DNA from: Escherichia phage Ecwhy_1 | Sequence record: MH791411.1 | Length of the DNA: 64,000 bases | Direction: 5' to 3' (one strand) | In this document: positions 1 to 64,000 of the stretch, piece after piece | How the letters are laid out: every line of letters starts with the position of its first letter | Numbering within the stretch: the first letter of the stretch is position 1 | Notes under the pieces: model-generated | What the model saw: the letters and a program-made list of their open reading frames with translations, nothing else | Database searches by the model: none | What the model was told of the DNA's origin: nothing | Program-made: the position numbers and the translations under genes

Positions 1-91
1 GTTTTATTTGTTAATCAAAAATGTTTTTGTATGCTTCAGATTACTACAAGCACCATTATATCTCGTGAATGATGCTTGTCTCAATTTTTTA

Positions 92-397
92 TCAGTATTT
101 TGTGTTCCAACGTTTAAGGTACGGCTTATCAGCGTTTACACCTGCACCAATGTTGAATTTGTAACGTAGATGTTCTAAGTCTTTTAACGTGTTAACATCT
201 TCAACAATGACAACTTTGCGTTTCTTTTCAATAGAATAGACGTCAACAATCTCACCGTCAATTTCAACAGAACCAGTTCTGGTGAAACCAGCAGACATTA
301 GAACAACTTCATCATCATTATTGTATGCAAGTACTGAATTTACGATAGTACTATCTTCCAGTACTGCACCAACACGCTTATAGATATTTTCCATATT
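92..397 (-). CDS. hypothetical protein (~101 aa, start taken at internal Met MENIYKRVG)
   Basis: ORF in track 92..493; start at 397 overlaps the stop of the upstream small ORF (translational coupling). No recognisable motif. Confidence 0.45.
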   Translation of the reverse strand, partial: NMENIYKRVGAVLEDSTIVNSVLAYNNDDEVVLMSAGFTRTGSVEIDGEIVDVYSIEKKRKVVIVEDVNTLKDLEHLRYKFNIGAGVNADKPYLKRWNTKY

Positions 398-536
398 ACT
401 CTCCTTGGGATGCACTCCATAAAACGTACTGTTCCCACGCCTCGTTAACACTGTCCTCAGACAGTGCCAGTGATTCATCAGATAATACGTCATTTACTTC
501 GTCATATTTTAGTTTAGTTTCGTCTGCAATAATCAT
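396..536 (-). CDS. small hypothetical protein (~46 aa, MIIADETKLKYDEV...)
   Basis: Track ORF 396..623 trimmed to the ATG preceded by AAGGAAA Shine-Dalgarno; sits just downstream of the polymerase stop. Confidence 0.3.
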   Translation of the reverse strand: MIIADETKLKYDEVNDVLSDESLALSEDSVNEAWEQYVLWSASQGE

Positions 537-546
537 AATATTTTCC

Positions 547-3500
547 TTACCAGGTGAAGAATCCGTTATTAACGGCTGCTGTGCTTTTCTCATGAATACC
601 AATATCCATATCCAGAATACCAAAAATGTTTTCTAATTTTTTAGTTAGAACTATTTCTTCCATTTTCTCTGTATCAAATGGTAGTTCTAAGAACCATTCA
701 GGTAGATATTCCACACAGTCAATTGGGTAACCTACTGCTTTGATACCCATCGGGTTATCTTTTAAGTTACATACAATTACTTTTGTACCGTCAGTTACTT
801 CAGGTACAGTTTTGTCATCATATACTTCACGTAGACGGTTCCATTGAATACCTGCTAATACGTGACCAACTTTACATTTACCAGAAACTTCATATTCTGC
901 TTCTAAGTTGGTATAGTTCTTAACAGTTTTCGGTGAACCCTTTTCGTGTACAGGCATGTCTTTAAATACCTCTTTAAAGTCACGTACACGCTGTTTAAGT
1001 TGAGCTTCAGACTCACCCACCAGCAATGCAATTAGAGTCTCTTCTAGGAAGTTCTGGATGTATTTTGGCGTATCTGAACGTTTAATTTCAAGACCCATCG
1101 CTTTAATTTCACCAGGCTTTCCATCAACATCTTTACGGAAACCATCTTCCCAGTACTTGAGAATTGCATAACGCTTTTTCTTCAGGAATAGACCACGGGA
1201 ACCGACCATCTCTAGGTCTGCACCAACAATCTTACCTTTCTCAATACCAGTATTGAACATTTCGTTCATGAATGAAGGGAATGATTCACCAACTTCATCA
1301 CCGATTTTGATATACATGTCAACGATTTCTTCTTTCGAAAGATTATATGGAATACCTTGTTCTTTCAGATAATGAGTTACACTGAAGTAAACAGAGTCAG
1401 TATCACCGTAAATCACAGAGCCACCTTGGTGATTATAAACGCCAGTAGTGATTTCATTGATACGGCTTGCCATATGTTTAGTCATAGAACGACCAGTTAA
1501 GGTAACGGACTGACCTAAACGTTTATCAAAGAAACGTGAACCTTTGTTCAATAGTGCACCATATAGACTGTTTAGAAGAATCTTACGAATTTGCTGGTTC
1601 TGTTTCCAGAATGCACTTTGCTGTTTGAAGTAATTCTTATCTTCCGTTGCACAGAAAATACGACCATCTTTCAGTACTAAACCATTTTCCACAATGAGTT
1701 TTGCAACTTCTTCCCATTGACCTTTACCAATAGCAATACGTAATAGATAAACAGGATCATTGTCATGTAAGTTTGTACGGAACATTGTACCACTTGTGTA
1801 GTTAGATAGCAAAGGTTCAACCTTCTCAGAACCATTGAATTCCCACCCATCACTATACATGTGTTTGTAGTCGATTACCATTTTTTGTTGTGCTTTACGC
1901 TCAGAATACCATTGAGTAAGAATATCTGGAATTACACCATACTTAGACTTATCAAAAAGTGTTCCGTTAGCACTTAGTACAATAGTACTGTCTTCAGCAA
2001 AGATAATATCATACAATTCTTTACCAGTTGCATTGAACGAACTACCATCTTCTAAATCAACAATCAAAGTTTTGTCAGATTTTTCATGAACCATTGTAAA
2101 TTCTACAGCAGCAAATAAACCATGCCATGCAGCGGTCCAATCAGGTTCAAACGCTTTAGATTTGGATTTAGCTTTTTGCTCTTGTACTTTAGCAGCAAGA
2201 TATGCATCAGTGTAGTCTTGACGAAGTTGTCCAAGAATACATTCAGTACTCATGCCAAGTGTACGTAGTACAGTTGGATACAATGAGTTAAAGTCTGTAC
2301 ATCCCAAATCGCTAACAAGGCCAAGAACTGGATCTTGAACCCATGCACCAGCAGCTTTTGCACTGATTTTCTCATCTTCTTCATCACCTTCTTCACCATA
2401 GTACTCCATCTCTGGATCTAACTCAATATCATCTTTCGGTGCTTTGTTAAAAACAACTTCACCGCGACTGTGAGCAAGGTTGATGATAGCAGTGTCGATT
2501 AGTGCAACCGAACCCATTGTAGTACTAATTAGTACACATTCTTTATGAGCAAGACGGTTGTGCAGGTTGATAAAGTCACATTTAGCATCAATTTTCTTTA
2601 GAAGAATACTATCCTGCTTAGAATAACGCAAGAATGTAATGTAATCTTCACGGTATAGTTTATCCAATGAACCTTCATAGGATACTTTGTTTTCTTTAGT
2701 TACCTTTTCAGCAATATAATCTAGTTTGTACGACTGTTCAACTTGACCAGCATGTTTCTTATAAAGAGCAAGATAGTCTAAGTGTACGCGTCCAATAAGA
2801 TCATATGTTACTACAGTTTTACCAAAGTTATCAGCTTCACGAGCATTTGGTTTTTTATTCCACAAGCACCAACGAGCAGTAGTTGCTTCGTTGAAGATTT
2901 TCTTGGTACGGTTTACCATATATGGAATATCAAAGAATTCACTGTTCCAACCTGAAATTACATCAGAGTCATCGATTAGACTAAAGAACTCCATAAACAT
3001 TTCTTTCTCATCCGTATAAAGGATGACAGTACTGTTAGGGTCGTTAGTTTCTTCGTTTAACTGACGAACAATATCTTGTGCTTCGTACATTTCCATATCA
3101 GTTGGTGGCAAAGTCAGTACATAATCCTTACCAGTCCATGATTGATATAGAGAAATTGCAGTTACGCGGTTGAATGGATCTGATGGTGGAGCATAACCAA
3201 ACTTCTTATGGAAGTCGGTTTCGATATCGAAAAATGCTACGTTCAAATCCGGCGAACCTTTACCCATGTATTCTCTAGCCAACGTTTTGAAGGTAATGTT
3301 GCAATCACTTTCAAAAATACGTAGACCTTCATTTTTATGTTGCTCAACGCTTTTATTCATCTGTGATTGAGTTTCAAACTCCAAATGCTTTGCGTTGGTT
3401 CCATAAATTGTTTTGTGTTCACCAGTAGGAGATTCAACATAATATTCATATACTGGGTCCAACTGACGTAGAATACGTTTACCGTTTTTACGTTCTGCTA

Positions 3501-3552
3501 CGTGCAAAATATCACCAGTACGTTTACGTTCCATATAAGCATCGATATACAT
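547..3552 (-). CDS. 43: DNA polymerase, family B (T4 gp43-like), 1001 aa
   Basis: Exo I motif FFDIETD, motif A DFNSLYPTV, motif B KILLNSLYGAL, motif C YGDTDSVYF; segments resemble T4 gp43 as recalled (WNSEFFDIPYMVNRTK, LDYLALYKKH). ATG at 3552 preceded by AAAGGA. Confidence 0.95.
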   Translation of the reverse strand: MYIDAYMERKRTGDILHVAERKNGKRILRQLDPVYEYYVESPTGEHKTIYGTNAKHLEFETQSQMNKSVEQHKNEGLRIFESDCNITFKTLAREYMGKGSPDLNVAFFDIETDFHKKFGYAPPSDPFNRVTAISLYQSWTGKDYVLTLPPTDMEMYEAQDIVRQLNEETNDPNSTVILYTDEKEMFMEFFSLIDDSDVISGWNSEFFDIPYMVNRTKKIFNEATTARWCLWNKKPNAREADNFGKTVVTYDLIGRVHLDYLALYKKHAGQVEQSYKLDYIAEKVTKENKVSYEGSLDKLYREDYITFLRYSKQDSILLKKIDAKCDFINLHNRLAHKECVLISTTMGSVALIDTAIINLAHSRGEVVFNKAPKDDIELDPEMEYYGEEGDEEDEKISAKAAGAWVQDPVLGLVSDLGCTDFNSLYPTVLRTLGMSTECILGQLRQDYTDAYLAAKVQEQKAKSKSKAFEPDWTAAWHGLFAAVEFTMVHEKSDKTLIVDLEDGSSFNATGKELYDIIFAEDSTIVLSANGTLFDKSKYGVIPDILTQWYSERKAQQKMVIDYKHMYSDGWEFNGSEKVEPLLSNYTSGTMFRTNLHDNDPVYLLRIAIGKGQWEEVAKLIVENGLVLKDGRIFCATEDKNYFKQQSAFWKQNQQIRKILLNSLYGALLNKGSRFFDKRLGQSVTLTGRSMTKHMASRINEITTGVYNHQGGSVIYGDTDSVYFSVTHYLKEQGIPYNLSKEEIVDMYIKIGDEVGESFPSFMNEMFNTGIEKGKIVGADLEMVGSRGLFLKKKRYAILKYWEDGFRKDVDGKPGEIKAMGLEIKRSDTPKYIQNFLEETLIALLVGESEAQLKQRVRDFKEVFKDMPVHEKGSPKTVKNYTNLEAEYEVSGKCKVGHVLAGIQWNRLREVYDDKTVPEVTDGTKVIVCNLKDNPMGIKAVGYPIDCVEYLPEWFLELPFDTEKMEEIVLTKKLENIFGILDMDIGIHEKSTAAVNNGFFTW

Positions 3553-3579
3553 CGTTTGTATTCCTTTACGTTTATTAAG

Positions 3580-3610
3580 TTAAAAATAAAGCCCCCATTC
3601 ATTGGAGGCT
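3580..3610 (-). terminator. hairpin plus T-run immediately upstream of the polymerase SD (terminator and/or gp43-type translational operator)
   Basis: Minus-strand read AGCCTCC-aatgaat-GGGGGCT followed by TTTATTTTT, about 20 nt before the polymerase ribosome-binding site. Confidence 0.5.
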
Positions 3611-3634
3611 ATAAAGTTTAGTTTTTAGTACTTA

Positions 3635-3940
3635 TTAGTAATCGTCATCTGCTTGTGGCAAATTGTTAGTAACACTTAGGATAGTTTCGATATTATCGAG
3701 TTTGTTTTGTTTATCAAAGTAATCGCCTTTGTAGATACGTTGAGCGGCTTGTTTGATATCGGATGCATCAATACCTAGTTCATCAGAGATGGAACTAATG
3801 AAATCTGCATAGGATGCTTTGGTGTCGTCAATAAAAGTAAGTTGTACTACTGCGTTGTTTAGTGCATCACCTAGACGTTTACGTTGTTCATCATTTAGGT
3901 CACGAATTTCAACTTTAACTTCTTTTTTAGCTTTTGCCAT
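3635..3940 (-). CDS. hypothetical small acidic protein (101 aa)
   Basis: ATG with GGAGAAG SD; C-terminal acidic tail QADDDY. Function not recognisable from sequence. Confidence 0.5.
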   Translation of the reverse strand: MAKAKKEVKVEIRDLNDEQRKRLGDALNNAVVQLTFIDDTKASYADFISSISDELGIDASDIKQAAQRIYKGDYFDKQNKLDNIETILSVTNNLPQADDDY

Positions 3941-3961
3941 TTGTTTGCTTCTCCATGTGTT

Positions 3962-3999
3962 TTGAAAAAAATGTCATCTCACAACCTCTGTAAGATGAC
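3962..3999 (-). terminator. rho-independent terminator (minus strand)
   Basis: GTCATCT / AGATGAC stem with 13-nt loop followed on the minus strand by a T-run (A-run 3965-3970 on plus). Confidence 0.55.
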
Positions 4000-4040
4000 T
4001 ACATTGTATCACTACTTACGATTTTGTTCCAAAAAAACTT

Positions 4041-4559
4041 TTAAACAGGTTTAACAGGGAACGAAAACTTCTTCTTACTAAATTCAGATGTTGTTAGAGA
4101 TGATAGCTCAAGAACATATGCTTTCAACTTAGGAAACAGTTCTATTTCATAATCAGTTGCTACCTCAAGATCTATCGCCATCTTAATGTTATTCAACTCA
4201 TTAATTGCTACGGTTCTTAATTCTTGGTGCTCAGATGATAGACGTTTGATCTTTTCATCAGTAGATTCAACATAATCAGAAATTTTACTTCCATCATAGA
4301 TTTTACCAACTACTTCATCTTCATCACCATCATGCTCCAACTCAGAAACACTGTATCCATACGGTACTAACAATGTTACATCATATGATGCTTGTGCAAT
4401 ATAACCATCATCAGAGTACTGAACTTTCAAAGTATCTTGTCTGAATTCGTTTTGACAATCATACCAGTCAACACCCTCATCTGACAATAGATAAAGAACA
4501 TTATCTCCATGTTTCTTTTCTACTGGGATATATTTTTTGAAATGTGTATATGTTTTCAT
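4041..4559 (-). CDS. hypothetical protein (172 aa), possibly tail-fiber assembly chaperone
   Basis: ATG at 4559 is 1 nt from the stop of the upstream fiber-like gene; function is a positional guess only. Confidence 0.45.
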   Translation of the reverse strand: MKTYTHFKKYIPVEKKHGDNVLYLLSDEGVDWYDCQNEFRQDTLKVQYSDDGYIAQASYDVTLLVPYGYSVSELEHDGDEDEVVGKIYDGSKISDYVESTDEKIKRLSSEHQELRTVAINELNNIKMAIDLEVATDYEIELFPKLKAYVLELSSLTTSEFSKKKFSFPVKPV

Positions 4560-4560
4560 A

Positions 4561-6189
4561 TTAAGACTCCACTACTACGTTAGTCCATACACCATTGACT
4601 AATTTTTGTGTATATCTCCAACTATAACCTTCAACGTGTGTACCTGAACTACCATTTACTGAAATAAACAACCCATCCAGTGTAGCACCTTCTGGTGCAT
4701 AGATCCAAGAAGAATCAGGAACACTTCGCGTAGATGTTCTTTTACTTAAACGAACATCTTGTACAGCACCTAGTGTTAAAGTTACGTTACCGTTTGCATC
4801 AGCGTTGTTACCGTTAATAGATCTGACGATGTTTTTACTAGCAACAGTTGCTATGTTTCCAGAAATAGACAATGATGCACCAGTTACTGATGGAGCATAA
4901 AGTACACCAGAAGAGTTAATTGTAACTTCAGAACCACCATTACTTCTCAAACGTAATGTATTTGTTGATGAACTGTGATAAATTGCTGCACGTTCAGTAG
5001 TTCCTGCCGCGTTACGGAAGTAAAGTACTAATGAAGTATCATTCGAACGAATTGTTGCACTGTTTGCGATACTTAATGAACCAGACATTGTATCACCAGT
5101 TTTCAGTACATAACGGGTGTTTGCAACTTTTTCACTCAATGCAACGTTAGACTCAGCAATGTTATATAAGTATGCCACATTAAAGTGTGGTACGTCAATA
5201 TTGCTAATTCCGTGGGTATGTGCTTGTCCACTACCAACGGTATTGGTTGAACCACTGAAACTATGCACGTGATCAGGTGCTTCGTTAATGTTATTAATTA
5301 CAGTTGGGATTCCGTTGTCGTTACTGGATGTTAACGCATTAAGACCACTTCTGTCCATACCTTTTAGTGCTTGACTATGACCATGACGACCAGCAGCACC
5401 AGTAGTTCCACTGAAACTAAATGAGTGCGGTGGAAGTTGAGCAATTGATATCGCAGTCCCACTAATTGATGCACTACTTGCAATCACACTATCAGTTTTA
5501 GTTACGCCTGATGTGGTAATGCCTTTCAAGTATGCTTCTTGGTTAAGATTTGGAACTTGTTTTGTGATTGTACCATTTTCACCAACCCATTGCCACCACA
5601 TTCCATCAGCAAAACACCAACCATCAGAAGTTTTCCACGGAGAACCTTGTGAACCATTACGACCACTTTGACCATTGGTCACACCAGACATCTGTTCACG
5701 AATACTAGCAACAGTTTGTCCAGAAGTCAATGAGTACTGGGTAATTGCACCAGGCTTCATTGAAGTATAAAGACCTGTTGGGCCAGTACCGCTACTTGAT
5801 GGAATAGGGAATACGATATTTAAATTCGTACCACTAATGCTCGCACTTGGAACAGCACTACTACTATATGTTACTGTTTCAACTTTTAAATTCAGTTTAC
5901 GGTTCACTTCATCGAGTGAAATACGGATTGGTTCAAGAATTGTATCAGTATCGTATACTGCAATCCAACTTGTCCCGTTGTGGTATTTTAACACCAACTC
6001 ATTTCTATCAAATACCATAGCACCTTGCTCACCTGCTGGCAATGCCTGTACTGGTAAAATGACAGAAGATGAATTAAAACGAATAGGTCTTGGATTAGTT
6101 GGTGTACCACCAAGCACTATTAGTTCTAAAGATCCATTAGCACCAGTACTAGTCATAGTATCCAGTGGGTTATTAAAACTTATGCTCAT
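4561..6189 (-). CDS. tail fiber / receptor-binding-like protein with His-x-His motifs (542 aa)
   Basis: Ser/Thr/Gly-rich fibrous composition; HSFSFSG, HGHSQ, HVHSFSG and HTHGISN motifs resembling the HxH metal-binding tips of T4 gp12/gp37; AATAAATA late-type motif about 35 nt upstream of the ATG. Confidence 0.55.
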   Translation of the reverse strand: MSISFNNPLDTMTSTGANGSLELIVLGGTPTNPRPIRFNSSSVILPVQALPAGEQGAMVFDRNELVLKYHNGTSWIAVYDTDTILEPIRISLDEVNRKLNLKVETVTYSSSAVPSASISGTNLNIVFPIPSSSGTGPTGLYTSMKPGAITQYSLTSGQTVASIREQMSGVTNGQSGRNGSQGSPWKTSDGWCFADGMWWQWVGENGTITKQVPNLNQEAYLKGITTSGVTKTDSVIASSASISGTAISIAQLPPHSFSFSGTTGAAGRHGHSQALKGMDRSGLNALTSSNDNGIPTVINNINEAPDHVHSFSGSTNTVGSGQAHTHGISNIDVPHFNVAYLYNIAESNVALSEKVANTRYVLKTGDTMSGSLSIANSATIRSNDTSLVLYFRNAAGTTERAAIYHSSSTNTLRLRSNGGSEVTINSSGVLYAPSVTGASLSISGNIATVASKNIVRSINGNNADANGNVTLTLGAVQDVRLSKRTSTRSVPDSSWIYAPEGATLDGLFISVNGSSGTHVEGYSWRYTQKLVNGVWTNVVVES

Positions 6190-6230
6190 GTATAAATCCC
6201 TTTAATGATTAATATATACTATATTTATTA

Positions 6231-6539
6231 CTATAGCAAGTCGTTTTCCATATCGTCAAGAACAGAATCGACGATGTTCGCTGCTATCTTCTTAGGCATC
6301 TTGAACCACTCGGTGTTAGGTTGCCTTACTGCGTTCATTTGTTTTAGTCTTTTGTGAATTTCTTTCTCTGCTAAACGTGCATCTTCAAAGTGTACTTCAT
6401 GGTATACCACAAAATCTCTAAAAGGTGTAGCAGTTTGATATGTCCTTAAACGTTCTGTCATTTCAGATTTACTGGTAAATCCTATCTTAACATAATCAGG
6501 CCACGCATCATTTACTATAACATAACATATCTGTGACAT
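6231..6539 (-). CDS. T5orf172 / GIY-YIG-like domain protein (~102 aa)
   Basis: CYVIVND...YVKIGFTS...RLRTYQTATPF...EKEIHKRL...EWF matches the T5orf172 (MUG113) pattern as recalled; ATG at 6539 has a GGAGA SD (track ORF starts 15 nt earlier). Confidence 0.6.
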   Translation of the reverse strand: MSQICYVIVNDAWPDYVKIGFTSKSEMTERLRTYQTATPFRDFVVYHEVHFEDARLAEKEIHKRLKQMNAVRQPNTEWFKMPKKIAANIVDSVLDDMENDLL

Positions 6540-6578
6540 AGAAAATATCTCCATCAGTAATATGAAGATATTTATTAA

Positions 6579-6929
6579 TCAAGTAATTCGGAAATTTACC
6601 CCAGCATCAATTAGGCGTTGGAATGGGTTTTGTGGCTCGAATTCAGAAGGAGTTTTTGAAATGTTCAGTACTGGAGCATCAGCATGTAACTTTGACATAC
6701 GTTCTTTGTACTTATCTAAGTATTCTTCATATAACATATCTTCAGTGTTACTATCAAGTATGTCTTCAATAAATGAATCAATACTATAGTCCAGTCTATC
6801 ATCATTATAATACAAAGTTTCACTAGCTTCATCATAACCAACTAAAGTCCCGTATGGAACGTTAATCTCAATTTTTGAGTACTGACTCTTTAAGTACTCT
6901 TCTTTCTTAAAAATGTATACAGTTAACAT
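6579..6929 (-). CDS. hypothetical protein (~116 aa)
   Basis: Track ORF begins with TTG at 6938; the ATG at 6929 is preceded by TAAGGAG. No recognisable domain. Confidence 0.45.
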   Translation of the reverse strand: MLTVYIFKKEEYLKSQYSKIEINVPYGTLVGYDEASETLYYNDDRLDYSIDSFIEDILDSNTEDMLYEEYLDKYKERMSKLHADAPVLNISKTPSEFEPQNPFQRLIDAGVNFRIT

Positions 6930-6952
6930 CCGTGTCAACTCCTTATGGTTGT

Positions 6953-7876
6953 TTACTTAAAAGTATTTACGATTTCCAAAACACTTTCAAGATACTTAGC
7001 ATCAAAAGTTTCAGTAAATCCTGATGGTAACTCTTCAGTACTTACAACACCACTTTCAATGTATTGCTTGATGAACTTTTCCAATAATAATGGTTTGTTA
7101 CCATCCTCAAAGTAACGTTCTACCAGTACAGTGTGTTCAAAATCAGAATCACGGCTTTGTTCATGAATTCGCCTCTTCATGTCACCAGTAATTCCGTATT
7201 TGTAAACGACTTTTGAGTTATTAGATAGTTTTTGTACATAGAAATATCCAGGCTTTGATGGTTGATAACCATACTCACCACATGATGGACATCCTCTTCC
7301 TGCCATATGAGATTTGGGTATTTGTTTAAAGACACCATGTTCAGGACAAATAATATCCACATGTTCATCACTAGTCTTGTAATCCACCAAGCTATAATCA
7401 TACTTATGGTTATGGATAGGCGACACAAGTTCAATGAAACGTTCAGTACTTCTTCCACCTTTACCAGAACATATTCCACAACTAGTTTTTCCTTTTAATA
7501 ATGTTGCGGCTGATACTTCCCAATCATGAACATCATTTGGATCGTTGTGACATGTTACCGTCACTTTCCCATTACAATCACGTTGTCTTTTGTAGATAGT
7601 TTTTTCAAATGACAATGTTGGATGAATTGTTTTTACTTTCTCTATGAACGTTTCAGTTGTGTATGCTGTATTTTTTTGGCAAATATTACATCCCTTTGCA
7701 GTAGATCTTACAATTTGCATAGGAGTGATTTTGAAATAATGACCACCTTCCACACAATAAAGTTCAACCTGTTTATGTGCATTTATGTATACCATTTTAT
7801 CAAACAAATAAACCCCAGTGCCATATTTTTCATTCACCGTATTGATAAATTTTTCTTCATTTGGATTCATTGTCAT
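6953..7876 (-). CDS. zinc-ribbon repeat protein with C-terminal T5orf172/GIY-YIG-like domain (307 aa); putative homing-endonuclease-like nuclease
   Basis: Three tandem ~55-aa modules each ending in C-x2-C (GCNICQK, CGICSGKG, GCPSCGEYG) with conserved FIE...KYDYS...ICPEHG; C-terminal GYFYVQKLS...YKYGITGDMKRRIHE is GIY-YIG/T5orf172-like. Confidence 0.55.
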   Translation of the reverse strand: MTMNPNEEKFINTVNEKYGTGVYLFDKMVYINAHKQVELYCVEGGHYFKITPMQIVRSTAKGCNICQKNTAYTTETFIEKVKTIHPTLSFEKTIYKRQRDCNGKVTVTCHNDPNDVHDWEVSAATLLKGKTSCGICSGKGGRSTERFIELVSPIHNHKYDYSLVDYKTSDEHVDIICPEHGVFKQIPKSHMAGRGCPSCGEYGYQPSKPGYFYVQKLSNNSKVVYKYGITGDMKRRIHEQSRDSDFEHTVLVERYFEDGNKPLLLEKFIKQYIESGVVSTEELPSGFTETFDAKYLESVLEIVNTFK

Positions 7877-7904
7877 TTCTCTTCTTCATTTATAATGTAC
7901 GCGT

Positions 7905-7933
7905 ATTATTACACAAAAAATGTGACATGTCAA
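7905..7933 (-). promoter_or_regulatory. sigma70-like promoter (TTGACA-N17-AATAAT) for the nuclease/fiber cassette
   Basis: Minus-strand TTGACA at 7933-7928 and AATAAT at 7910-7905, located between the capsid-gene terminator and the 6953..7876 start. Confidence 0.4.
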
Positions 7934-7935
7934 CA

Positions 7936-7966
7936 CAAAAAAGAAAAGGGACTCCGAAGAGTCCCT
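7936..7966 (-). terminator. rho-independent terminator after the major capsid gene
   Basis: GGGACTC-cgaa-GAGTCCC hairpin flanked by an A-run on plus (T-run on minus) and TATTGTTTTT on plus. Confidence 0.65.
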
Positions 7967-8009
7967 ATTGTTTTTAATTTCTTGATTAAATCTTTTAAAT
8001 CGATTACAA

Positions 8010-9185
8010 TTACATGAAAGTAACGTTTTTGATAGCGATTTTGCTGTAGTAGTCAGCAGCGTTACCAAGAGAAGAAGTACTATCAGTCAATTGTACATAA
8101 CCATACCTGGTAAGGAAAGTTGTGACCAATTCCCCAGTGTTAGGGTCCATTACAGTACCGGAAGCCATTAGTGGGATGTATGGGCAATAGAACACACCAG
8201 CATCAGTTTCAGCATTACCTTTATAACCAATCAAAATGTCCTCGACATCTGAGGCATACGTATCGACAAAAATACGCATGGTGCTGTTTAGAGTACCAAC
8301 GAATTTAACGTTAGTTGGAGCTTCGAAAGTACCTTCAGTAGTACGTGCAAAACTAGAAGTAGTTGCAGACTGTAGAATGGTTAGAGCGGTTGGAGAAACA
8401 ACAGCCCAGTTCGCAGCACCACGTTTGGTACGACGAGCAACTTCGTTCGCTTGACGGTTGATTAGGGTAGCTAGAGCAGCGTGCTCGTCACCAACGAAGG
8501 TCGCAACACCAGTAACTTTAGATTGGTCATAAGTTACAGCAGCAGCACCAGGTAGTGCACGTAGACGGCTTAGTAGCTCTTGGTCGATTTCAACGGTAAC
8601 TTCTTGAGCGATTGCAGCCATTAGTTCAGCTTCAACATCGATACCATGTTGGGATTGTGCATCTTGTGCAGATTCAACAGTCCAACGTGCAGATAGACGA
8701 CGAGATTTCGCTTCAACAGTTTCACGTAGGATACGGATGTTAACGCGACGACCCATAGTACCTTCTAGTTGGCTAGTAGGAGCAGCTTGTGGGTTGCTGT
8801 TGTCTGCGTTTAGGTCACCAGTATAAGACTTAGCGATTTTGTATGGAGAAAGCATTTCTTCACCAGCGATAACACCAGGAGCGTTGTCAGCATATTGAAC
8901 ACGTAGGGTGTGGATCTGACCAACTGGGCCAGTCATTGGCTGAACACCGATGATTTCGTTAGCGATTACGGTTGGCATAACACGACGCATAATTGGTAGA
9001 ATCACTTTGTTTAGAGTAGCGATGTTACCAGCGGTGGTTGCACCAGAAGTAGCAGATTCGTTTAGCATTAGTTTACGATGGTTATCAAGTACGGTTTCCA
9101 TTACGGACTTACGAGTACCTTGTAGACCTTCAACTAGTTTCTCTTTAACTGCTACCCATTTGGATTCATTTAGTAGTTGTGACAT
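8010..9185 (-). CDS. 23: major capsid protein (T4 gp23 family), 391 aa
   Basis: IANEIIGVQPMTGPVGQIHTLRVQY and NIRILRETVEAKSRRLSARWTVESAQD align to T4 gp23 IAFDICGVQPM... and ...VIEAKSRQLKAAYSIELAQD as recalled; AAGGAG SD. Confidence 0.85.
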   Translation of the reverse strand: MSQLLNESKWVAVKEKLVEGLQGTRKSVMETVLDNHRKLMLNESATSGATTAGNIATLNKVILPIMRRVMPTVIANEIIGVQPMTGPVGQIHTLRVQYADNAPGVIAGEEMLSPYKIAKSYTGDLNADNSNPQAAPTSQLEGTMGRRVNIRILRETVEAKSRRLSARWTVESAQDAQSQHGIDVEAELMAAIAQEVTVEIDQELLSRLRALPGAAAVTYDQSKVTGVATFVGDEHAALATLINRQANEVARRTKRGAANWAVVSPTALTILQSATTSSFARTTEGTFEAPTNVKFVGTLNSTMRIFVDTYASDVEDILIGYKGNAETDAGVFYCPYIPLMASGTVMDPNTGELVTTFLTRYGYVQLTDSTSSLGNAADYYSKIAIKNVTFM

Positions 9186-9220
9186 TATTATCTCCTTAAA
9201 GATGTTATATTCGTTTTTCA

Positions 9221-9278
9221 GTATGATATTATTTATAGAACTGAAAAATTTGATTATTAAAATGCTTTAAAATGTTTA
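9221..9278 (-). repeat. ~55-bp late-promoter cassette, copy A (second copy at 11978..12034)
   Basis: GTATGATATTATTTA...ACTGAAAAATTT...TTAAAA-GCTTTAAAA-GT is shared almost verbatim with 11978..12034. Confidence 0.6.
9230..9237 (-). promoter_or_regulatory. T4-type late promoter TATAAATA upstream of the capsid gene
   Basis: Exact TATAAATA on the minus strand about 45 nt upstream of the capsid ATG. Confidence 0.6.
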
Positions 9279-10391
9279 TTTTTTATTGATACCAGAAAGA
9301 ACATCGAGTTCTTTTAGGAATGCCATATCGTCAGCGGTCATTTCTTCGCTTTCAACAATAGCCTGACGGTTGCCAGTGATTACTTTACCTTCTGCAAGAG
9401 TTCTCTTAGCGGAAGACTGAACTGCTTGACGAGTGGTAGCAGATTCATTTACTTTAGTACCGTTAAGTACTGACTTATGGTACTTGCTGAAATCGTCTTT
9501 AAGCTTTTCTGTAGGAGAAGTAGCTAGAAGGGATTCCATAATTTGTTTCTGTTGTGTAGTTAGTGGCTTAACTAGTTCAGACATAATCGCATTACGAGCT
9601 TGTGAATCTTCCATAATACGTAGTTTGGTTTTAGCAGCTTTAACTTCACTTACAGTTTCATTTAGTTCTTGTTTAACTTGTGCAATTTCGTCTTCTTTAG
9701 ACTTAATTGATTCAGTTAGGGAACGTAGTAGTGAATTCTCATTAAATTGTTTGACATTAAACTCTTGAGCAAACGCTTCAAAGATTTTACGACCAAACAT
9801 ATTTTGTTTTGCTTCAACAAGATCTTCTTTCAAAGCGTATAGGTTTTTCTGAGTAGTTTCTGCAATGTATTTAGCAGCACTTTCAGAGGTACGTTTGATG
9901 AAGTTGTTACGTGCTTCAGCAATTTGACGGGAGCCTTCAGCTAGTAGTTTTACGCGAGTTTCAACTAGTTGACGTTTCTCGATGTGGAATTCTTTTAGCT
10001 CTTCTGCTAGGATACCGTTAGAGAAATTAACGAATTTACCCATGCATTCTTGAAGATGCTTACGTTCTTTACGCATTTGTTTAACTTCTTCAGCCAAAAC
10101 AGAGTTAGAAAACGCAGAGAAATTACTTAGGGTTTTACGGAGAGTTACACGATCTTCTACAAGACGTTTTTTCTCTTCATATACTGCACCCATTTCTTCA
10201 GCGATAACTTGAGTAACCATAGTATTTAGACCTTCGGTTAGCTCGGACAAATCTTGTTTGTAGCGGCCTTTCATTTCTTCACGCATTTCTGCGGCAAGTG
10301 TGTTTTTTTCTTCATTCCATGCTTCCTGAATTAGCTGTTTTGCCTCATCAGAAAGAGATGATTCTTTTAGAAGCTTTTCTAATTTAGACAT
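9276..10391 (-). CDS. 22: prohead scaffold/core protein (gp22-like), 371 aa
   Basis: Strongly charged, predicted coiled-coil composition (E/K/L/Q-rich); sits between protease and capsid gene as in T4; AAAGGAGAG SD. Confidence 0.6.
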   Translation of the reverse strand: MSKLEKLLKESSLSDEAKQLIQEAWNEEKNTLAAEMREEMKGRYKQDLSELTEGLNTMVTQVIAEEMGAVYEEKKRLVEDRVTLRKTLSNFSAFSNSVLAEEVKQMRKERKHLQECMGKFVNFSNGILAEELKEFHIEKRQLVETRVKLLAEGSRQIAEARNNFIKRTSESAAKYIAETTQKNLYALKEDLVEAKQNMFGRKIFEAFAQEFNVKQFNENSLLRSLTESIKSKEDEIAQVKQELNETVSEVKAAKTKLRIMEDSQARNAIMSELVKPLTTQQKQIMESLLATSPTEKLKDDFSKYHKSVLNGTKVNESATTRQAVQSSAKRTLAEGKVITGNRQAIVESEEMTADDMAFLKELDVLSGINKK

Positions 10392-10457
10392 TCGTTCTCT
10401 CCTTTAAGTACTGAAATATCTGTACTTCAACATACAAATATTTATATTTTTAAAATG

Positions 10458-11078
10458 TTAACCTTTTAATTTCTTGAAAAAATCGTAAATTTCAGAATCT
10501 ACATTATTTACTGTTTTAGATTCTGTGATTTTTTTAGGACTATTACAAGGTGATCCGTACTTACTCATCAGAGATTCAAAAACCGCAGTAGGGTATGCCT
10601 CTGGAGCACTAGGTTGAGCAACAATATCAATTGTGATAATTTCAAAATCAGAAACTATTCCATTGTAATCCACGTTACCGGAACCACGAGAACTTACACC
10701 AAGTTTCACACCAGCTTCTAGCATTTTACGAATATTAGTACCATGAGCAGTATCAAGTAGTTTGATTTCTGCCATGCCGTTAGCACCTTCCATCCAGACC
10801 TTAGTAATCATTGCTGCTACACGGTCAAGGTTAATTGTTAGTGTTTCTGGGTGGTCACATTCAACTAGAATACTTTCACCTTTAGCCAAACGTTGAGCCA
10901 TATTATTAACAGCTTTAGTAATTTCGGCTAAAGGGTAAATTCTCTCATTTAAATTTCTTTGATCGGCTTGAATAGCAATACCACGAAGATAGCAATCACG
11001 CCCACCAAGTCCATTATCACGATGTTCCAAAACAACTTTAGAATCATTGAATGAAGACCATTCACGAATCATACTCAT
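10458..11078 (-). CDS. 21: prohead protease (gp21-like), 206 aa
   Basis: Size and position (core - protease - scaffold - capsid) match T4 gp21; AAGGAG SD. Sequence similarity to gp21 is by impression only. Confidence 0.6.
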   Translation of the reverse strand: MSMIREWSSFNDSKVVLEHRDNGLGGRDCYLRGIAIQADQRNLNERIYPLAEITKAVNNMAQRLAKGESILVECDHPETLTINLDRVAAMITKVWMEGANGMAEIKLLDTAHGTNIRKMLEAGVKLGVSSRGSGNVDYNGIVSDFEIITIDIVAQPSAPEAYPTAVFESLMSKYGSPCNSPKKITESKTVNNVDSEIYDFFKKLKG

Positions 11079-11109
11079 AATGATCTCCTTTCCTTTTCTT
11101 TATTTAGTG

Positions 11110-11943
11110 TTAGATTTTTGGTTGTGATTTTGGTAGTGGAGAACGAGATTTAGAAGCGGTATTTTTTGGCTTCGCAACATCTTTCATTTCGCCACGAGCA
11201 TTTTTACCTAGGTCTTCATCAGTGTGGGACATAGCATCTTCGTTTTCAAAATCATAATCTACTTGTTTTTCGGAAGCTTTAGCGAATTTCACTGGAGCAA
11301 CACCTTGAACTGGAGATTTAGCTTCTGGGGCAACTGGAGACTTGGTATTAACGCCAGCTTTTTCTTTCTTATCAACCGCAGCAACTTGCTTAAGTTTGAA
11401 AGACTCACCAACTTTCTCATCACCGAATTGTACATCAGCAAATTCGTCTTCAGATTCTTCACCATCAGCACCGAATTCTTCTTCCGCACCAACTTCAACT
11501 TCTTCGTCGTCAGAACCTAGGTCAACTTCATCACCACCGATTTCGTCAAACATTTGTTGTAGGCCACGGAAAGCATCTTGAATAGATTCCCATTGGTCTT
11601 CGGAAGGAACTTCTGCACCAACTTCTGCTTCAGCGTCAACTTCTTCGCCATCAGCATCAGCAGAGAATTCAACTTCTTCTTCTGCACTTTCATCTTCTTC
11701 ACCTAGGGTGTATTCGATTTCAGCATTTAGACCAGCGTCTGGTTGAACATCAAAGTCTTCGTCAAGTTTTTCTTCGTCTTTGACTTCAACTTCACATTCT
11801 TCTTCGTCCATGCTTTCTTCTAGTTCTTTATTGATTTCTTGAGCTTGCTCAACAAAGTACTTACGCATTTTTTTATCAGCAACATCTTGTTCGCCGTTTG
11901 CAAACGCTTCAATTGCTTCTTGTAGTAGTTTTAAATTCGCCAT
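11110..11943 (-). CDS. acidic prohead core / internal protein (~277 aa)
   Basis: Extremely acidic (long E/D runs); GGAGGA SD before the second ATG; occupies the T4 gp68-like position between portal and protease. Confidence 0.5.
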   Translation of the reverse strand: MANLKLLQEAIEAFANGEQDVADKKMRKYFVEQAQEINKELEESMDEEECEVEVKDEEKLDEDFDVQPDAGLNAEIEYTLGEEDESAEEEVEFSADADGEEVDAEAEVGAEVPSEDQWESIQDAFRGLQQMFDEIGGDEVDLGSDDEEVEVGAEEEFGADGEESEDEFADVQFGDEKVGESFKLKQVAAVDKKEKAGVNTKSPVAPEAKSPVQGVAPVKFAKASEKQVDYDFENEDAMSHTDEDLGKNARGEMKDVAKPKNTASKSRSPLPKSQPKI

Positions 11944-11977
11944 TATATCCTCCATAGATATATTACATTCATATAAA

Positions 11978-12034
11978 GTATGATATTATTTAGTACTGAA
12001 AAATTTCGCCATTTTTAAAAGCTTTAAAAAGTGC
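11978..12034 (-). repeat. ~55-bp late-promoter cassette, copy B (variant ACTAAATA core at 11987..11994)
   Basis: Near-identical to 9221..9278; the core motif sits 44 nt upstream of the 11943 ATG. Confidence 0.55.
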
Positions 12035-12043
12035 GATTTTTGT

Positions 12044-12271
12044 TTACATTAATCCTGAACCATCACCGGATGGTGCTGCTGCATAAACAACAGCGACAAC
12101 ATTTTTGCGTCGTTGTTCTTCATTAGCTTTAAATTCACGGTACTTTCTTAAATTATTAAGTACTTGTAATGTTAGTTTTGGTTTTCTGGAATCAGTAATT
12201 TTATATACGTTCTGATCATCTTCAGGGTCGTATAAAGAATCACTGCTAGATTCAAAGATGTCCTTTAACAT
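12044..12271 (-). CDS. small head-module protein (75 aa; gp67-like by position)
   Basis: ATG with AAAGGAGA SD; located between portal and core genes. Confidence 0.45.
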   Translation of the reverse strand: MLKDIFESSSDSLYDPEDDQNVYKITDSRKPKLTLQVLNNLRKYREFKANEEQRRKNVVAVVYAAAPSGDGSGLM

Positions 12272-12344
12272 TTCATCTCCTTTGAATATGCATTATAATG
12301 AGGGCAACTAATGTACCCTCATTCTTATACATTGTTATTTATGA

Positions 12345-14081
12345 TTAAAAAGAATCGCCTAAATTATTCGGGTTAAAACCTGCACTTCCTTGTTGTTCTT
12401 GGTATTCAGCATCGGCACTTTCTAAGTTACCGTCACCATCAATACCCAAATCCATACCAGGATCGTTAGGAGCATCTATACCAACAGATTGCAACCCAGC
12501 AGCATCTTCTTCACCACTTGACGGAGCGGAACCATCTTGTGGATTTTCTTGGAGCCACATTTGCTCATTCTTAACAATATCAGCTTTAGAGAAGCCCATT
12601 TTTTCAAGAATAGTTTGTTTTGCCATATATGGCAGATCGTTAAGTGGGAGATAGGTGTTAATTAGTTTAGCATCTAGTTCCGCTTTACGATAAGAAGCCA
12701 AGTTAATAGGTGGATTCATAATTACTTCAAAAGATGAAGTACTAATGTTATATCCATTTTTAACCATAAAACGTTTAAATTCTGCATCAAATAGTTTTGC
12801 AACTAAACGTTGATAACGCATACATTGGTTATTAAAACGTAATTCACTTGCCATTGCTTGTGTTGCACCATCACCGAATAGTGATACACCACCATCATCT
12901 GGACCTTGCGGTAGATATGAAGCTGGAATTTGCAATCCACGAATCAATTTATTGTTGAAGTAACGCAAGTCATCAATCTGACCTAAGTTATCACCACCTG
13001 GAAGTGTTTGTACATCTGAACCACGACCTTCAGAAGTTTGTGGGAAGAAGTAATCTTCTAGAATACTTAATGGATTATATGCTGCATCCATTAGAGAAGT
13101 ACTGCCACCTTTATTTGAAGGAATACGTCTTTGGTGAATTTCATTTTTGAATCGTTCTACGTATGCCATTGCTTGGTGAGTTTGCATATCACCAACGTCG
13201 ATTTTAAATACACGACGCTCTGGAGCACGTTGAACACGATAGATAATAATACTATCTTCAAGTAATTCTTTTTGTTTATAGACTTTGAAAACATCTTCAA
13301 GTATACTAGTACCAAAAGGCCAAACTCCATCTTGTCCTGTATTTAGGGTTAGATGAATTACGTGTTCTGCACCAACTGGAATAACATCAAGACGACCGTT
13401 AGTACTGAATGGGTCAGCAGAGTTTCCTTGGTTAGTAAAGCCAGATGCACCACCTGCTGCTACTGAACCACCGCCACCTAATGTGGTAGGGATTGCACCA
13501 GGATATGCAGTTTTGTCAAAACCAACTTGTAAGTTACTAAACACTTTATCTTTAAGATTCAAAGATACGTCACGGATATAATAAATTACAGGGGTTTTTC
13601 CGGTTGCTTCGTTAACGAATACTTGTTCAACGTTTTTTGGGCTTACCCAGTACCAGTCAAATGTTTCTGGGTCACGAATGAAGAATTGGTCACCGTATTT
13701 TAATAGGCCACGTACAATTTCATACATTCTGGTTTTAAAATCATTTTGTTCAGTCCATGCATCCAAACGGTCTTCAATAGTAGTTACTTCTGTATCACCA
13801 ATATCATCTTTATATTTGATTTTATATGGAAGACCAAAATCTTCAGTACTTTGTGTACAGAAGTCAGCAATGATATTAAGTGCTGTTCTAATTTCAGGAT
13901 CTTGGTCCATCTGTTCATACTGACTATAACGTTCAGTACGGTTAGCTAAACCATTGTATACTACTGGAAGATAGGAAGCGAAATTGGTTTTCGTTCCTGT
14001 TGATTTGTTGCTATTACTGGACTGATTAGGGACGACCGATAACTTCGATCTCCCCATTGTCATATGTCGTTTCCAACTCAT
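12345..14081 (-). CDS. 20: portal protein (gp20-like), 578 aa
   Basis: IIYRVQRAPERRVFKIDVGDM and DYFFPQTSEGRGSDVQTLPGGDNLGQIDDLRYF align to T4 gp20 [21 protein letters not shown] and [33 protein letters not shown] as recalled; AAGGA SD. Confidence 0.9.
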   Translation of the reverse strand: MSWKRHMTMGRSKLSVVPNQSSNSNKSTGTKTNFASYLPVVYNGLANRTERYSQYEQMDQDPEIRTALNIIADFCTQSTEDFGLPYKIKYKDDIGDTEVTTIEDRLDAWTEQNDFKTRMYEIVRGLLKYGDQFFIRDPETFDWYWVSPKNVEQVFVNEATGKTPVIYYIRDVSLNLKDKVFSNLQVGFDKTAYPGAIPTTLGGGGSVAAGGASGFTNQGNSADPFSTNGRLDVIPVGAEHVIHLTLNTGQDGVWPFGTSILEDVFKVYKQKELLEDSIIIYRVQRAPERRVFKIDVGDMQTHQAMAYVERFKNEIHQRRIPSNKGGSTSLMDAAYNPLSILEDYFFPQTSEGRGSDVQTLPGGDNLGQIDDLRYFNNKLIRGLQIPASYLPQGPDDGGVSLFGDGATQAMASELRFNNQCMRYQRLVAKLFDAEFKRFMVKNGYNISTSSFEVIMNPPINLASYRKAELDAKLINTYLPLNDLPYMAKQTILEKMGFSKADIVKNEQMWLQENPQDGSAPSSGEEDAAGLQSVGIDAPNDPGMDLGIDGDGNLESADAEYQEQQGSAGFNPNNLGDSF

Positions 14082-14093
14082 TATTGTTCGTCC

Positions 14094-16292
14094 TTAACTG
14101 TTTCTCTCACCTTGGGTGTTTTCAGAGATAGTTCTTAGATAATTATTTGTCTGTTGTACAGCAGATAGTGATTGTTCATTAACATCGGCAAGCTTTTTGA
14201 GTATTTCTTTCATTTCATCAGAAATCGGTGCTGGTGGTCCAGTTCTCGATGTCACTGCACTACCATTATTTATCATCTTCTTAATTGCCTCTGTATCGTC
14301 AGGTTTTGGTGGAACTGGTGGTTCACCTGGTGCCCATGCAGTTTTATCAAAATCTTTACGAGATACAGTTATTTCTGGAGCAACGTTATTGGTTTTTTCA
14401 ATAACAGGACGAATACGTTCTACTCCTGGACGGTTGAATAAACTGTCAGCATAATCAGATGGTAGTGGTTTTGGTTCTTTGTAGTTACGTGAGGTGTTCC
14501 ATTTGTTGAACTTATCCCACATCCCTGCAAAATAATCACTAACACTATTTACACCGTTGTCAATGATGTTGTTTACGCTTTCTGCTGGGGTTTCAGTACT
14601 GTTATTGAGTTTTATATCATTATCAGAACCACCACCGAACCAACTTTTAACAGAATTCCATAGGTTACCTGGTAAATCCATTAAGTTATTCATAAAGGTA
14701 TCAAATGCTTCTGACACTTTAGAGTAACCTGAACCGAATATATCTGCACCCAATCCATCCAACCAAGCTGTAAATTCAGCACCAATACGATCAAGGTAAG
14801 CAATTGCATCTTTAGCAATAGGTACTAACCCAAATCCATCAAGAGCCAATTCCCCAATAAACTCCCATGCACCATCAGTTCTGTCTGCAATGTCAGAAAG
14901 ATAATCCACAATTGAATTTTGTGTATTAGCATACATTGTATTAAATGGTTCAGTGAATTCTTTACTAATCCACATATTGAAGCGGTTAGTAAATTGAGTT
15001 AATTTATCAGCGGGATTATTTTTAGGTTCATTTACGGTTGCTTCCATATCCAATAGTTGTTGGTAGAAGGTTGCAGCAGTTGTGTTTCCTAATTGAATCT
15101 GGTTAAGCAAATCTTGCTTAATTAATTCTTTATTCTTTTTAACGAATTCTAATTGTTGGCGACGAATTTCTTGTGAATCAGTTACACCACTACGTACAAG
15201 ATTTTCACCTAAATCAGCGAACTGGTTCAGTACTGGAGTGAGTAGGTCATCCGGTACGCCACCAATAGACAATCTGTGTGATATCAAACGGAGGAAATCT
15301 GCACCTGCATCACCCATTGCACCCGCAGCTTCGTTGAACGCCTTAGATGTTGCTACAGCAGCTTTACTGGATAGTCCAGAGTAGTTCTGCAATGCAATTT
15401 GCATAGAACGAGTATCGAGTGATTTATCTAGGTTTTGCGTTTTGTTTAGTAATGCATCAACGGATTCACCCATACTTTTACTGAATTTAGTCATGCTCAT
15501 GATAAATTGTTCAGTACTTTTAGCTTGGTCCATACTACGAAGAGCTTCACGACCACCATATTGTTTTTGGAACTTAATGTTTCTTGCAGTTAAATCAGTT
15601 AATGTTTTTTGAGAAATACCATAAAGGCCAAGTTCATTTTGAGCTTGTTGAACAGTTCCTAATAATTTACCAAAGGTAGCAACACCATCACCATATGCCC
15701 CATCCAATTGAGCTACTACAGAACTATGTGTTTGTAGAGCTTCACTGAATGCATCCATACTCAACATAGATGCACCTGCACCTTTCAGTACTGAACCATA
15801 ACCTTCAGCCAATGCAACACCAGCACTGTTAATTCTGGTATATACTTCCAATTGTGCATTAAGTGCGTTATATACAGCAAGACCAGCACCAGTAACGAGT
15901 TTAAATGCTGCTGCCGCTGCACCAATTGGACCTGGCATCATTGCTAATGAACCAGCAAATGATGATGCACTAACGCCTAATGAGTTTACTACAGTACTTA
16001 CGTTCGTACTGGAGTTCATCATTGTTTTGCTTACATTGGAAACTTCAGAAGATAGTGATTTGAACAATTTACCAAATGCTTTCCCATCATCGGCTTGTGC
16101 ACTTCCACGATTTCCACGATTACTGGAAGAACTGGAACTGGAACCATTCTTTTTACTATTTGAACCTGATTTTTTCTTATCATTCTTTATATTTTCAGCT
16201 AATAACTCACGGATAGCAGTCAAACTATCATTGTTATCTTTAGTTTGATTAACCAACTGCTGTAGTAGGTAATCACTTGTATTGACAGCCAT
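14094..16292 (-). CDS. Gly/Ala/Ser-rich virion protein, tape-measure-like or internal/ejection protein (~732 aa)
   Basis: Start taken at MAVNTSDYLLQQ (AAGGGA SD); poly-Ser tract, Ala/Gly-rich helical segments typical of tape-measure proteins; immediately upstream of portal in the same operon. Confidence 0.4.
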   Translation of the reverse strand: MAVNTSDYLLQQLVNQTKDNNDSLTAIRELLAENIKNDKKKSGSNSKKNGSSSSSSSNRGNRGSAQADDGKAFGKLFKSLSSEVSNVSKTMMNSSTNVSTVVNSLGVSASSFAGSLAMMPGPIGAAAAAFKLVTGAGLAVYNALNAQLEVYTRINSAGVALAEGYGSVLKGAGASMLSMDAFSEALQTHSSVVAQLDGAYGDGVATFGKLLGTVQQAQNELGLYGISQKTLTDLTARNIKFQKQYGGREALRSMDQAKSTEQFIMSMTKFSKSMGESVDALLNKTQNLDKSLDTRSMQIALQNYSGLSSKAAVATSKAFNEAAGAMGDAGADFLRLISHRLSIGGVPDDLLTPVLNQFADLGENLVRSGVTDSQEIRRQQLEFVKKNKELIKQDLLNQIQLGNTTAATFYQQLLDMEATVNEPKNNPADKLTQFTNRFNMWISKEFTEPFNTMYANTQNSIVDYLSDIADRTDGAWEFIGELALDGFGLVPIAKDAIAYLDRIGAEFTAWLDGLGADIFGSGYSKVSEAFDTFMNNLMDLPGNLWNSVKSWFGGGSDNDIKLNNSTETPAESVNNIIDNGVNSVSDYFAGMWDKFNKWNTSRNYKEPKPLPSDYADSLFNRPGVERIRPVIEKTNNVAPEITVSRKDFDKTAWAPGEPPVPPKPDDTEAIKKMINNGSAVTSRTGPPAPISDEMKEILKKLADVNEQSLSAVQQTNNYLRTISENTQGERNS

Positions 16293-16437
16293 AACATTCC
16301 CTTTTAATAGATGTATTATAGAAATATTTATGAATCTATAACGAATAAAAAAGACCCATCTATAACATTTGTCCAATTTGTCCCATTTTTTGGTAATAAA
16401 TACTACAGAGACATTTATTACATGGAGATTTAATAAA

Positions 16438-17274
16438 ATGGCAATGAACCCACTAGCTAAGTATACTAAAATTGAAGAACTTGGTACAAAATTGGTCACA
16501 AATGGCGTGATTCCTTATAAAGAAGGAGTTCTTGGCTCTAAAGGTATCAAATGTGGCATTTGTGCTCGTAGTGCACGCGATGAAATGACACTCAATACAC
16601 CAGATATGCTTCTAAATGGTGATGCAATTGCTCGTGTTATTGAAAACTGCGTACCTAACGTACTTGATGCAGATGAACTTTATGTAAATGACGTAGAGCA
16701 ACTACTTATCGCTATTAAAGTAGCTTCTAAAGAAGAATCATATGATATTAATGTGACATGTCCTGAATGTAACAAAGAAGGCCGTTTTGAGCGTAGCTTA
16801 TCATATCTACTAGAAACAGCACAAACTTTCAGTGAAGTTCCTACTGTACAATTGGATAATGGACTAAGTTTAGAGTTTAGACCACTTACTTGGAAGGAAT
16901 ATTCTAACTTCGCAGAAAGAATGTTTACAGAACAACAAAAAACTAAATTCCTTGAAACTGCCGAAATGGAGCAGGAAGAAAAAGTTAAAGTGTTTGGTGA
17001 AGTATTTGAAAGTATGGCACAACTCAACTTTGATATGATCGCAGGAGTTATTGCTAAAGTAATTACTCCTGAAGGTGATGAAGTAACTGAAAACGAATTC
17101 ATTGCTGAATGGCTAGGTCAGCAGTCCAAAGGAACACTTAAAATAATTCGTGAAAAAATGGATGAAGTACTTGAAATTGGTGTTTCCCATACTATGGAAG
17201 TTGAATGCAGTGACTGTAATCATCAATGGGAAATTAATGGACTGAAATATGACCCAAGTCATTTTTTCGCATAA
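16438..17274 (+). CDS. hypothetical zinc-binding protein (~278 aa) with three C-x2-C motifs
   Basis: CGIC, CPEC and CSDC motifs; GGAGA SD; AATAAATA late-type motif upstream. Confidence 0.5.
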   Translation: MAMNPLAKYTKIEELGTKLVTNGVIPYKEGVLGSKGIKCGICARSARDEMTLNTPDMLLNGDAIARVIENCVPNVLDADELYVNDVEQLLIAIKVASKEESYDINVTCPECNKEGRFERSLSYLLETAQTFSEVPTVQLDNGLSLEFRPLTWKEYSNFAERMFTEQQKTKFLETAEMEQEEKVKVFGEVFESMAQLNFDMIAGVIAKVITPEGDEVTENEFIAEWLGQQSKGTLKIIREKMDEVLEIGVSHTMEVECSDCNHQWEINGLKYDPSHFFA

Positions 17275-17483
17275 TGCTTCTCCACTCATCTCCTGAAGAA
17301 ATACAAGAAGTACTTAAGGAATTTGAGTTGAATAAGTCAGATATTAAAACTGCATTAATGGAGTGTTCTGTTTATATGGAAAGTGTTGATTACGGAACAC
17401 TACTTAATATGCCACTAATTGATAGAGACTTATTAGTTAAGTCTTTTAATAAGAAAATTAAAAAACAAAACGAGAAGCACTAA
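17274..17483 (+). CDS. small hypothetical protein (69 aa)
   Basis: ATG overlaps the stop of the upstream gene (TAATG); followed by a strong terminator. Confidence 0.4.
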   Translation: MLLHSSPEEIQEVLKEFELNKSDIKTALMECSVYMESVDYGTLLNMPLIDRDLLVKSFNKKIKKQNEKH

Positions 17484-17492
17484 CTCACAAGG

Positions 17493-17523
17493 AGCCAGCA
17501 CATTGTTGCTGGTTTTTTTTTTT
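17493..17523 (+). terminator. rho-independent terminator
   Basis: GCCAGCA-cattgt-TGCTGG hairpin followed by a 12-nt T-run. Confidence 0.75.
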
Positions 17524-18323
17524 GGTTTTAAACTACAGAATTGATTGAATTGAATTATGAAAGGAATTAATTATTTTATAGTGAACTCATCTAACTCATT
17601 TCATTCGTTAGCTGAAGAATATTCGTTACTACGTAACTCATATTCATTTCTTATAATTAATTATAAAGAACTTTAAAAGATTTAATACTTGACGGGATTT
17701 GTTGAAGACATTTTCATCCCCCCGCAGGGGAATGAAGACAATAAAAAAGAGACAATTAAGTCTCTTAATTCTTGACGCTGATGGTTTCAGCATTTATTGT
17801 ATTGCGAATTTCTTAAAATTCATTAAGAACGAAAGCGGGTTGCTCTGTTTCTCTCTATCGCAGTCATGTGCAACGGTCGTCAGTCTTAATCATCCTGACA
17901 CTCACCTGAAAGTCTATACAATCAAACTTCAGGCTGTTTATTAAATCACTTAATAAACTCCCTTAGCAAATCTGGTAAGGTGCGATCCTTATACATCTAT
18001 CGAGGAACTCTCTGTATGCTTATCGGAGTTCTTTATTGAGCCGTGTCGCCGTGAGGGGTTCAAACTATGCCCACATCTAACGGGTTTCTTCTGCTCATCG
18101 CACTGTTGAACTGCTCATCTGCCATCTACATTTTCGATAGGATCAGGTTCTAATTTATATGCATTTCTGCATTCAACAGGATTGTCATCACTACAATTAA
18201 CATTATAGCACCAAATTCAAAAGTGTCTCACTATTATGATAAAAAATTTATAAAAAGTACATAATTCTTGAACATTGAAGTAACGCATAAATATTTTGAT
18301 AAGAATTAGTTTAGTGGGGATTT

Positions 18324-18815
18324 ATGAAGAAAAGATTAAAAGATAGTAAAGAAGCTGCAAACTATCGAAATGAATTACTAAAGAAGCAAAAAGGAATTGA
18401 TCCTATAATTAAGGAACCAATCACTAAGCCAGTACTTGATCACTATCACTTCGAGAATCAACACTGTCGTGAAGTTCTCCAGAACGAAGTGAACGCATGG
18501 GAAGGTAAAGTACAGAACAGCTTTAATCGCTATATGAAGCACTTAACCGATAAACCCTTATACGAGGTACTACGAAATCTTGCGGATTATCTGGAGCGTA
18601 ATAACAGCATTCCTGAAGATGAGCAAGTTATACATCACACTGCACTAACAATCGATACGAATAAGTTTAAAAGGCTCCCAGCAGGACAACAGAATGCAAT
18701 ACTGGAAGAGTTAGGTGTTATCCCTGGTGCAAACAATGCTGCTCGTGTTAAGCAAGCCAGAAAGCTTATCAAGGAAGGCAAATTAAATATGGTAGATATA
18801 AAAAAAGGGAGCTAA
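18324..18815 (+). CDS. endonuclease VII-like (T4 gp49-like) HNH-type nuclease, 163 aa
   Basis: LDHYHFENQ...NEVNAWEGKVQNSFNR...DYLERN resembles T4 EndoVII HLDHDHELNG...NAAEGQMKHKFNR...DYLEWLEN as recalled; CATAAATA late-type motif about 30 nt upstream. Confidence 0.5.
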   Translation: MKKRLKDSKEAANYRNELLKKQKGIDPIIKEPITKPVLDHYHFENQHCREVLQNEVNAWEGKVQNSFNRYMKHLTDKPLYEVLRNLADYLERNNSIPEDEQVIHHTALTIDTNKFKRLPAGQQNAILEELGVIPGANNAARVKQARKLIKEGKLNMVDIKKGS

Positions 18816-18833
18816 GGCTCCCTTTCCTTTTAA
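18800..18833. terminator. bidirectional terminator between convergent genes
   Basis: GGGAGC-taag-GCTCCC hairpin flanked by an A-run upstream and T-run downstream; the plus-gene stop codon lies in the loop. Confidence 0.7.
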
Positions 18834-20981
18834 TTAGAATACATCATCAAGAGTTGTATACTCAACAGTACTGAAACCATCCTCTTTAACTACTTTTAGG
18901 ATTTTCTCAGTCTTAGAAAGCAATTCTTCTCTGTGAGAAATGGCATATACATTCTTACCACGCACAGCAGCCATATCTTGGAAGATAGACCACACGCGAA
19001 GAACACCACTTGAATCAAGACCTTGGTCAATCATCTCATCAATGATAAGAATATTGATACTTTGATACAATGACTCATATGTATCACGGAAAGCACAAGA
19101 TAAAGCAATGTTTACCCTTGTACGCTCACCGCGACTAAGCTGTTTATAGTCAAAGTACTGACCACTTTTCTCAATTTCTACACTCAAATCATTCAAGAAC
19201 ACAACATTATGTTCAGAACCACACATATCAATGTAATATTGAAGACGTGTATTCAGATACGAAATGTTTTGTTCAATAATACGCTTACGGACATAAGAAT
19301 CCTTGTTTAACAACAATTTAACCAAGAAATCTTGGTGATTTGCCATCTTATCAAGGTTATTATAGTCACTATAGTCGATTGGTACTAATGAATCGGTCGT
19401 AAGTGTATTAATTTGTCCAATAAATGTGTTAGTAGTTTTCAATTCACGATCTAATTGCTGCGATAATGAAGTTACTGTCATTTCTAACTCTTTTACTTCA
19501 GATTTATTCAATGTATCTGGTACTTCTTGAAGAACATGTGCGTTCAGTTCTTCATATGATGACATAAGTTCATTAGCATAGATGTTAATTTGCTCTTCTT
19601 CACTCTTTTTAATAAGTTCTTGAAGCTTATGCTCATGCATTTGTGCTTCAGTTAGTGTAGAATAGAATGTCACAGGCTTAGGTGGCATATCAAAAATCTC
19701 AATACTATCAATTTCCTGAAGTATTGTTTCAATTTCAGAAGCGGAACTATCAATTTTCGATTGAAGTTCATTAATAGTATTTTGAATTTTATCTTTAATA
19801 GACGAAGTATGTTCATTATGTTCTAATTCGGACATACAAAGTGGACATTTACTACTCTCCACTGTTGCTAATTTGTCCACCTCAGCACGTAACGAACTCT
19901 CATGACCATTTAAAGCCACCTTTAATGCGTTAAGTTTTTGTTCTTTGAAACGTTTTTGGTTATTATTCTCTTTTAGAATACCCTCCAACTGTTTCCATAT
20001 CTCCAACTCATTGTGATTTTCTAATTCAGTACTGATATCAATAGTTTTTAGCTTATCAATACTTACATTTAATGCTAATTTTGCTGTTGCTAGTTCACGG
20101 TCATATGCATCATACTTCAAAGCTAACTCTTGCACACGTCTTTCTATTTGATCACGAGCAGCATTATGAATAAGAGCTTTCTCTTTCACTTCTGCCAAAT
20201 CATAGAGATCGTTGAAGTCTAAAGTTTTGTAGATATTCAATTCTTCAGTCAACTTAGATACTCTATTATTTTTATCAATCTCAAATTGGTTAGCTTGTTC
20301 TTGTAATGATTCAATACTTTTTTGAATACGTTCATTACTTGCAGCCACAGTTTCAATTTTAAACTTTTCTTGTTCAGCTAAACGTTTAGAATCTTTATAC
20401 ATATCCTTTAATAGTTCAGCTTTCTCTGTTAATTGTGTGATGCCCAGAAGTTCCTCAATCATATCACGTTGTTTCTGTGATGATAATGCAAGAAACGGCT
20501 CTACGTTAGCATTAAGTACTACAATATGTTCAAATAGTAGTTGAGAAATCCCAAGAATCTCGTTTAGATCTTCTTGTGTATCTTTCTTCTCCCCTCTTGA
20601 CTCATCTTCGACCTTATTATCTTTACCTAATGTAATAAAGTTGAAATACGTGGGACTTCTCCCACGCTCGACGAGATATTGTACACCATCTTTCTCGAAC
20701 TCAACAGATACTTCACAGTTTTTAGCATTAGTTTTATTAACTAAGTTTGGAATTTTGATATCGTTACCAATACTTTTTCCAAACAAACCAAAAACTAAAC
20801 CTTGAATGATGGCACTTTTACCAACACCATTACGGCGACCGGAACTATCACCACCTTCAATAACTGCATCATTGTTTTGACCAAGAACTAACGATATATC
20901 AGCACCAGACAAATCAATTACTTGTGGTGCATTGCCAAATGAAAAGAAGTTCCTCATTGATATACGTGTAATGTTTAGCAC
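18834..20981 (-). CDS. 46: Rad50/SbcC-like recombination ATPase (gp46-like), 715 aa, GTG start
   Basis: N-terminal Walker A GRRNGVGKSAI, long coiled-coil with CPLC zinc-hook, ABC signature LSRGERTRV, Walker B ILIIDE; GTG at 20981 preceded by AAGGGAAA. Confidence 0.85.
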   Translation of the reverse strand: MLNITRISMRNFFSFGNAPQVIDLSGADISLVLGQNNDAVIEGGDSSGRRNGVGKSAIIQGLVFGLFGKSIGNDIKIPNLVNKTNAKNCEVSVEFEKDGVQYLVERGRSPTYFNFITLGKDNKVEDESRGEKKDTQEDLNEILGISQLLFEHIVVLNANVEPFLALSSQKQRDMIEELLGITQLTEKAELLKDMYKDSKRLAEQEKFKIETVAASNERIQKSIESLQEQANQFEIDKNNRVSKLTEELNIYKTLDFNDLYDLAEVKEKALIHNAARDQIERRVQELALKYDAYDRELATAKLALNVSIDKLKTIDISTELENHNELEIWKQLEGILKENNNQKRFKEQKLNALKVALNGHESSLRAEVDKLATVESSKCPLCMSELEHNEHTSSIKDKIQNTINELQSKIDSSASEIETILQEIDSIEIFDMPPKPVTFYSTLTEAQMHEHKLQELIKKSEEEQINIYANELMSSYEELNAHVLQEVPDTLNKSEVKELEMTVTSLSQQLDRELKTTNTFIGQINTLTTDSLVPIDYSDYNNLDKMANHQDFLVKLLLNKDSYVRKRIIEQNISYLNTRLQYYIDMCGSEHNVVFLNDLSVEIEKSGQYFDYKQLSRGERTRVNIALSCAFRDTYESLYQSINILIIDEMIDQGLDSSGVLRVWSIFQDMAAVRGKNVYAISHREELLSKTEKILKVVKEDGFSTVEYTTLDDVF

Positions 20982-20993
20982 AATAAATTTCCC

Positions 20994-22025
20994 TTATAGT
21001 GATCTGTAAATTTGGATTAGAAGATTTTTATCGAACATAGGTGAATCAATTTCCATGATTTGTTGTAACACAATCTCATCAACTGACTCAGTACTTTCAA
21101 AGCTTTCACCATCTTCAATAAGTTCTTTGATACTTTGCTTGCTAGTAACAACGTTAAACTCACGAATGTTATAAAGTTTAGTAAAAGTATCACGAATAAA
21201 ACTAATCTCATCAGTAGTGATAGCAATATCAACTTGAACCTTTGAAATAGTATTGTCTTGAAGATAATAACTTGGATCTGTTAATAGTTCTGAAAGTGTA
21301 AATGTTCTATATTTTGGTGCTTCTGACCAAGAATGGAAAGTTGGTTCTTTACCATGTTCTAAAATCATCACACCTCTTGCATCATCCCATGTATCAGAAA
21401 AGTTATGTGGGAAACAGTTACCTGTGTAAATTACACGAGTTCCTTTAGATGTTGTTTTTGCTTGTCTCTTGTGGAAATGTCCACTAAAAACATACTCACA
21501 ACCACCAAAAGAACCTTCAGTCTCTTTACCATGATCTGGCATCTCAACCATTTTATTGAGCAAGTATCCAGGTAACTCTAAGTGACCAAAAACATACTTA
21601 CTTTTAAGTTGAGGTAGAACTTTGTATTCATCTTCAATCATAAATGGAATGAAAGTACAATCATCAAATGTTGTGATTTCATTAATGAACTCGATGTTCT
21701 CATAAACTTGTGCCATATTAATACTAGTAATGTCACGTTTATTTTTATGATACATGTCATGGTTCCCAACTAAGAAGTAAACCTTATCAAAGTTGTCATT
21801 TAGTAATTGTAGAATTTGTAAACCATAGTTTAATGTTTGAATGTTAATATTACTGCGGTTATGGAAGTAATCTCCCATAAACACGCATACAGTAATACCA
21901 TTTTTCTTAGCAAGTTCAATCATAAACTTGATGAAGTTCAAACAATCTTCGTTGTGCTGCTTGCTGTTATTCTTTAATCCTAAATGAATATCAGTAAATG
22001 TAATTGCTTTATCAAATAGAGCCAT
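20994..22025 (-). CDS. 47: Mre11/SbcD-like nuclease (gp47-like), ~343 aa
   Basis: Calcineurin-like phosphoesterase motifs FTDIHLG, GDYFH, GNHD, GHLE, SGHFH; ATG at 22025 with AAAGGA SD (track ORF starts 18 nt earlier). Confidence 0.85.
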   Translation of the reverse strand: MALFDKAITFTDIHLGLKNNSKQHNEDCLNFIKFMIELAKKNGITVCVFMGDYFHNRSNINIQTLNYGLQILQLLNDNFDKVYFLVGNHDMYHKNKRDITSINMAQVYENIEFINEITTFDDCTFIPFMIEDEYKVLPQLKSKYVFGHLELPGYLLNKMVEMPDHGKETEGSFGGCEYVFSGHFHKRQAKTTSKGTRVIYTGNCFPHNFSDTWDDARGVMILEHGKEPTFHSWSEAPKYRTFTLSELLTDPSYYLQDNTISKVQVDIAITTDEISFIRDTFTKLYNIREFNVVTSKQSIKELIEDGESFESTESVDEIVLQQIMEIDSPMFDKNLLIQIYRSL

Positions 22026-22851
22026 CTTCGTTTTTCCTTTCAATCATGTTCATTTCAATTTCGATTTGACGAGTGTGTGATGGTGTAAAACCATGCATCT
22101 CAAGTAAATCGTCTCGGATGTTACGAACATTTTTCTCACTATTAAGAATCGAACGGAAACTATTGTTAACGAACGAAGTATAGTAAGAGAAAGGATTCAA
22201 CTGTACTGCTGGTTTATCTTTTTTGTAAAGAATACTCTCTTTAAAGAGAAGTGCGTTTTTAACTAATTGTATTCTGGCATCACCCATCATTTCATCCAAA
22301 TATGTATAGTTTCTATAGTTGGATTTGTGTGAGATTTCCTCTGCCAGTTTAATGAACATTTTACCTAGTTCATTAGTGATTTTACCATGAACAGTACTGA
22401 ATTCTCCGTCTTCAAGATCACCTTTCCAGTGAGAACGAACGACTTCGTACAGAATACCTTCTTCATCTACAATGTAATGTTTGAATGGTTCAAAATTTAC
22501 TCTTGTATCTGCTGGGATATGTTCATCGGTAATTACACGAATAACCACCTCATCGATAGGTACATCAGTCAGTACTAAATTGTGCTCATCTGCGTATTCC
22601 TTCGCTTTCTTCGCACTCATACCTTCTTTTTCACGAATTGCATCAAGCATTTCATTGTTGAGACGTTTAATACGTGCTGCTTTAGCTTTATCTAAAAGTT
22701 CTGCTGTAATTTCGGATTCATCAAAAACGATATAATCGTACATACTGTAGCACTTATCTAGTAACCAGCAATATGAGATTTTACTTTTTTGTATCTCACG
22801 AAGTAAATCAGCATTGTTAAGATACTTTTTACGCTTCGGCCTATTTGTCAT
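22012..22851 (-). CDS. 55: late-transcription sigma factor (gp55-like) with ~120-aa internal insertion, ~279 aa
   Basis: KYLNNADLLREIQKSK resembles T4 gp55 KYNYVNNKELLQAIIDWK; LGKMFIKLAEEISHKSNYRNYTYLDEMMGD and NPFSYYTSFVNNSFRSIL resemble the gp55 core as recalled; GGAGAG SD. Confidence 0.65.
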   Translation of the reverse strand: MTNRPKRKKYLNNADLLREIQKSKISYCWLLDKCYSMYDYIVFDESEITAELLDKAKAARIKRLNNEMLDAIREKEGMSAKKAKEYADEHNLVLTDVPIDEVVIRVITDEHIPADTRVNFEPFKHYIVDEEGILYEVVRSHWKGDLEDGEFSTVHGKITNELGKMFIKLAEEISHKSNYRNYTYLDEMMGDARIQLVKNALLFKESILYKKDKPAVQLNPFSYYTSFVNNSFRSILNSEKNVRNIRDDLLEMHGFTPSHTRQIEIEMNMIERKNEDGSI

Positions 22852-22908
22852 TATTTCAACTCTCCATGTTTTAAATCCAATAGGTACATTCCTTGTACCA
22901 TCAATGTT

Positions 22909-22936
22909 ATTATAGCACCAAAAACGTCTTTGTCCC
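22909..22936 (-). promoter_or_regulatory. sigma70-like promoter (GGGACA-N16-TATAAT) for the gp55-gp47-gp46 operon
   Basis: TATAAT at 22914-22909 and GGGACA at 22936-22931 read on the minus strand. Confidence 0.4.
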
Positions 22937-22939
22937 ACG

Positions 22940-22947
22940 TATAAATA
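22940..22947 (+). promoter_or_regulatory. T4-type late promoter TATAAATA for the baseplate operon
   Basis: Exact TATAAATA 36 nt upstream of the 22983 ATG. Confidence 0.65.
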
Positions 22948-22982
22948 CATCAAATGTTCCCTTCTTATGGAGAATCAAAAAG

Positions 22983-23714
22983 ATGATTGATCGTAGAATC
23001 CGATTAAGACCTAAAACCGCAGGTGCTAACTATGTGTATGGTGATTTTGGCAACAGTTCAGAACCAACATTGCTATCGTTTCTGCGTCCAACAAATGGTT
23101 TGGTTTGGACTGTAACCCCAACTGTAACTGAACAAAGGTCGGTTCAATATGAAACACAGTCCCCTATACATACTAACAGTAACTACAACAACTACAAGAA
23201 TACAACAAACACTGTTTTCACTATTCAAGGTGAGTTTTATGCGAACACTGCTGCTGAAGCAATGTATGCATTGGCTTGTGTTCATTTTATTCGTTCCGTG
23301 TCCTTAATGGACTTTGGTCGTCAAGCAGCATCTGCTAATAATCCCGAACTAGCAATTGCAGGTGCACCACCGCCAATTTTACTATTAAGTGGGTATGGTC
23401 GTTATACATATAATGATATTCCTGTTATTTTGAAAGCATATAATTTTACATATCCAAATGATGTTTCTTACATTCAGGTTCCATTGAATAGTAGTGATAG
23501 TACTTTTAATTTATCTGATATGGATAGTCGTAAATTCTTCGAACAGCTTAGAAGTACTGGATATATGAATCCACAAGATGAGGTATGGGTTCCACAGAAA
23601 ATATCGGTAACGCTTCAACTTGAAGAACAACCAACATCTGATTACATGACTAAAAAGTTCAACCTAAATGCATTTAAGCGTGGTGAACTATTACGTAATG
23701 GAGGATTTATCTAA
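22983..23714 (+). CDS. baseplate/tail structural protein (~243 aa)
   Basis: Start taken at MIDRRIRL with GGAGAA SD; first gene after the late promoter in the baseplate module. Function inferred from position only. Confidence 0.4.
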   Translation: MIDRRIRLRPKTAGANYVYGDFGNSSEPTLLSFLRPTNGLVWTVTPTVTEQRSVQYETQSPIHTNSNYNNYKNTTNTVFTIQGEFYANTAAEAMYALACVHFIRSVSLMDFGRQAASANNPELAIAGAPPPILLLSGYGRYTYNDIPVILKAYNFTYPNDVSYIQVPLNSSDSTFNLSDMDSRKFFEQLRSTGYMNPQDEVWVPQKISVTLQLEEQPTSDYMTKKFNLNAFKRGELLRNGGFI

Positions 23715-24028
23715 TGTCCAATTATAGTCAATACTCTCCTTATGCAAAGGTTAAACAAACGTGGTATCTTGGTTACAATTTACCACGTGATATGGTTCCT
23801 GCTGATACTGACGACTTCTATGTAATTCCATTGAAGTATGAGCATCAACCTTGGCGTTTAGCATACGAAATGTATGGTAATGAACGTCTGTATTATGTAT
23901 TTGCCCTATTGAATCCTGATATATTAGGAGAAGACCCAATATACAATTTTAATAGTGGTATCACAATTCGTGTTCCCTCAAATCAACGAGTGCAAAACTA
24001 TTTGAACGGTACTCGTAACATAGGTTAA
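23714..24028 (+). CDS. LysM-like / tail protein X (gpX)-like baseplate protein, 104 aa
   Basis: FYVIPL...WRLAYEMYGNERLYYVFALLNPDIL...GITIRVP resembles the P2 gpX pattern as recalled; ATG overlaps the upstream stop. Confidence 0.4.
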   Translation: MSNYSQYSPYAKVKQTWYLGYNLPRDMVPADTDDFYVIPLKYEHQPWRLAYEMYGNERLYYVFALLNPDILGEDPIYNFNSGITIRVPSNQRVQNYLNGTRNIG

Positions 24029-24039
24029 TGGAGTAAAGT

Positions 24040-26295
24040 ATGGCAGATTTACAAAGTTCTGTTGATAATTTTAAAAATGATATTTCAAACATCACAAGTT
24101 CTGCAAAGGCAGCAAAAGAAACTGCAACAAGTACTATTGAAAGCTTAAAAGCCACTGCTAATACTTTGCAAAATGATCTTGAAAAAGTAAAAAACAATTT
24201 TAAAGCTAAGGTTAGTAACGTACAGTCTTTACCAAAGCAAAGTGCAAGCGTTGACCAAGTGTATGAAGACTTGGATCTAAGTGAGTTTGTTATTCCTTAT
24301 GACAATAAATTGTTAAAGTATGACAATCCAACTTGGCACTTTTCCCTTTTCGCATTAGACAAGGATGATTTCAAAAACTTCTGGCTTTACCCAGATGCTG
24401 AAGTTCAACGTCATGTCATCTCTGAAAGTGGTGTAACTGGAAAGTATAATATCACAAGTGTTCAGATGACGCAAGCTGGTCCTTCAACTCCAGGGATGAC
24501 AACCAACTATTGCTTCAACACAGCAGTACTGAACCTTTCAGAAAACAATAGTATGAGTTTATATGATGAACTAATTTCTTTAAGTAATAAACTAAGGTAT
24601 CATAAGTTCATGGACTTACCTTTAATATTAGAATTGAAATTTATTGGATTCAATACTAATGGTGTACCTGAAACTATACCAGAAACAACTCGTAAATGGT
24701 CCGTGAAGATTAACAGTGTTACCGCTAGTGCATCACAAAGTGGTAGTACTATGATGTATTCTATGAGTCTTGTTCATAACCGTACTGCTCTAGTGGATAA
24801 CGTTGAATGGACTCTTAAAGAACCATTTAACTGCACAGCAGAAAACTTTGGTGATTTTTGTTTTGATTTGGAAGATAAATTGAATCAAATGGCAGACCAA
24901 CAATATGGTTATTTGCGTTATAAATTTGGTGAGTTAGCAGAAGGGAAGTTCTTTGAATTTAAAGTTGCACCAGATTTACAGGATTTGTTTATAAACTATG
25001 ATTCTAAACAGATGGCAGAAGCTGGAGCTACAAAAAGTGGTGCACAGGGTTCTAAAAACTTTTCATGGAATCCAAGTACTCCAATTTCTCGAATTATCGA
25101 TGACGTAATAGATACCTGTACTGTACAGGCTGATGATAGTACTAGTGTTCGTCAATTTGTTAATATAATCCCACTTAAACAGTATGTTGGATTTGATAAT
25201 TACCGAAACACGTCAGTTTATAAAGTTGTTTTCTATATAGTTCGTTTTAAAATTGGTGATATTGTTCATGAATCCGATTTACAGCCAGAAAACTTTACAT
25301 TTGAGTATTTCTTTGAAAATGCCGAGAAATATGTAGACCCAAATGACCAAAAACCAAAGATTAACATGAAAACTTACAATTATCAGTTTAGTGGACTCAA
25401 TAGTGAGATTCTAGACCTTGATTTGAAGTTTGACCAGCAATTCTTTGTGGCTACAACTCGTAACCCTGGACCAATACAGGATGTTGCTAACCACGCTGGT
25501 ACTCATACCTCCCAAGAATTGAATATACAAGGGGTTCAGTACAACAGTATACCAGATGCATGGGCAAAAACAAGTGATTTACGCGTTACACGTGATCTTG
25601 GTGGTATGTTAACACAGGCCCAGGAACAACTACTCAATAAAGTTGAAACTTTAGCAAAAGAACAAATGCAAGTTGGTAATGCTGAAGAACAGGATCGTTA
25701 TAATAACTATCAAGTAAACGTTCTACCACAGTATATTGAAGATTATGTAACCACATATGAAGAAAATGACGGTGGAACCGATGGAATTGGTCATCGATAT
25801 GGTGAAGTGTTTACAATGCCGACTGAAGCAACAAATAATGAAACAACATTGTCTGCATCATTGAACGATAACAGTAGCACATATGAAATGGATCGCCGTA
25901 AAATTCGTGACAACTATTACAATCGTCCATTCTTGTGTAAATTGGATATGCGTGTTGTTGGTGACCCATTCTGGTTGGGTTGGAGTGATTATTCATATAT
26001 CCAATATCTTGAACAGGTAATTAATGGGGAAGATATGGAAATTAATCCCGAAGATTACCATGTTGCTAACTATATTACATCTGAAGCATATCTTTTATTG
26101 AAATTACAACCTGTGGTTTCTATAAATGATAATACTGGTGTTCTTGATATTAATACACCAACTACATTTAACCAAACTGTATATCGTGTTAACAAAATTG
26201 TTCATGATTTTGGTGCAGGTGGTTCATTTACACAACAAATTCAGGCTGCAATTGTAATTCGTGCACTCAAACGTCACGATAGTATAATTGAATAA
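24040..26295 (+). CDS. baseplate hub-like structural protein (751 aa)
   Basis: N-terminal coiled coil; lies immediately upstream of the spike gene as hub proteins usually do. Positional inference. Confidence 0.35.
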   Translation: MADLQSSVDNFKNDISNITSSAKAAKETATSTIESLKATANTLQNDLEKVKNNFKAKVSNVQSLPKQSASVDQVYEDLDLSEFVIPYDNKLLKYDNPTWHFSLFALDKDDFKNFWLYPDAEVQRHVISESGVTGKYNITSVQMTQAGPSTPGMTTNYCFNTAVLNLSENNSMSLYDELISLSNKLRYHKFMDLPLILELKFIGFNTNGVPETIPETTRKWSVKINSVTASASQSGSTMMYSMSLVHNRTALVDNVEWTLKEPFNCTAENFGDFCFDLEDKLNQMADQQYGYLRYKFGELAEGKFFEFKVAPDLQDLFINYDSKQMAEAGATKSGAQGSKNFSWNPSTPISRIIDDVIDTCTVQADDSTSVRQFVNIIPLKQYVGFDNYRNTSVYKVVFYIVRFKIGDIVHESDLQPENFTFEYFFENAEKYVDPNDQKPKINMKTYNYQFSGLNSEILDLDLKFDQQFFVATTRNPGPIQDVANHAGTHTSQELNIQGVQYNSIPDAWAKTSDLRVTRDLGGMLTQAQEQLLNKVETLAKEQMQVGNAEEQDRYNNYQVNVLPQYIEDYVTTYEENDGGTDGIGHRYGEVFTMPTEATNNETTLSASLNDNSSTYEMDRRKIRDNYYNRPFLCKLDMRVVGDPFWLGWSDYSYIQYLEQVINGEDMEINPEDYHVANYITSEAYLLLKLQPVVSINDNTGVLDINTPTTFNQTVYRVNKIVHDFGAGGSFTQQIQAAIVIRALKRHDSIIE

Positions 26296-26308
26296 GGAAT
26301 AATTTAAG

Positions 26309-28972
26309 ATGGCAGATACAAGTAAGAAATATGCCCAACAACAGTTGGGTCGTTTTGACCCTTCGTATCCACAACTAGCAACCGTGATGGATAACCGTGA
26401 CCCAACTAAATCCGGTAAGCTAAAAGTGTGGATTCAAGGTTCACAAAGTGATAAAAATTCAAAAGAGTCATGGATTGAAGCATCATACATGTCTCCATTC
26501 GCTGGTAAAACTCCAGGGATACCAAGTGCTGATGCTTATGGTCAATATCCAAAGGGATATGGTTTTTGGGCGGTTCCACCTGATGTCGGATGTACTGTTG
26601 TTGTTATATTTGCACAAGCAAGAACATTCCAAGCGTATTGGATTGGTTGTGTTTATGACCAACGTATGAATACGATGGTTCCTGGGATGGCTACTGAAAT
26701 AAGCAACTATGCTGGTACTGATATGCCATTACCCGTAACTGATTATGACCGTAATACAATTTCTACCAGTACTCAAGACAAATATGCAAACGTTCCAATT
26801 ATTGCAGGTCTGAAAAAACAAAACTTACTTTATGATGAGGAAGCGGGTGTTGCTAACCGTAGCAGTACTCGCCAGACCACCAGTACTGTTTATGGTCTTT
26901 CCTCACCTCGTGGTAACAGTTTTATTATTGATGATGGTTACACAGAAGAAGAATTAACAGCACCTACATGGGATCAAGATCCAGATGGTTATCAGGATAC
27001 CCAATTCAATAACCCAGTGAACGATACTCGTGTTGGTTCTCGTAAAAATGAAGGCGTTGTAATTAAAACACGTAGTGGTGCACAGTTGTTGTTATCTGAA
27101 GCCTCTGGTGATGTTCTTTTAATTAACCGTGATGGTACTGCACGTATTAAATTCACTGGTGAAGGTGATATTGAAATGCACTGTGATAAGAATATTAACA
27201 TTCGTGCAGGTCAAGATATTAACATGGTTGCTGGACGCTCATATAATATTGAAAGTGGAGCAGACTTCAATGCTCGTGTTGGTGCAAACACTAAACTAGA
27301 TTTGGTTGGTGCATTGGATGCTAAAGTTGGTGGTCAGGTTGTTATTAACGCTGGAGCAGATTTACGTTTAGTAACAGCAGCTTCATTACGTATGCAAAGT
27401 GGTAGCAGTACTGATATAACTGCTGGTTCTAATGCGTCAATCTCTGCTGCTACCAGTGCTAATCTTATTGGTTCTTCATCAGCTATTATTAGTGGTGGTG
27501 GTCAAACTCTTACTGTTAACAGTGGTGGTAATAGTGGTACTGCTGAATTTAATGCACCAAACTTCCGCACCCCATCTGCTGGCTTGAATGATCATATACA
27601 TGATATATCGGCTTGGGTTGATGCTGAGAATCACGGCAGTACTGTTGAACCTCCACGTCAAGGTGGTGGTAGTGGGAATAGTGAATCCCCAGTTCAACCT
27701 GAACCTGCTAATGATGTAGCTCCAACTTTAGCTCCAGTACAGGACACTGAAGCAATTCAATATGTAAATTATACAACAGAAACAGAACAAGTTCAAACAC
27801 AAGATTTAATGACTTCTGATCCTGGTATGACTGGTTATAGCATTACGTATGAAGGTCTTCATATGTTCATGCCGTGTAGTGGAACCATTCGCCAATACGG
27901 TTATTGGGGGAAAGGTGTCCCGACTAGTGGTGGTGGTAAAGCTGATAGAAGTGGCTGGGAAATACAGTGCAAGGGTGATGTTGTAGCTCCAGATGGCGGT
28001 GTAGTTGTTATCACTAATGGTGCTTTATTGGTTCAACATAAGTCTGGATATAAATCTGTATTTTATAATATTCAATCAGATTTGCTCAATAAAGACGTTG
28101 TTCAAAAAGGTCAAGTTATCGGTAAAGCTAATGGTGTTATTCAATTTGAAATAAGAGTTACCTCTGCCAACGTACTAGGATTTAGTGGTTCAGTTGACCC
28201 TGGATTATTCTATGCATCCCAGACTGGTACAGGTTCTGAAGCGGGAAATAAAACATTAATTGCAGGACAAGCAACGAACCAAGCAGCACCGAAAGCTGTT
28301 GTTCAACCTTCTGTTGATAGTGATGAATTAGTTGTAACAACTAAAATTAAAACTATCGGTACTGGGTATTCTCAACGTGGTTCTCGTCATGTCCCTCGTC
28401 GTAGAAGAACACAACGTTCAGGTGGTACTCCAGCACCCACTGCACAAGAATCATACAATGTGGGTAATGTTGATAAGACTGCAATTGATTGGAAAGTTGT
28501 TCCAGGTGATTCACAATTTATTTCTGAATTGAAAGAATATGAAGGAACAATGGCGTATCAACAAGCTAAAGGATATTACCGCAATGGTAAATTCTGGAGA
28601 TATTTGGACAGTCGTGGGTTCCCAACCATCGGCTACGGACACTTGATCGTTGGTGGTGAAAACTTCTCTGGTGGGATTACCGAACAGGAAGCCAATGATA
28701 TGTTGGTGCGTGATAGTAGTAAGGCTATATATGACGCAAAATCCATTTACGCTTCTTATAAGATGAAAACACCTTACATGGCACAACAAGTTCTATGTCA
28801 AATGGTATTCCAGATGGGTAAAGGTGGTGTAATGAAATTTAAGTCAATGCTATCTGAAATGGCTAAAGGTAACTACAAGCAAGCTGCTGCTCAAATTCGA
28901 AATTCAGCTTGGTATCGTCAAACTACACGCCGTGCTGAATTAATGGCACGTAGATTAGAGGCATGTCAATAA
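26309..28972 (+). CDS. 5: baseplate central spike (gp5-like) with M23-peptidase-like domain and C-terminal GH24 lysozyme domain, 887 aa
   Basis: Middle Gly/Ser/Ala-rich beta-helix-like repeats; residues ~745-887 are T4-lysozyme-like with Glu (EYEG), Asp (YLDSRG) and Thr (PTIGYGHL) aligned to the T4L catalytic triad; GWEIQCKGDVVAPDGGVVV...QFEIRV resembles the M23 fold but lacks the His ligands. Confidence 0.7.
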   Translation: MADTSKKYAQQQLGRFDPSYPQLATVMDNRDPTKSGKLKVWIQGSQSDKNSKESWIEASYMSPFAGKTPGIPSADAYGQYPKGYGFWAVPPDVGCTVVVIFAQARTFQAYWIGCVYDQRMNTMVPGMATEISNYAGTDMPLPVTDYDRNTISTSTQDKYANVPIIAGLKKQNLLYDEEAGVANRSSTRQTTSTVYGLSSPRGNSFIIDDGYTEEELTAPTWDQDPDGYQDTQFNNPVNDTRVGSRKNEGVVIKTRSGAQLLLSEASGDVLLINRDGTARIKFTGEGDIEMHCDKNINIRAGQDINMVAGRSYNIESGADFNARVGANTKLDLVGALDAKVGGQVVINAGADLRLVTAASLRMQSGSSTDITAGSNASISAATSANLIGSSSAIISGGGQTLTVNSGGNSGTAEFNAPNFRTPSAGLNDHIHDISAWVDAENHGSTVEPPRQGGGSGNSESPVQPEPANDVAPTLAPVQDTEAIQYVNYTTETEQVQTQDLMTSDPGMTGYSITYEGLHMFMPCSGTIRQYGYWGKGVPTSGGGKADRSGWEIQCKGDVVAPDGGVVVITNGALLVQHKSGYKSVFYNIQSDLLNKDVVQKGQVIGKANGVIQFEIRVTSANVLGFSGSVDPGLFYASQTGTGSEAGNKTLIAGQATNQAAPKAVVQPSVDSDELVVTTKIKTIGTGYSQRGSRHVPRRRRTQRSGGTPAPTAQESYNVGNVDKTAIDWKVVPGDSQFISELKEYEGTMAYQQAKGYYRNGKFWRYLDSRGFPTIGYGHLIVGGENFSGGITEQEANDMLVRDSSKAIYDAKSIYASYKMKTPYMAQQVLCQMVFQMGKGGVMKFKSMLSEMAKGNYKQAAAQIRNSAWYRQTTRRAELMARRLEACQ

Positions 28973-28984
28973 ATATTTCAGTAC

Positions 28985-28992
28985 TATAAATA
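28985..28992 (+). promoter_or_regulatory. T4-type late promoter TATAAATA for the lysozyme gene
   Basis: Exact TATAAATA 18 nt upstream of the 29010 ATG, preceded by TTTCAGTAC as at the capsid promoter. Confidence 0.6.
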
Positions 28993-29009
28993 ATAATGAG
29001 GAAATCTTT

Positions 29010-29498
29010 ATGAGTAAATGGGAAATCAAAAATACCGACGAACAATTTTTTAAAGAAATTAAAGAATTTGAAGGTACTATTGCGTATCAGAAAAAACTTG
29101 GTTATTTTAAAAATGATAAGTTTTGGGTATATAAAGACAGTCTAGGTCTTGATACCATTGGTTACGGTCACCTTGTACTTAAGGGTGAAAGTTTCAAAAA
29201 TGGACTCACTGAAGCAGAAGCTGATGCTCTCCTTATAAAAGATGCTCAGACCGCTTACAATGACGCAAAATCAATCTATGATCAATTTGGAATGACTGCT
29301 CCAGTACAGGTTCAGCGTGTATTGTGGTTTATGGTGTTCCAAATGGGTAAATCAAAAGTTTTAAATTTCAAAAAAGCGATGGCTGCTCTCGGTCGTGGTG
29401 ATTATAAAACTGCTGGTAAAGAAATGCGTGATAGTTCGTGGTACAAACAAACCACATCCAGAGCGGAGAAGATGGCTCGCATCGTCGAATCCGTATAA
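29010..29498 (+). CDS. e: lysozyme / endolysin, GH24 (T4 gene e-like), 162 aa
   Basis: EFEGT...YKDSLGLDTIGYGHL...MVFQMG...WYKQTTSRAEK matches T4 lysozyme motifs including the catalytic Glu/Asp/Thr; paralogous to the C-terminus of the spike. Confidence 0.9.
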   Translation: MSKWEIKNTDEQFFKEIKEFEGTIAYQKKLGYFKNDKFWVYKDSLGLDTIGYGHLVLKGESFKNGLTEAEADALLIKDAQTAYNDAKSIYDQFGMTAPVQVQRVLWFMVFQMGKSKVLNFKKAMAALGRGDYKTAGKEMRDSSWYKQTTSRAEKMARIVESV

Positions 29499-29513
29499 TA
29501 AAGGAAACACATA

Positions 29514-29909
29514 ATGGCAATTGTTTTTAAAGGTTTTTCAACTCCAGTAGTTGGAAGAACTGAAACATTGTATGACAGTGAATTGGTTCGTCAGGATTTA
29601 ATGAATCATTTCAATACAAAAAAAGGTGAACGTGCATTTGATGCTGATTATGGGTTCATTGCGTGGGATTTGCTATTTGAATTGGATGGTTATAATACAA
29701 TCAACCTTTTGGAAGCAGATGCCCGTAGAATTATTAGCTTGGACCCACGTTTAAGCTTAAAGAAACTTCAAATATCAAGAATTGAGTACGGTTATCAGAT
29801 GGATATAGTACTTGAATATGTTGTTCTCAATACTCTTGAAGAATTAACTATAGTTTTTGATGCAAGAAGTAACAACAGAATGGCTACCTATTCTGTATCA
29901 TCTTTGTAA
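29514..29909 (+). CDS. 25: baseplate wedge protein gp25 / gpW-like, 131 aa
   Basis: KKGERAFDADYGFIAWDLLFE aligns with T4 gp25 RKGSRPFDPEFGCDLSDQLFE as recalled; size matches. Confidence 0.7.
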   Translation: MAIVFKGFSTPVVGRTETLYDSELVRQDLMNHFNTKKGERAFDADYGFIAWDLLFELDGYNTINLLEADARRIISLDPRLSLKKLQISRIEYGYQMDIVLEYVVLNTLEELTIVFDARSNNRMATYSVSSL

Positions 29910-29915
29910 ATTATA

Positions 29916-29945
29916 AAAGCACTCTTCGGGGTGCTTTTCTTTTTG
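29916..29945 (+). terminator. rho-independent terminator
   Basis: AAGCACTC-ttcg-GGGTGCTT hairpin followed by TTTCTTTTT. Confidence 0.7.
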
Positions 29946-30011
29946 GATAAATATTTCTATATATAATTCCCAGTACTGAACTAGTACTTTACTGATTTAA
30001 AGGAATAAATT

Positions 30012-33000
30012 ATGTCACAACAAAAAAGGCAATCAAATTTATACGCTGGTGAAGATTGGACTCAAGTATATGAAAGCTTTTATAAGATCAATCTAACAGC
30101 TTATGACTTTGATACAATCCGTCAAAGTATGATTGACTATCTACGTGCTACGTACCCAGATTCTTTCAACGACTGGATCGAAAACGACCAGTTCATCTTT
30201 ATTCTAGATACCATTTCTATGCTAGGACAGAACTTAGCATTCCGTATGGATTTAAACACTCGTGAGAACTTCCTAGATACTGCTACTCGTCGTGCATCAG
30301 TACTGAAACTCGCAAAAATGATTTCTTACTCTCCACGCCGTTCATATCCAGGTCGTGCAGTTGCTAAATTAACAGAAATAAAAACCAACCAAGACGTTCG
30401 TAATAGTTTTAACGAATCACTTAAGGATAAAATCATTCGTTGGAATGACCCAATGGACACAAACTGGTATGAGAACTTCATTCTAGTTATGAACAGTTCA
30501 TTTGTCAGTACTAACCAGTTTGGTAATCCGGTTAAACGTATCGATATCAATGGTGTTTCTCGTCAGCTATATCGTATGAATACAATTCCAATGTCAGCAC
30601 CAAGTCTTCCATTCACAGCTACAGTTAATGGTGAATCGATGACATTTGAAGTTGTCAACCCTGATATTACAGCAGTTGGTGTTGAAGAGCGTCACCCTGA
30701 ACCACAAGAGCAAAAATATATCGTTTATCAGAATGATGGTAACGGATTTAGTTCACCAAATACTGGTTTCTTCGTTTATTTTGTTCAAGGGACATTGACA
30801 TACCAAGATTACCAATATAATATTCGTGAAGAAAACCGTATCCAAGACATCAACGTAGATAATATCAACGAAACTGATGTTTGGGTTCAGGAAATCAACG
30901 AAGATGGTATTGTACGTACTAAATGGACCAAAGTTCCATCTATGGAAAGTATCGCATACAATACTGTTAACCGTCAACTAAAAACAATCTTTGCTGTCAC
31001 AACTCGTGATAAAGACCAGATTACTATTAAGTATCCTGATTCTCGTAGTGGTGTTGTTCCTCGTGGGACGTATCGTGTATGGTATCGTGTTAGTAATGGT
31101 GAAACATACAACATTAAAACGTCTGAAATCCAGAACAAAAGTGTAAAATACACCTATAGAACCAAAACACAATCAAGCTATGAATCCAGTACTTTGGATA
31201 TTCGTTTCACATTGCAATATGAATCAGATCGTGCACAAAGTGCAGAAACAATTGAACAAATTAAGGCTCGTGCTCCACAAATGTATTACACTCAAAACCG
31301 TTTTGTTAACGGCGAAGACTATAACATTGCTCCGTTGAGTTTGGGTAACACAGTTCTTAAATCGAAAGCAATTAACCGTTTATATAGTGGACAGTCACGA
31401 TTCATTGATATTAATGATCCAACTGGTAAGTATCAAAACACTGATGTGTTTAGTGATGATGGTTCAATGTATCAAGAAAACACACAATTTAATAAATCTT
31501 TACAATTACCAACTACCAAAACAAATGCTAGTATTGTAATTGATAATATTCAGCCATTGATTGGTGAGAATGCTGTAATCCAACGTTATCAAGCATATCC
31601 ACCGAATACAATTGGTATTGAAATTCAACAAAAATGGACACCTGAATACAATTCTAATTACGCAACTAATACGTATGGTCGTATTATGGGGGCAACAGGT
31701 AACGTATTCGGAAATTATCAAGTTGGTACGTTGATTAAGTTTTCAAATGCCGGAACTACTGTGTGGGCTAGTATTGTTAGTGTTCTTGATAATGGATATT
31801 ACGTTCTAAGTACTTCAGTTTCATCAAATATGCAAGCACAAGAGTACATTTTACAATACAGAACACGTTTTAATAGTGTCGAAGTGCAAGCAATCGCTGC
31901 AATGCTTGATAAAAAGACAGATTTTGTTATTATTCATGATAAAGAAACAACTTCTTGGATTCCATTAGAAATCAGTACTGATGAAGATACTATTTCTTAT
32001 AATGGAAATGAAGTTCTTGTTATGATTAACATCAAATATACTGCTGAAACCTGGGAATTTGATGCGAATGGCGTTGAATATGTGTTCGTTGGTGGTGATA
32101 AAGTTCGTTTTTACTTCGTTTCTTCTAAAAAGATAACTGATATTAGTACTGGTAGTGTTCAAAGTGACAAAATTGAAATTTTATCATCAAATACCACAAG
32201 CAATAGTAATGCTGGGTTGACAAGTAACATAGATTTCCAAATTTATGACACAATTCAACAAGAAAACGGGTATCTTGATGGTTCTCGTGTGGTTATCACC
32301 TCTGAAAACGTTGATAGTAATGGAATCCCACTAGAACCTAATCAATTCAGAGAAATTGTACCAAATTGGACTGGTGAAGATTCAGTTAAATATGGTGGTA
32401 TATTGGTTTTCCAAGAAAACGATGATTTCACTATATCAGTACTGTCATTACCGAATGATACTTTCACTATTCTTGATTCTTCATGGGCTTATACAATGGA
32501 TCAAGCACTTGCAGAAACTAATGCGTATAAGAGAAGTGAATTTGTTCGCAACAATGCTATTCGATCAACAACATTGAGTGGTATCTATAGTAAAGGTTCA
32601 GGCTTTATAGTTGGCTTTAACTATGATGGTAAATATTACTTCATTGAACAAACTGTTGGTAATAATAATGACCGTTTAAACCAATTAATTGAGAACTTGA
32701 CCTATTCTGATGATACAACTGCTGCAACTCCTGAACTTGCGTTTTATCGTGCTATTGTTAATATCGGTACTAATGCTGATGTTAACCAAAAGTTAGATTA
32801 TTATGGTTATAAAGATGTAACTTCACAATATACCGTAAAAACGAATGCAAGAACTGGTATTGATTTCCACTGGAAACATTATGCACCAGATGATAATCGC
32901 ATTGACCCAAGTAGAACAAACTTGATTGACATGTATGTATTAACCAATTCATACAAAACTGAAGTTGATGTATGGTTGAAGAATGGAACACAAGGTAATA

Positions 33001-33473
33001 TGCCTAAACCGCCAACATCTGTTGAATTGAAAGACATTTTTAAAGAAGTTGAACAAAAAATAGTCATCAGTGACAGTATTATTTGGCATAGTGCAGAATA
33101 TCTACCATTATTTGGTGCGAGTGCTGCTGAAGATTATAAAGCAGATTTTAAAGTCGTCAAATTGCCTAACAGTACAATGAGTGATGATGAAATTCGTCAA
33201 AATGTCGTAGCACTAACTAACGAGTATTTTAATGTTGACAACTGGGATTTTGGTGAAAGTTTCTATTACACAGACTTGTGTACATACATTCATTCCCAAT
33301 TAGGACGACATATTAGTACTATTGTTATCGTAGCTCAAAACCCTAACTCTAAATTTGGCTCACTATTTGAAATCCCTTCACGTTCTGACCAGATTTTCTT
33401 AAGTACTGCATCAGTTGATAACGTACAGATAGTCAATTCCTTGGCTAAGAGTAACATTAACATTGGTTCATAA
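30012..33473 (+). CDS. 6: baseplate wedge protein, baseplate-J (gp6-like) family, 1153 aa
   Basis: N-terminal region DYLRATYPDSFNDWIENDQFIFILDTISMLGQNLAFRMDLNTRENFLDTATRRASVLKLAKMISYSPRR is typical of baseplate J / gp6; follows gp25-like as in P2 W-J. Confidence 0.6.
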   Translation: MSQQKRQSNLYAGEDWTQVYESFYKINLTAYDFDTIRQSMIDYLRATYPDSFNDWIENDQFIFILDTISMLGQNLAFRMDLNTRENFLDTATRRASVLKLAKMISYSPRRSYPGRAVAKLTEIKTNQDVRNSFNESLKDKIIRWNDPMDTNWYENFILVMNSSFVSTNQFGNPVKRIDINGVSRQLYRMNTIPMSAPSLPFTATVNGESMTFEVVNPDITAVGVEERHPEPQEQKYIVYQNDGNGFSSPNTGFFVYFVQGTLTYQDYQYNIREENRIQDINVDNINETDVWVQEINEDGIVRTKWTKVPSMESIAYNTVNRQLKTIFAVTTRDKDQITIKYPDSRSGVVPRGTYRVWYRVSNGETYNIKTSEIQNKSVKYTYRTKTQSSYESSTLDIRFTLQYESDRAQSAETIEQIKARAPQMYYTQNRFVNGEDYNIAPLSLGNTVLKSKAINRLYSGQSRFIDINDPTGKYQNTDVFSDDGSMYQENTQFNKSLQLPTTKTNASIVIDNIQPLIGENAVIQRYQAYPPNTIGIEIQQKWTPEYNSNYATNTYGRIMGATGNVFGNYQVGTLIKFSNAGTTVWASIVSVLDNGYYVLSTSVSSNMQAQEYILQYRTRFNSVEVQAIAAMLDKKTDFVIIHDKETTSWIPLEISTDEDTISYNGNEVLVMINIKYTAETWEFDANGVEYVFVGGDKVRFYFVSSKKITDISTGSVQSDKIEILSSNTTSNSNAGLTSNIDFQIYDTIQQENGYLDGSRVVITSENVDSNGIPLEPNQFREIVPNWTGEDSVKYGGILVFQENDDFTISVLSLPNDTFTILDSSWAYTMDQALAETNAYKRSEFVRNNAIRSTTLSGIYSKGSGFIVGFNYDGKYYFIEQTVGNNNDRLNQLIENLTYSDDTTAATPELAFYRAIVNIGTNADVNQKLDYYGYKDVTSQYTVKTNARTGIDFHWKHYAPDDNRIDPSRTNLIDMYVLTNSYKTEVDVWLKNGTQGNMPKPPTSVELKDIFKEVEQKIVISDSIIWHSAEYLPLFGASAAEDYKADFKVVKLPNSTMSDDEIRQNVVALTNEYFNVDNWDFGESFYYTDLCTYIHSQLGRHISTIVIVAQNPNSKFGSLFEIPSRSDQIFLSTASVDNVQIVNSLAKSNINIGS

Positions 33474-33479
33474 CACATT

Positions 33480-33507
33480 AAGGCGTTCTTCGGAACGTCT
33501 TTTTTAT
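33480..33507 (+). terminator. rho-independent terminator
   Basis: GGCGTTC-ttcg-GAACGTC hairpin followed by TTTTTTAT. Confidence 0.7.
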
Positions 33508-33553
33508 ATCATAAATAAATCAAATGAATGAACGAATTATATGGAGTCCAAAA

Positions 33554-36500
33554 ATGACTAATAATTTTAAGTTTCAACCTACACAGATGGCTGAAGCAGT
33601 ACAGAAGAAGCTTTTCATAAAAAGATTGCCTGAGTGGATGCAAGGCTTAGAAGATATTCAGAAAGTCAGTGATGATGTTATCCAACAATGGTTTAATCCG
33701 GCTGAAAACGAATTAGTTGACGGCTACATTGGTGACATGGGTTCTCCGGCAGCAGCAGGGAACATCTTCTTACACGAGTCAACAGTCGCACGTCAACTAT
33801 ATCAGTTGTCCACTGCGTATGTCTCAAGAAATGATGACTCCAGCATTCGTTCAATTCAATTTTATGATGATCTAGTTGGCTATATGAATCATTACGGTGC
33901 ACTAACCGAAAATGAAAGCCGTTTGTTTAATGGTAAGTTCTATTCATGGACCCCACCAATTAACCCAAATAAAATGAACAACTACAGTTCATACCTATGG
34001 GATTCCAAGAATAGCTATAATATCACAACTCCAGATTATATTGTAATGGAACGTGGTGCAGAAAATGGTAACACTTGGTCACTACAAAACTTCTGGTACA
34101 CATTAGGTGAAACTTTAGAAGATGGTACTATCCTAACTGAAGAACTAATGCAAGATTCCCGTTTTGTTCGTGCTCGTGCACCAATTATCGAATACAATAA
34201 AAATATCGAACTAATGAACTACGGTACTAAATTCCGTGGGACAGTTGATTTGTTCTCTGATATTATTAAACCTGAAGATATCGTACAAAAAGATATTAAC
34301 AGCGGTATACGTATTGATGGTATTATTCCACAAGATGGTATGCGTATTCTTTTCACCAGTATTGGTAACAATGGTGAAAACAACCGAATTTATAAAGTAT
34401 ATGTTAAACGTATGCAAGATGGAACACGTGTGTATGGTCTAGCATTAGATCCAGACGAAGAATCTGAAAGCCGTCCGAGTGGTGAACCACAAGATGGTGA
34501 CGTAGTTCTTATTATCAAAGGTAATGAATTTGGTAACAGTTCCATGTATTGGGACGGTTCTCATTGGATTCAAGCACAGTCTAAAACTTCTGTGAACGTA
34601 TTTCCACAATTCCAATTGTATGACCGTAATGGTGTTAAACTAAACAACACTACTACCTATCCATCAAGTACTTTTACTGGTTCTTCACTATTTGGTTTTA
34701 AAATTAACTATAATTATGCAACTGATAGCGTTTATGGTTATAATATTGAACTAGGTGATTACAATTATTACACATATGAGAATTTCCTACAATCAACTCG
34801 TTATACTTACGAGCATTTGGGTGTGGAAGTTGAAATTGATGGACTATATTACTATAACGTAATTGGTGAAGGTAATACAATGAACCTAGAAACTGATTGG
34901 GTTCGTAGTACTGAATACTCCAAACAATATGTTAAACAAACTCCACAGGTTGAACGTACAGTAATGTTCCGCGTGTTCAGTACTGTTTATGACATGGAAA
35001 GTTTCAAAGACCCAGTTGAAGGAATGTATGCTTATGTAATTGAAGTTGACAGAACTTATCAATATTACAAAGCAGAACGTGAAACATATCTTGATTGGCA
35101 TGTTATCGTTGGTGATGGGGTACAAAGCGTTAAGTACAATCATACATTTGAATTGGCACAAAAAGTACTAGATAATTCTGATGATATTATCGAACTAGTT
35201 GTTGATGGTGTGGAAATAAAAGAATACACCAAAACTGTAGTTAATAATCAAGTACAAAGTATTACAATTGATAGCTCTGTTGATTTGGATGAAGATTCTG
35301 TTGTACAAATCAGAACTTATAGTAGCACTATCACTCCTAATAAAGAGTTGGGTGCATATGAAGTTCCAATTAACCTACAAAATAACCCATATAATTCAAA
35401 CATTGAATACATCAACCAAGGTGATTACACCCTGCACTTCCAAGATATTATTCAAAAGAATATTACATCTGGTTCTGCTGATGACTTTAACAATTACGAA
35501 GAACGTTTGGCTGCTGGTTTGGTTAATAATGGTGTAGGCACTAAAATTATTCAAAACGAAGCGTCCATGTTACCACTAATGGCACATACCGCTAATGAAG
35601 ATATTGATTTGTTTGAATCAATCATGTTTATGCAAGCAGAATACTTCCGCTTCATTAACAAGTTCAACACTCAAATGCTTCGTTTGTATGAAGAAGACCC
35701 AAGTGCTTTTCTTGGTAATAGTGCATCAAACATCGTAGATGCGATTCTAACAGCTATTAATATGGGACGTGATAGTACATTCCCATTCTACTATGACAAC
35801 GTTGCAAGCACTGCTGGGTTTATTCGTGCATTTGTCCCACCAACTCCACAGTTCTTGGGTATTTTGCAAGCTTATACACCACAAAAAGCAACATTCTTAA
35901 CTGCTGGTAGTAAATCTAGCTGTTATAATATCAGTCATACTGGTATTATTTCAAAAGCATACCGTGTTATCAATGGTGTTGATAAAATGGATGACGTAGT
36001 TTTTGAATTGGAAAATCGTATCTTTAATAGTATTGATCTTACTTTCAAGGATATTGATTATAAACCAGTACTAAACAGTGAAGACCTATTCCCAACTCCA
36101 TATTTCACTGGTACTGATTATAGTGCAGAAGAAAAGAAAACTCTATTACTACGTGGTTACATTAACTTCACAGCAACCAATGGCATTAGTAACAGTACTC
36201 ATGATTATGATGCAAATAACTGGAGAACTTGGAACTATACTGGTAGTTATTATGTTGTTGATGGTCAACGTACTGAAATTCCTGCTCGTGGTTCATGGCG
36301 TGCAATCTATACTGACCAATATGGCACATATCGTCCAGCAACCCATCCGTGGGAAATGATGGGCTTCTCTCAACGTCCTACTTGGTGGAACCAAGAATAC
36401 GAACCAACCGCAGTTCAAGTTGGTGAACGTGAGGGTGATGTTGTTTATGTGTATGAAGCACTAGTAATGAATGAAAATGGTGATTTGGTCCCAAGTGGAT

Positions 36501-39500
36501 TGTGGGATATTGATGGTACTATCGGTGATAGCAGTACTGGTACTATTTTGTCAGGTGAACGCCGTGGTCAATATGACAAATACAAGCGTTTCGGTGTACA
36601 GCCATTTAAAATCACTAAGACTGGCGAGAAAACCAGTACTGGTATTGATATTTGTGAAGTTGAGTATATTGCACCTGAAGTTTTAGGTCTTGTTAGTGGT
36701 AATTTAGATCATCGTGCAGAACCGTGGTCTTATGGTGACATGGGTGACATGGAATTCACTTACATGAACACTGCGATGTTTGCTTATGACCAAATGCTTC
36801 TTCTATACAAAGCAAAACCAGCACAGTTTGCAAACTATTACTGGGATACCCGTAATGATAACCTTAAACCAGTTTATACTGATGGTTCACAGTTCCTTTA
36901 TGGTGAAACTCGTAAGCGTCTAAACTTTGACAGTACTACATTAGTACATGGTGAGAAAAACACCCGTACTATCGGTTATCAAATGTTTGTTAGTGACTAT
37001 TTGATGTATCAGAATAAGAACATTACCACCAAATACGGTGACGTTGTTCGTTCTTCTTATGTCAATGTCGCTCACAAAATTGGTGGCTTTACTAAAGCAG
37101 ACCAATTGACATTCACTGCTAAATCTTTCGGTTTGATTTCACAAGAAAACCAAACTATCGGTCTAGTTCGTTCCAATAACATTCGCGATGAGCAAATGAG
37201 TGCAGTAAAAATTACTTGGAATGGTAGTGCATATCAAATTGATGGTTATGATTTAGTTGGTGCTAAATTTAAATATAAAATTCCAGTTAAAAATGGAAGA
37301 AAAGTAACTCTTAAATTGGAAGACAGAACTGTTGTTCATTACAATGAATGGAAATCTGAAGGTACATTAGAATATGGTAAAATATTCAATACATACCAAG
37401 AAGTTTATACTTTCATTTGTGGATATGGTGAATATCTAAAAGAACATGGCTGGATTTTTGAAGATGTAAATGATAGTGGTACTCAACAAGACTGGACAAC
37501 TATTGCTAAAGACTTTGTTATTTGGAGTCAGAATAATTTAAGTACTGGTGAGTTCATCTCCTGCACTCCAAGTGCAGCTAATGCTAAATTTGGTGCGGAT
37601 TTTGGTTCAGTTCAATCTGTTACACAGAATAGTGGTGGTGTTTGGTCACTACTCGATGATGAAAACCAAGGTATCCGTCAATATGAAATCGAAACTTCGC
37701 GTATCGGTAACGTATTCACAGTGAGAACTACATCTGAATCACAAAAACGTATGGCGTTGATTCGTTTGAGCCTAAGTTCATATGAACACGCAGTTGTTTT
37801 TGATGATAAAACTATCTTTGGTGATTACATTTACCAACCAACTTATGGTGCTATTCAAGAATTGATTAAAATGTATGGTTACATTACTGGGTCATGGACT
37901 GGTCGCCTACAAGCACCTGGTTTCATTATCCTAGAAGCAGGAACTTTACCATCATTTGAAAAATTAGTAACTGATTTTGAATTATATTATAATAGTGAAA
38001 CTCCTGTGAGTGATGTTCAGCTTCAAGAGTTATCAAATCACTTGATTGGCTATCAAACTCGTGATTATCTACAACGTATGATTAGTAGTGATGTTAGTCG
38101 TGTTGATTTCTATAAAGGATTCATTCATGACAAAGGTACTAACCAAGTAATGGAAAAAGTACTACGCGTTTCTAAATCTTACGACACTGATGAATATAAA
38201 GCACTTCAGGAATGGGCATTTAAGATTGGTACTTATGGTAATATCAATGGTAAGAAAAATCTACAATTTAAACTAATCAATGACCAATTTAAACAACAAC
38301 CACAGATGGTTTCGTTTGATGTTAATGCTACATCAAATGGTACTGGTAATGGTATTGTTTATTACGGTGAACAAGGGGTTGACTCACGCTGGATTACTCG
38401 TCCAAATGGTAAGTTTTCATTCCCAATGCGTAGTGGAAGAAGTGAGAATATCCAACTTCCAGACATTGGTCCTGTAACACTAGATGAAATTTCATACGTT
38501 ACTAAAGATTTCAGTACTGCATATAATGATCGTATCAATTATATGAATAACAGTGGTGAAATCCCAGATTCTGTATGGATGTTTAAAGATGGTAATGATT
38601 TGTGGAATATTTTCGAACTAGTAGACACTGAAGTTGAGATGCTCTCTATCGTTCCAATTGAAAATACCGATGTATATGCAGAACAATTCTGTAAAGTAAC
38701 TCTAAGTGATGATATCCCACTAAATGATGGTGATTATTATTACTTTGTTGATGAAACTAACTTTATGCCAGATACATTGACTATAGAAAGTCAATATTAT
38801 ACTGCGGGTAATGACCCTAGAGTTATGGTAGTTCCGTTTGACACTTCAATCACTATTGACTTCACTGATCCTGATACTCGCCCACGCTTGTATCGTTATG
38901 TTTCACGATTCAGTACTGAAGAGATGCGTCAGGAATACATTGACAGAAAATATAGTTTTAAAGCTCCACAAAGTACTTTGTTTGACCGCCCAACCACATA
39001 TGATGAGCGTACTAACATTACTGCGTTGTACCTAAACGTGTTTGACCCAATCAACGGTGTTATTCCTGGTGCAGCGATGCAGAACGTTACCTACACATCT
39101 CCAGTTGACCCAGCACAATACAACAGCAATGGTGAATTGATTCAAGCATGGGGTGCTGATAAAGTTGGTCAGGTTTGGTGGAACACCAGCACTGCTTTCT
39201 ACTTAGATTACACTCGTGCAATCTATGATGCTGATGGTAATGTGGATGTTGATGCAACAAATGAATATAAACGTTATAACTGGGGCAGATTGCTACCGCA
39301 CAGTACTGTTGATGTTCTTGAATGGGTATGTTCACCAGTTGAACCATATAACTGGGACAAATACTGCAAAGACGTTGCTAACAAAAATAAAAACAACACT
39401 ATGTACCTACCAAGCGGAACCGCATTGGAAGATAATTATAGTACGTTCTTAGAATATGATAGCACAACTGATACTTATGTTACAAAATACTATTTCTGGG

Positions 39501-42500
39501 TTCGTGATACAATCTATGTACCACCATTGCATTCCAGAACTAAATCTTGTACTGATATTGCTCGTATTATTAAAGAACCAGCACAGCTTAACATTCCTTG
39601 GTTTGCACCAATCAATGAAAGCTCGTTCATTCTAAGTAATATGCAATTTGAAGTCAACGATGACACAAGTATTTTAACTGTTTCTTATTACATGGATAAT
39701 ACTGAAGTTATTAAACATGACCAGTATCAATTATGTAAAGAAGGTGATAGCTATAACTTCAATCCATCAATCTGGACTTCTATGTGGAATTCTATGATTG
39801 GTCAAGAAACTACTGAATCAGGAACTGTTATTGATTTACTATATCCTTTAGTACCAAACGGTTTAGGTTCTAATAAGACTTGGTTCCAAGATGTAATTGA
39901 AGCTCGTAGAAACTTTGTAGAAAGTGCAAATAACTATTATCGCTCACAGAATATAACAACTAACACTGTTCTAATGGACGAAGTGTTTAATGTTAAAACT
40001 ACTGAAGTTAACCCGAATGAAGTATCATATCGTGTACTAACTTACAATAGTGAATTAGTCATTGCACCTGAAAGTGACAAGTTCAAAGAAAACGACGCAG
40101 TACTAGTAAGTACTAGTGGTGTATTACCTAACCCACTATCAACTAGCTCTGTATATTTTGTGCATATTGATGCTAATGGTTATATTCATCTAATGAATAG
40201 TCCATCAAGTGCTGGTAGTGTGGTTACCATTACATTGGAAAACCGTGGTGAAGGTCAACAGAAAATGATTAAACAATCAGACTATGTTGAAGCACTAGGA
40301 ACTTCATTGGACATGACCCAGTACTGGTCACTAGCAGATTGGTATGATATTGGCTACGATAAAAATACTGCATATACACAAGAATCCAGCCTAGAAGATG
40401 CAAACACTAAGAACTATCAAGTTGGTGACATTATCAGAATTACAGATGTTGATGGCATCTGGACATTGTACATTAAAGCACAATCACGTGATTCAGTTTA
40501 CTGGAAAGCAATTGGTCGTGAAAATAGTACAGTTGAATTGAATGATATGTTATACGCTGACTATACAGTTCGTGATGCTAATGGTTCGTTGAGTAATCGT
40601 GAGATTAACGTTCGTAAAGCACTAGCTTTATTGAAGAACTCATTCGACTTACATCAGAGTGAAATTGTGTTTGATATGGTTAAGTATGTTCACGTAGAAC
40701 AAAGCGTTGTTGATTGGGTATTCAAAACATCTTACATTTATATTGTAGGTTTAGAACAATCATTAGTACAGAACTATTCCAACGACAACTTGATTAATCA
40801 AATCGTTGAGTACTTTGAAGAAGTTAAACCATATAGAACTAAGATTCGTTCCCAGATTGAACAGAAAACTTCAGATGATGATTTAATTAAAGGTTTGTGT
40901 AATGATTTAGATCCTAATGGCTATATATTTGCAGATGGGACTTGGGTTAAAACGGAAAAAGACATTTGGGATTATGAATATGCTCAATTCAATGAGGTAA
41001 CTCAACGTTGGGAGCAAGTTGGTGAATTGCCAAGTGATTTCGTAACACCTAATCGCCGTTTCCAAGAAATTGATGTTATCATGCACTACGACAACACTCA
41101 ATGTAAACCAAATGATAATTTGGCAAGTGTTGATGTATTGGAAGAAGTGAATAAGAAATATCAATCTAATGCACAAGATGTTGTTAGTAATTTTGAATTA
41201 CAACGTTACAAATATACATTCCCAGAATACAGTGATGAAGATTTCGACCTATTGGTTGCTTATCAGATGCAATTGTATTACCCAGAATTGAACGTAACTC
41301 TAGGGATTGCTTACGGTGTTAACCAATGGTATGCAGACCATGCAGATGATTTGGTAGCAACCGCAGAATTCACAGAAACGTTGAATCGTGTATATAAAGA
41401 ATCAACACAAAATGAAATGTTTAATGACGTAAATCATTATGTTCAGTATAACACACTCTCTAACCGTTTGAAATTGTACACAGGTGCAGATGATGAAGTA
41501 ATTCATGATGAGGTTGGATGTGGATTTAGTGGGTTAACCTATGATGATAATCCAAGCACCAGACTACCGTTTGGTTATGCATCCAGTACTGATTATAACT
41601 TTGGTTACTTTGAAGTTAGTAGTGAGTTGTATAAAAAGTATGTTTCTTTAATTAAAGAAAACAATACTACTGCAACTGATGATGAAGTTAGAATTATACT
41701 TGAAGTTGAATATGGTGTTTATTCATATCGCCATGTAGATGAAGATGGAAATCAACGATTCTACAATGACGCAATTCATGTATTGTCTGGTATGCGTGGT
41801 TTGTATGACAAAGATGCTACCGACCATTATGAAAAGGCTGAAGAAATACTAAGTAGAATGCCTATTGATATTCATGCATTTACTATGATGCCACGAAAAT
41901 ATGTTTATGTTAATGTTAATGGTGTATACGAGAGTATCCCAGATGACCAAAGCATTGATGATTTCATGGAAGACAAATTCATAACTGACGGTCAACTAGT
42001 TCAATTGGCAGAAATAAATCTTGATGACTTACCTCTTGATAGAAATAACCCAATGTACAGTGATTATCAGCACATCCTAGATAGCATCACCGATGCTAAG
42101 TACTACGATGATATGAATGCATTTGATAACCTAGCACTTGAATCACAAACTTCCGAGTTAAAATGGGAAGTTGAAGGTGACGAAGTAGATCCGTACATAA
42201 TCGACATTTCTGATATTAACCCATCAGGAAGAAAGATTGGTCAGATTCGCTTCACAGTTGATGGTTATGGATTCAATAGTGTTTCACTAGTTCAATTGAG
42301 AGACAATAGTAGATATAAAACTGAAGGTATGGTTATCATCAACCCTTATAAAACAACAGAAGCAATTGTTAGTATTCCTTCTTACGCTAAGATTGAAAAT
42401 GATATTAGTAAATCATACAGTAAGTATGATGAAAAATACTTCTATAAAATTAAATCAATTGTTAGTGATACAGAAGCTGAAGTAATTGACAATACCCTAT

Positions 42501-43525
42501 CTGATGGTGATAAGGTTATGATATTCACAACTGATGGTGAAGATTATGTGAGATACCAAAACAATGCATGGGAAACCATCTTGAGTGTATCAAAAATCAA
42601 AACTGACACCACACCAACCTTGTACACAGTAAGAAACACTGCGAACGGAACTGTAGAACTACTAGATAGTACTGGAGTTGTACTTCGTTATGATAACATC
42701 ACTAAACAACAACAGAATGAACCAGCAATACCTCTAGCATTGAACATCGTTCGTATTAGAACCTTTGCTGATCCAGAATTCTTGGTTGATGGTGTTAAGT
42801 TGTATGAAACAAATAGAAACTATGCTATCGACGCAATGAACTATGAAGTATTCTACGACACAACACTATACGGTGGTTCTTATAATGATGGAATTACACC
42901 AGATGACGTTGATGTTTGGGTAGTGTCTAACGAGATATTTGAAGTTGATGGTGTTACCATTGATAACGGATATAACTTACCAATTACTGGTGCAGGTGTT
43001 CTTAGTGAGTTAGTGAGAACCAAAATGACTGATAGTGTGGAAATTAACGTGTTCGAGTATGATGTTGGTATTATTCAACCAGTACTGAATACTGAAGGGG
43101 TATGGGAATATGCATATCCACTAGTTAGTGATACATATATTGGTGTAGTTGGTGGAACCGTAACTAACATTACTGCTATCAGTGAAGAAAATACTACTTA
43201 TGTTTCACAACCAGATTCAGTTAGTCCATATAGTGTTACTAATAATGTTCTATCTGGTGCTGGTGCAAGTATGAATGATATTATTTCTCTTGGTTTTGAA
43301 AAAGTTGAAGTACGTTTTGCAAATAACTTACTCCGTGGGGTAATGTATAGTGCAGAACACGACTTTAAAGAGAATGTGACATATTCATTTAATGGCTTGA
43401 ACTTAGGTAAAGTTAATTTACTAAAACGTTATAGTGTTAACAGTTATCCAATCGAACTATCTGTTTACTCCGATAGTTTGCAAATAAGTGGTACTGACAT
43501 TAAAAATCTATTAGAAGTTAAATAA
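33554..43525 (+). CDS. giant virion protein (~3323 aa), probable baseplate wedge (gp7/gpI-position) or fiber-network protein
   Basis: Uninterrupted 10-kb ORF; start taken at the second ATG with GGAG SD; CATAAATA late-type motif upstream; non-repetitive composition; position after gp6-like. Confidence 0.55.
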   Translation: MTNNFKFQPTQMAEAVQKKLFIKRLPEWMQGLEDIQKVSDDVIQQWFNPAENELVDGYIGDMGSPAAAGNIFLHESTVARQLYQLSTAYVSRNDDSSIRSIQFYDDLVGYMNHYGALTENESRLFNGKFYSWTPPINPNKMNNYSSYLWDSKNSYNITTPDYIVMERGAENGNTWSLQNFWYTLGETLEDGTILTEELMQDSRFVRARAPIIEYNKNIELMNYGTKFRGTVDLFSDIIKPEDIVQKDINSGIRIDGIIPQDGMRILFTSIGNNGENNRIYKVYVKRMQDGTRVYGLALDPDEESESRPSGEPQDGDVVLIIKGNEFGNSSMYWDGSHWIQAQSKTSVNVFPQFQLYDRNGVKLNNTTTYPSSTFTGSSLFGFKINYNYATDSVYGYNIELGDYNYYTYENFLQSTRYTYEHLGVEVEIDGLYYYNVIGEGNTMNLETDWVRSTEYSKQYVKQTPQVERTVMFRVFSTVYDMESFKDPVEGMYAYVIEVDRTYQYYKAERETYLDWHVIVGDGVQSVKYNHTFELAQKVLDNSDDIIELVVDGVEIKEYTKTVVNNQVQSITIDSSVDLDEDSVVQIRTYSSTITPNKELGAYEVPINLQNNPYNSNIEYINQGDYTLHFQDIIQKNITSGSADDFNNYEERLAAGLVNNGVGTKIIQNEASMLPLMAHTANEDIDLFESIMFMQAEYFRFINKFNTQMLRLYEEDPSAFLGNSASNIVDAILTAINMGRDSTFPFYYDNVASTAGFIRAFVPPTPQFLGILQAYTPQKATFLTAGSKSSCYNISHTGIISKAYRVINGVDKMDDVVFELENRIFNSIDLTFKDIDYKPVLNSEDLFPTPYFTGTDYSAEEKKTLLLRGYINFTATNGISNSTHDYDANNWRTWNYTGSYYVVDGQRTEIPARGSWRAIYTDQYGTYRPATHPWEMMGFSQRPTWWNQEYEPTAVQVGEREGDVVYVYEALVMNENGDLVPSGLWDIDGTIGDSSTGTILSGERRGQYDKYKRFGVQPFKITKTGEKTSTGIDICEVEYIAPEVLGLVSGNLDHRAEPWSYGDMGDMEFTYMNTAMFAYDQMLLLYKAKPAQFANYYWDTRNDNLKPVYTDGSQFLYGETRKRLNFDSTTLVHGEKNTRTIGYQMFVSDYLMYQNKNITTKYGDVVRSSYVNVAHKIGGFTKADQLTFTAKSFGLISQENQTIGLVRSNNIRDEQMSAVKITWNGSAYQIDGYDLVGAKFKYKIPVKNGRKVTLKLEDRTVVHYNEWKSEGTLEYGKIFNTYQEVYTFICGYGEYLKEHGWIFEDVNDSGTQQDWTTIAKDFVIWSQNNLSTGEFISCTPSAANAKFGADFGSVQSVTQNSGGVWSLLDDENQGIRQYEIETSRIGNVFTVRTTSESQKRMALIRLSLSSYEHAVVFDDKTIFGDYIYQPTYGAIQELIKMYGYITGSWTGRLQAPGFIILEAGTLPSFEKLVTDFELYYNSETPVSDVQLQELSNHLIGYQTRDYLQRMISSDVSRVDFYKGFIHDKGTNQVMEKVLRVSKSYDTDEYKALQEWAFKIGTYGNINGKKNLQFKLINDQFKQQPQMVSFDVNATSNGTGNGIVYYGEQGVDSRWITRPNGKFSFPMRSGRSENIQLPDIGPVTLDEISYVTKDFSTAYNDRINYMNNSGEIPDSVWMFKDGNDLWNIFELVDTEVEMLSIVPIENTDVYAEQFCKVTLSDDIPLNDGDYYYFVDETNFMPDTLTIESQYYTAGNDPRVMVVPFDTSITIDFTDPDTRPRLYRYVSRFSTEEMRQEYIDRKYSFKAPQSTLFDRPTTYDERTNITALYLNVFDPINGVIPGAAMQNVTYTSPVDPAQYNSNGELIQAWGADKVGQVWWNTSTAFYLDYTRAIYDADGNVDVDATNEYKRYNWGRLLPHSTVDVLEWVCSPVEPYNWDKYCKDVANKNKNNTMYLPSGTALEDNYSTFLEYDSTTDTYVTKYYFWVRDTIYVPPLHSRTKSCTDIARIIKEPAQLNIPWFAPINESSFILSNMQFEVNDDTSILTVSYYMDNTEVIKHDQYQLCKEGDSYNFNPSIWTSMWNSMIGQETTESGTVIDLLYPLVPNGLGSNKTWFQDVIEARRNFVESANNYYRSQNITTNTVLMDEVFNVKTTEVNPNEVSYRVLTYNSELVIAPESDKFKENDAVLVSTSGVLPNPLSTSSVYFVHIDANGYIHLMNSPSSAGSVVTITLENRGEGQQKMIKQSDYVEALGTSLDMTQYWSLADWYDIGYDKNTAYTQESSLEDANTKNYQVGDIIRITDVDGIWTLYIKAQSRDSVYWKAIGRENSTVELNDMLYADYTVRDANGSLSNREINVRKALALLKNSFDLHQSEIVFDMVKYVHVEQSVVDWVFKTSYIYIVGLEQSLVQNYSNDNLINQIVEYFEEVKPYRTKIRSQIEQKTSDDDLIKGLCNDLDPNGYIFADGTWVKTEKDIWDYEYAQFNEVTQRWEQVGELPSDFVTPNRRFQEIDVIMHYDNTQCKPNDNLASVDVLEEVNKKYQSNAQDVVSNFELQRYKYTFPEYSDEDFDLLVAYQMQLYYPELNVTLGIAYGVNQWYADHADDLVATAEFTETLNRVYKESTQNEMFNDVNHYVQYNTLSNRLKLYTGADDEVIHDEVGCGFSGLTYDDNPSTRLPFGYASSTDYNFGYFEVSSELYKKYVSLIKENNTTATDDEVRIILEVEYGVYSYRHVDEDGNQRFYNDAIHVLSGMRGLYDKDATDHYEKAEEILSRMPIDIHAFTMMPRKYVYVNVNGVYESIPDDQSIDDFMEDKFITDGQLVQLAEINLDDLPLDRNNPMYSDYQHILDSITDAKYYDDMNAFDNLALESQTSELKWEVEGDEVDPYIIDISDINPSGRKIGQIRFTVDGYGFNSVSLVQLRDNSRYKTEGMVIINPYKTTEAIVSIPSYAKIENDISKSYSKYDEKYFYKIKSIVSDTEAEVIDNTLSDGDKVMIFTTDGEDYVRYQNNAWETILSVSKIKTDTTPTLYTVRNTANGTVELLDSTGVVLRYDNITKQQQNEPAIPLALNIVRIRTFADPEFLVDGVKLYETNRNYAIDAMNYEVFYDTTLYGGSYNDGITPDDVDVWVVSNEIFEVDGVTIDNGYNLPITGAGVLSELVRTKMTDSVEINVFEYDVGIIQPVLNTEGVWEYAYPLVSDTYIGVVGGTVTNITAISEENTTYVSQPDSVSPYSVTNNVLSGAGASMNDIISLGFEKVEVRFANNLLRGVMYSAEHDFKENVTYSFNGLNLGKVNLLKRYSVNSYPIELSVYSDSLQISGTDIKNLLEVK

Positions 43526-43558
43526 CAAAAAGGAGAGCAAATGCTCTCCTTTTCTTTT
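43526..43558. terminator. bidirectional terminator between the giant ORF and the ClpA-like gene
   Basis: GGAGAGCA-aa-TGCTCTCC hairpin flanked by an A-run and T-run. Confidence 0.75.
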
Positions 43559-45847
43559 TTACGCAATAACTTTTTCTACTGCTTTAGTGCGTTTAGGTTT
43601 GATAGCCAATTTACCATCAATCACATCAAACGTCACGTTACCACCATTAACTAGAGAACCACACAACATCTCTTTAGCTAGTGGAACACGGATGTTTTGC
43701 TCAATAGTGCGTTTCATTGGACGTGCACCCATCCCAACTTTAACACCATTTGTTGCCAACCACTCACGTGCCGCTTTAGTCAGGGAAACTTTAACTTTGC
43801 GGTCTTTGATTTGTTCATTCAGACTACCCATGAACTTATCAATGATGCTGTCAATCGCTTCGCTGCTTAGGTCTTTGAATGTCACAATACTATCGATACG
43901 GTTGATGAATTCAGGTGGCAAGAATGCTTTAATAGCTTTATCTTGTGCTGTATCACTACCGCTCATCCCAATACTACGCTTGGTTGAATCTGCTGCACCA
44001 AGGTTAGTCGTCATAATAACAGTTACGTTATTGAAGTAAACAGTTTTACCTTGTGAACCAGTCAAACGTCCTTCGTCCAGAACCTGTAGGAAGGTTAGTA
44101 GTACTTTACGATCAGCTTTTTCGATTTCATCAAGCAACAGTACTGCATTCGGGAACTGCTCAATCTTGTCGAGTAGCAGACCGTTACCAGAATCGTGACC
44201 AACATAGCCTGGAGGTGAACCAATCAGTTTAGCAACAGTATGTTCCTGTGAAAACTCGGACATATCGAAACGAATCAGTTCGGAACCAGTTGCATCAGCC
44301 AGTGCTTTGGTAATTTCAGTTTTACCAGTACCAGATGGACCAACAAACATGAATGCACCTTGAACACTTGATTTATCACGCAGACCAGCACGAGCTACCA
44401 TCACGTTATCAACCAGTTTCTGTACTGCTTCTTCTTGACCGTATACACGAGAACGGAGTGCATCTGGTAGATTACGCATACGTTCACTTTCAGTGCAAGC
44501 AACCACGTTAATATCTAGGTTTGCGATACCTGCAACAACTTCTTGAATCAGTGCAACAGTGATGATGTTATCATCAGTTTCACGAGAACGTACTTTCGCT
44601 GCTGCCGCATCCATTAGGTCGATTGCTTTGTCAGGGAAGTGTTTGTTCTTCAGGAACTTATCACTTAGTGTAATAACTGCATCCATTGCTTCAGTACTGA
44701 ACTCTACGTTATGGAAAGTTTCATAAGTAGATTTCAAACCATTCACAATCGCACGGGTTTCATCAATTGTTGGCTCAACTACATCAATTTTCATGAAACG
44801 GCGAGTTAGTGCACTATCTTTTTCGATGTTTTTACGATATTCATCGTAAGTTGTTGCACCGATTACACGAATCTCACCACGAGATAGTGCAGGTTTGAGC
44901 ATGTTGCTCATATCCATAGAACCGTTGCTTGCTGACCCAGCACCAACCATAATATGGATTTCATCGATGAACACAATAGTGTTTTCACGTTTCTTCAGTT
45001 CTTTTAGTAGGTTATCGATACGTTCTTCGAACTCACCACGGTACTTAGTACCAGCAGTCAGTGCACCTACGTTCAGAGACAGAATTTCAACATCTTTAAG
45101 ATGCTCTGGTACTTCACCATCAGCGATTGCCTGTGCTAGACCATCAATGATTTGAGTTTTACCAACACCAGCTTCACCAGTCAGGATGGCATTCTTCTTA
45201 GTCTTACGGGCCAGAGTTTCAATCAGTGCAGAAAGCTCTTTCTGGCGACCAATCATTGGGTCAAGTTTACCTTCTTTTGCAAGTGCGGTTAGGTTAGTGG
45301 TGTAATCTTCTAAACCTTTTTGTTTGGACGATGGTTGCTGTTGTGCCACTTTTTTCTCCCCAGTTGGCTCATCACTAATGCTTTGAAGGTTGATTCCGTT
45401 GTCGATTGCTTCTACGTGCTTCTGTAGAGTTCGTGCTGCTTCAGTACAAGTGATACCCTCTTCACGCAATGCTGCTTCTAGTGCAGTATTTGGGAAGGAC
45501 AAACACTCAAACAGTACAAAATAAGCATCAATTGAGAAATCATCACGTTTAAGTTGCTCAATTACTGATTTCTTAGAAAGTTCCTGAACTACACGGTTCA
45601 CGAGAAGTGATGTGCGGTTCGCTTCATCACCATCAGCACTTTTAGGTGCATGTGGGAATGTTGTATTCTTCAGATATGCAATCAAACGACCGTGTAGGTT
45701 GTCTGCATCGATGTTCATATCTTCAAATACTGCTTTGATGCTATCGATTGTCAGTACTGTAGCACTTAGATGGTCAATAGTCAAGAATGTATGACCCAGA
45801 GAAGTTGCCAGTTCGTCGCTTTTTTTGAATAATTGGGTAAGATTCAT
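43559..45847 (-). CDS. clpA: ClpA-family AAA+ unfoldase (two AAA+ modules), ~762 aa
   Basis: D1 Walker A GEAGVGKT, Walker B IVFIDEIH, arginine-finger region ALTRRF; D2 Walker A GPSGTGKTE, Walker B LLLDEIEKA, sensor MTTNLG and GARPMKR; collinear with E. coli ClpA as recalled; AGGAGA SD. Confidence 0.9.
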   Translation of the reverse strand: MNLTQLFKKSDELATSLGHTFLTIDHLSATVLTIDSIKAVFEDMNIDADNLHGRLIAYLKNTTFPHAPKSADGDEANRTSLLVNRVVQELSKKSVIEQLKRDDFSIDAYFVLFECLSFPNTALEAALREEGITCTEAARTLQKHVEAIDNGINLQSISDEPTGEKKVAQQQPSSKQKGLEDYTTNLTALAKEGKLDPMIGRQKELSALIETLARKTKKNAILTGEAGVGKTQIIDGLAQAIADGEVPEHLKDVEILSLNVGALTAGTKYRGEFEERIDNLLKELKKRENTIVFIDEIHIMVGAGSASNGSMDMSNMLKPALSRGEIRVIGATTYDEYRKNIEKDSALTRRFMKIDVVEPTIDETRAIVNGLKSTYETFHNVEFSTEAMDAVITLSDKFLKNKHFPDKAIDLMDAAAAKVRSRETDDNIITVALIQEVVAGIANLDINVVACTESERMRNLPDALRSRVYGQEEAVQKLVDNVMVARAGLRDKSSVQGAFMFVGPSGTGKTEITKALADATGSELIRFDMSEFSQEHTVAKLIGSPPGYVGHDSGNGLLLDKIEQFPNAVLLLDEIEKADRKVLLTFLQVLDEGRLTGSQGKTVYFNNVTVIMTTNLGAADSTKRSIGMSGSDTAQDKAIKAFLPPEFINRIDSIVTFKDLSSEAIDSIIDKFMGSLNEQIKDRKVKVSLTKAAREWLATNGVKVGMGARPMKRTIEQNIRVPLAKEMLCGSLVNGGNVTFDVIDGKLAIKPKRTKAVEKVIA

Positions 45848-45885
45848 GTATTCTCCTAAATGAGTAGTCACTCTAATTAATAAAC

Positions 45886-45913
45886 ATTATATCACATTCT
45901 TTGCGTTTGTCAA
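45886..45913 (-). promoter_or_regulatory. near-consensus sigma70 promoter TTGACA-N16-TG-n-TATAAT driving the ClpA-like gene
   Basis: Minus-strand TTGACA (45913-45908), 16-nt spacer, extended -10 TGATATAAT (45894-45886); about 35 nt upstream of the ATG. Confidence 0.7.
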
Positions 45914-45955
45914 CAAGGTAAATAAAGATATACCCGATTTATTTTGGAGACAAAC

Positions 45956-47452
45956 ATGGCATATAGAATGTGGAAAAAAGGTAGAACCAATGATTACAAG
46001 TTCATTGACTCTGCCATAGCAGAACAATACAACATCGGTGGTGTTGACATGTGGCTTTATGCCTATGTCGGACCAAAACAAGTCGCTGATAACACTGATT
46101 TATCATACGGCGGTGATTATTATGGATCAGATAGTACCGTTGTGTCAAGCATTGGTGATTTAATTTTTGGTGACACTCCAAGTCGTAACTATAATCTCGA
46201 AGCTATCACCTTAAGTTGCGTCTACCAAGTCCAAGAAGCAACTCCTGACTTGAAAATCCCAGGATTGTTCTTCAACTTTAACACTATGGACATCACAATT
46301 CATTATAACACAATGATTCAGCGTTTGGGAAGAAAAATTATGCCAGGTGACGTAATCGAACTTCCTAACTTACGTGATTTTGATGTACTTGGTAAAGATT
46401 CTGGTTTAAACCGCTTCTATGTAGTACAAGATGGGTTTAGAACGTCAGAAGGTTACTCAGTTACATGGCAACATCACATTTACAAACTCCGTGTTAAACC
46501 TCTTACTGATTCACCAGAGTACTCTGACCTTCTAGGTAACAATAACTACCCTGATGACCCAGATGATCCAAACAACGGCAATGGTAATACTGATGATGGC
46601 TCTTCAGAGAACAGCAGCTATGGTAATGAAATGGATATTATGAACCGTATCATTATGCAAGCTGATGATGAAGTACCATACATTCATTTTACTAACGAAC
46701 ACTTGTTCGATGACAGACCAGATACTGTTGATTTGTCTAAGTATATGCTAAATGGATACGAATTACCAGAGGAACCAGCAAATAAAATGTATTTCCTCAA
46801 GAAAACTTACCCAGTACTGAAAGAACTATCTAATGATACATGGATTTCTGTAGAAGTCAAGCGTGGAACAATCTTTCCTCGCAAACCGATGGATGGTGAC
46901 TTCTTCTTTAAAGAAAACGAGGCTGATGTCACTGGCTTCTCATTGTATCAATACGATAAATCTGCCAAAAAGTGGCTAAATTGTGATGTTGAGTATACTA
47001 CAGAAAGCACACCACCACAAGGGGTTGATGATTTTTATATTGAATACAAAGAACCACACATTTATCAGTACTTAAATGGTAAATGGGGAGAACCAGAAGT
47101 AACTTACGTTAATGACCCATTCACTTCTAATAGTGTTTATGGAAATATCGATTCACAACAAGATTATCGTCCTAAGATTCCTCCAGCACGAGGTACAGTT
47201 CCTGAAGGTAATATGTTCCCAAGTGATGCAGTTGATGGTGATTACTACTATCGTACCGATTATACACCAGTAACCCTATGGGAATACAGTGCGTCCAAGA
47301 ATTCTTGGGTGATTTTCGATTACGGTGGTAGAAAACCGTGGGAAGGTGCAGATCTTGCTCTAACAGAATTTGTTAATAGCCCGAACCGTGTACCATTACA
47401 TGATGCAGTTAAACCTAATACAGCGTATCGTATACATAAGGATTCAGAATGA
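45956..47452 (+). CDS. virion structural protein, possibly neck (gp13/gp14-like), 499 aa
   Basis: GGAGA SD; internal duplicated motif DGDFFF...YQYD..AKKW / DGDYYY...WEYS.SKNSW; immediately upstream of the gp15-like gene. Assignment is positional. Confidence 0.35.
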   Translation: MAYRMWKKGRTNDYKFIDSAIAEQYNIGGVDMWLYAYVGPKQVADNTDLSYGGDYYGSDSTVVSSIGDLIFGDTPSRNYNLEAITLSCVYQVQEATPDLKIPGLFFNFNTMDITIHYNTMIQRLGRKIMPGDVIELPNLRDFDVLGKDSGLNRFYVVQDGFRTSEGYSVTWQHHIYKLRVKPLTDSPEYSDLLGNNNYPDDPDDPNNGNGNTDDGSSENSSYGNEMDIMNRIIMQADDEVPYIHFTNEHLFDDRPDTVDLSKYMLNGYELPEEPANKMYFLKKTYPVLKELSNDTWISVEVKRGTIFPRKPMDGDFFFKENEADVTGFSLYQYDKSAKKWLNCDVEYTTESTPPQGVDDFYIEYKEPHIYQYLNGKWGEPEVTYVNDPFTSNSVYGNIDSQQDYRPKIPPARGTVPEGNMFPSDAVDGDYYYRTDYTPVTLWEYSASKNSWVIFDYGGRKPWEGADLALTEFVNSPNRVPLHDAVKPNTAYRIHKDSE

Positions 47453-48792
47453 AAATAGATTATTATTATGATGGTCAATTTCGTCGAGTACTGAAACATC
47501 TTATCAGAGTGTTTGGTGAATTTCAAGTACAAAATGGTGTTGATGCTGACGGAAAACCAAAATATAAGAAAGTTCCTTGCCGCTATGCAGATATTTCACG
47601 TATGGCAGCAGCAATTATTAATGGTAACAGTGAGAACGTGCTTCCAACAGCACCAATCATGACCATTAGTGTAAACCAACTTAAACTAGATCGCAAGTCA
47701 GTTCGTTCAAACGCAAATGAAACATTAGTTATGGGGACTAACAAGTCCCCTGGAATTAACGAATATACTAAAGACTTAGATAAACAGTATAAAGTAACTC
47801 GTCATAACCCAGTACCTTGGACATTTACGTTTGATGTTAATATTTGGGTTACACAAACACAAACTAAAATGGAACTATTTGAGCAAATTTCAACATTGTT
47901 TGCTCCTAGTATTCAATTACAACTCTCCGAGAACCCACTGGATTGGACATCATTGAGTGATGTGGAGTTGATTGACTGTCAATTTACTACTCGTGGTTTC
48001 CCACAAGGAACCGATAGTGATTTGGATATAATGGTATTGACATTTGAAACCACAATTTGGTTCTCTTTGCCAGCTATTGTTGAGAAACCAAAACTTATCC
48101 AACAAATCACCACCAATATTAAAGGTGCTCGTGATGAACTTGATTTTGAAATTGGTAATTACTCGGATATCATTACTGATGTATTCACACCAAAGAACTT
48201 ATGTATTAAAGTTGATGAAATAACAAACTCTGAACTTAATATTCCAGATACTTACCAACTCACTCTTGTTAGTCAATCACTATCAGAAACATCACCAAAT
48301 GGTGGGATTTATTCATGGGAAAAATACCTTAAGTACTTGGACCCAGAATATGAAGACAAGACTGTAGGTATTAAATTCCAACAAGCTATAGAAGAGGATA
48401 ACCCACTAAAAGGACATATCTCTTCATTTGGGGAAGGGGCTGATTCTAACAAGATTGTAGTTCAGCTTGATAATAGTAATTATACTGTTGATTATACAAT
48501 ACATGGATTCATTAGTAAAGACTCTTTGTTATATAACGCACTACCTGAACAATATTATGTAAATAATAGCATACATAACATCATTTACAAAGAGACTGAA
48601 ATCCCAGCGAACTATTTGTTTAAAATTACCAATGATGGAGCAGAACTTATTGAGCCATCGCGAGTACACAACTATGTTTATAATATGGAAGATAGTGGAT
48701 ATTATAGATATAATGACAAATTCAAATGGCATAAGAGTATTATGTCAGTATATCGTCAGGGATATTGGAAAATAACTTTCACTGACAAATAA
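47449..48792 (+). CDS. 15: tail sheath stabiliser / completion protein (gp15-like), 447 aa
   Basis: MKIDYYYDGQFRRVLKHLIRVFGEFQ...KYKKVPCRYAD resembles the T4 gp15 N-terminus (MFGYFYNSSFRRYATLMGDLF...KFIRVPITYAS) as recalled; start overlaps the upstream stop. Confidence 0.55.
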   Translation: MKIDYYYDGQFRRVLKHLIRVFGEFQVQNGVDADGKPKYKKVPCRYADISRMAAAIINGNSENVLPTAPIMTISVNQLKLDRKSVRSNANETLVMGTNKSPGINEYTKDLDKQYKVTRHNPVPWTFTFDVNIWVTQTQTKMELFEQISTLFAPSIQLQLSENPLDWTSLSDVELIDCQFTTRGFPQGTDSDLDIMVLTFETTIWFSLPAIVEKPKLIQQITTNIKGARDELDFEIGNYSDIITDVFTPKNLCIKVDEITNSELNIPDTYQLTLVSQSLSETSPNGGIYSWEKYLKYLDPEYEDKTVGIKFQQAIEEDNPLKGHISSFGEGADSNKIVVQLDNSNYTVDYTIHGFISKDSLLYNALPEQYYVNNSIHNIIYKETEIPANYLFKITNDGAELIEPSRVHNYVYNMEDSGYYRYNDKFKWHKSIMSVYRQGYWKITFTDK

Positions 48793-48804
48793 GGAGGTGT
48801 TGTT

Positions 48805-49269
48805 ATGAATGAAGCAGTAGGTGCTATATTTTTATCTAAAAGTACTGGACACATGATGTTAAACTTGAGATCAGAAAGAAGTACGTATTCTAACAACTGG
48901 GCATTTGTTGGTGGGAAGCTTGAGTATAATGAAACTCCGTTACAGGGTCTTATGCGTGAGATTAAAGAAGAGCTAGGTGATTCTATTCCAACGATAATAG
49001 ATATTATACCATTTGATGTATTTTGTACGAAGAATGGTAAATTTAAATATTATTCATTTGTCATTGTAGTTGAAAATGAATTCGTACCTACTTTAAATCA
49101 TGAGAGTTCTGGTTATGCATGGGTTAAGATTGGCTCATGGCCCAAACCATTACATCCTGGTGCAAAAAACACATTACTCAACACAAATTTAATGAAGGAT
49201 TTCTATTCATTGTGGGAAAGTATACGACAAGGTACACAGTTTGTCAACAGCTTACCATATCGATATTAA
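48805..49269 (+). CDS. Nudix hydrolase, 154 aa
   Basis: Nudix box GGKLEYNETPLQGLMREIKEELG (G-x5-E-x7-REUxEExGU); AAGGAGG SD. Confidence 0.8.
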   Translation: MNEAVGAIFLSKSTGHMMLNLRSERSTYSNNWAFVGGKLEYNETPLQGLMREIKEELGDSIPTIIDIIPFDVFCTKNGKFKYYSFVIVVENEFVPTLNHESSGYAWVKIGSWPKPLHPGAKNTLLNTNLMKDFYSLWESIRQGTQFVNSLPYRY

Positions 49270-49305
49270 TAAAAAAAAGGAGCCAATGGCTCCTTTTTTC
49301 TTTTT
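49270..49305. terminator. bidirectional terminator
   Basis: GGAGCC-aat-GGCTCC hairpin between an 8-nt A-run and a 12-nt T-run. Confidence 0.75.
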
Positions 49306-50404
49306 ATACCCCAATTAGTGGGATACCTGTTATATTAAGTAGAACCGATGCTTGAAGCTTAACTGACTCACCTGCCGAAAGGTTGTTTACTATACCATCG
49401 ACGCGGAACCCTAAGTTTTTATTAGAGTTAAGAGAGTTAACCACCCAGTTTTCGTAATCCGCTTTTGTAATACCATTCGGATTTGGGAGAGTTGGGTCAA
49501 CACCATTAATTACCATAGATACATCCCAATTAGGGCGACTACTTGTAATTACATCCTTGATTGATTCTAGTTGTGTTATGCGACGTGGGTCTGGAATCTG
49601 ACTTGCACCAATTGAACCAGGAACAAATGTACCTTGGTTATCAACATAGAACTGACCTTTAATGAAAAATGTTTTTGAATTATACGGAAGAGAAACAATT
49701 TCACCTGATGAATCACTAACTTCACGAATCATAATTTTCAATTCATAAAAATAGTTACTACCAAATTCAAACACACCAGTACCATTTGTAAATGTTGTCC
49801 AGTTATTTGAATCAACCTGTGAAGTACCACCCATATTGAAGTACGCTAATGGCTTAGTACTGTTACTTTGTGTAAATTCAATATATTTCTTACCTGTATC
49901 ATAGTTGATATCAAGTAGTGTGGAGTACTCTTTATTTTCTGGACGAGATGTTTGAATTTCACGCCATTCTTTATTTTTCATTAGGACACGAAGGGAATCA
50001 CCATTACTGGTAAGAACCATACGACCCATAATACTATTTTCACCATCTGGTACTGTGTTGAAAATTGAAATCATTGGGATAGATGCCCAGTCAGCTTCAG
50101 ATGCAGTATCTACTGGCTGACGAGCATTATCAACTAATGCAAGAAGTAGTTCGCCAGTGTTGCCAGTATTTCTGTACCAAATCTGACCATTAACGTTACC
50201 ACGAGGTGCAGTAGCTCCACTGAAGTTCTCAACCAAGTGGAGGAAGTTTTCGTTCCATGCTTGACCGTAACCAACTTTATTTCGACCTGCAAAGTTTAAC
50301 GGTACTGGGTTACTACCAGGTTGGTTTGGTCCTAATATTACGTTATTTGGAATGGTAGCATAAACGCTACCATTACTTCTATAAATTGTATAACTTACAC
50401 TCAT
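49304..50404 (-). CDS. tail/baseplate structural protein (366 aa)
   Basis: Ser/Thr/Asn/Gly-rich, fiber-like composition; part of a three-gene minus-strand unit inside the tail region. Confidence 0.4.
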   Translation of the reverse strand: MSVSYTIYRSNGSVYATIPNNVILGPNQPGSNPVPLNFAGRNKVGYGQAWNENFLHLVENFSGATAPRGNVNGQIWYRNTGNTGELLLALVDNARQPVDTASEADWASIPMISIFNTVPDGENSIMGRMVLTSNGDSLRVLMKNKEWREIQTSRPENKEYSTLLDINYDTGKKYIEFTQSNSTKPLAYFNMGGTSQVDSNNWTTFTNGTGVFEFGSNYFYELKIMIREVSDSSGEIVSLPYNSKTFFIKGQFYVDNQGTFVPGSIGASQIPDPRRITQLESIKDVITSSRPNWDVSMVINGVDPTLPNPNGITKADYENWVVNSLNSNKNLGFRVDGIVNNLSAGESVKLQASVLLNITGIPLIGV

Positions 50405-50416
50405 ATCATCACCTTA

Positions 50417-51025
50417 TTATTGTAGTTGGACACGAACTGTGTATTTGATTTGCAAAACACGGTTAGCACTTTTCTCAACTGGGTGAAAAATAATATGGGT
50501 AAGTGGAATACCGCTATCACCATTTGTATATAAACCCAATTCGTCAAATACATATGTCCCATCCATGCTAGTACCAGAGCTAACACCTTGGTCAGATGGC
50601 TCACCTAAACCTAATGTACAAATACAGACGATATCAGTGTAAGCTTGACCTGGAATGTGAACAGTTGTAATGTTGTTATATTGTGAATCAATACCAGCAG
50701 AGATACGTGGGTTGATTTTTTTCAGATAAGTCTGAGAATATAGACCACCGAAAGAAGTAACGCGTGGTTTCTTGTATGTGATACGACCAGTACTCAAAAC
50801 TACTGTTCCACCATTACCAAAACGCATCTCACTAATAGATCCAATAGGAATACCAGTACTATCTTGATTATAAGCCAACGCATTAGCAATAGCAGTACTC
50901 ATATTTTCAGGGTGAATTGCGTTTGATTTATCCAAAACGATTTTTTGGTTAGATGGATCAGTAACGTCAGTAATTAGTACATGACCCTTAACAAATAGTT
51001 TTGGTTGTTCTGTTTCTAATTTCAT
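50417..51025 (-). CDS. structural protein (202 aa)
   Basis: ORF with coding-like composition in an operon with its neighbours; no recognisable motif. Confidence 0.35.
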   Translation of the reverse strand: MKLETEQPKLFVKGHVLITDVTDPSNQKIVLDKSNAIHPENMSTAIANALAYNQDSTGIPIGSISEMRFGNGGTVVLSTGRITYKKPRVTSFGGLYSQTYLKKINPRISAGIDSQYNNITTVHIPGQAYTDIVCICTLGLGEPSDQGVSSGTSMDGTYVFDELGLYTNGDSGIPLTHIIFHPVEKSANRVLQIKYTVRVQLQ

Positions 51026-51034
51026 TTCTAATCC

Positions 51035-51532
51035 TTAGTAGTTAATTAAAATTTGTTCTAACTTACCAGCTAAACTTTTTTGTACATCAGATGGATACTT
51101 GCTAATGTAATCACGGTCAATACCAACTTTCAGATAGGTAAAGTTTCCGGTTAAGGTTTCAGCGAATGTACCAGTTGTACCTTGTTCTCTAATAAGGTCA
51201 CCACCATTTGGGTTAAGAATGACATTATCAGTAAATTCAAGATAGAAGTTGCAGCTTTCGGTAAATTTAATTGGGAACCAATCATCGTCAGATGGATTAC
51301 TTGCCAGTGTAGCGAGTACGTAAATTCTACCAATGAAGTTACGTAGGGTAAAGGATATTGTATGTAATCCTGTAGTACTACCATAATAGCCGCCACTAGC
51401 TAATGGTAATGTTTGTTCGTTCCAATGATAATCTAAGTTAGCAGGATACCAGCTATCTGATTCAGGAAATTCTTGCCATGAACCATCTTTAGTTTTTCTT
51501 TTGAAGAGGAAGTCTTTTGATCTTAATGCCAT
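51035..51532 (-). CDS. structural protein (165 aa)
   Basis: AAAGGG SD; AATAAATA late-type motif upstream; no recognisable motif. Confidence 0.35.
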   Translation of the reverse strand: MALRSKDFLFKRKTKDGSWQEFPESDSWYPANLDYHWNEQTLPLASGGYYGSTTGLHTISFTLRNFIGRIYVLATLASNPSDDDWFPIKFTESCNFYLEFTDNVILNPNGGDLIREQGTTGTFAETLTGNFTYLKVGIDRDYISKYPSDVQKSLAGKLEQILINY

Positions 51533-51641
51533 TGTTAAGCCCTTTTAGTAGTGAACTTTCATTTATTTATTAATGGCAACGAAATGTATTTTGTACTGAT
51601 AAATATTGGTATATGACATTAACTCATACAAGGGAAATATT

Positions 51642-52769
51642 ATGACAATTTCATTCAACAATGGGTCAGGTGGTTCATGTAATAATTCTGGCATCAAAAG
51701 TTTAGTTATTAACGCTGCTGGACATTTAATTGTAACCTATTCCGACAATACAATCCAAGACCTAGGTCTAGTGGTTGGACAAAATGGTGCTAACGGTAGA
51801 AACTTTTATCCAAATGAGATAGGTTTTGAAGTTCCTAATGAACTCTTCCGTGTTGGTGAAGAACTAGGGTGGTGTTATCTTAGTCTTGCAAATGGCACTA
51901 GTACTTTATATTTCAAATCAAACGATGCACAAGAAGCAATTAGTACTTGGAACCGTGTAGAGTTTGGTAAAGGCGATACTGGTGAAACTGGTAAACCATT
52001 CCACATTGACAGTTCTGGTACGGTGTTTCCAACAACTGGTCTTTTCAATAATTACACATTCTATAATACTGAAGATGGTAAATTATATTTCTATCAAAGC
52101 GTAACTGCAACATGGAGTGATGGTATTCCTTTCCGTGGTGAACAAGGTCTACGTGGTCGTTTCCATATTGATAGTACTGGTAGTCAATTCCCAAGCATTG
52201 ATAATCTACCACAAGATTATTGCTTCTATAACACGACAGATGGTAATTTGTATTATGTCGATATCGTAACTACATCATCAACCCCAACTAAAGAGTGGAG
52301 TGCTGGTATCTTATTCCGTGGAAAAGACGGTGAAGAAGGTAAGCAAGGTGAACAAGGTATTCAGGGTGAACCAGGTAAAGATACAGTTGTTATCATCAAC
52401 ACTATTGATCATTCATGGACTAACGCATTGTTAGTTATTGGTACATGCCCTGCTGGATACCTAGTAACTAATATCGAAGTTGATATTAACCAAGCATATG
52501 ATGAACCAGTAAATGAAATGTTTGTACGTTTCGGTGGTGAAGCACAAGAAGATATTGGTGGTACTGTAATTGCACCTGTTGATTATTTCGATATCAACCG
52601 CAAAATGCGTTACATTGTTAACGAAACCAACCACGAAGTATCAAGTAAAGATGAAATCATTTCTTGTGTATTCAATGATTCCGTAAACAACAGTTCATTT
52701 GGTGAAATGAAGATCGTTTGTACTTTATCATGGCAAGCACCTATTCAGCCTATTCAAGATAACATTTAA
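51642..52769 (+). CDS. fiber-like protein with short collagen-like tract (~375 aa)
   Basis: G-x-y repeat GKDGEEGKQGEQGIQGEPGKD; start taken at MTISFNN with AAGGGAAA SD; GATAAATA late-type motif upstream. Confidence 0.5.
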   Translation: MTISFNNGSGGSCNNSGIKSLVINAAGHLIVTYSDNTIQDLGLVVGQNGANGRNFYPNEIGFEVPNELFRVGEELGWCYLSLANGTSTLYFKSNDAQEAISTWNRVEFGKGDTGETGKPFHIDSSGTVFPTTGLFNNYTFYNTEDGKLYFYQSVTATWSDGIPFRGEQGLRGRFHIDSTGSQFPSIDNLPQDYCFYNTTDGNLYYVDIVTTSSTPTKEWSAGILFRGKDGEEGKQGEQGIQGEPGKDTVVIINTIDHSWTNALLVIGTCPAGYLVTNIEVDINQAYDEPVNEMFVRFGGEAQEDIGGTVIAPVDYFDINRKMRYIVNETNHEVSSKDEIISCVFNDSVNNSSFGEMKIVCTLSWQAPIQPIQDNI

Positions 52770-52783
52770 AAGAGGGTTGATAA

Positions 52784-54925
52784 ATGGCAGTTTTTTCCAA
52801 TTTAGAAGGGACCATGATGCCAACATTCAAGTTGGGTAAACGTGGTGCTTCTATTAATTTTGTAAACGATTCTGTCGCAATCAAAGACTTTTTAGGCGAA
52901 ACGTTCCTACCTGTTAAGGTGGGAACTCCTAATGACGATGATTCCGCAGTAAACGTTAGGTATCTTGAAGATAACCCAAATGCTTTATTTGGCGTACTTC
53001 CACCAACAAATGACATTGGTAAAAATAACAACACTTATTTTCAAGTTGATTCTGAGGGTATTGTTGATATCTTTGCAAAAACAAATGATGTTTGGGTAAA
53101 ATCATTATACATTAATAAAAATGTCCTTTCCAGTGTTAACGGTGCTGATTATATCGGACTTATTACTGGAGGAACACTTCAACAGGCACAGTTTTACATA
53201 ACTCCAGAAGAGTTTGGTGCAAAAGGTGATGGCATCACTGATGACACGGCGGCGGTTAACGCATGTGCAGTTTATGCTAAAGAACACAAAATCCAAATTC
53301 AAGCTGGTGGTAATTATCGTATCAGAACTGCTGTTTATTTGAATGATATTCAATGGTTTGGTGGTACAATCACTGGTAACGGTGGCACAATGGTATCGGT
53401 ACTGAATAGTACAATCCAACAAGCAACATTAACAGGATGTTATTTAAAATTCTTTGGTGGTAATGGTAAATTTTATTTTAATAAATTTATTAATATTACA
53501 AGTACTGCTGCATTTCTAATGCAAGGTATGACTGAATCAGGTACTATCGACTTCTGCTTTAATGAAATGACACAATGTAAGTACGGTGTTCTTCAGCAAG
53601 GCACTGGTGAGAAAATGACCGTTGGGCGTTATTCATACAACCACATCCATGATATATATGGTGATGCAATTGAATTGAACGTAGTCAACTCACATTACCC
53701 AGACGGATTTGTAATAGAAGGTAACTTGATTGAAAACGTAGATGGTACAAATGCACCAATTCCTCTTTCAAACTGGGGTATTGGTATCGGTGTTGCAGGT
53801 TCTGGTCCTTATGATGTGAATGCTGATGATTCACAATATGTAAAAAAATTCGTTATAAAAAATAACCGCTTGTACAATGTCCGTCAATGTATTCACGTTG
53901 AGTTGGGTAAAGACTTTAAAATTCTCAATAATGAAGTTTATCCATCAACGTTGGTATCAATTGGTACTGGTTTGACAACCGCTGGTGTAATTACTTATGG
54001 TTCTGTTGATTTTATTATTGATGGCCTATCTGGGCATCTATTAAATGATCCATCAGTAACTAACCGTATGGTTTCTATTAACTGGGGCGTAACATCTGGT
54101 AAATTTGCTGGTCCTCCACGAAACTTTAAATTATGTAATCTCCACATTCCTGAGTCGTCTATTATTGTGTATACTTCAGGCTCTGATAATTGGCTAAATA
54201 CTACTGAACTTTCTAATATTACATGTAGTAGAATTCAATGGCGTGGATTGCCGTCATCTTCCAAGTTTAATAATATCAGTACTAAAGAACTTGATGTTAT
54301 TGGACAACACCTTGCAACTGAAGGTGAAGGAGGGGGCTTATATACTCGCTCTAAATATACATATACCAACTGGACTAATTGTGTTGTTCAAGATGATTGT
54401 AACATATCAAAATATAGTTTCTCAAGAATGTATGTTGACCGTATTGACCAATCATCTAATAACTTTAAAGTAACCACTGCAATTGATGGAACGGGTCATC
54501 GTGGACCTGTAGTAATACCTGTAGTTGAACAGTATTACGTGCCTTATGATGTTTTTCCTGGTGGGAGATATTTCCCAGCAGGAACAATTATCCATAAACA
54601 ATCAGGTGGAAAATTTATTGTTACAGTAGGTGGTTCTTTCTTTGGTCGATATGACACAATTAGACAAACAGTTGCAGGACAAACTTATATCGAAGCATTG
54701 GGTGTATCATGGGGTGATAATCAATATGCTAAAGCTGCTGGAACCGAAATCCTAATCACAGGAGCAGGGGAAAATGGCGAAGATTTAAAAACATATATCA
54801 CTAGAGCAGTTTATGTTGTTAATAATGCGTATCGTATCGATATTGCCGATCCGATTGTTACTGCTACCGCAGCAGGGGCATTATTGAAAGCTGCTCAACC
54901 AATAACATATATCACCCTATCTTAA
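52784..54925 (+). CDS. tailspike with pectate-lyase-like beta-helix (probable polysaccharide depolymerase), 713 aa
   Basis: ITPEEFGAKGDGITDDTAAVNA is the hallmark N-terminus of pectate-lyase-3-type tailspike beta-helices; N-terminal MAVFSNLEGTM adapter shared with the next gene. Confidence 0.6.
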   Translation: MAVFSNLEGTMMPTFKLGKRGASINFVNDSVAIKDFLGETFLPVKVGTPNDDDSAVNVRYLEDNPNALFGVLPPTNDIGKNNNTYFQVDSEGIVDIFAKTNDVWVKSLYINKNVLSSVNGADYIGLITGGTLQQAQFYITPEEFGAKGDGITDDTAAVNACAVYAKEHKIQIQAGGNYRIRTAVYLNDIQWFGGTITGNGGTMVSVLNSTIQQATLTGCYLKFFGGNGKFYFNKFINITSTAAFLMQGMTESGTIDFCFNEMTQCKYGVLQQGTGEKMTVGRYSYNHIHDIYGDAIELNVVNSHYPDGFVIEGNLIENVDGTNAPIPLSNWGIGIGVAGSGPYDVNADDSQYVKKFVIKNNRLYNVRQCIHVELGKDFKILNNEVYPSTLVSIGTGLTTAGVITYGSVDFIIDGLSGHLLNDPSVTNRMVSINWGVTSGKFAGPPRNFKLCNLHIPESSIIVYTSGSDNWLNTTELSNITCSRIQWRGLPSSSKFNNISTKELDVIGQHLATEGEGGGLYTRSKYTYTNWTNCVVQDDCNISKYSFSRMYVDRIDQSSNNFKVTTAIDGTGHRGPVVIPVVEQYYVPYDVFPGGRYFPAGTIIHKQSGGKFIVTVGGSFFGRYDTIRQTVAGQTYIEALGVSWGDNQYAKAAGTEILITGAGENGEDLKTYITRAVYVVNNAYRIDIADPIVTATAAGALLKAAQPITYITLS

Positions 54926-54939
54926 AGGAGATTATAAAA

Positions 54940-55839
54940 ATGGCAGTTTTTTCTAATTTAGAAGGAACCATGAAGAAGACCTTCATACTTGGTAAAAATG
55001 GTGCACAAATTGCCACTAATGGTAATGTTGTTCAAATCCAGAACTACACGGGTACACAACTTCTTCCTGTTTCAGCAGGTGACCCAACCGCAAATACACA
55101 CTTGGTTACATTGGGTTATTTGAATACACATAGCGGTGGTGGTGGTGGTTCCGGTATTTTACGTGGAACTATTGCACCATCTGAATCAATCGGTGTAGAT
55201 GGTGACGCTTACTTCTTAGTTGACAGTACTAATATTATTCAGATCTATATTAAAGACCTTGGTGTTTGGAAGCCTCTCCAAAGCACAACTCCAGGTACTG
55301 ATAGTTCTTACGTTACTACTGAAATCGTTCCTGTATCGGCATTTACATTAGTTCCTGGAACAACAGATCAATATACTTATTCTTTGCCTGAATCAGTACA
55401 TGGTCGTGGTCCAGATATTATGGTTCAGCTACAGGGTGATCCTGGTAACATCCCACTTGACACTGTATTCCAAACTAACGTCACTGTGAGTGGTATTGGT
55501 GACATTACGATTGATGTTATTGGTCAAATCACTGAATACACAAGTGTCAAAGTCAACATCATAGGAGCAACAACAATGACAGTACCTTATAGTAAATTAA
55601 TTAATATAGCAGATTGGGTAGCATCTGGTGATGATTACACCATTACTGTTCCAGCGTCAGAACATAACCAAACACCTGACAATTTGTATATTTCTATATA
55701 TTCAAATAAAACACCAGGCAGTACAGCAGCATCACCATTTGAACTGGTAATAACCGAAACTCAAATTGATGCAAGTGGTAATGTTACATTCACTTCTGAC
55801 GAAGCGTTTAGTGGTAAAATAGTAATTTCCGGTAAATAA
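54940..55839 (+). CDS. second receptor-binding protein sharing the N-terminal adapter, 299 aa
   Basis: First ~35 nt nearly identical to 52784 (MAVFSNLEGTM...LGK.GA); distinct C-terminal domain; poly-Gly linker GGGGGSG. Confidence 0.5.
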   Translation: MAVFSNLEGTMKKTFILGKNGAQIATNGNVVQIQNYTGTQLLPVSAGDPTANTHLVTLGYLNTHSGGGGGSGILRGTIAPSESIGVDGDAYFLVDSTNIIQIYIKDLGVWKPLQSTTPGTDSSYVTTEIVPVSAFTLVPGTTDQYTYSLPESVHGRGPDIMVQLQGDPGNIPLDTVFQTNVTVSGIGDITIDVIGQITEYTSVKVNIIGATTMTVPYSKLINIADWVASGDDYTITVPASEHNQTPDNLYISIYSNKTPGSTAASPFELVITETQIDASGNVTFTSDEAFSGKIVISGK

Positions 55840-55845
55840 AAAAAA

Positions 55846-55882
55846 TAGTCCAGACTATGATTCATCTAGTCTGGATTTTTTA
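55846..55882 (+). terminator. rho-independent terminator
   Basis: TAGTCCAGACTA / TAGTCTGGA stem followed by TTTTTT. Confidence 0.7.
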
Positions 55883-55889
55883 TATCAAT

Positions 55890-55915
55890 AACTAAATATA
55901 TGTATATTAACAAGG
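55890..55915 (+). repeat. fiber-gene promoter box AACTAAATATATGTATATTAACAAGG (copy 1; copy 2 at 60972..60998)
   Basis: Near-identical 26-27-bp element 43-44 nt upstream of both long-fiber ATGs; contains late-type ACTAAATA. Confidence 0.6.
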
Positions 55916-55957
55916 TCAAATGTATTTTATGCTTTTTGCCTATTTGGAGGGAACTAA

Positions 55958-58900
55958 ATGTACTCGATTAAAACAGATCTCGATATAACTGGTGGTGCAA
56001 CGGTTGCTAAAGATCTTCTTGTGAAAGGCGATGCAGTATTCAATAAAAATCTAACAGTTAATGGAACTGTAACTTTTGCTGACGCTGTATTCACTGCAAT
56101 TGAAGCAGAAACTGTAGACATTTCATCTACACTAGATGTTGCTGGTAAAGCATCATTGAATGGTGGAATTGAAGTTCATGGTAATTCCGTAATTGGTAAT
56201 TTGCCTGTTGGTTCTGATACTGCAACGATTAATTCTAATGCACAATTCCAAAGCCCAGTATCAATGGCAGGTAATCTAACACAAACCGCTGGCACTGCTG
56301 TACTAAAAGATACCCAAGTGGCATCAATGGATGTTCTTGGGACTTCTTCATTTAAAGGTAATATTACTGCTGAAACTGGCACTACCGCAGCATTTGACAA
56401 AATAACTGCAACTGATGCAACATTCACAAACACTGCAACTACTGATATCACATCAACTGGAACTGCAAACTTTAAAGATGTGAATATTTCCGGTACACTA
56501 GGTGGAACATTTAGTCTATCTGATGTTAATGCAACAACTCTAACTGTTTCTGGTTTAACCAGTCTACAAGGTGGTGTTACATTAGGTTCCAACATTACTG
56601 GTGTGAATAGTAGTGCAAACTTCCGTGATATTAAAATTGGTTCCAATGCTGCAAACACTAACTACCGTTTGAGCTTTAACTATTCTGCTCCAAGTCTTCG
56701 TCCAACTGTAATTCTACAGAACGAAATCCAATCAGAATTGATGTCTCCAGCTACCCTAAGTGTATTGAAAACTGCATCTTTTGGTGATTCGTCACTATCC
56801 ACTTTTGGTATTACTGGTAATGGTCTAAACAAACTAGATTACCTAACAGTATCTGGTAACTCTGTTCAAGATCCAACAACTCCACTATTACAAGTAACTT
56901 CAGGTAAAACTAAAGTTCATGATTTCGAAGTAACAGGAACTGCAACTATTCCTAACATTGAAAGTACTGGTACTGCTAATTTTAATAACATCAACGTATC
57001 TGGTACACTCGGTGGTACTTTCAGTCTTGATGATATTGAAGCAAACACACTAACTGTATCCGGTTTAACTAGCCTTGTTGGTGGTGTAACTTTAGGTGCT
57101 GATATTTCCGGTGCTAATAGTACTGCTAATTTTAAAGCAGTAAGTTTAGGACAAAACGCCGCCGATGCTAACGTTAAGTATGGTTTTGCTTATTCTGCCC
57201 CTGGTGCTCGCCCAACTGTAATTCTACAAAATGAAATTCAGTCTGAGCTAGTATCTCCAGCAGTACTTAATGTACAAAAAACTGCAACCTTTGGTGATGC
57301 ATCTCTTGCAACCTATGGTATCACAGGTAACGGTCTAAACAAACTAGATTATCTATCTATTACTGGTAATGGTACACAAAGTCCAGCTACCCCACAACTA
57401 CAAGTTGCTGGTAAATCAGTACTAAATGATGTTGAATTCACTGGTACTGTAACTGGTCTAACTGTTGATGTGAGTGGACAAGATCTAACTCCTAAATCAG
57501 TAGATGCTGCTGAAGCAATCAAAGGTCAAACCCTTGAATCAGTTGGTCAAACCACAGTAGGAACTAACCTACAAGTTGGTGGAACTGCTAATGTTGTTGG
57601 TGCACTAACTGGTACTGCTGCTACCTTCACTGGTGATGTAAGTGCTGCTAAAGGTACTTTCAGTGGTGATGTTAGCGTTACTGGTCAAACTGTAACTGTA
57701 CGTGATTTAGTAGTAACTGGTACAACTACTGGTGTAACTGCCCAAGCTGATGTTGATGGTCTTGATATCGCCCCAAATAAAGTTGATGTTACAACAACAC
57801 TATCTGTTGCTGGGGACACTACTTTAGCTGGCCTAACTGCTAGTTCAGTAACCAGTACTGGTGATGTTACTGGTGCGTCTGTATCTGGTAATACAGTAAC
57901 TGCGGCTGGGGCACTATCTGGTGGTTCTCTTGCAGTAACTGGTGCTGGTTCTATGGCTTCACTAACTGTTCCAAGTATTACTGGTGACACTACTTTTGCT
58001 AATAACGTAACTATTACTGGAACACTAACTCCGAGTAGTATAGATTTAAGCACTACTGATGTAAGTGCTGCTTCTTTAACAACTACTGGTAACGTAACTG
58101 TTGGTGGTTCTCTTGCAGTAACTGGTGCTATTGATTTGTCTGCTGCTGATGTAGTAACAAAATCAGTTAGTGCAACTAACCCAAGTACATTTGGTGTAAT
58201 TAATGCATCTTCTGTTGCCGCAACTGGTGACGTTTCAGGTGGCACACTAACTACTACTGGTGCAGCGAAAGTAGGAACACTAACTAGTACTGGTGTAGTA
58301 TCTGGTTCGCGTTTGTCTTCTGGTACTGCAACAATCACAACTTCTGTAACAGTTCCAACTTTACAAGCTGAAGCTGCTGGTGCTGGTACACTAAATCTAG
58401 CAAGTAATGTTGTCGCGGCAAAAGATCTAACTGTCACTGGTGTATTCAAACCTGAAGGTGGTCTTGATCTAACAACTGTTGATATTACTGCAAACTCACT
58501 AACTACTACTGCTGATGTTAATGTTGGTGGAAACTTAGTAGTTGATGGTACTTTTGACCTAAGTGCTGCTGATGTGTCTGTGAAATCTCTTGCAAGTGCA
58601 GAGACAATTACAAGTGCTGGTGTTATTACCGTTACCGATTCAACCAATACTAGTTCGTTACCTAAAATTACTTCAACTGATGCAACACTCTTTACAGTAA
58701 ATGCAGGTACTATTAATGCAACTGGTAACAGTGTACTACAAAGTGTATCAGCTACTCAAGTAACTGCTAATAGTGCTGAATTTTCTGGTGGTGGCCTTGG
58801 TCTTCAAGTTGATAATGATGCAAACGTTGGTGGTGCATTATCTGTTGGTGGCATTGCAACTGTTGGTTCTTTAACAACAACTGCTGCTTCTCTTAATATT

Positions 58901-60892
58901 GCAAAAAATACTGCAATCACTGGTGATTTAGCTGTATCTGGCACACTAACTGCTGGTTCAATCGACCTAAGCAATACTGATGTAACCGTTAAATCTCTTG
59001 ATTCACTAGGTAACGCACACATTGCTGGTAACCTAACTGTAGATGGTGCATTCGACTTAAGTGCAACTAACCTTGTAGCTGCAAGTCTAGCAAGTACTGG
59101 TTCTACTACTGTTGGAACTGATCTAGTACTAACAACTGGTGTTGTGACTGGTAGCCCAGCTATCTCTGGTAATACAACAATCGGTGGAACTCTTGGTGTA
59201 ACTGGTGCTGTTAACCTAACTGATATTGTTAATATCGGTAAGAAAGTAACAGTGAGTACTGGTGGTATTCAGGTAGTTGATGGTGGTATCAATACTAACA
59301 CAATTAACGTTTCTGGTGCTTCTACTCTAGCAGGAACTTCCATTACTGGAACTTTAGGTGTAACTGGTGCTTCTACTCTAGCAGGTGTATCTGCGACATC
59401 ACTAACAGTTTCTGGTGACAGTACTGTTCAGAAACTAACTGTCCAAGGTGAATTGATCCCACAAGGTGGTCTTGACCTAAGCGGTGCAGACATTACTGCT
59501 AATAGTCTAACTACTGCGACAACTATCAATGCAACTGGCCTAAGTACTCTAAGTGGTGGTGTTAGTACTTCTACTGTGACTGCATCTGGTCTAGCAACTG
59601 TTGGAAGTTTAACTTCTACTGCAAACGCATCAGTTGGTGGTAATTTGGGTGTAACTGGAACTCTAGGTGTTACTGGTGCAACTACTGTATCTTCACTAAC
59701 AGCTACTGGTGCAGTGAAAACTGGTACAACCCTAACTGTTGGTACTCCAGTTGGTGAACAACCTGAAACTGTACAGATCATTCCAGATACTTATATTGCT
59801 GGTAAATTGCGTGTAATCGGTGGTATTAACGCTGAAATCGACGTAAGTGGTCAAACACTAGAACCATATGCAATTGAAGCTGCTGCAACACTATCTGCTG
59901 TTGGTAACATTACTTCTGGTGCAACCATCGTTTCTAAAGCTGCAACAATTGGTGATGTTGGTTCACAAAACAACAACCTAACTGTTAATGGTAACGTAGT
60001 AACTAATGGTGACTTCACCGTTACTGGTGTACTAAATGCACAATTGAACCAAGCAGATTCCGATGTAGCTGTTAAGTCTTTGACTGCAACTAATAACGTT
60101 GCGGCTGGTACTTCAATCACTGCTGGAACATCCATCACTGCATCAGGCTTACTAAAAGGTAATTCGTTAGAAGTCACCACTACTGGTTCATTTGGTGGTG
60201 CAGTAACTATGTCAAGTGGTGCAAACATCACTGGTACTGTTGGTATCACTGCTGGTGACCTAACAGTAGGTGGTAATATCTCTGCAACTGGTACTGCTGG
60301 ATTCGGTGCAACAACCGTTTCTACCATTACAACATCAGGTTTAGCTACCCTTGCAAGTGCATCTGTAACTGGTGCTCTAACTGTAGGTGGTACATTAACT
60401 GCAAATGGTAACACTGTGATTGGTGATGCTGCTGCTGATACTTTAACTGTAAATGCAACATCTACATTTAAAGAGAACGCAACATTTGATAAGAACCTAA
60501 CAGTGACTGGTTCTATTAACACCACCACTGCAAACTTCACTACAAACAACATGGTAACTAAGAAATATTCTGTTATCCCTGCTAGTGTTACTGCTTCTAC
60601 TGCTGCTGTAGGTGGCACTTGGACACCAGATGGTACTACTAACGTATATCGCTTAACTCTTGACCAAAGTGTTACAATGGATTCCATCGCGGGTCTAATT
60701 GGTAGTGGTCAAGCATGTTCAGTGTATATCTATGTAACTCCATCTGTTGCTGATACTACTTTCACCTTCGGTGGTGCATACTCTGTAGTTTCTGGTACAG
60801 TAAGTGCTGTAGTTGGTCAAACAAGTATTATCCAAGTAATCTATGATGGTTTCAGTACTGTGTTTGATACCTTCGTTGCACAACGTGTATAA
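55958..60892 (+). CDS. long tail fiber protein, 1644 aa
   Basis: Thr/Gly/Ala/Val/Ser-rich with many internal repeats (ISGTLGGTFSL..., TGNGLNKLDYL..., VDVSGQDLTPKS... each occurring twice or more); GGAGGG SD. Confidence 0.65.
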   Translation: MYSIKTDLDITGGATVAKDLLVKGDAVFNKNLTVNGTVTFADAVFTAIEAETVDISSTLDVAGKASLNGGIEVHGNSVIGNLPVGSDTATINSNAQFQSPVSMAGNLTQTAGTAVLKDTQVASMDVLGTSSFKGNITAETGTTAAFDKITATDATFTNTATTDITSTGTANFKDVNISGTLGGTFSLSDVNATTLTVSGLTSLQGGVTLGSNITGVNSSANFRDIKIGSNAANTNYRLSFNYSAPSLRPTVILQNEIQSELMSPATLSVLKTASFGDSSLSTFGITGNGLNKLDYLTVSGNSVQDPTTPLLQVTSGKTKVHDFEVTGTATIPNIESTGTANFNNINVSGTLGGTFSLDDIEANTLTVSGLTSLVGGVTLGADISGANSTANFKAVSLGQNAADANVKYGFAYSAPGARPTVILQNEIQSELVSPAVLNVQKTATFGDASLATYGITGNGLNKLDYLSITGNGTQSPATPQLQVAGKSVLNDVEFTGTVTGLTVDVSGQDLTPKSVDAAEAIKGQTLESVGQTTVGTNLQVGGTANVVGALTGTAATFTGDVSAAKGTFSGDVSVTGQTVTVRDLVVTGTTTGVTAQADVDGLDIAPNKVDVTTTLSVAGDTTLAGLTASSVTSTGDVTGASVSGNTVTAAGALSGGSLAVTGAGSMASLTVPSITGDTTFANNVTITGTLTPSSIDLSTTDVSAASLTTTGNVTVGGSLAVTGAIDLSAADVVTKSVSATNPSTFGVINASSVAATGDVSGGTLTTTGAAKVGTLTSTGVVSGSRLSSGTATITTSVTVPTLQAEAAGAGTLNLASNVVAAKDLTVTGVFKPEGGLDLTTVDITANSLTTTADVNVGGNLVVDGTFDLSAADVSVKSLASAETITSAGVITVTDSTNTSSLPKITSTDATLFTVNAGTINATGNSVLQSVSATQVTANSAEFSGGGLGLQVDNDANVGGALSVGGIATVGSLTTTAASLNIAKNTAITGDLAVSGTLTAGSIDLSNTDVTVKSLDSLGNAHIAGNLTVDGAFDLSATNLVAASLASTGSTTVGTDLVLTTGVVTGSPAISGNTTIGGTLGVTGAVNLTDIVNIGKKVTVSTGGIQVVDGGINTNTINVSGASTLAGTSITGTLGVTGASTLAGVSATSLTVSGDSTVQKLTVQGELIPQGGLDLSGADITANSLTTATTINATGLSTLSGGVSTSTVTASGLATVGSLTSTANASVGGNLGVTGTLGVTGATTVSSLTATGAVKTGTTLTVGTPVGEQPETVQIIPDTYIAGKLRVIGGINAEIDVSGQTLEPYAIEAAATLSAVGNITSGATIVSKAATIGDVGSQNNNLTVNGNVVTNGDFTVTGVLNAQLNQADSDVAVKSLTATNNVAAGTSITAGTSITASGLLKGNSLEVTTTGSFGGAVTMSSGANITGTVGITAGDLTVGGNISATGTAGFGATTVSTITTSGLATLASASVTGALTVGGTLTANGNTVIGDAAADTLTVNATSTFKENATFDKNLTVTGSINTTTANFTTNNMVTKKYSVIPASVTASTAAVGGTWTPDGTTNVYRLTLDQSVTMDSIAGLIGSGQACSVYIYVTPSVADTTFTFGGAYSVVSGTVSAVVGQTSIIQVIYDGFSTVFDTFVAQRV

Positions 60893-60910
60893 CATTTTAA
60901 ATTAATAATT

Positions 60911-60944
60911 AAAGCCAACTTTTTTAGTTGGCTTTTTCTTTTGT
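60911..60944 (+). terminator. rho-independent terminator
   Basis: AAAGCCAACT-tttttt-AGTTGGCTTT hairpin followed by a T-run. Confidence 0.75.
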
Positions 60945-60971
60945 ATTAGATAATAGTGTTTTTGTGAATTA

Positions 60972-60998
60972 AACTAAATATAAGTATATTAACAAAAG
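60972..60998 (+). repeat. fiber-gene promoter box, copy 2
   Basis: AACTAAATATAAGTATATTAACAAAAG, near-identical to 55890..55915. Confidence 0.6.
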
Positions 60999-61041
60999 AT
61001 GGGTTATGAATATATAGTTCATCGTTATAGGAGGGGACTCT

Positions 61042-64000
61042 ATGTACTCGATTAAAACGGATCTTGATGTATCTGGTAATTCCACGGTAGGTAAGGATCT
61101 TTTGGTCAAAGGTAATGCAGTATTCAGTAATGACCTAACGGTTAATGGGGAAGTGTCTTTTGCTAACGCAGTATTCACTGCAATTACCGCTGGTTCTGTG
61201 AATGTCACAGGTGCATTGGATGTTGCTGGTAAGGCAACCTTATCCGGTGGTGCTGATGTTTCAGGTGCTGCGACATTTGCAGGAAACATTACTGCTGCTG
61301 GCGGCACAACTGCAAAATTTGATAACTTAGAAGCTAATTCAGGATCATTTGATTCTGTTGAATCAACTGATATTACTTCAACTGGCACAGCAACTTTTAA
61401 AGATGTAAACATTTCTGGTACACTTGGTGGTACTTTTAATCTTTCTGATATTAATGCTACAACACTTAATGTGTCTGGTGCTTCAGCACTAACTGGTTCA
61501 GTCACATTGGGTGCAAATATCACTGGTCTTGCAAGTACTGCAAACTTCCGTGATATTCGTATCGGGCCTAATGAAGCAGGTCAAGCATATAGACTAAACT
61601 TTGGTTACACCGTTCCAGGACAACGACCAACCGTTCTTCTACAGAACGAAGTTCAATCCGAACTAATGTCACCAGCTAAGTTGAATGTTCTACAAACTGC
61701 AACATTTGGTGATTCTTCACTTTCAACTTACGGTATTACAGGTAATGGTTTAAACAAATTAGATTATGTAACTATTTCTGGTAACGCAATTCAATCACCA
61801 ACCACTCCTTTACTTGAAGTAACTAAAGGTAAAACTAAAGTTGTTGATTTAGAAGTAACTGGTGTAGCAACTATTCCTAATATCGAAAGTTCTGGTACTG
61901 CAAACTTTAACAACATCAACGTATCTGGTACTATTGGTGGTAGTTTTGATTTAGATGATATCCAAGCAACAACATTATCAGTATCCGGTGCTTCAGCACT
62001 AACTGGTGCAGTTACATTGGGTGCAAACATCACTGGTCTAGCAAGTACTGCAACATTCAAAGCAATCAATTTGGGTCAAAATACCGCTGATGCTAACGTT
62101 AAGCTAGGTTTTGCATATACTGCACCTAGTGCACGTCCAACAGTCTTGTTAGCAAACGAAGTTCAATCTGAACTAATGTCTCCTGCTAAGTTGAACGTTC
62201 TACAAACTGCAACCTTCGGTTCTGCTGCACTATCTACCTATGGTATTACTGGTAATGGTCTAAACAAATTAGATTATCTAACAATTACTGGTAACGCAAC
62301 ACAAAACCCTGCTACTCCACAACTTCAAGTTGGTGGTAAAGCAATTCTTAATGATGTTGAATTTACAGGTACTGTAACTGGCCTAACTGTTGATGTGAGT
62401 GGACAAGATCTAACTCCTAAATCAGTAGTTGCTGCTGAAGCAATCAAAGGTCAAACTCTTGAATCAGTTGGTCAAACAACTGTAGGTTCATCTCTACAAG
62501 TTGGCGGTACTGCAACTGTTACTGGTGCATTATCTGCTGCCTCTGGTACTTTCAGTGGTGATGTTAGTGGTTCTAAAGGTATCTTCAGTGGTAGCGTATC
62601 CGGTACAAGTGCAACCTTTACTGGGGATGTTAGCGGTGATAACGCAACCTTTAGTGGCGATTTATCTGCTGTAGCTGGCACTTTCAGTGGTGATGTAACC
62701 GTAACTGGTCAAACAATCACTGTTAAAGACTTGGTAGTAACTGGAACTTCAACTGGTGTAACTGCAATCGCTGACGTTGACGGTCTTGATATTGCTCCAA
62801 ACAAAGTTGATGTTACAACAACTCTATCTGTTGCTGGTGAATCAACTCTTGCTGGTATTACAGCAACTTCAATCAATAGTACTGGTGCAATTGCAGGTAC
62901 TGCAATTTCTGGCTCTACTATTACAGCAACTGGTGAAATTTCTGGTGCATCATCTGTAGTAACTGGTCTTTCTAAATCTGGTAGCGTTGAAACTGGTGCT
63001 CTAAAGGCATCTTCTGTTGAAACTGCAATCATTAGCAACACTGCTGGTGTGTCAATAACAAACAACACTTCCATTGCAGGTAATCTATCTGTGACTGGAA
63101 CTGTTACCCCTGGTGCAATTGACCTAAGCACTACTGATATTGATGCTAAGTCCCTAACTACAACTGAAGGTGCTAACATTGGTGGTAACCTAGTTGTTGC
63201 AGGTACAGTTGATCTAAGTGCTGCTGACGTTGCTGTTAAATCTCTAACCAGTACTGGTGCAGTTATTAGTTCTGAAGGTACTGTAAGTAGTGTTCTACCT
63301 AAACTTTCCAGTACTGAAGCTAATATTACCACAGTAACTGCAACCACTGCAAATGCTACCACACTAAATGTAACTGGTACATCAACTCTAGCTGGTGTTA
63401 ACGCTTCTGGTGCTATTACTTCTGCAACTAACATTACCGCTACTGGTGTATTAAAAGGTGCATCTGTTGAAACTGCGTCAATCAGCAATGCTGATGGTGT
63501 AGCAATTAACAATAACACTACAATCACTGGTAATTTGGACGTATCTGGGACATTGACCCCTGGTGCAATTGACCTAAGCACTACTGATATTAGTTCTAAG
63601 TCTCTAACCACAACTGAAGGTGCTACAATTGGTGGCGATCTTGTGGTAGCAGGTACTGTTGACCTAAGTGCTGCTGATGTGTCTGTGAAATCTCTTGCAA
63701 GTGCAGAGACAATTACAAGTGCTGGTGTTATTACAGTTTCGGATACAGTGAATTCTAGCACTCTACCAAAACTAATTACTACTGATGCAACTATTGGTGC
63801 TGTCCATGCAGCTACTATTGAAACAACTGGTTCAAGTACACTAAAACAAGTATCTGCTACTGAAGTAACAGCTACAAGTATTGTACTAAATTCAGTTGGT
63901 GAAGGTTTACGTGTTGACAATAATGCAAACATTAATGGTATATTAAGTGTTAATAATATTACTTCTACCAATGATACTATTGCAATTGCGAAAAGTGCTG
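61042..64000 (+). CDS. second long tail fiber paralog, 5' partial (continues beyond the window)
   Basis: Not in the ORF track because no stop occurs before the window end; ATG at 61042 with GGAGGGG SD; N-terminus MYSIKTDLDVSGNSTVGKDLLVKGNAVF is nearly identical to the 55958 gene. Confidence 0.6.
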   Translation, partial: MYSIKTDLDVSGNSTVGKDLLVKGNAVFSNDLTVNGEVSFANAVFTAITAGSVNVTGALDVAGKATLSGGADVSGAATFAGNITAAGGTTAKFDNLEANSGSFDSVESTDITSTGTATFKDVNISGTLGGTFNLSDINATTLNVSGASALTGSVTLGANITGLASTANFRDIRIGPNEAGQAYRLNFGYTVPGQRPTVLLQNEVQSELMSPAKLNVLQTATFGDSSLSTYGITGNGLNKLDYVTISGNAIQSPTTPLLEVTKGKTKVVDLEVTGVATIPNIESSGTANFNNINVSGTIGGSFDLDDIQATTLSVSGASALTGAVTLGANITGLASTATFKAINLGQNTADANVKLGFAYTAPSARPTVLLANEVQSELMSPAKLNVLQTATFGSAALSTYGITGNGLNKLDYLTITGNATQNPATPQLQVGGKAILNDVEFTGTVTGLTVDVSGQDLTPKSVVAAEAIKGQTLESVGQTTVGSSLQVGGTATVTGALSAASGTFSGDVSGSKGIFSGSVSGTSATFTGDVSGDNATFSGDLSAVAGTFSGDVTVTGQTITVKDLVVTGTSTGVTAIADVDGLDIAPNKVDVTTTLSVAGESTLAGITATSINSTGAIAGTAISGSTITATGEISGASSVVTGLSKSGSVETGALKASSVETAIISNTAGVSITNNTSIAGNLSVTGTVTPGAIDLSTTDIDAKSLTTTEGANIGGNLVVAGTVDLSAADVAVKSLTSTGAVISSEGTVSSVLPKLSSTEANITTVTATTANATTLNVTGTSTLAGVNASGAITSATNITATGVLKGASVETASISNADGVAINNNTTITGNLDVSGTLTPGAIDLSTTDISSKSLTTTEGATIGGDLVVAGTVDLSAADVSVKSLASAETITSAGVITVSDTVNSSTLPKLITTDATIGAVHAATIETTGSSTLKQVSATEVTATSIVLNSVGEGLRVDNNANINGILSVNNITSTNDTIAIAKSA

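Follow-up and report, generated by a model that had tools for sequence, protein, structure and literature searches.

A 64-kb segment of Escherichia phage Ecwhy_1 carries T4-type genes in the order of Rak2-like jumbo phages and a candidate structured RNA gene

Members of the genus Asteriusvirus are jumbo phages (above 200 kb), with genomes of 310-386 kb. Other Rak2-like genera are Mimasvirus (CBB, GAP32), Eneladusvirus (for example Serratia BF, Yersinia fHe-Yen9-04, and Erwinia pEa_SNUABM), and Alcyoneusvirus (RaK2, K64-1). Rak2-like phages have been named T4-like jumbo phages forming a Rak2-like clade, within which ClpA is conserved (PMC6102473); of the 38 proteins of the T4 core, CBB and other Rak2-like phages carry 21, and trees of portal and capsid set them apart as a clade of their own (PMC5259590). 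The T4 superfamily is taken here as phages with a common set of T4 core genes (Petrov et al. 2010, as used in PMC5259590). Asteriusvirus genomes are strongly syntenic, with vB_Ec-M-J, BF17, and fEgEco12 forming distinct species clusters (PMC13070987).

The window analyzed here is a 64,000-nucleotide stretch of Escherichia phage Ecwhy_1 (MH791411.1). By megablast it is 98.5-99.7% identical, over 92-100% of each third, to at least nine deposited E. coli jumbo phages, the near-identical relatives being EC.P1 (PQ657772), vB_Ec-M-J (OQ718158), BF17, WPEC3/5, fEgEco12, Turkey3, and CMSTMSU; none of the megablast records is 100% identical, the best standing at 99.2-99.7%. The match to the closest relatives runs through one megablast block of 54-56 kb, the records matching at 98% or more have genomes of 352-386 kb, and the vB_Ec-M-J and EC.P1 feature tables map one-to-one onto the window ORFs. 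Compared with the EC.P1 group, gene order and orientation are identical, point differences amount to about 0.3-1.5%, and a stretch of 300-600 bp is divergent within the HNH endonuclease gene adjoining the capsid gene; the sole divergence from the closest relatives in 1-60 kb lies at 7350-7671 against EC.P1 and at 7516-7940 against vB_Ec-M-J. Only some close relatives match the window at its fiber end, about 60-64 kb, and vB_Ec-M-J, BF17, and Turkey3 have different distal fiber genes past about 62.4 kb.

PBECO4, 121Q, slurp01, and G17 are 83-86% identical to the window by megablast, and at that identity the alignment of the first three covers 95-100% of positions 1-50 kb. The named Asteriusvirus species PBECO4/av121Q, likewise a jumbo E. 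coli myovirus of about 350 kb, is collinear with the window but forms a separate species-level cluster (below 95%), and in its receptor-binding region (50-64 kb) only 61-69% of the length aligns, at 78% identity. Nucleotide similarity to members of the genus, calculated as identity multiplied by aligned fraction, exceeds the 70% that delimits Asteriusvirus over the 64 kb compared; vB_Ec-M-J and BF17, both about 99% identical, are placed under Asteriusvirus in GenBank, and the taxonomy given for the nearest record (Caudoviricetes; Asteriusvirus) lies outside Straboviridae.

Table 1. Features of the 64-kb window, with supporting matches and remarks
Position	Strand	Feature	Matches and remarks
547-3552	-	Family B DNA polymerase (T4 gp43 homolog)	Pfam DNA_pol_B_exo1 1e-22, DNA_pol_B 3e-21; phrog_262 1e-219; 24-28% identity to T4 gene 43, E 6e-24 (tblastn)
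4041-4559	-	Tail fiber assembly protein	Between polymerase and head module; pair 4041-6189: phrog_13229 9e-247, phrog_136 5e-34, Pfam Caudo_TAP 6e-9
4561-6189	-	Tail fiber protein	As above
6231-6554	-	T5orf172/MUG113-domain protein	Region 6231-7876: Pfam T5orf172 3e-13, phrog_681 2e-63, phrog_559 8e-26
6579-6938	-	Protein without assigned role	
6953-7876	-	HNH-type endonuclease	Adjoins capsid gene
8010-9185	-	Major capsid protein gp23	Pfam Gp23 1e-89; 34% identity to T4 gene 23 (tblastn)
9276-10391	-	Protein in scaffold position	
10458-11078	-	Prohead protease gp21	Pfam Peptidase_S77 8e-21; 30% identity to T4 gene 21 (tblastn)
11110-11955	-	Virion protein of head module	
12345-14081	-	Portal gp20	Pfam Portal_T4 3e-112; 28% identity to T4 gene 20 (tblastn)
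14094-16292	-	Large virion structural protein	phrog_14121 5e-297; 'tail length tape measure' in vB_Ec-M-J annotation
16438-17274	+	gp26-like baseplate hub (T4 gp26 homolog)	Likely ATG at 16438; Pfam T4_baseplate 1e-23; phrog_150 6e-32 (T4 gp26 also phrog_150, 7e-71)
17742-18231	-	Candidate structured non-coding RNA gene	Between gp26-like hub gene and endonuclease VII
17766-17747	-	Terminator hairpin and U-run	
about 18195 to 17742	-	Predicted transcript	~455 nt
18202-18231	-	Promoter-like site	-10 hexamer TATAAT at 18202-18207, TG ahead (extended -10, TGnTATAAT)
18324-18815	+	Endonuclease VII (T4 gp49 homolog)	phrog_423 3e-34, a family common to T4 gp49; Pfam Endonuclease_7 weak, 0.0085
18834-20981	-	gp46	Block gp46/gp47/gp55: phrog_77 4e-107, phrog_100 5e-77, phrog_12791 1e-152, phrog_234 2e-16; gp46 and gp47 31-32% identical to T4 genes 46 and 47 (tblastn)
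20994-22043	-	gp47	As above
22012-22851	-	Late sigma factor gp55	Start uncertain, ORF reaches 22953; T4 gp55 matches phrog_234 and phrog_12791 alike
22983-23714	+	Virion protein opening baseplate block	Baseplate block: Pfam Phage_base_V 8e-7, Phage_lysozyme 2e-10; phrog_13211, phrog_43/261, phrog_219 3e-21, phrog_232 7.5e-4
23714-24028	+	gp53-like (weak assignment)	Pfam Phage_gp53 3e-4, just under cut-off
24040-26295	+	Virion protein	751 aa
26309-28972	+	gp5-like spike	OB domain and C-terminal lysozyme
29010-29498	+	Stand-alone lysozyme paralog	
29514-29909	+	gp25	Pfam GPW_gp25 2e-8
30012-33473	+	gp6-like wedge protein	1153 aa
33554-43525	+	Giant virion structural protein	About 3320-3333 aa; phrog_10938 full length
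43559-45871	-	ClpA-like double AAA+ ATPase	Opposite strand amid structural genes; NCBIfam TIGR02639 ClpA 6e-226, full length, under equivalog cut-off; Pfam AAA_2, AAA, ClpB_D2-small; phrog_4871
45956-47452	+	Virion protein	Genes 45956-49269: phrog_11196, phrog_227, both matched by T4 gp15
47449-48792	+	gp15-like tail sheath stabilizer/completion protein	Pfam T4-gp15_tss 5e-22
48805-49269	+	Nudix hydrolase	Pfam NUDIX 3e-15
49304-51532	-	Three conserved Rak2-group proteins (366, 202, 165 aa)	phrog_14394, phrog_11259, phrog_13657; at least one virion protein; virion structural proteins in vB_Ec-M-J annotation
51642-52769	+	Tail protein	Fiber region from 51606; receptor-binding cluster: phrog_13565, phrog_6117 4e-252, phrog_10468, phrog_4549
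52784-54925	+	Colanic-acid-degrading tailspike	
54940-55839	+	Virion protein	Shares N-terminal motif with tailspike
55958-60892	+	Fiber	1644 aa
61018 to window end	+	Second giant fiber	N-terminal 994 codons in window; open frame runs past window end; matches 1906-aa EC.P1 gene

Gene calls rest on Pfam, PHROGs, and NCBIfam profiles (Table 1). The T4-type polymerase, capsid module, gp46/47/55, baseplate, and fibers recognized in the preliminary description are all found at identifiable coordinates, as are the ClpA, Nudix, and nuclease genes said to be interspersed among them; of the neck genes it also listed, gp15 stands and gp13/14 were not identified in the window. Homologs of the T4 superfamily core thus comprise gp43, 46, 47, 55, 20, 21, 23, 5, 6, 25, 53 (weak), 26, and 15, to which gp49 can be added. 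Similarity to T4 by tblastn is 22-37% for gp43, 23, 21, 20, 46, 47, and the gp5 lysozyme domain, the best matches of gp25, 15, 49, 53, 55, and 26 are weaker but fall on the corresponding T4 genes, and T4 gp6, gp25, and gp53 belong to the PHROGs of their window counterparts. No T4 gp7, 8, 9, 10, 11, 12, or wac was detectable within the 64-kb window.

Direct comparison with the T4 genome confirms that the modules are arranged differently. Specifically, i) the head module adjoins the polymerase, as first described, with homologs of genes 23 and 43 only 4.5 kb apart, whereas the T4 map has gene 43 at 27-30 kb and gene 23 far off at 105 kb; ii) gp26 and endonuclease VII sit between the head genes and gp46; iii) gp25 is flanked by the spike region and gp6, whereas T4 has gene 25 at 115 kb, beside gene 26 and 34 kb away from gene 6; iv) the lysozyme domain of the spike is C-terminal, unlike in T4; and v) the window encodes ClpA and a virion protein of 3333 aa, also unlike T4. 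T4 order is kept in small blocks (20-21-23; 55-47-46; 53-5-...-6). With such low identity and altered module order, the window has neither the close proteins nor the T4 late-region order (53-5-6-7-8-...-20-21-22-23-24; 25-26-51-27-28-29-48-54) of Straboviridae/Tevenvirinae.

Several individual genes deserve comment. The large virion structural gene next to the portal likely starts at 16292 rather than 16499, because the phrog_14121 match begins at residue 70 and the vB_Ec-M-J/EC.P1 homologs are 2199 bp long; its product has no match in Pfam, NCBIfam, or T4. The giant virion protein, whose homologs in vB_Ec-M-J and CBB are annotated as virion structural proteins, occupies the position of T4 gp7 and P2 gpI, and no similarity to Pfam, PDB, or T4 gp7 (phrog_964) was detected. 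The genes at 6231-7876 are probably insertions of homing-endonuclease type beside the capsid gene, and the two giant fibers are paralogs with internal repeats.

The placement of gp25 had also been likened to that in P2 and Mu, and the likeness is sound. In Mu, the counterparts run gp45 (spike), gp46 (gp25-like), gp47 (gp6-like). The V-W-J-I order of P2, read from NC_001895, agrees with that of the window, in which a gp5-like spike, a lysozyme, a GPW_gp25 protein, and a gp6-like protein follow one another; the resemblance to the V-W-J-I-H-G operon runs from spike, gp25/W, and gp6/J to the next wedge protein and then the fibers. Unlike in P2, however, the window proteins have the sizes and families of T4-type proteins (1153 aa for the gp6-like protein, 302 aa for gpJ), a lysozyme gene intervenes between spike and gp25, and the remaining virion module is T4-like.

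The other Rak2-like genera have proteins 55-90% identical to those of the window, their DNA aligns patchily (bands of 60-80%), and their hosts and fiber sets differ. CBB shares the gene order of the window from the polymerase to the giant virion protein, with one additional structural gene behind endonuclease VII. Portal identity falls in steps, from 100% in EC.P1 to 77% in RaK2, 37% in SCTP-2, and about 24-30% in Tevenvirinae, cyanophage, and Vi01-like phages. We conclude, with a probability of about 0.96 and on sequence comparison, that the window is one continuous piece of the genome of an E. coli jumbo myovirus belonging to Asteriusvirus, in the EC.P1/vB_Ec-M-J/BF17/fEgEco12/CMSTMSU sub-lineage; the genus falls within the Rak2-like clade, an old sister group to the T4-type phages. 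On this reading the segment combines a replication and recombination core (PolB, gp46/47, endonuclease VII), gp55, a T4-type head, a contractile-tail baseplate block keeping an ancestral P2/Mu-like spike-gp25-gp6 adjacency, a tail completion protein, and a multi-fiber receptor-binding cluster, with lineage-specific genes (ClpA-like ATPase, Nudix hydrolase, homing-type endonucleases, giant virion proteins) interleaved; small T4 blocks persist, joined otherwise than in T4.

T4-type head genes beside a P2-like V-W-J order might suggest a recently rearranged member of Straboviridae, or a chimeric assembly of T4-like and P2-like modules, but this is very improbable: the same order is found in independently sequenced phages of E. 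coli, Cronobacter, Pectobacterium, Serratia, Yersinia, and Erwinia and in uncultured contigs, the proteins differ strongly from T4 throughout and not in a mosaic, and gp25 and gp6 share PHROGs with their T4 counterparts and are not confined to P2-type families. We infer that the arrangement was inherited within the clade and is not a recent rearrangement. More improbable still is a previously unknown, deep-branching T4 relative with a new gene order, to which low T4 identity and non-T4 module order could point, and which we rejected given that many deposited genomes of a named genus are about 99% identical by megablast along the entire window, T4-core content and a separate clade having already been published (PMC5259590, PMC6102473).

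The unusual order of T4 genes is real, yet it is the normal, published layout of Rak2-like phages and already known. "Deep-branching, not close T4 kin" therefore holds without novelty, because the literature already sets Rak2-like phages apart: low protein identity to T4 and relatives outside Straboviridae bear out the placement, whereas about 99% identity to at least nine genomes contradicts the novelty implied, and Asteriusvirus, a described genus, matches closely in the same order, an order seen also in CBB. The sole item in the window that is possibly new is a candidate gene for a structured RNA, conserved and present in several copies per genome.

No plausible ORF occurs in the stretch from about 17.58 to 18.23 kb, where conserved sequence extends down to about 17582 and identity to PBECO4/121Q is 92-93%, as against 83-86% for the flanking genes. 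The family has 33 matches and is conserved across at least four jumbo-phage genera; every Rak2-like genome examined keeps copies, each having three to five co-oriented old paralogs about 55-86 kb apart. TATAAT is invariant (20/20 copies) and the preceding TG near-universal, a hairpin and U-run follow on the same strand in 18/20, and the fHe-Yen9-03 record marks the same promoter on this strand. Indels between copies are not multiples of three in length and break the frame of the candidate ORFs. Rfam 15 gave no gathering-threshold match in the window and, with permissive filters over 17400-18400, just three unrelated sub-threshold matches; none of the GenBank records examined annotates an RNA at the element. 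The UE-S1 record has a 'repeat_region' there, some records have small hypothetical ORFs, and past the terminator the conserved sequence holds a GC hairpin and two CTGACGAnGAT motifs.

The candidate RNA model has 79 pairs in 16 helices, including long-range pairings and a pseudoknot. Paired cells reach 93.9%, compared with 79.7% in shuffles (0/500); pairs with double-sided changes number 48, compared with 28.1 in shuffles (0/500) and 8-14 in slid controls; and about 15 helices (at least 14) are supported by covariation, pairing being kept through 213 double-sided changes. The excess of G.U over A.C is strand-specific and favors the minus strand. The element thus shows the generic features of structured non-coding RNAs, namely compensatory helices and a predicted promoter and terminator without a conserved reading frame, and we lean toward reading 17582-18231 (minus strand) as an undescribed structured RNA of ~455 nt with a host-type extended -10 promoter and three to five ancient paralogs. 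A class of large structured bacterial and phage non-coding RNAs has been described (PMC12286853). Like GOLLD, ROOL, and OLE, the candidate is longer than 400 nt, has many covarying helices and a pseudoknot, and is phage-borne; unlike them, it lacks a sequence or structure match to Rfam 15, has three to five paralogs per genome, and has no tRNA neighborhood.

The element might instead act as DNA (an origin or initiator-binding region, or a dispersed repeat or mobile remnant) or encode a small protein. Co-oriented copies at 55-86 kb spacing would suit multiple origins, and the motif pair with its GC hairpin, the UE-S1 annotation, and the small hypothetical ORFs also speak for one or another of these readings. 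We nevertheless consider this rather unlikely, since helices, several of them long-range, that stay paired through so many double-sided changes are expected of RNA and not of duplex DNA sites; the G.U asymmetry is strand-specific; the promoter hexamer is in every copy, its extended form in nearly all, and the hairpin and U-run in most, on one strand; and candidate ORFs lose frame between copies through indels that are not multiples of three. As an RNA gene, the element could specify a large functional non-coding RNA, or a structured RNA that serves as primer and marks several origins of replication; an origin with a primer RNA resembling ColE1 RNA II is compatible with all observations on the candidate.

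The gene order re-identifies a known group and adds nothing beyond the Rak2, GAP32, CBB, and Asteriusvirus papers, although the T4-type genes and their unusual order proved recognizable from raw sequence alone; the practical value lies in a clean annotation of the segment and its correct taxonomic placement. The RNA, a side result, could matter more than the gene order: if real, it would be a new class of phage RNA, with E. coli as an experimentally tractable host, and could be relevant to the replication of a 350-kb phage genome or to manipulation of the host.

Megablast of the window, taken in three thirds, against 50,697 phage records shows that at least 9 E. coli jumbo phages with genomes of 352-386 kb (EC.P1, WPEC3, WPEC5, vB_Ec-M-J, BF17, fEgEco12, CMSTMSU, TH47, and Turkey3) are 98.5-99.7% identical to the window over 92-100% of each third; identity drops to 83-86% in about 27 other records, PBECO4, 121Q, slurp01, G17, and Sharanji among them, and to 60-80% in jumbo phages of Klebsiella, Salmonella, Cronobacter, Yersinia, Serratia, Erwinia, Pectobacterium, and Xanthomonas. 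EC.P1 and vB_Ec-M-J each align to the window as single blocks of 54-56 kb, and the portal protein is 100% identical to that of EC.P1, 77% to RaK2, 37% to SCTP-2, and 24-30% to Tevenvirinae, cyanophages, and Vi01-like phages. The GenBank lineage of vB_Ec-M-J is Caudoviricetes; Asteriusvirus, a genus that NCBI taxonomy places directly below the class and outside Straboviridae. Given these identities and the taxonomy of the nearest records, we conclude that the 64-kb window comes from an already known jumbo phage of the Rak2-like group. It departs from its nearest relatives only in small ways: 300-600 bp inside the HNH endonuclease gene that adjoins the capsid gene are divergent, and the distal fibre genes vary. 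The T5orf172/MUG113-domain and HNH-type endonuclease genes between the capsid and tail fibre genes, reminiscent of T4 segD adjoining gene 23, occupy the one place within 1-60 kb where the window is structurally different from its closest relatives.

Scanning every sizeable ORF against Pfam, PHROGs, and NCBIfam confirmed all gene classes named in the preliminary description; a few starts in the mechanical ORF list were too long, and the vB_Ec-M-J/EC.P1 annotation and the onset of PHROG matches suggest corrected ones. A tRNA/tmRNA scan across the window found none.

Coordinates of features in the window, and of copies of the non-coding element elsewhere
Feature	Location	Strand	Remark
T5orf172/MUG113 and HNH endonuclease genes	6231-7876
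Virion protein upstream of hub gene	14094-16292		suggested corrected start
gp26-like baseplate hub gene	16438-17274		suggested corrected start
Terminator-like hairpin	17489-17518 / 17501-17477	+ / -	bidirectional
Non-coding element	17582-18231	-
gp55	22012-22851		suggested corrected start
gp5-like spike	26309-28972		with stand-alone lysozyme, 26309-29498 region
Giant virion protein	33554-43525	+	suggested corrected start
ClpA-like ATPase	43559-45871	-	full-length
Tailspike, shared N-terminus	52784-52850		direct repeat D12
299-aa virion protein, shared N-terminus	54940-55009		direct repeat D12
First giant fibre gene	55958-60892
Second giant fibre gene	61018-64000	+	open to window end
Rejected ORFs	60969-61523; 62709-63971	-	spurious
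Element copies, 121Q	~193, 248, 327 kb
Element copies, Serratia BF	174, 259, 335 kb
Element copy pairs, nine other genomes	77-86 kb apart
Element paralogues, examples	L029:4273-4959; L030:2806-3383; L017:11884-12687

Homology to T4 was assessed by tblastn of the window proteins against the entire T4 genome and by scanning T4 proteins against PHROGs. Direct matches are clear for gp43 (24-28% identity), gp23 (34%, the same protein also matching gp24 at 22%), gp21 (30%), gp20 (28%), gp46 (31%), gp47 (32%), and the lysozyme domain of gp5 (37%); for gp25 (E 0.002), gp15 (0.02), gp49 (0.04), gp53 (0.17), gp55 (0.19), and gp26 (0.7) the best match falls on the expected T4 gene, below threshold. T4 proteins do fall into the PHROGs of the window proteins: gp6 into phrog_219, gp15 into 227 and 11196, gp55 into 234 and 12791, gp49 into 423, gp25 into 261 and 43, gp26 into 150, and gp53 into 232. 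The gp6-like protein has no direct tblastn match in T4, and its homology to gp6 is drawn from their common membership in phrog_219. No counterpart of T4 gp7 (phrog_964) is detectable in the window; the giant 3333-aa virion protein only shares gp7's position. This protein (about 3320 aa by its corrected start), which sits after gp6 where gp7 or gpI would lie, has no similarity to Pfam, PDB, or T4 gp7, and is conserved over its whole length throughout the clade (10,023 bp in the Pectobacterium phage CBB, a Mimasvirus); a PDB sequence search at E<=0.1 likewise gave no match for it or for the gp6-like, 502-aa, and 751-aa proteins.

The preliminary description was right that module order is unlike that of T4. 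On the T4 map, 43 lies at 27-30 kb, 46 and 47 at 33-36 kb, 55 at 40 kb, 49 at 46 kb, 53, 5, and 6 at 77-83 kb, 15 at 95 kb, 20, 21, and 23 at 101-106 kb, and 25 and 26 at 115-116 kb; the window instead runs 43, a fibre gene with a fibre assembly protein, endonucleases, 23-21-20, a virion protein, 26, the non-coding element, 49, 46-47-55, 53, a virion protein, 5, lysozyme, 25, 6, the giant protein, ClpA, a virion protein, 15, Nudix, and fibres. Local blocks 20-21-23, 55-47-46, and 53-5-6 retain T4 order and relative orientation, but the window joins them differently, and gp25 does lie between spike and gp6, as in the V-W-J-I order of P2 (NC_001895). The arrangement is not particular to this sequence. 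CBB matches the window in gene content, order, and strand from the polymerase to the giant virion protein, apart from one additional structural gene after endonuclease VII, and the local order recurs in uncultured IMG/VR contigs.

Much of this was in print. Rak2-like and T4-like phages have homologues in common, but some of the universal core proteins are missing from the former; CBB has 21 of 38 T4 core proteins, and in portal and capsid trees the group forms a well-supported clade distant from Tevenvirinae (PMC5259590); the CBB core table in the same paper (gp25, CBB_238; gp53, 242; gp55, 244; gp46, 246; endonuclease VII, 248; portal, 252; capsid, 257; polymerase, 263) follows the window order. 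The Atu_ph07 paper describes T4-like jumbo phages forming a 'Rak2-like' clade in most of which ClpA is conserved (PMC6102473), and Asteriusvirus genomes are strongly syntenic according to the fEgEco12 paper, in which vB_Ec-M-J, BF17, and fEgEco12 appear as distinct species clusters of the genus (PMC13070987). The earlier reading of a deep-branching phage that is not close T4 kin therefore holds as description but not as novelty: a described genus matches closely with equal gene order, and the lineage, partial T4 core, and gene order of the window are already known.

Several features of individual genes deserve mention. At its C-terminus (residues 765-882) the spike has a lysozyme domain, and it also gives a weak M23 peptidase signal; directly behind it comes a stand-alone 162-aa lysozyme that matches that domain (phrog_13211 positions 727-885). 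The pair looks like a tandem duplication, and CBB likewise has a lysozyme paralogue beside its spike. The ClpA-like double AAA+ ATPase, antisense amid tail and baseplate genes, scores 752 bits against TIGR02639, under the equivalog cut-off, and neither ClpP nor ClpS genes were found within the window. The two giant fibre genes are adjacent paralogues, about 73-78% identical over several stretches of 300-1240 nt, with internal periodic repeats of 510 nt and 33 nt; the window holds the N-terminal half of the second, whose EC.P1 counterpart is 1906 aa. Two minus-strand ORFs antisense to it have no family matches, and are artefacts of repetitive, low-stop fibre sequence. Tailspike and 299-aa virion protein share the N-terminus MAVFSNLEGTM, and 65 bp at the latter (54940-55004) are 91-95% identical in Erwinia, Serratia, Yersinia, Xanthomonas, and Pectobacterium phages in which the neighbouring DNA is not alignable; the motif probably marks a common N-terminal anchor on which several receptor-binding proteins draw, as well as a boundary of recombination.

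No credible ORF occurs in the roughly 840 bp between endonuclease VII and a 69-aa ORF downstream of the hub gene. This stretch is 92-93% identical in PBECO4/121Q, where its flanks are 83-86% identical, and 4-5 places per genome in Mimasvirus, Eneladusvirus, Xanthomonas, and Salmonella jumbo phages match its core at 68-76% identity. IMG/VR motif scans with nhmmer yielded 33 copies at about 20 loci in at least 10 sequence clusters; each genome has several copies in one orientation throughout, and every Rak2-like jumbo phage genome examined has 3-5 paralogues. Since orthologous copies cluster across genera at >=80% while paralogues are 60-72% identical, the duplications are older than the genera, each copy having been retained. 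Motif matches in Sodalis, Nitrospira, Rhodococcus, Enterobacterales-MAG sequence, and several metagenomes were chance by nhmmer, which left only jumbo-phage contigs as genuine among bacterial genomes and metagenomes and found no homologue in T4; nor do the copies have a consistent tRNA neighbourhood.

We infer that the element is a candidate structured RNA of about 455 nt, transcribed by host RNA polymerase. Specifically, i) on the window minus strand TATAAT is invariant in 20/20 aligned copies, with a TG before it in nearly all (extended -10, TGnTATAAT), and the annotation of Yersinia phage fHe-Yen9-03 independently places a -35/-10 promoter at the same site and strand; ii) a hairpin and U-run terminate 18 of 20 copies, and the stem of this hairpin varies by compensatory changes; iii) RNAalifold predicts 68 pairs, 41 with compensatory changes; iv) a 79-pair, 16-helix structure, including a pseudoknotted GUUGC/GCAAC helix, is paired in 93.9% of cells versus 79.7% in shuffles (0/500), with double-sided changes in 48 pairs versus 28.1 in shuffles (0/500) and 8-14 in slid controls, these figures coming from the one alignment from which the structure was derived, with shuffles that do not preserve phylogeny; v) 15 helices covary, the pseudoknot among them, some strongly over long range (A3 columns 393-399 with 547-553, and 457-461 with 542-546); and vi) indels between copies are not multiples of three. 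Helix 9, a local hairpin read by eye (A3 columns 382-410), pairs in just 52% of cells and is not claimed. Strand assignment derives from promoter, terminator, and G.U asymmetry, G.U versus A.C counts favouring the minus strand in two mirror-image tests (48:18 and 36:22); single-sequence folding did not separate the strands (z -2.5 versus -2.7).

A strong, terminator-like hairpin also stands at the left border of the element, right after the 69-aa ORF. Beyond the element's own terminator, sequence conservation extends to a CCCCCC/GGGG hairpin and two CTGACGAnGAT motifs, so the element is possibly composite. Rfam 15 returned nothing relevant at gathering or permissive thresholds, and none of the records examined annotates the element as RNA, UE-S1 labeling it 'repeat_region'. 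A literature search of limited coverage, and hence weak evidence, found no description of an ncRNA in these phages; ncRNAs of PA5oct are reportedly similar to no GenBank sequence except that of the close isolate MIJ3 (PMC7318152). As to function, we can only speculate that the element might serve several replication origins by way of a structured primer RNA, which would fit its copy number, spacing, and co-orientation.

Follow-up and report, generated by a model that had tools for sequence, protein, structure and literature searches.

A putative homing endonuclease gene inserted beside a conserved late-gene block between the capsid and DNA polymerase genes of a jumbo coliphage

The window analysed here is a stretch of 64,000 nucleotides from Escherichia phage Ecwhy_1 (MH791411.1). 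Judged by sequence comparison, its source genome belongs to the Asteriusvirus-like jumbo coliphages of the 121Q/PBECO4 group and is not of the T4 type. The window shows 99.6% identity to fEgEco12. An earlier note on this DNA described a five-gene unit between the capsid and DNA polymerase genes, bounded by a terminator at each end. All five open reading frames are present, every one on the minus strand, and both terminators were found. The position between the two genes also holds, except that ORF101 (3635-3940) and one more terminator separate the block from the polymerase gene. The argument that T4-type genomes carry no fibre gene at this position does not apply to an Asteriusvirus-like genome. 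The features of the locus are as follows.

8010-8209, minus strand: 3'-terminal 200 nt of the capsid gene, tracking nuclease type
7947-7966, minus strand: intrinsic terminator of the capsid gene, 8-bp stem with 5 GC pairs, then TTTTCTTTTTT
6930-7938, minus strand: mobile insertion of 1009 bp (ORF307 with its promoter, plus a ribosome-binding site that replaces the one of ORF116)
7905-7933, minus strand: sigma70-like promoter of ORF307, TTGACA, 17 nt, TG-n-AATAAT
6953-7876, minus strand: ORF307, putative T5orf172/GIY-YIG nuclease gene; three N-terminal C..H...CxxC zinc modules (aa 1-205) and a C-terminal T5orf172/GIY-YIG domain (aa 206-307)
6579-6929, minus strand: ORF116, conserved acidic protein, fixed member of the block; called as ORF119 (6579-6938), but the ATG at 6929 is the true start (116 aa)
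6569-6575, minus strand: T4-late-like core ATAAATA upstream of ORF107, motif-based
6231-6539, minus strand: ORF107, stand-alone T5orf172/GIY-YIG domain, fixed in most relatives; called at 6231-6554, conserved start at 6539, giving 102 aa
6222-6228, minus strand: T4-late-like core ATAAATA upstream of the fibre gene, motif-based
4561-6189, minus strand: fibre, 542 aa
5212-5385, minus strand: central fibre segment with three HxH motifs (aa 269-271, 307-309 and 324-326)
4018-4776, minus strand: exchangeable host-range module, fibre tip (aa 471-542) plus chaperone gene
4041-4559, minus strand: putative chaperone, 172 aa
3973-3999, minus strand: intrinsic terminator after the chaperone gene, 12-bp stem, then ATTTTTTT

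The T-run that follows the hairpin at 7966-7947 reaches about position 7937. Five relatives carry this capsid-gene terminator with no sequence change, and it marks the upstream boundary of the slot that holds the nuclease gene. A hairpin with a T-run also lies at 3999-3973, and sites equivalent to both terminators have been annotated independently in G17. The sigma70-like site at 7933-7905, which had been proposed as the promoter of the whole block, is real and is the top site of its kind in 13 kb, with 11 of 12 matches and an extended TG. Because it is missing where ORF307 is missing, that is, from empty slots, it appears to serve ORF307 only. The 365-aa nuclease allele has an analogous promoter, TTGACA-17-TATAAT. 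Taken over all their hits, the promoter and terminator scans do not exceed chance expectation (43 promoter-like sites versus 43.8 expected; 6 terminator-like sites versus 6.0 expected), and the sites of the block are supported by lying between genes, by being conserved in relatives and by the terminator annotation of G17. The ATAAATA core of ORF107 is conserved upstream of its orthologue in 121Q, fENko-Kae01, 7t3 and CBB, and that of the fibre gene lies at an equal distance to the start codon in these four phages and in RaK2. Of the 16 ATAAATA copies in the window, 11 lie between genes, a short way upstream of a gene (binomial P ~1e-9). The fibre gene and ORF107 may each be driven from such a T4-late-type promoter motif.

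ORF307 is predicted to be a free-standing T5orf172/GIY-YIG homing endonuclease. Profile searches match it to DUF4379 and to phrog_681 'endonuclease' (2e-63); its Pfam T5orf172 score lies below the curated threshold, and a GIY-YIG fold with conserved catalytic-type residues is supported, E289 being the presumed catalytic Glu. A dN/dS of 0.07 versus G17 indicates purifying selection. T5orf172 nucleases that carry repeats of a CapR, DUF723 or DUF4379-like zinc finger are an already described class, 31% of which adjoin capsid genes (PMC10448857), and nuclease activity of the T5orf172 protein Odn has been shown by experiment (PMC8263062). ORF107 matches T5orf172 (3e-13). The two T5orf172/GIY-YIG-like proteins of the original reading are both of the GIY-YIG fold and nuclease-like.

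Alignment with fEgEco12 breaks exactly at 6929/7939, where 39 bp replace the insertion, and 6930-7938 is cleanly missing from both fEgEco12 and PBECO4. The compared phages occupy the slot as follows.

Empty: fEgEco12, CMSTMSU, PBECO4, SD-2_S15, CBB, XbC2
Nuclease of the 306/307-aa type: window, WPEC5, G17, E9.1
Nuclease of the 365/368-aa type: 121Q, WPEC3, Turkey3, BF17, A4
Other types: 309, 332 and 406-408 aa
ph0011: unrelated 532-aa protein with DUF7487 and a weak REase-like match

The slot is also filled in RaK2, 7t3 and fENko-Kae01, and that of Turkey5 holds a RaK2-like type. Six or more unrelated or only distantly related occupants have been found, one of which is a nuclease-like protein outside T5orf172. 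Every phage shows the same sharply defined slot edges, with the terminator T-run at one end and the ORF116 start codon at the other. In empty slots these edges enclose a distinct sequence of ~40 bp that includes a CTAAATA motif, and there are no deletion scars. Both sub-clades, as set by ORF116 identity (~99% versus ~80%), contain empty, 307-type and 365-type slots, which argues for horizontal movement. The nuclease alleles are mosaic; the Turkey3 nuclease is 100% identical to that of the window in its middle and C-terminal parts and 43% identical in its N-terminal part. Within the block, the segment 6930-7938, which holds ORF307 and its promoter, is the only one to show presence/absence and allele replacement.

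The 3' end of the capsid gene bears a signature of this movement. The window and G17 are 100% identical over 8010-8209, immediately upstream of the nuclease gene, where their identity is highest. In contrast, their identity is 92.9% over the remaining capsid gene and, beyond ORF307, 80-86% over ORF116, ORF107 and the polymerase gene. All differences within the 3' tract are synonymous. Across sub-clades, its haplotype agrees with nuclease type in all type-A phages (4 of 4) and all type-B phages (5 of 5), an association in which many of the phages are close relatives and few independent events are represented. Because the capsid 3' allele follows nuclease type across sub-clades, co-conversion is indicated, with the capsid 3' end probably transferred together with the nuclease gene. 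The haplotype of fEgEco12 is the same as that of the 307-type carriers although this phage has no nuclease gene, so that a precise loss or a very recent gain must be assumed. At 8214-8271 there is another synonymous patch, which does not track nuclease type.

The other four genes behave differently. In Asteriusvirus, Mimasvirus and the 7t3/fENko-Kae01 group, the capsid and polymerase genes flank all four, namely ORF116, ORF107, the fibre gene and the chaperone gene; at the same position in RaK2, ORF116 and the fibre are present, and ORF107 and the chaperone gene are absent. These genes form a fixed block common to Rak2-like jumbo phages. ORF116, the start codon of which was set by alignment with relatives, matches phrog_15724 (1e-52), is 50% identical to RaK2 ORF096 and has a dN/dS of 0.11. 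The fibre matches phrog_13229 (9e-247), and its residues 1-472 are 50% identical to RaK2 gp098 (E 2e-161), an essential baseplate receptor-binding protein as shown experimentally (PMC10253068). It is also 56% identical to ENKO_290 of fENko-Kae01, which was detected by LC-MS/MS, and its synteny is kept across genera. On this evidence the fibre is the gp098 orthologue, a known core protein that would act as a secondary receptor binder in the baseplate. The earlier note was right to see a receptor-binding type of fibre, but it is not an extra one. Nor is it HxH-tipped, since the HxH motifs lie at residues 269-326 of 542 and are central; they are kept in fENko-Kae01, one is left in RaK2, and they may bind metal.

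The distal end of the fibre varies on its own. In WPEC5, which otherwise matches the window at 98.8-99.5%, 338 bp stand in place of 4018-4776. This module is 66-69% identical to the 121Q sub-clade, compared with 81-85% for the rest of the fibre. No chaperone gene lies downstream of the fibre in WPEC5, Turkey3, Turkey5 or RaK2; the RaK2 fibre ends in a Gp53-like_C domain, and the WPEC5 tip has a short RaK2-like motif. The product of the window's chaperone gene matches Caudo_TAP at 5.8e-09, exceeding the curated cut-off, and phrog_136 at 5e-34, with relatives in P2-like phages and phapecoctaviruses. The putative chaperone is thereby borne out as a predicted tail fibre assembly protein of the P2 G / Mu U type, which would help the fibre tip fold. 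The window and WPEC5 both have the 307-aa nuclease and differ in their tips, and fEgEco12 has no nuclease and a tip like that of the window. The fibre from about residue 471 on, together with the chaperone, is thus exchanged independently of the nuclease.

The five-gene region is best read as two adjacent things, a selfish nuclease gene and an ancestral late-gene block. ORF307 would be the only mobile gene among the five, residing in a hot-spot slot, the fibre and chaperone genes would be fixed ordinary structural genes, and tip swaps would be independent of the nuclease; we place the probability of this full reading at roughly 0.85. ORF307, expressed from its own early-type sigma70-like promoter, would bind DNA through its three tandem zinc-finger modules and cut it with its C-terminal GIY-YIG-fold domain, attacking nuclease-less genomes near the slot during co-infection by Asteriusvirus phages. 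Recombinational repair of the cut genome would copy in ORF307 together with the capsid gene 3' end, and in this way the gene would spread. The hot spot for insertion would be the slot, bounded by the capsid-gene terminator and by the start codon of ORF116. Host-range variation would arise from tip swaps, with or without the chaperone.

The earlier note had instead proposed that the nuclease moves the whole block as one mobile host-range or accessory cassette. Such a cassette would be an 'HEG island' as Barth et al. 2023 use the term. Islands with nucleases at their borders have indeed been proposed (PMC10448857), the block is bounded by terminators and contains two T5orf172 genes, and its most variable part is the fibre tip with the chaperone. 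However, a synteny comparison found the four downstream genes at the junction in every Asteriusvirus examined, in Mimasvirus, in 7t3 and in fENko-Kae01, including where the slot is empty, and ORF116 and the fibre in RaK2 too; for these four genes this is, as regards synteny, the outcome that the note itself had named as speaking against its proposal. ORF116, ORF107 and the fibre track sub-clade and not nuclease type, and in G17, despite its 307-type nuclease, they are just 80-85% identical to the window. Tip and nuclease types assort independently in the window, WPEC5, Turkey3, WPEC3 and fEgEco12, and the conversion tract extends into the capsid gene, not toward the fibre. The homing-type nuclease at the junction is mobile as proposed, but the other four genes do not move with it, and the cassette, largely refuted by synteny, is highly improbable.

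It is unlikely that the slot was occupied anciently, with repeated nuclease loss or degradation and with alleles shuffled by ordinary homologous recombination instead of nuclease-driven homing. The filled slots of several genera (RaK2, 7t3 and fENko-Kae01), the RaK2-like type in Turkey5, the mosaic nuclease alleles and fEgEco12, which resembles a precise loss in a window-like background, fit this view. It is at odds with the sharp and shared slot edges, the scarless ~40-bp empty slots, the diversity of occupants and the local identity peak around the nuclease gene across sub-clades. Domestication of ORF307 is quite unlikely too. ORF307 would then no longer home but would exclude competitor phages or satellites as a nuclease, or regulate the capsid gene through its zinc fingers, like PLE CapR or ICP1 Odn. 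Such co-option of T5orf172 nucleases and zinc-finger domains is documented in ICP1/PLE (PMC8263062, PMC8096241, PMC10448857), and the purifying selection on ORF307 and its place beside the capsid gene agree with it. Nevertheless, close relatives without ORF307 are viable, and its presence/absence, its allele turnover among phages otherwise 98-99.6% identical and the flank co-transfer fit an actively mobile selfish gene. Homing and competitor exclusion can also coexist.

Every component of the region falls into already known kinds. ORF307 resembles the ICP1 gp165/gp174-type T5orf172 homing endonucleases (Barth, Dunham & Seed 2023, PMC10448857) in its C-terminal T5orf172/GIY-YIG domain, its N-terminal tandem zinc-finger repeats of the DUF4379/DUF723/CapR type, its intergenic place beside the capsid gene and its domain-shuffled alleles, variably present among close relatives. 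It differs in its sub-threshold Pfam T5orf172 score, and its lineage, the Asteriusvirus-like jumbo coliphages, was not singled out in that study. Compared with the free-standing GIY-YIG endonucleases SegA-G of T4 and with I-TevI, the domain order of ORF307 is reversed, with the nuclease C-terminal, and repeated treble-clef zinc fingers serve as its DNA-binding modules; no similarity to Seg protein sequences is detectable. The fibre corresponds over its first 472 residues to the RaK2 gp098 / phiK64-1 S2-8 baseplate fibre (PMC10253068), the RaK2 gene for which likewise lies between the capsid and polymerase genes with a conserved late-promoter motif. Of the HxH-rich central segment, only a part is conserved in gp098. 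The RaK2 protein has a Gp53-like_C tip and no chaperone gene, whereas the tip in the window is probably chaperone-dependent. The chaperone is a typical tail fibre assembly protein of the P2 G / Mu U / lambda Tfa type (Pfam Caudo_TAP), with no notable difference; as in that family, its gene lies immediately 3' of the fibre gene and is exchanged with the tip. The nearest solved structures to ORF107 are the SLX1 / HIGLE URI-type GIY-YIG nucleases, with which it has in common a beta-beta-alpha-beta-alpha core and the conserved Tyr, Arg and Glu positions.

The five minus-strand genes between the capsid gene and the DNA polymerase gene had been read in an earlier note as one mobile host-range cassette moved by its nuclease. 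The genes, promoter, terminators and domains of that account are largely right, but the cassette reading is not supported: only the insertion carrying ORF307, a T5orf172/GIY-YIG nuclease gene, is mobile, and the rest of the block is fixed at the locus across genera. The premise of a T4-type genome was also mistaken. A megablast search with 3500-8100 matched 59 phage records; all strong matches are to jumbo phages that infect E. coli or Salmonella, have genomes of 320-386 kb and belong to the 121Q/PBECO4 (Asteriusvirus) group, with fEgEco12 at the top (99.6%). A Straboviridae genome is therefore ruled out, and the likeness to T4 is confined to the family level of four proteins, namely the capsid (Gp23 family), the portal, the prohead protease and the family-B polymerase. 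The minus strand carries every gene in 1-16.5 kb, and the features of the region are arranged as follows.

Features of the capsid-polymerase region, in transcription order
8010-9185, minus strand: major capsid gene, first in transcription order of the region
7966-7947, minus strand: terminator after the capsid gene
7933-7905, minus strand: sigma70-like promoter upstream of ORF307, the best in 13 kb
6953-7876, minus strand: ORF307
Conserved ATG at 6929, minus strand: ORF116, 119 aa in the ORF list
Conserved start at 6539, minus strand: ORF107, 102 aa
Next after ORF107, minus strand: gene for the 542-aa fibre, then gene for the 172-aa chaperone
3999-3973, minus strand: terminator after the chaperone gene
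3635-3940, minus strand: ORF101, between the fibre block and the polymerase gene
3610-3590, minus strand: terminator between ORF101 and the polymerase gene

Taken as a whole, the scans for promoters and terminators are at chance level (43 sites against 43.8 expected, and 6 against 6.0, respectively); the sites named here are intergenic, are kept in relatives and are annotated independently in phage G17. A search of 3400-9400 against Rfam gave no RNA family match, so that no intron or known RNA element lies there. NCBIfam assigned none of the five block proteins to a family, and no paralogues of them were found elsewhere in the window. ORF101 encodes a small conserved protein with its own terminators on either side and is present in all genera examined; it gives a weak match (1.6e-07) to a PHROG labelled 'transcriptional regulator', and its fENko-Kae01 orthologue has been seen by LC-MS/MS. 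Farther along, plus-strand ORFs of 1153, 3333 and 1644 aa lie within 30012-43525 and 55958-60892 in the structural region and presumably encode tail, fibre or baseplate proteins.

The window and fEgEco12 are 99.6% identical over 1-6929 and 7939-17000, and between 6929 and 7939 the window has 1009 bp whereas fEgEco12 has 39 bp. The insertion begins directly behind the capsid-terminator T-run and reaches as far as the ORF116 ATG; with it come a promoter, ORF307 and a replacement ribosome-binding site for ORF116. The slot, which extends from the capsid-gene terminator to the ORF116 start codon, was typed in 17 Asteriusvirus-group phages, two Mimasvirus phages (CBB and XbC2) and RaK2.

Occupancy of the slot downstream of the capsid gene
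Empty, 74-118 bp: fEgEco12, CMSTMSU, PBECO4, SD-2_S15
Without a gene, Mimasvirus: CBB, XbC2
306/307-aa nuclease type: window, WPEC5, G17, E9.1
365/368-aa type with an extra N-terminal module: 121Q, WPEC3, Turkey3, BF17, A4
309-aa type: EC.P1
332-aa type: TH47, SHEFM2K, JNE01
406/408-aa type: Turkey5, RaK2
Unrelated 532-aa protein with DUF7487 and a weak REase_MTES_1575 match: ph0011 (L015:4929-6527)

The REase-like occupant of ph0011 indicates that the slot attracts different nuclease families. ORF116 identity separates the phages into two sub-clades, a window-like one (98-100%) and a 121Q-like one (about 80%), and the empty, 307-type and 365-type states of the slot each occur in both. The nuclease alleles are themselves mosaic; the Turkey3 protein is 100% identical to that of the window in residues 141-307 and 43% identical in residues 1-140.

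Close relatives thus differ in whether ORF307 occupies this one site, and the flank bears a signature of co-conversion. The last ~130-200 nt of the capsid gene track the nuclease type rather than the sub-clade, one 3' haplotype being found in 4/4 carriers of the 307 type and another in 5/5 carriers of the 365 type. The haplotype differences are all synonymous, and some are switches between TCN and AGY serine codons. Identity between the window and G17 changes sharply along the region: it reaches 100% in the 5' part of the slot and the final 200 nt of the capsid gene, whereas the remaining capsid gene is at 92.9%, ORF307 at about 90%, and ORF116, ORF107 and the polymerase gene at 80-86%. Such a pattern would be expected if a homing endonuclease gene had moved with conversion of flanking markers. 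Two short, dense synonymous patches, 8067-8129 and 8214-8271, with TCN/AGY serine switches among their differences, stand out at the 3' end of the capsid gene among otherwise near-identical phages. They may be target or immunity sites of the nuclease, or old conversion tracts. The first tracks the adjacent nuclease type but the second does not; being independent of the presence and type of nuclease, patch 8214-8271 was rejected as a simple marker of a target or immunity site.

The assignment of nuclease-like T5orf172 domains agrees with the profile searches: ORF307 carries a T5orf172/GIY-YIG catalytic domain and matches the 'endonuclease' family phrog_681 (2e-63), and its nuclease domain is homologous to ORF107 (hhalign E 2.6e-4). 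Across 34 homologues, Y213, K226, G228 and E289 never vary, and R236 is kept in 90% or more; from the order of the motifs, the catalytic-type residues would be equivalent to Y6, R27 and E75 of I-TevI. A DUF4379 match (7.8e-06) exceeds the curated cut-off, and three alpha-beta-beta-alpha modules each show the arrangement C..H...CxxC, with C41/H46/C63/C66 in module 1, invariant C109/C133/C136 and a presumed His partner in module 2, and C177/H180/C196/C199 in module 3. These modules would form a separate, putative DNA-binding part that reads sequence. Searches of ORF307 against solved structures gave chance-level matches only. Homologues occur at 1474 places in 948 phage records, mostly from Vibrio, Escherichia and Klebsiella phages. 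T5orf172 homing endonucleases have been described with repeated CapR, DUF723 or DUF4379-like zinc fingers and with domain shuffling, and 31% of them adjoin capsid genes (PMC10448857). Nuclease activity that requires a conserved Glu has been shown for the T5orf172 protein Odn (PMC8263062). ORF307 is accordingly best described as a predicted member of this already described class, residing in a hot-spot slot.

The remainder of the block behaves differently. The order capsid gene, slot, ORF116-like gene, small T5orf172 gene, fibre gene, chaperone gene, ORF101-like gene and polymerase gene is also found in fENko-Kae01, 7t3, CBB and XbC2, and RaK2 has the same order without the small T5orf172 protein and the chaperone. 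The nuclease gene is present or absent at the junction, but the fibre block is kept in relatives. ORF116, ORF107 and the fibre track the sub-clade and not the nuclease type, which argues against an island mobilised as a whole by the nuclease. The fibre matches phrog_13229 (9e-247), and its residues 1-472 share 50% identity with RaK2 gp098 (E 2e-161), whose gene has the same neighbours. RaK2 gp098 has been located on the baseplate by antisera and immunogold labelling, and it is a secondary receptor binder essential for infection (PMC10253068). The fENko-Kae01 fibre, 56% identical to that of the window, was found by LC-MS/MS in a set that also detected the DNA polymerase and so is not strictly virion-specific. 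Micrographs of fEgEco12 show short baseplate fibres (PMC13070987). Orthology to gp098, the conserved position and the RaK2 baseplate data together argue that the 542-aa protein is a gp098-type baseplate receptor-binding fibre, probably a core virion component and not an accessory one. Its description as 'HxH-tipped' has to be dropped, because the three HxH motifs are central (residues 269-326 of 542) and away from the tip; in the T4 gp37/gp12-like needle, HxH motifs lie in a trimeric beta-helix with metal at the distal tip. No match of the fibre to solved structures was obtained at E up to 1.

The tip of the fibre is a second site of exchange. The window and WPEC5 are 98.8-99.5% identical except at 4018-4776, where WPEC5 has 338 bp instead; this interval comprises the fibre from residue 471 and the entire chaperone gene, both of which are replaced together. 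The 172-aa protein, encoded directly downstream of the fibre gene, is a Caudo_TAP tail fibre assembly chaperone (36.6 bits, cut-off 22.1). No chaperone gene follows the fibre gene in WPEC5, Turkey3, Turkey5 or RaK2; the RaK2 fibre ends in a Gp53-like_C domain, and the WPEC5 tip has a short RaK2-like motif. Against the 121Q sub-clade, 4018-4776 is the least conserved part, with 66-69% identity where the rest of the fibre has 81-85%. The tip has distant relatives among rV5-like and phapecoctavirus fibres, and P2-like phages encode distant relatives of the chaperone. Within the Asteriusvirus group, recombination has a hot spot in the tip region. Tip type assorts independently of nuclease type, which contradicts nuclease-driven movement of the fibre. 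In phage A4 the fibre gene is followed by two chaperone genes (L024:2036-3189), and JNE01 has a longer fibre of 557 aa (L023:2548-4221).

ORF107 has a T5orf172 domain above the curated threshold (3e-13) and the GIY-YIG fold, with no extra domain in its 102 aa. The gene is a fixed one of conserved length in Asteriusvirus, Mimasvirus, 7t3 and fENko-Kae01, and its dN/dS is 0.05. Having no DNA-binding module and being fixed instead of variable, ORF107 does not qualify as a homing endonuclease. A place in an anti-phage defence system is not borne out by PADLOC either, which returned no full-length match: ORF107 matches just the T5orf172 portion of PDC-S57 and PD-Lambda-1, and ORF307 has no match. 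In RaK2 the position is filled by an unrelated protein, ORF097, which was rejected as a diverged ORF107 (hhalign probability 0.3%). The invariant catalytic-type residues, the dN/dS value, the conserved upstream late-promoter motif and the position before the baseplate fibre gene, which is fixed in Asteriusvirus, Mimasvirus and the 7t3/fENko-Kae01 group, are compatible with a domesticated, late-expressed, stand-alone GIY-YIG nuclease kept for the benefit of the phage, as opposed to the inactive relic of a homing endonuclease; we nevertheless regard such domestication as unlikely, and the absence of ORF107 from RaK2 argues against an indispensable role. A nuclease of this kind could be SLX1-like and structure-specific, trimming branched DNA before packaging, or it could attack competing DNA.

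Promoters also differ within the block. The motif TATAAATA has just four copies in 64 kb, each directly ahead of a structural gene, the capsid gene among them. Its core, ATAAATA, has 16 copies in the window; 11 of them lie within the 7% that is non-coding (binomial P about 1e-9), most with a start codon 7-71 nt downstream. The sites, rare inside genes, comprise (T)ATAAATA at 9230-9237, 10439-10446, 22940-22947 and 28985-28992 and 12 more of ATAAATA. Such placement upstream of many structural genes suggests T4-like late transcription in this jumbo phage group. The copies ahead of ORF107 (6575) and the fibre gene (6228) are both kept in 121Q, fENko-Kae01, 7t3 and CBB, and RaK2 also keeps the fibre copy. 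The sigma70-like promoter attributed to the block does exist at 7933-7905, but it cannot be taken to serve all five genes: a single sigma70-driven operon was rejected because this promoter is part of the ORF307 insertion and because ORF107 and the fibre gene have conserved late motifs of their own. Judged from these motifs, the nuclease would have an early-type promoter, and the fibre gene and ORF107 late-type ones. A near-late-promoter motif, TATAAATG, lies at 7877-7900 between the sigma70-like -10 and the ORF307 start, and ORF307 may also be transcribed late. Empty slots have CTAAATA ahead of ORF116 instead.

Asteriusvirus annotations of the block genes are mostly 'hypothetical', and some are mislabelled. 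The polymerase of WPEC3 is labelled 'co-chaperone GroES' and the slot nuclease of CRJP21 'DNA polymerase II'; gene calls are fragmented in CMSTMSU, and a 22-nt gap splits the capsid gene of SD-2_S15. These annotation or assembly problems lie in L004, L011, L014 and record OQ708376. The 542-aa protein should be annotated as a baseplate receptor binder of the gp098 type. If the host range of jumbo coliphages considered as therapeutic candidates is to be engineered, the unit to swap is the fibre from about residue 471 together with the chaperone gene. The capsid-downstream slot is a clean natural system for T5orf172 homing, in which nearly identical phages (99.6%) carry no nuclease or differing types and conversion tracts are visible in an essential gene. 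The locus leaves current concepts unchanged: it holds a member of a known homing endonuclease class in a hot-spot slot, next to a known baseplate fibre with a standard chaperone-linked exchangeable tip.

Follow-up and report, generated by a model that had tools for sequence, protein, structure and literature searches.

A putative free-standing T5orf172 homing endonuclease with a zinc-finger array beside the major capsid gene of a jumbo coliphage

Results

The window analysed here, a 64,000-nucleotide stretch of DNA, belongs to an Asteriusvirus-like jumbo coliphage that shares 99.1% identity with Escherichia phage WPEC5 and counts 121Q, PBECO4 and G17 among its further relatives. The open reading frame at positions 6953..7876 (minus strand, stop codon included) is complete and encodes a 307-residue protein, which matches the PHROG 681 'endonuclease' family over residues 6-306 (E 2.3e-63) and occurs in identical form in public assemblies (P0001). 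The start codon annotated in WPEC5 lies two codons further in, and most relatives carry the gene under the label 'hypothetical protein'. An NCBIfam search returned no match, and scanning the window for tRNA genes detected none. Searching all six-frame open reading frames of the window with an HMM of the three repeats, and with the C-terminal domain using phmmer, detected no paralogues. The adjacent 107-residue T5orf172 gene was considered as a close paralogue and rejected (BLASTP E 4.9; 5.7 bits with an HMM of close C-terminal domains). PHROG 681 also matches this neighbouring bona fide T5orf172 gene.

The protein is organized as three zinc-finger modules followed by a 104-residue nuclease domain, in agreement with the initial annotation, which had described a modular and presumably DNA-binding array N-terminal to a nuclease-like domain. 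All of these features lie on the minus strand. Module R1 (7667..7867, residues 4-70; predicted ligands C41, H46, C63 and C66) was delineated from Pfam, hhalign and the structural model, R2 (7457..7666, residues 71-140; C109, H117, C133 and C136) from hhalign, the model and the invariant cysteines, and R3 (7268..7456, residues 141-203; C177, H180, C196 and C199) from Pfam and from PHROG 4605, which matches it with an E-value of 1e-15. The modules are ~63-70 residues long with a repeat period of ~67-70 residues, longer than the ~55 residues initially proposed, which correspond to the conserved core (~53-60 residues). R3 represents the canonical form (KYDYS...CPEHG.F...GRGCPSC), whereas R2 is the most divergent module and harbors a 6-residue insertion in its hairpin. 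The shared consensus put forward beforehand, with its KYDYS and C..HG.F motifs, fits R3 and the wider family, but R1 and R2 keep the scaffold only.

The AlphaFold model of the full protein (pLDDT 91) features a helix, a β-hairpin and a short helix three times over, as illustrated by R1 (helix 5-18, strands 37-41 and 46-50, helix 52-56). Each module carries a Cys/His/Cys/Cys ligand set, made up of a knuckle on the β-hairpin and a C-x2-C motif, and the hairpins fall at the places predicted for these sets in a model from which zinc itself is absent. The cysteines are invariant (9/9) across 42 homologues, and a homologue has Cys instead of His at the H180 position of the third module.

Self-alignment of the single sequence with shuffling was only partly convincing: it supported the R1-R3 pair (z=5.1, a score reached by 2 of 2000 shuffles), limited the R2-R3 similarity to the N-terminal helix (z=3.6) and gave z=0.5 for R1-R2. 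Since the signal was strong for R1-R3 only, we turned to profile-profile comparison with hhalign, using as profiles the three repeat column blocks cut from the 42-homologue alignment. All pairs scored highly (R1-R2, 99.5%, E 7.5e-23; R1-R3, 99.8%, E 1.8e-30; R2-R3, 99.6%, E 1.7e-24), as compared with 0.1-0.2% for control comparisons of the repeat profiles with the C-terminal domain. At the profile level, the three modules are clearly homologous. DNA-level repeats within the gene amount to short chance-like matches, which suggests that the modules arose by an old duplication rather than as a recent tandem repetition of DNA.

The initial annotation had labeled the modules zinc ribbons, a term we replace with CapR/DUF4379/DUF723-type fingers, as Pfam describes the module as a probable treble-clef zinc finger. 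The whole protein scores 26.4 bits with DUF4379, above the Pfam cut-off of 24.5, and the individual modules remain sub-threshold: R1 matches DUF4379 at residues 29-68 (16.3 bits), R3 matches DUF723 (19.1 bits) and DUF4379 (13.9 bits), and R2 taken alone has no Pfam match. The Pfam CapR model matches none of the three modules of this protein. Among the 42 homologues, 36 match DUF4379, 18 match DUF723, 12 match T5orf172 and 9 match CapR. Judged from these profiles, the modules are of the CapR/DUF4379/DUF723 treble-clef-like type and would be expected to bind DNA.

Such a function is consistent with a previous study describing the CapR fingers, which are homologous, as binding DNA at the capsid-operon promoter region and in which Cys-to-Ser mutants were made as a test (PMC8096241). 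It also agrees with the portability of the finger array across nuclease classes, the behavior of a targeting module, as PHROG 559 'HNH endonuclease' covers residues 3-216 and one homologue carries a Vsr-like PF04480 domain. The 307-residue protein has no DNA-binding domain other than the finger array, and Pfam did not detect a helix-turn-helix. These observations argue against the modules being protein-binding, RNA-binding or structural zinc domains, with the choice of target left to the nuclease domain or to a partner. The zinc finger of I-TevI, which is a distance-measuring linker and not the main DNA binder, offers a precedent for that explanation, which we nevertheless find highly improbable.

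The C-terminal domain (6956..7267, minus strand; residues 204-307) adopts, when modeled separately, a GIY-YIG α/β fold with a three-stranded sheet and flanking helices (pLDDT 93). It has the core motif of the superfamily, comprising the Tyr of 'GIY' (Y213), a K-x-G in place of 'YIG' (K226 and G228), the presumed catalytic Arg ~8 residues further on (R236), the presumed metal-binding Glu (E266) and a distal G..(T)E.F (including E289), and these positions together with G286 are invariant or nearly so in the 42 homologues. They align with those of ICP1 Gp130, the SHEFM2K allele and the adjacent 107-residue T5orf172 protein. Our own alignment with the known I-TevI sequence places Y213, G228, R236 and E266 opposite Y6, G19, R27 and E75, which we take to be their counterparts.

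The sequence by itself is sub-threshold for both relevant Pfam families (T5orf172, PF10544, 16.4 bits versus a gathering score of 20; MUG113, PF13455, 18.1 bits versus 22.3), and among full-length homologues at E<=0.01 12/42 match T5orf172 and 11/42 match MUG113 (best 9.5e-9). With an HMM built from close C-terminal domains, the C-termini of the Pfam-positive P0067 and P0034 reach 47.6 and 36.8 bits, respectively, and ICP1 Gp130 reaches 60.6 bits. The predicted fold and the motif residues confirm the proposed GIY-YIG/T5orf172-like assignment of this domain, which would be a DNA-cleaving module. The presumed catalytic residues Arg236 and Glu266 are intact, and the first GIY-YIG helix lacks a conserved His/Tyr.

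Structure prediction recovered both the threefold repetition of secondary structure and the C-terminal GIY-YIG fold. The full model combines a pLDDT of 91 with a pTM of 0.48, as expected for predicted beads that are individually well folded and whose mutual orientation is undefined. Foldseek performs poorly with multi-domain models of undefined domain orientation, and querying the PDB with the whole model yielded no match at E<=0.001, the best being the DUF4379 protein 6yxx_E2 (E 0.07). Sequence searches of the PDB using full-length and C-terminal profiles returned nothing meaningful, and similarity to classical GIY-YIG homing endonucleases was not detectable at that level.

The gene resides in a 1009 bp cassette (6930..7938, no strand) that is missing from empty-site relatives and stands exactly between the terminator of the major capsid gene and the ATG of the next gene. 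A terminator scan located the terminator hairpin at 7947..7966 (minus strand), where it delimits the insertion slot on the right; it is also annotated in G17 and Munch and occurs in genomes whether or not they carry the endonuclease gene. A putative sigma-70-like promoter within the cassette (7905..7933, minus strand) was identified by consensus scan (TTGACA, a 17 nt spacing and TG-AATAAT; 11/12) and would drive expression of the gene. Phage fEgEco12 is homologous on both sides (6000-6929, 100%; 7939-9300, 98.5%) and has 39 bp where the cassette stands, and the corresponding segment measures 47 bp in PBECO4 and 38 bp in CMSTMSU; overall, 2-47 bp replace positions 6930-7938 in fEgEco12, CMSTMSU, PBECO4 and SD-6_S16. 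Genomes that are otherwise collinear differ in the presence of the gene at a single exact position, as is characteristic of homing-endonuclease genes.

The slot is empty or holds a 3-finger, a 4-finger or an unrelated 332-residue T5orf172 allele, and each of these states is found in both backbone lineages. Salmonella phage Munch and phage EJP2 likewise have this slot filled, and a related endonuclease gene occurs in only 27/72 related records. The 4-finger sister allele begins with a CxxC...CxC module. Identity to other alleles changes from one module to the next, in a mosaic. Relative to G17, the 62-bp segment upstream of the open reading frame is 100% identical and the adjoining R1 90%, with R1 and R2 at 89-90%, R3 at 100% nucleotide identity and the T5orf172 domain at 85.8%, so that R3 stands between neighbors of 86-90%. 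Relative to Turkey3, the T5orf172 domain is 100% identical and R1 and R2 are essentially unalignable. The same alleles sit on backbones that are ~10-20% divergent in their flanks, which requires horizontal movement.

These data also bear on whether the gene is a decaying or inactive remnant whose variation reflects deletion and ordinary recombination at a permissive intergenic site, with no ongoing homing. Homing endonucleases do cycle through invasion, decay and loss, and the sub-threshold Pfam scores of the nuclease domain and the non-conserved first-helix His/Tyr would fit a remnant. The open reading frame is however full-length, its nine cysteines and six nuclease residues are invariant among the 42 homologues down to ~30% identity, and the models of the protein and of the nuclease domain are of high confidence. 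Moreover, we found no frameshifted copies in 14 loci, with the exception of one UNVERIFIED record in which the capsid gene is also broken, and the occurrence of the same alleles on such divergent backbones also counts against a remnant. We consider decay very unlikely.

The 3' end of the major capsid gene, next to the slot, is a hypervariable and purely synonymous mosaic tract (8010..8300, minus strand). Comparison of nucleotide and amino acid differences within the same backbone lineage revealed 16-40 nucleotide differences and 0 amino acid changes over these 291 nt, as opposed to 3-7 nucleotide differences in the remaining 885 nt of the gene. The tract is a candidate co-conversion tract and/or a candidate target and immunity region, and its mosaicism could also stem from general recombination instead of endonuclease-initiated repair. 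Linkage to the 4-finger allele was observed for a haplotype at ~8067-8114 (11/13 such records versus 0/43 others). Deriving a target site from the correlation between haplotypes and alleles was thus partially successful for the 4-finger allele and failed for the 3-finger allele, the flank haplotype of which is shared by the empty-site phage fEgEco12, so that neither a target nor an immunity site can be located. This sharing would be compatible with precise loss of the cassette, as the remnant explanation holds. In summary, a distribution incongruent with the backbone together with co-conversion-like flanks fits homing and is no proof of it.

Discussion

Our analysis suggests that the gene is, with good probability, a free-standing T5orf172 homing endonuclease equipped with a CapR/DUF4379/DUF723 finger array that would direct binding and cleavage at a target in related phages. 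Barth, Dunham and Seed 2023 reported that 87% of T5orf172 homing endonucleases have CapR/DUF723/DUF4379 fingers before the nuclease, often in multiple copies, and that these enzymes adjoin capsid, terminase or RNR genes (PMC10448857). The order of domains was correctly recognized in the initial annotation as the reverse of that in I-TevI; because the finger-array-first order is standard among T5orf172 homing endonucleases, it is the norm of this family. The text of that survey and its accessible supplements do not name 121Q, PBECO4, slurp01, G17 or Asteriusvirus, and the CBB jumbo-phage paper lists HNH and LAGLIDADG elements only. In the literature, we found no cleavage, DNA-binding or homing experiment on this protein or on any Asteriusvirus allele.

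The closest parallels are the ICP1 proteins Gp130/TcgB, Gp174, Gp165, Gp121 and Gp53, which likewise have repeated Cys-rich fingers at the N-terminus and T5orf172 at the C-terminus. Gp130/TcgB aligns with R3 and the nuclease domain (BLASTP E 3e-16, 32% identity) and shares with our protein and other T5orf172 proteins the same invariant Y, K-x-G, R, E and E. Both genes are free-standing beside an essential structural gene (terL for Gp130, the capsid gene here), and modules are shuffled between alleles in the surveyed set (PMC10448857) as they are here. The present case differs in its host, an Asteriusvirus-type jumbo coliphage, in its fingers, which are C-x(2-7)-H...C-x2-C of the DUF4379/DUF723 type as opposed to the CapR motif CxxC...CxC, and in the multi-allelic nature of its slot.

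The comparison with I-TevI and the T4 Seg proteins is one of organization, as these are modular beads-on-a-string proteins, free-standing or intron-borne, that adjoin essential genes and cause co-conversion of flanking markers. I-TevI has its nuclease at the N-terminus, followed by a linker, one zinc finger, a minor-groove helix and a helix-turn-helix, whereas our protein has three tandem zinc fingers and a C-terminal nuclease in which the second Tyr of the I-TevI-type 'YIG' is an invariant Lys (K226). The protein falls outside the I-TevI subfamily and would be expected to work like I-TevI.

Related domains have also been put to other uses. PLE CapR (PF21817), with which a satellite represses the ICP1 capsid operon and which has a related zinc-finger domain, is described as a DNA-binding protein derived from such endonucleases and has no reported nuclease role, whereas the nuclease domain is apparently intact here. 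The ICP1 nuclease Odn (Gp88), the only T5orf172 nuclease for which we found in vitro cleavage in the literature, cleaves DNA and its E180A mutant does not (PMC8263062). Odn resembles our protein in that its T5orf172 domain is C-terminal, retains the conserved Arg and Glu and lacks the conserved first-helix His/Tyr of classical GIY-YIG enzymes; its targeting relies on a satellite-derived RepA_N origin-binding domain serving anti-satellite defense, whereas targeting would rely on a zinc-finger array here, in a gene distributed among phages in the manner of a homing element.

The gene could accordingly be a domesticated derivative, no longer an active selfish element, that acts as a late or capsid transcription repressor or as a nuclease against satellites or competing phages. 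It adjoins the capsid gene and has its own predicted early-type promoter. I-TevI itself acts as an autorepressor. Moreover, CapR-type fingers serve capsid-operon repression (PMC8096241), a T5orf172 nuclease has been co-opted as an anti-satellite weapon (PMC8263062) and homing is not inferable from sequence alone according to Barth et al. (PMC10448857). The gene is however dispensable, as the slot is empty in many close relatives and holds unrelated alleles in others, so that selfish turnover fits better than a fixed host function. The intact catalytic residues do not point to a pure repressor, and the protein lacks a satellite-derived DNA-binding domain. We regard domestication as unlikely and favor a homing endonuclease.

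In the mechanism we propose for such an enzyme, the three zinc-finger modules, arranged as beads on a string, would together read an extended DNA site in a co-infecting relative without this allele, located at or near its empty slot or in the 3' end of its capsid gene. The C-terminal T5orf172 domain would cut nearby using Arg236 and Glu266, and recombinational repair from the endonuclease-bearing genome would copy the cassette along with flanking capsid-gene sequence. Swapping single finger modules between alleles would retarget the enzyme. A more speculative extension, which we hold to be rather doubtful, is that the slot is an arena of competing alleles in which module swaps retarget cleavage among the synonymous haplotypes of the capsid-gene 3' end, these haplotypes being themselves cleavage-immunity alleles as opposed to mere neutral hitch-hikers.

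The architecture has already been described for the T5orf172 family, and our example leaves the known build of such enzymes unchanged. For annotation, the name T5orf172-family homing endonuclease, with mention of the CapR/DUF4379/DUF723 zinc-finger array, is suitable for both this gene and the sister alleles. Our example extends to jumbo coliphages the pattern reported for ICP1 and other phages, in which T5orf172 endonucleases with repeated, shuffled fingers sit at genetic-exchange boundaries beside essential genes. As a natural series the slot is unusually clean, and it lends itself to tests of how targets are recognized, of immunity and of co-conversion. Provided that every module recognizes a definable DNA segment, the series of 3-finger, 4-finger and module-mosaic alleles could yield a recognition code for a compact, programmable zinc-finger/GIY-YIG nuclease scaffold.

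Three homologous zinc-finger modules precede a nuclease domain

The ORF at 6953–7876 (minus strand), placed exactly by the initial annotation, encodes a 307-aa protein in which three N-terminal modules, R1 (aa 4–70), R2 (aa 71–140) and R3 (aa 141–203), are followed by a C-terminal domain (aa 204–307). Pairwise Smith–Waterman comparisons against 2000 shuffles supported the relationship between R1 and R3 (z 5.1), weakly supported that between R2 and R3 (z 3.6, N-terminal helix only) and did not support that between R1 and R2 (z 0.5), so the triplication is not fully proven from the single sequence alone. We collected 338 homologues at E≤1e-5, aligned 42 of them and, from the alignment columns of each repeat, built profiles that were compared pairwise. 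R1 matches R2 with a probability of 99.5% (E 7.5e-23) and R3 with 99.8% (E 1.8e-30), and R2 matches R3 with 99.6% (E 1.7e-24); comparison of the C-terminal domain with each repeat returned 0.1–0.2%. These results bear out the three homologous repeats initially proposed. The accompanying consensus describes R3 and the wider family essentially as written, but R1 and R2 no longer have KYDYS and preserve just the scaffold. A search of the gene for DNA-level repeats among the modules found nothing meaningful, which argues that the triplication is old.

An AlphaFold2 model (mean pLDDT 91) folds each module as a long helix, a β-hairpin and a short helix, with helices from residues 5, 74 and 144; its pTM of 0.48 indicates well-folded beads with undefined mutual orientation. 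Nine cysteines (C41, C63, C66, C109, C133, C136, C177, C196 and C199) are all invariant in the 42-homologue alignment, and the fourth ligand of each module is a histidine on hairpin strand 2 (H46, H117 and H180). One homologue carries a cysteine instead of H180, a substitution expected of a metal ligand. The whole protein matches Pfam DUF4379 ('probable treble clef zinc finger') at 26.4 bits (cut-off 24.5), with a weaker DUF723 match on R3, and the modules taken singly each fall below the Pfam threshold. DUF4379 is matched by 36 of the 42 homologues, DUF723 by 18 and the CapR homology domain (PF21817) by nine. CapR has been described as binding DNA directly at the promoter of the ICP1 capsid operon, a property that Cys-to-Ser mutants were constructed to test (PMC8096241). 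The array alone (aa 3–216) matches PHROG 559 'HNH endonuclease' (E 8e-26) and in one homologue a Vsr-like PF04480 domain stands where T5orf172 would be, suggesting a portable targeting module common to several nuclease classes.

The C-terminal domain retains the T5orf172 motif residues

MUG113 (18.1 bits) and T5orf172 (16.4 bits) both score below their Pfam cut-offs on the C-terminal domain, so its membership of T5orf172/MUG113 rests on other evidence. PHROG 681 'endonuclease' spans aa 6–306 (E 2.3e-63) and also matches the neighbouring bona fide T5orf172 protein. An HMM of close C-terminal domains recognizes the C-termini of two Pfam-labelled T5orf172 homologues (47.6 and 36.8 bits) and ICP1 Gp130/TcgB (60.6 bits), and the full-length protein aligns with Gp130 at E 3e-16. 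Y213, K226, G228, R236, E266 and E289 show no or almost no variation among homologues and line up with Gp130, the allele of phage SHEFM2K and the neighbouring T5orf172 gene. Aligning by hand with the known I-TevI sequence, we take Y213 to be Y6 of 'GIY', K226-x-G228 to be the 'YIG' position with Tyr replaced by Lys, R236 to be R27 and E266 to be E75. The GIY-YIG/T5orf172-like domain initially proposed therefore has its motif residues. One T5orf172 enzyme, ICP1 Odn, cleaves DNA in vitro and its E180A mutant does not (PMC8263062).

CapR, DUF723 or DUF4379 zinc fingers precede the nuclease domain in 200 of 229 T5orf172 homing endonucleases, many of which carry several fingers as 'beads on a string'; recombination shuffles modules both inside single genes and from gene to gene, and 31% of these genes reside in capsid-gene neighbourhoods (Barth, Dunham and Seed, PMC10448857). 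The DNA-binding array N-terminal to a nuclease-like domain is thus confirmed as an observation and supported as an interpretation, in an architecture already known for T5orf172 homing endonucleases: its domain order, opposite to that of I-TevI, is the family norm.

The endonuclease gene lies in a cassette behind the capsid gene

Window positions 6000–9300 match 72 phage records in a collection search, led by ~350-kb jumbo coliphages of the 121Q/PBECO4/G17 group (genus Asteriusvirus); identity to Escherichia phage WPEC5 is 99.1%. Every gene around the ORF lies on the minus strand: a scaffold-like gene (9276–10391), a gp23-type major capsid gene (8010–9185; Pfam Gp23, E 9.5e-90), the endonuclease ORF, a 116-aa gene with no function assigned (6579–6929; PHROG 15724, no Pfam match), a stand-alone 107-aa T5orf172 gene (6231–6554; T5orf172 and MUG113 Pfam E 3e-13 and 1e-12) and a tail-fibre gene (4561–6189). 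The 107-aa protein, encoded two genes downstream of the endonuclease, has no DNA-binding domain, and its gene is kept in 14 of 14 relatives examined, whatever occupies the endonuclease site. A BLASTP comparison with the nuclease domain of the endonuclease (E 4.9) led us to reject it as a close paralogue of that domain. This lineage-fixed minimal nuclease domain may have been domesticated, or it may depend on a partner. Elsewhere, a single 3333-aa ORF (33524–43525, plus strand) lies amid baseplate and tail genes and is annotated in WPEC5 only as 'hypothetical protein', and a second large ORF (1644 aa, 55958–60892) is annotated as a colanic-acid-degrading protein.

Phage fEgEco12 is homologous over 6000–6929 (100%) and 7939–9300 (98.5%), with 39 bp replacing the intervening 1009 bp (6930–7938). 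The left edge of this cassette coincides exactly with the start codon (ATG) of the downstream 116-aa gene, and the right edge lies just beyond the capsid-gene terminator hairpin (7947–7966). In endonuclease-positive genomes the 116-aa gene takes its RBS from the cassette, and where the site is empty the short spacer provides it. The cassette includes a sigma-70-like promoter ahead of the ORF (7933–7905, 11/12 matches), and the −10 element of this promoter is of the extended type. Between the promoter and the start codon of the ORF, TATAAATG (7877–7900, minus strand) differs by one base from TATAAATA, the consensus of T4-type late promoters, and a gp55-like factor is among the proteins encoded by the phage; together, these features suggest that the cassette may be transcribed early as well as late.

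Several alleles occupy one intergenic slot

A survey of 14 related loci revealed four states of this slot: empty, with 2–47 bp (fEgEco12, CMSTMSU, PBECO4 and SD-6_S16); a 3-finger allele of 306–309 aa (WPEC5, G17, E9.1 and EC.P1, plus the window itself); a 4-finger allele of 365–368 aa (121Q, Turkey3, BF17 and A4); and, in the slot of TH47 and SHEFM2K equivalent to 6930–7938, an unrelated 332-aa T5orf172 allele. The latter has CxxC...CxxC-type fingers and an only distantly similar nuclease domain, and its presence in exactly the same slot argues that several endonuclease lineages compete for one intergenic site. Both backbone lineages, ~10–20% divergent in the left flank, contain every state, and the slot is also filled in Salmonella phage Munch and phage EJP2. 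The sharp boundaries and the distribution of slot states are evidence that the cassette is mobile. This slot and its allele series in Asteriusvirus do not appear in PMC10448857 or in the supplements and other papers searched. In the UNVERIFIED CMSTMSU record (MH494197.1), the major capsid gene is split up as a series of short CDSs (five in-frame stops over 1173 nt in the alignment), most likely through faulty sequencing or assembly and not for a biological reason.

A DNA-related endonuclease gene is present in only 27 of the 72 related records. The dispensability of the gene, the turnover of alleles and the intact motifs argue jointly against three less likely readings, namely that the protein is a domesticated regulator or defence nuclease, that the gene is a decaying remnant or that the fingers do not read DNA.

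The endonuclease gene is a module mosaic. Compared with G17, its promoter and ZF3 (R3) are 100% identical, ZF1 90%, ZF2 89% and the nuclease domain 85.8%. Compared with Turkey3, the nuclease domain is 100% and ZF3 98.9% identical, and ZF1 and ZF2 are essentially unalignable as DNA beyond a short stretch (~45% aa identity); the Turkey3 allele has an additional N-terminal CxxC...CxC module.

Among phages of the same backbone lineage, the final 291 nt of the capsid gene (8010–8300, minus strand) show 16–40 differences from the window with 0 aa changes, versus 3–7 differences in the remaining 885 nt. The variable sites group as short mosaic patches. One, at ~8067–8114, has at least 91% identity to the Turkey3 patch in 11 of 13 4-finger-allele records versus 0 of 43 others, a pattern expected if markers in the flank were co-converted or if target variants immune to cleavage were selected. 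The window's patch at 8214–8301 looks like that of the other backbone lineage (PBECO4 type) and unlike that of the nearest relative, WPEC5. Flank haplotypes do not locate the target of the 3-finger enzyme; empty-site fEgEco12 has the 3-finger-allele haplotype too.

A free-standing T5orf172 homing endonuclease, with DNA binding, cleavage and target position as predicted properties, is the best-supported reading of the ORF. Acting together, the three fingers would recognize an extended site at or close to the slot of genomes without this allele, cleavage by the nuclease domain would occur close to the bound site, and repair would bring in the cassette along with adjoining capsid-gene sequence. 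Swapping finger modules would give the enzyme new targets.
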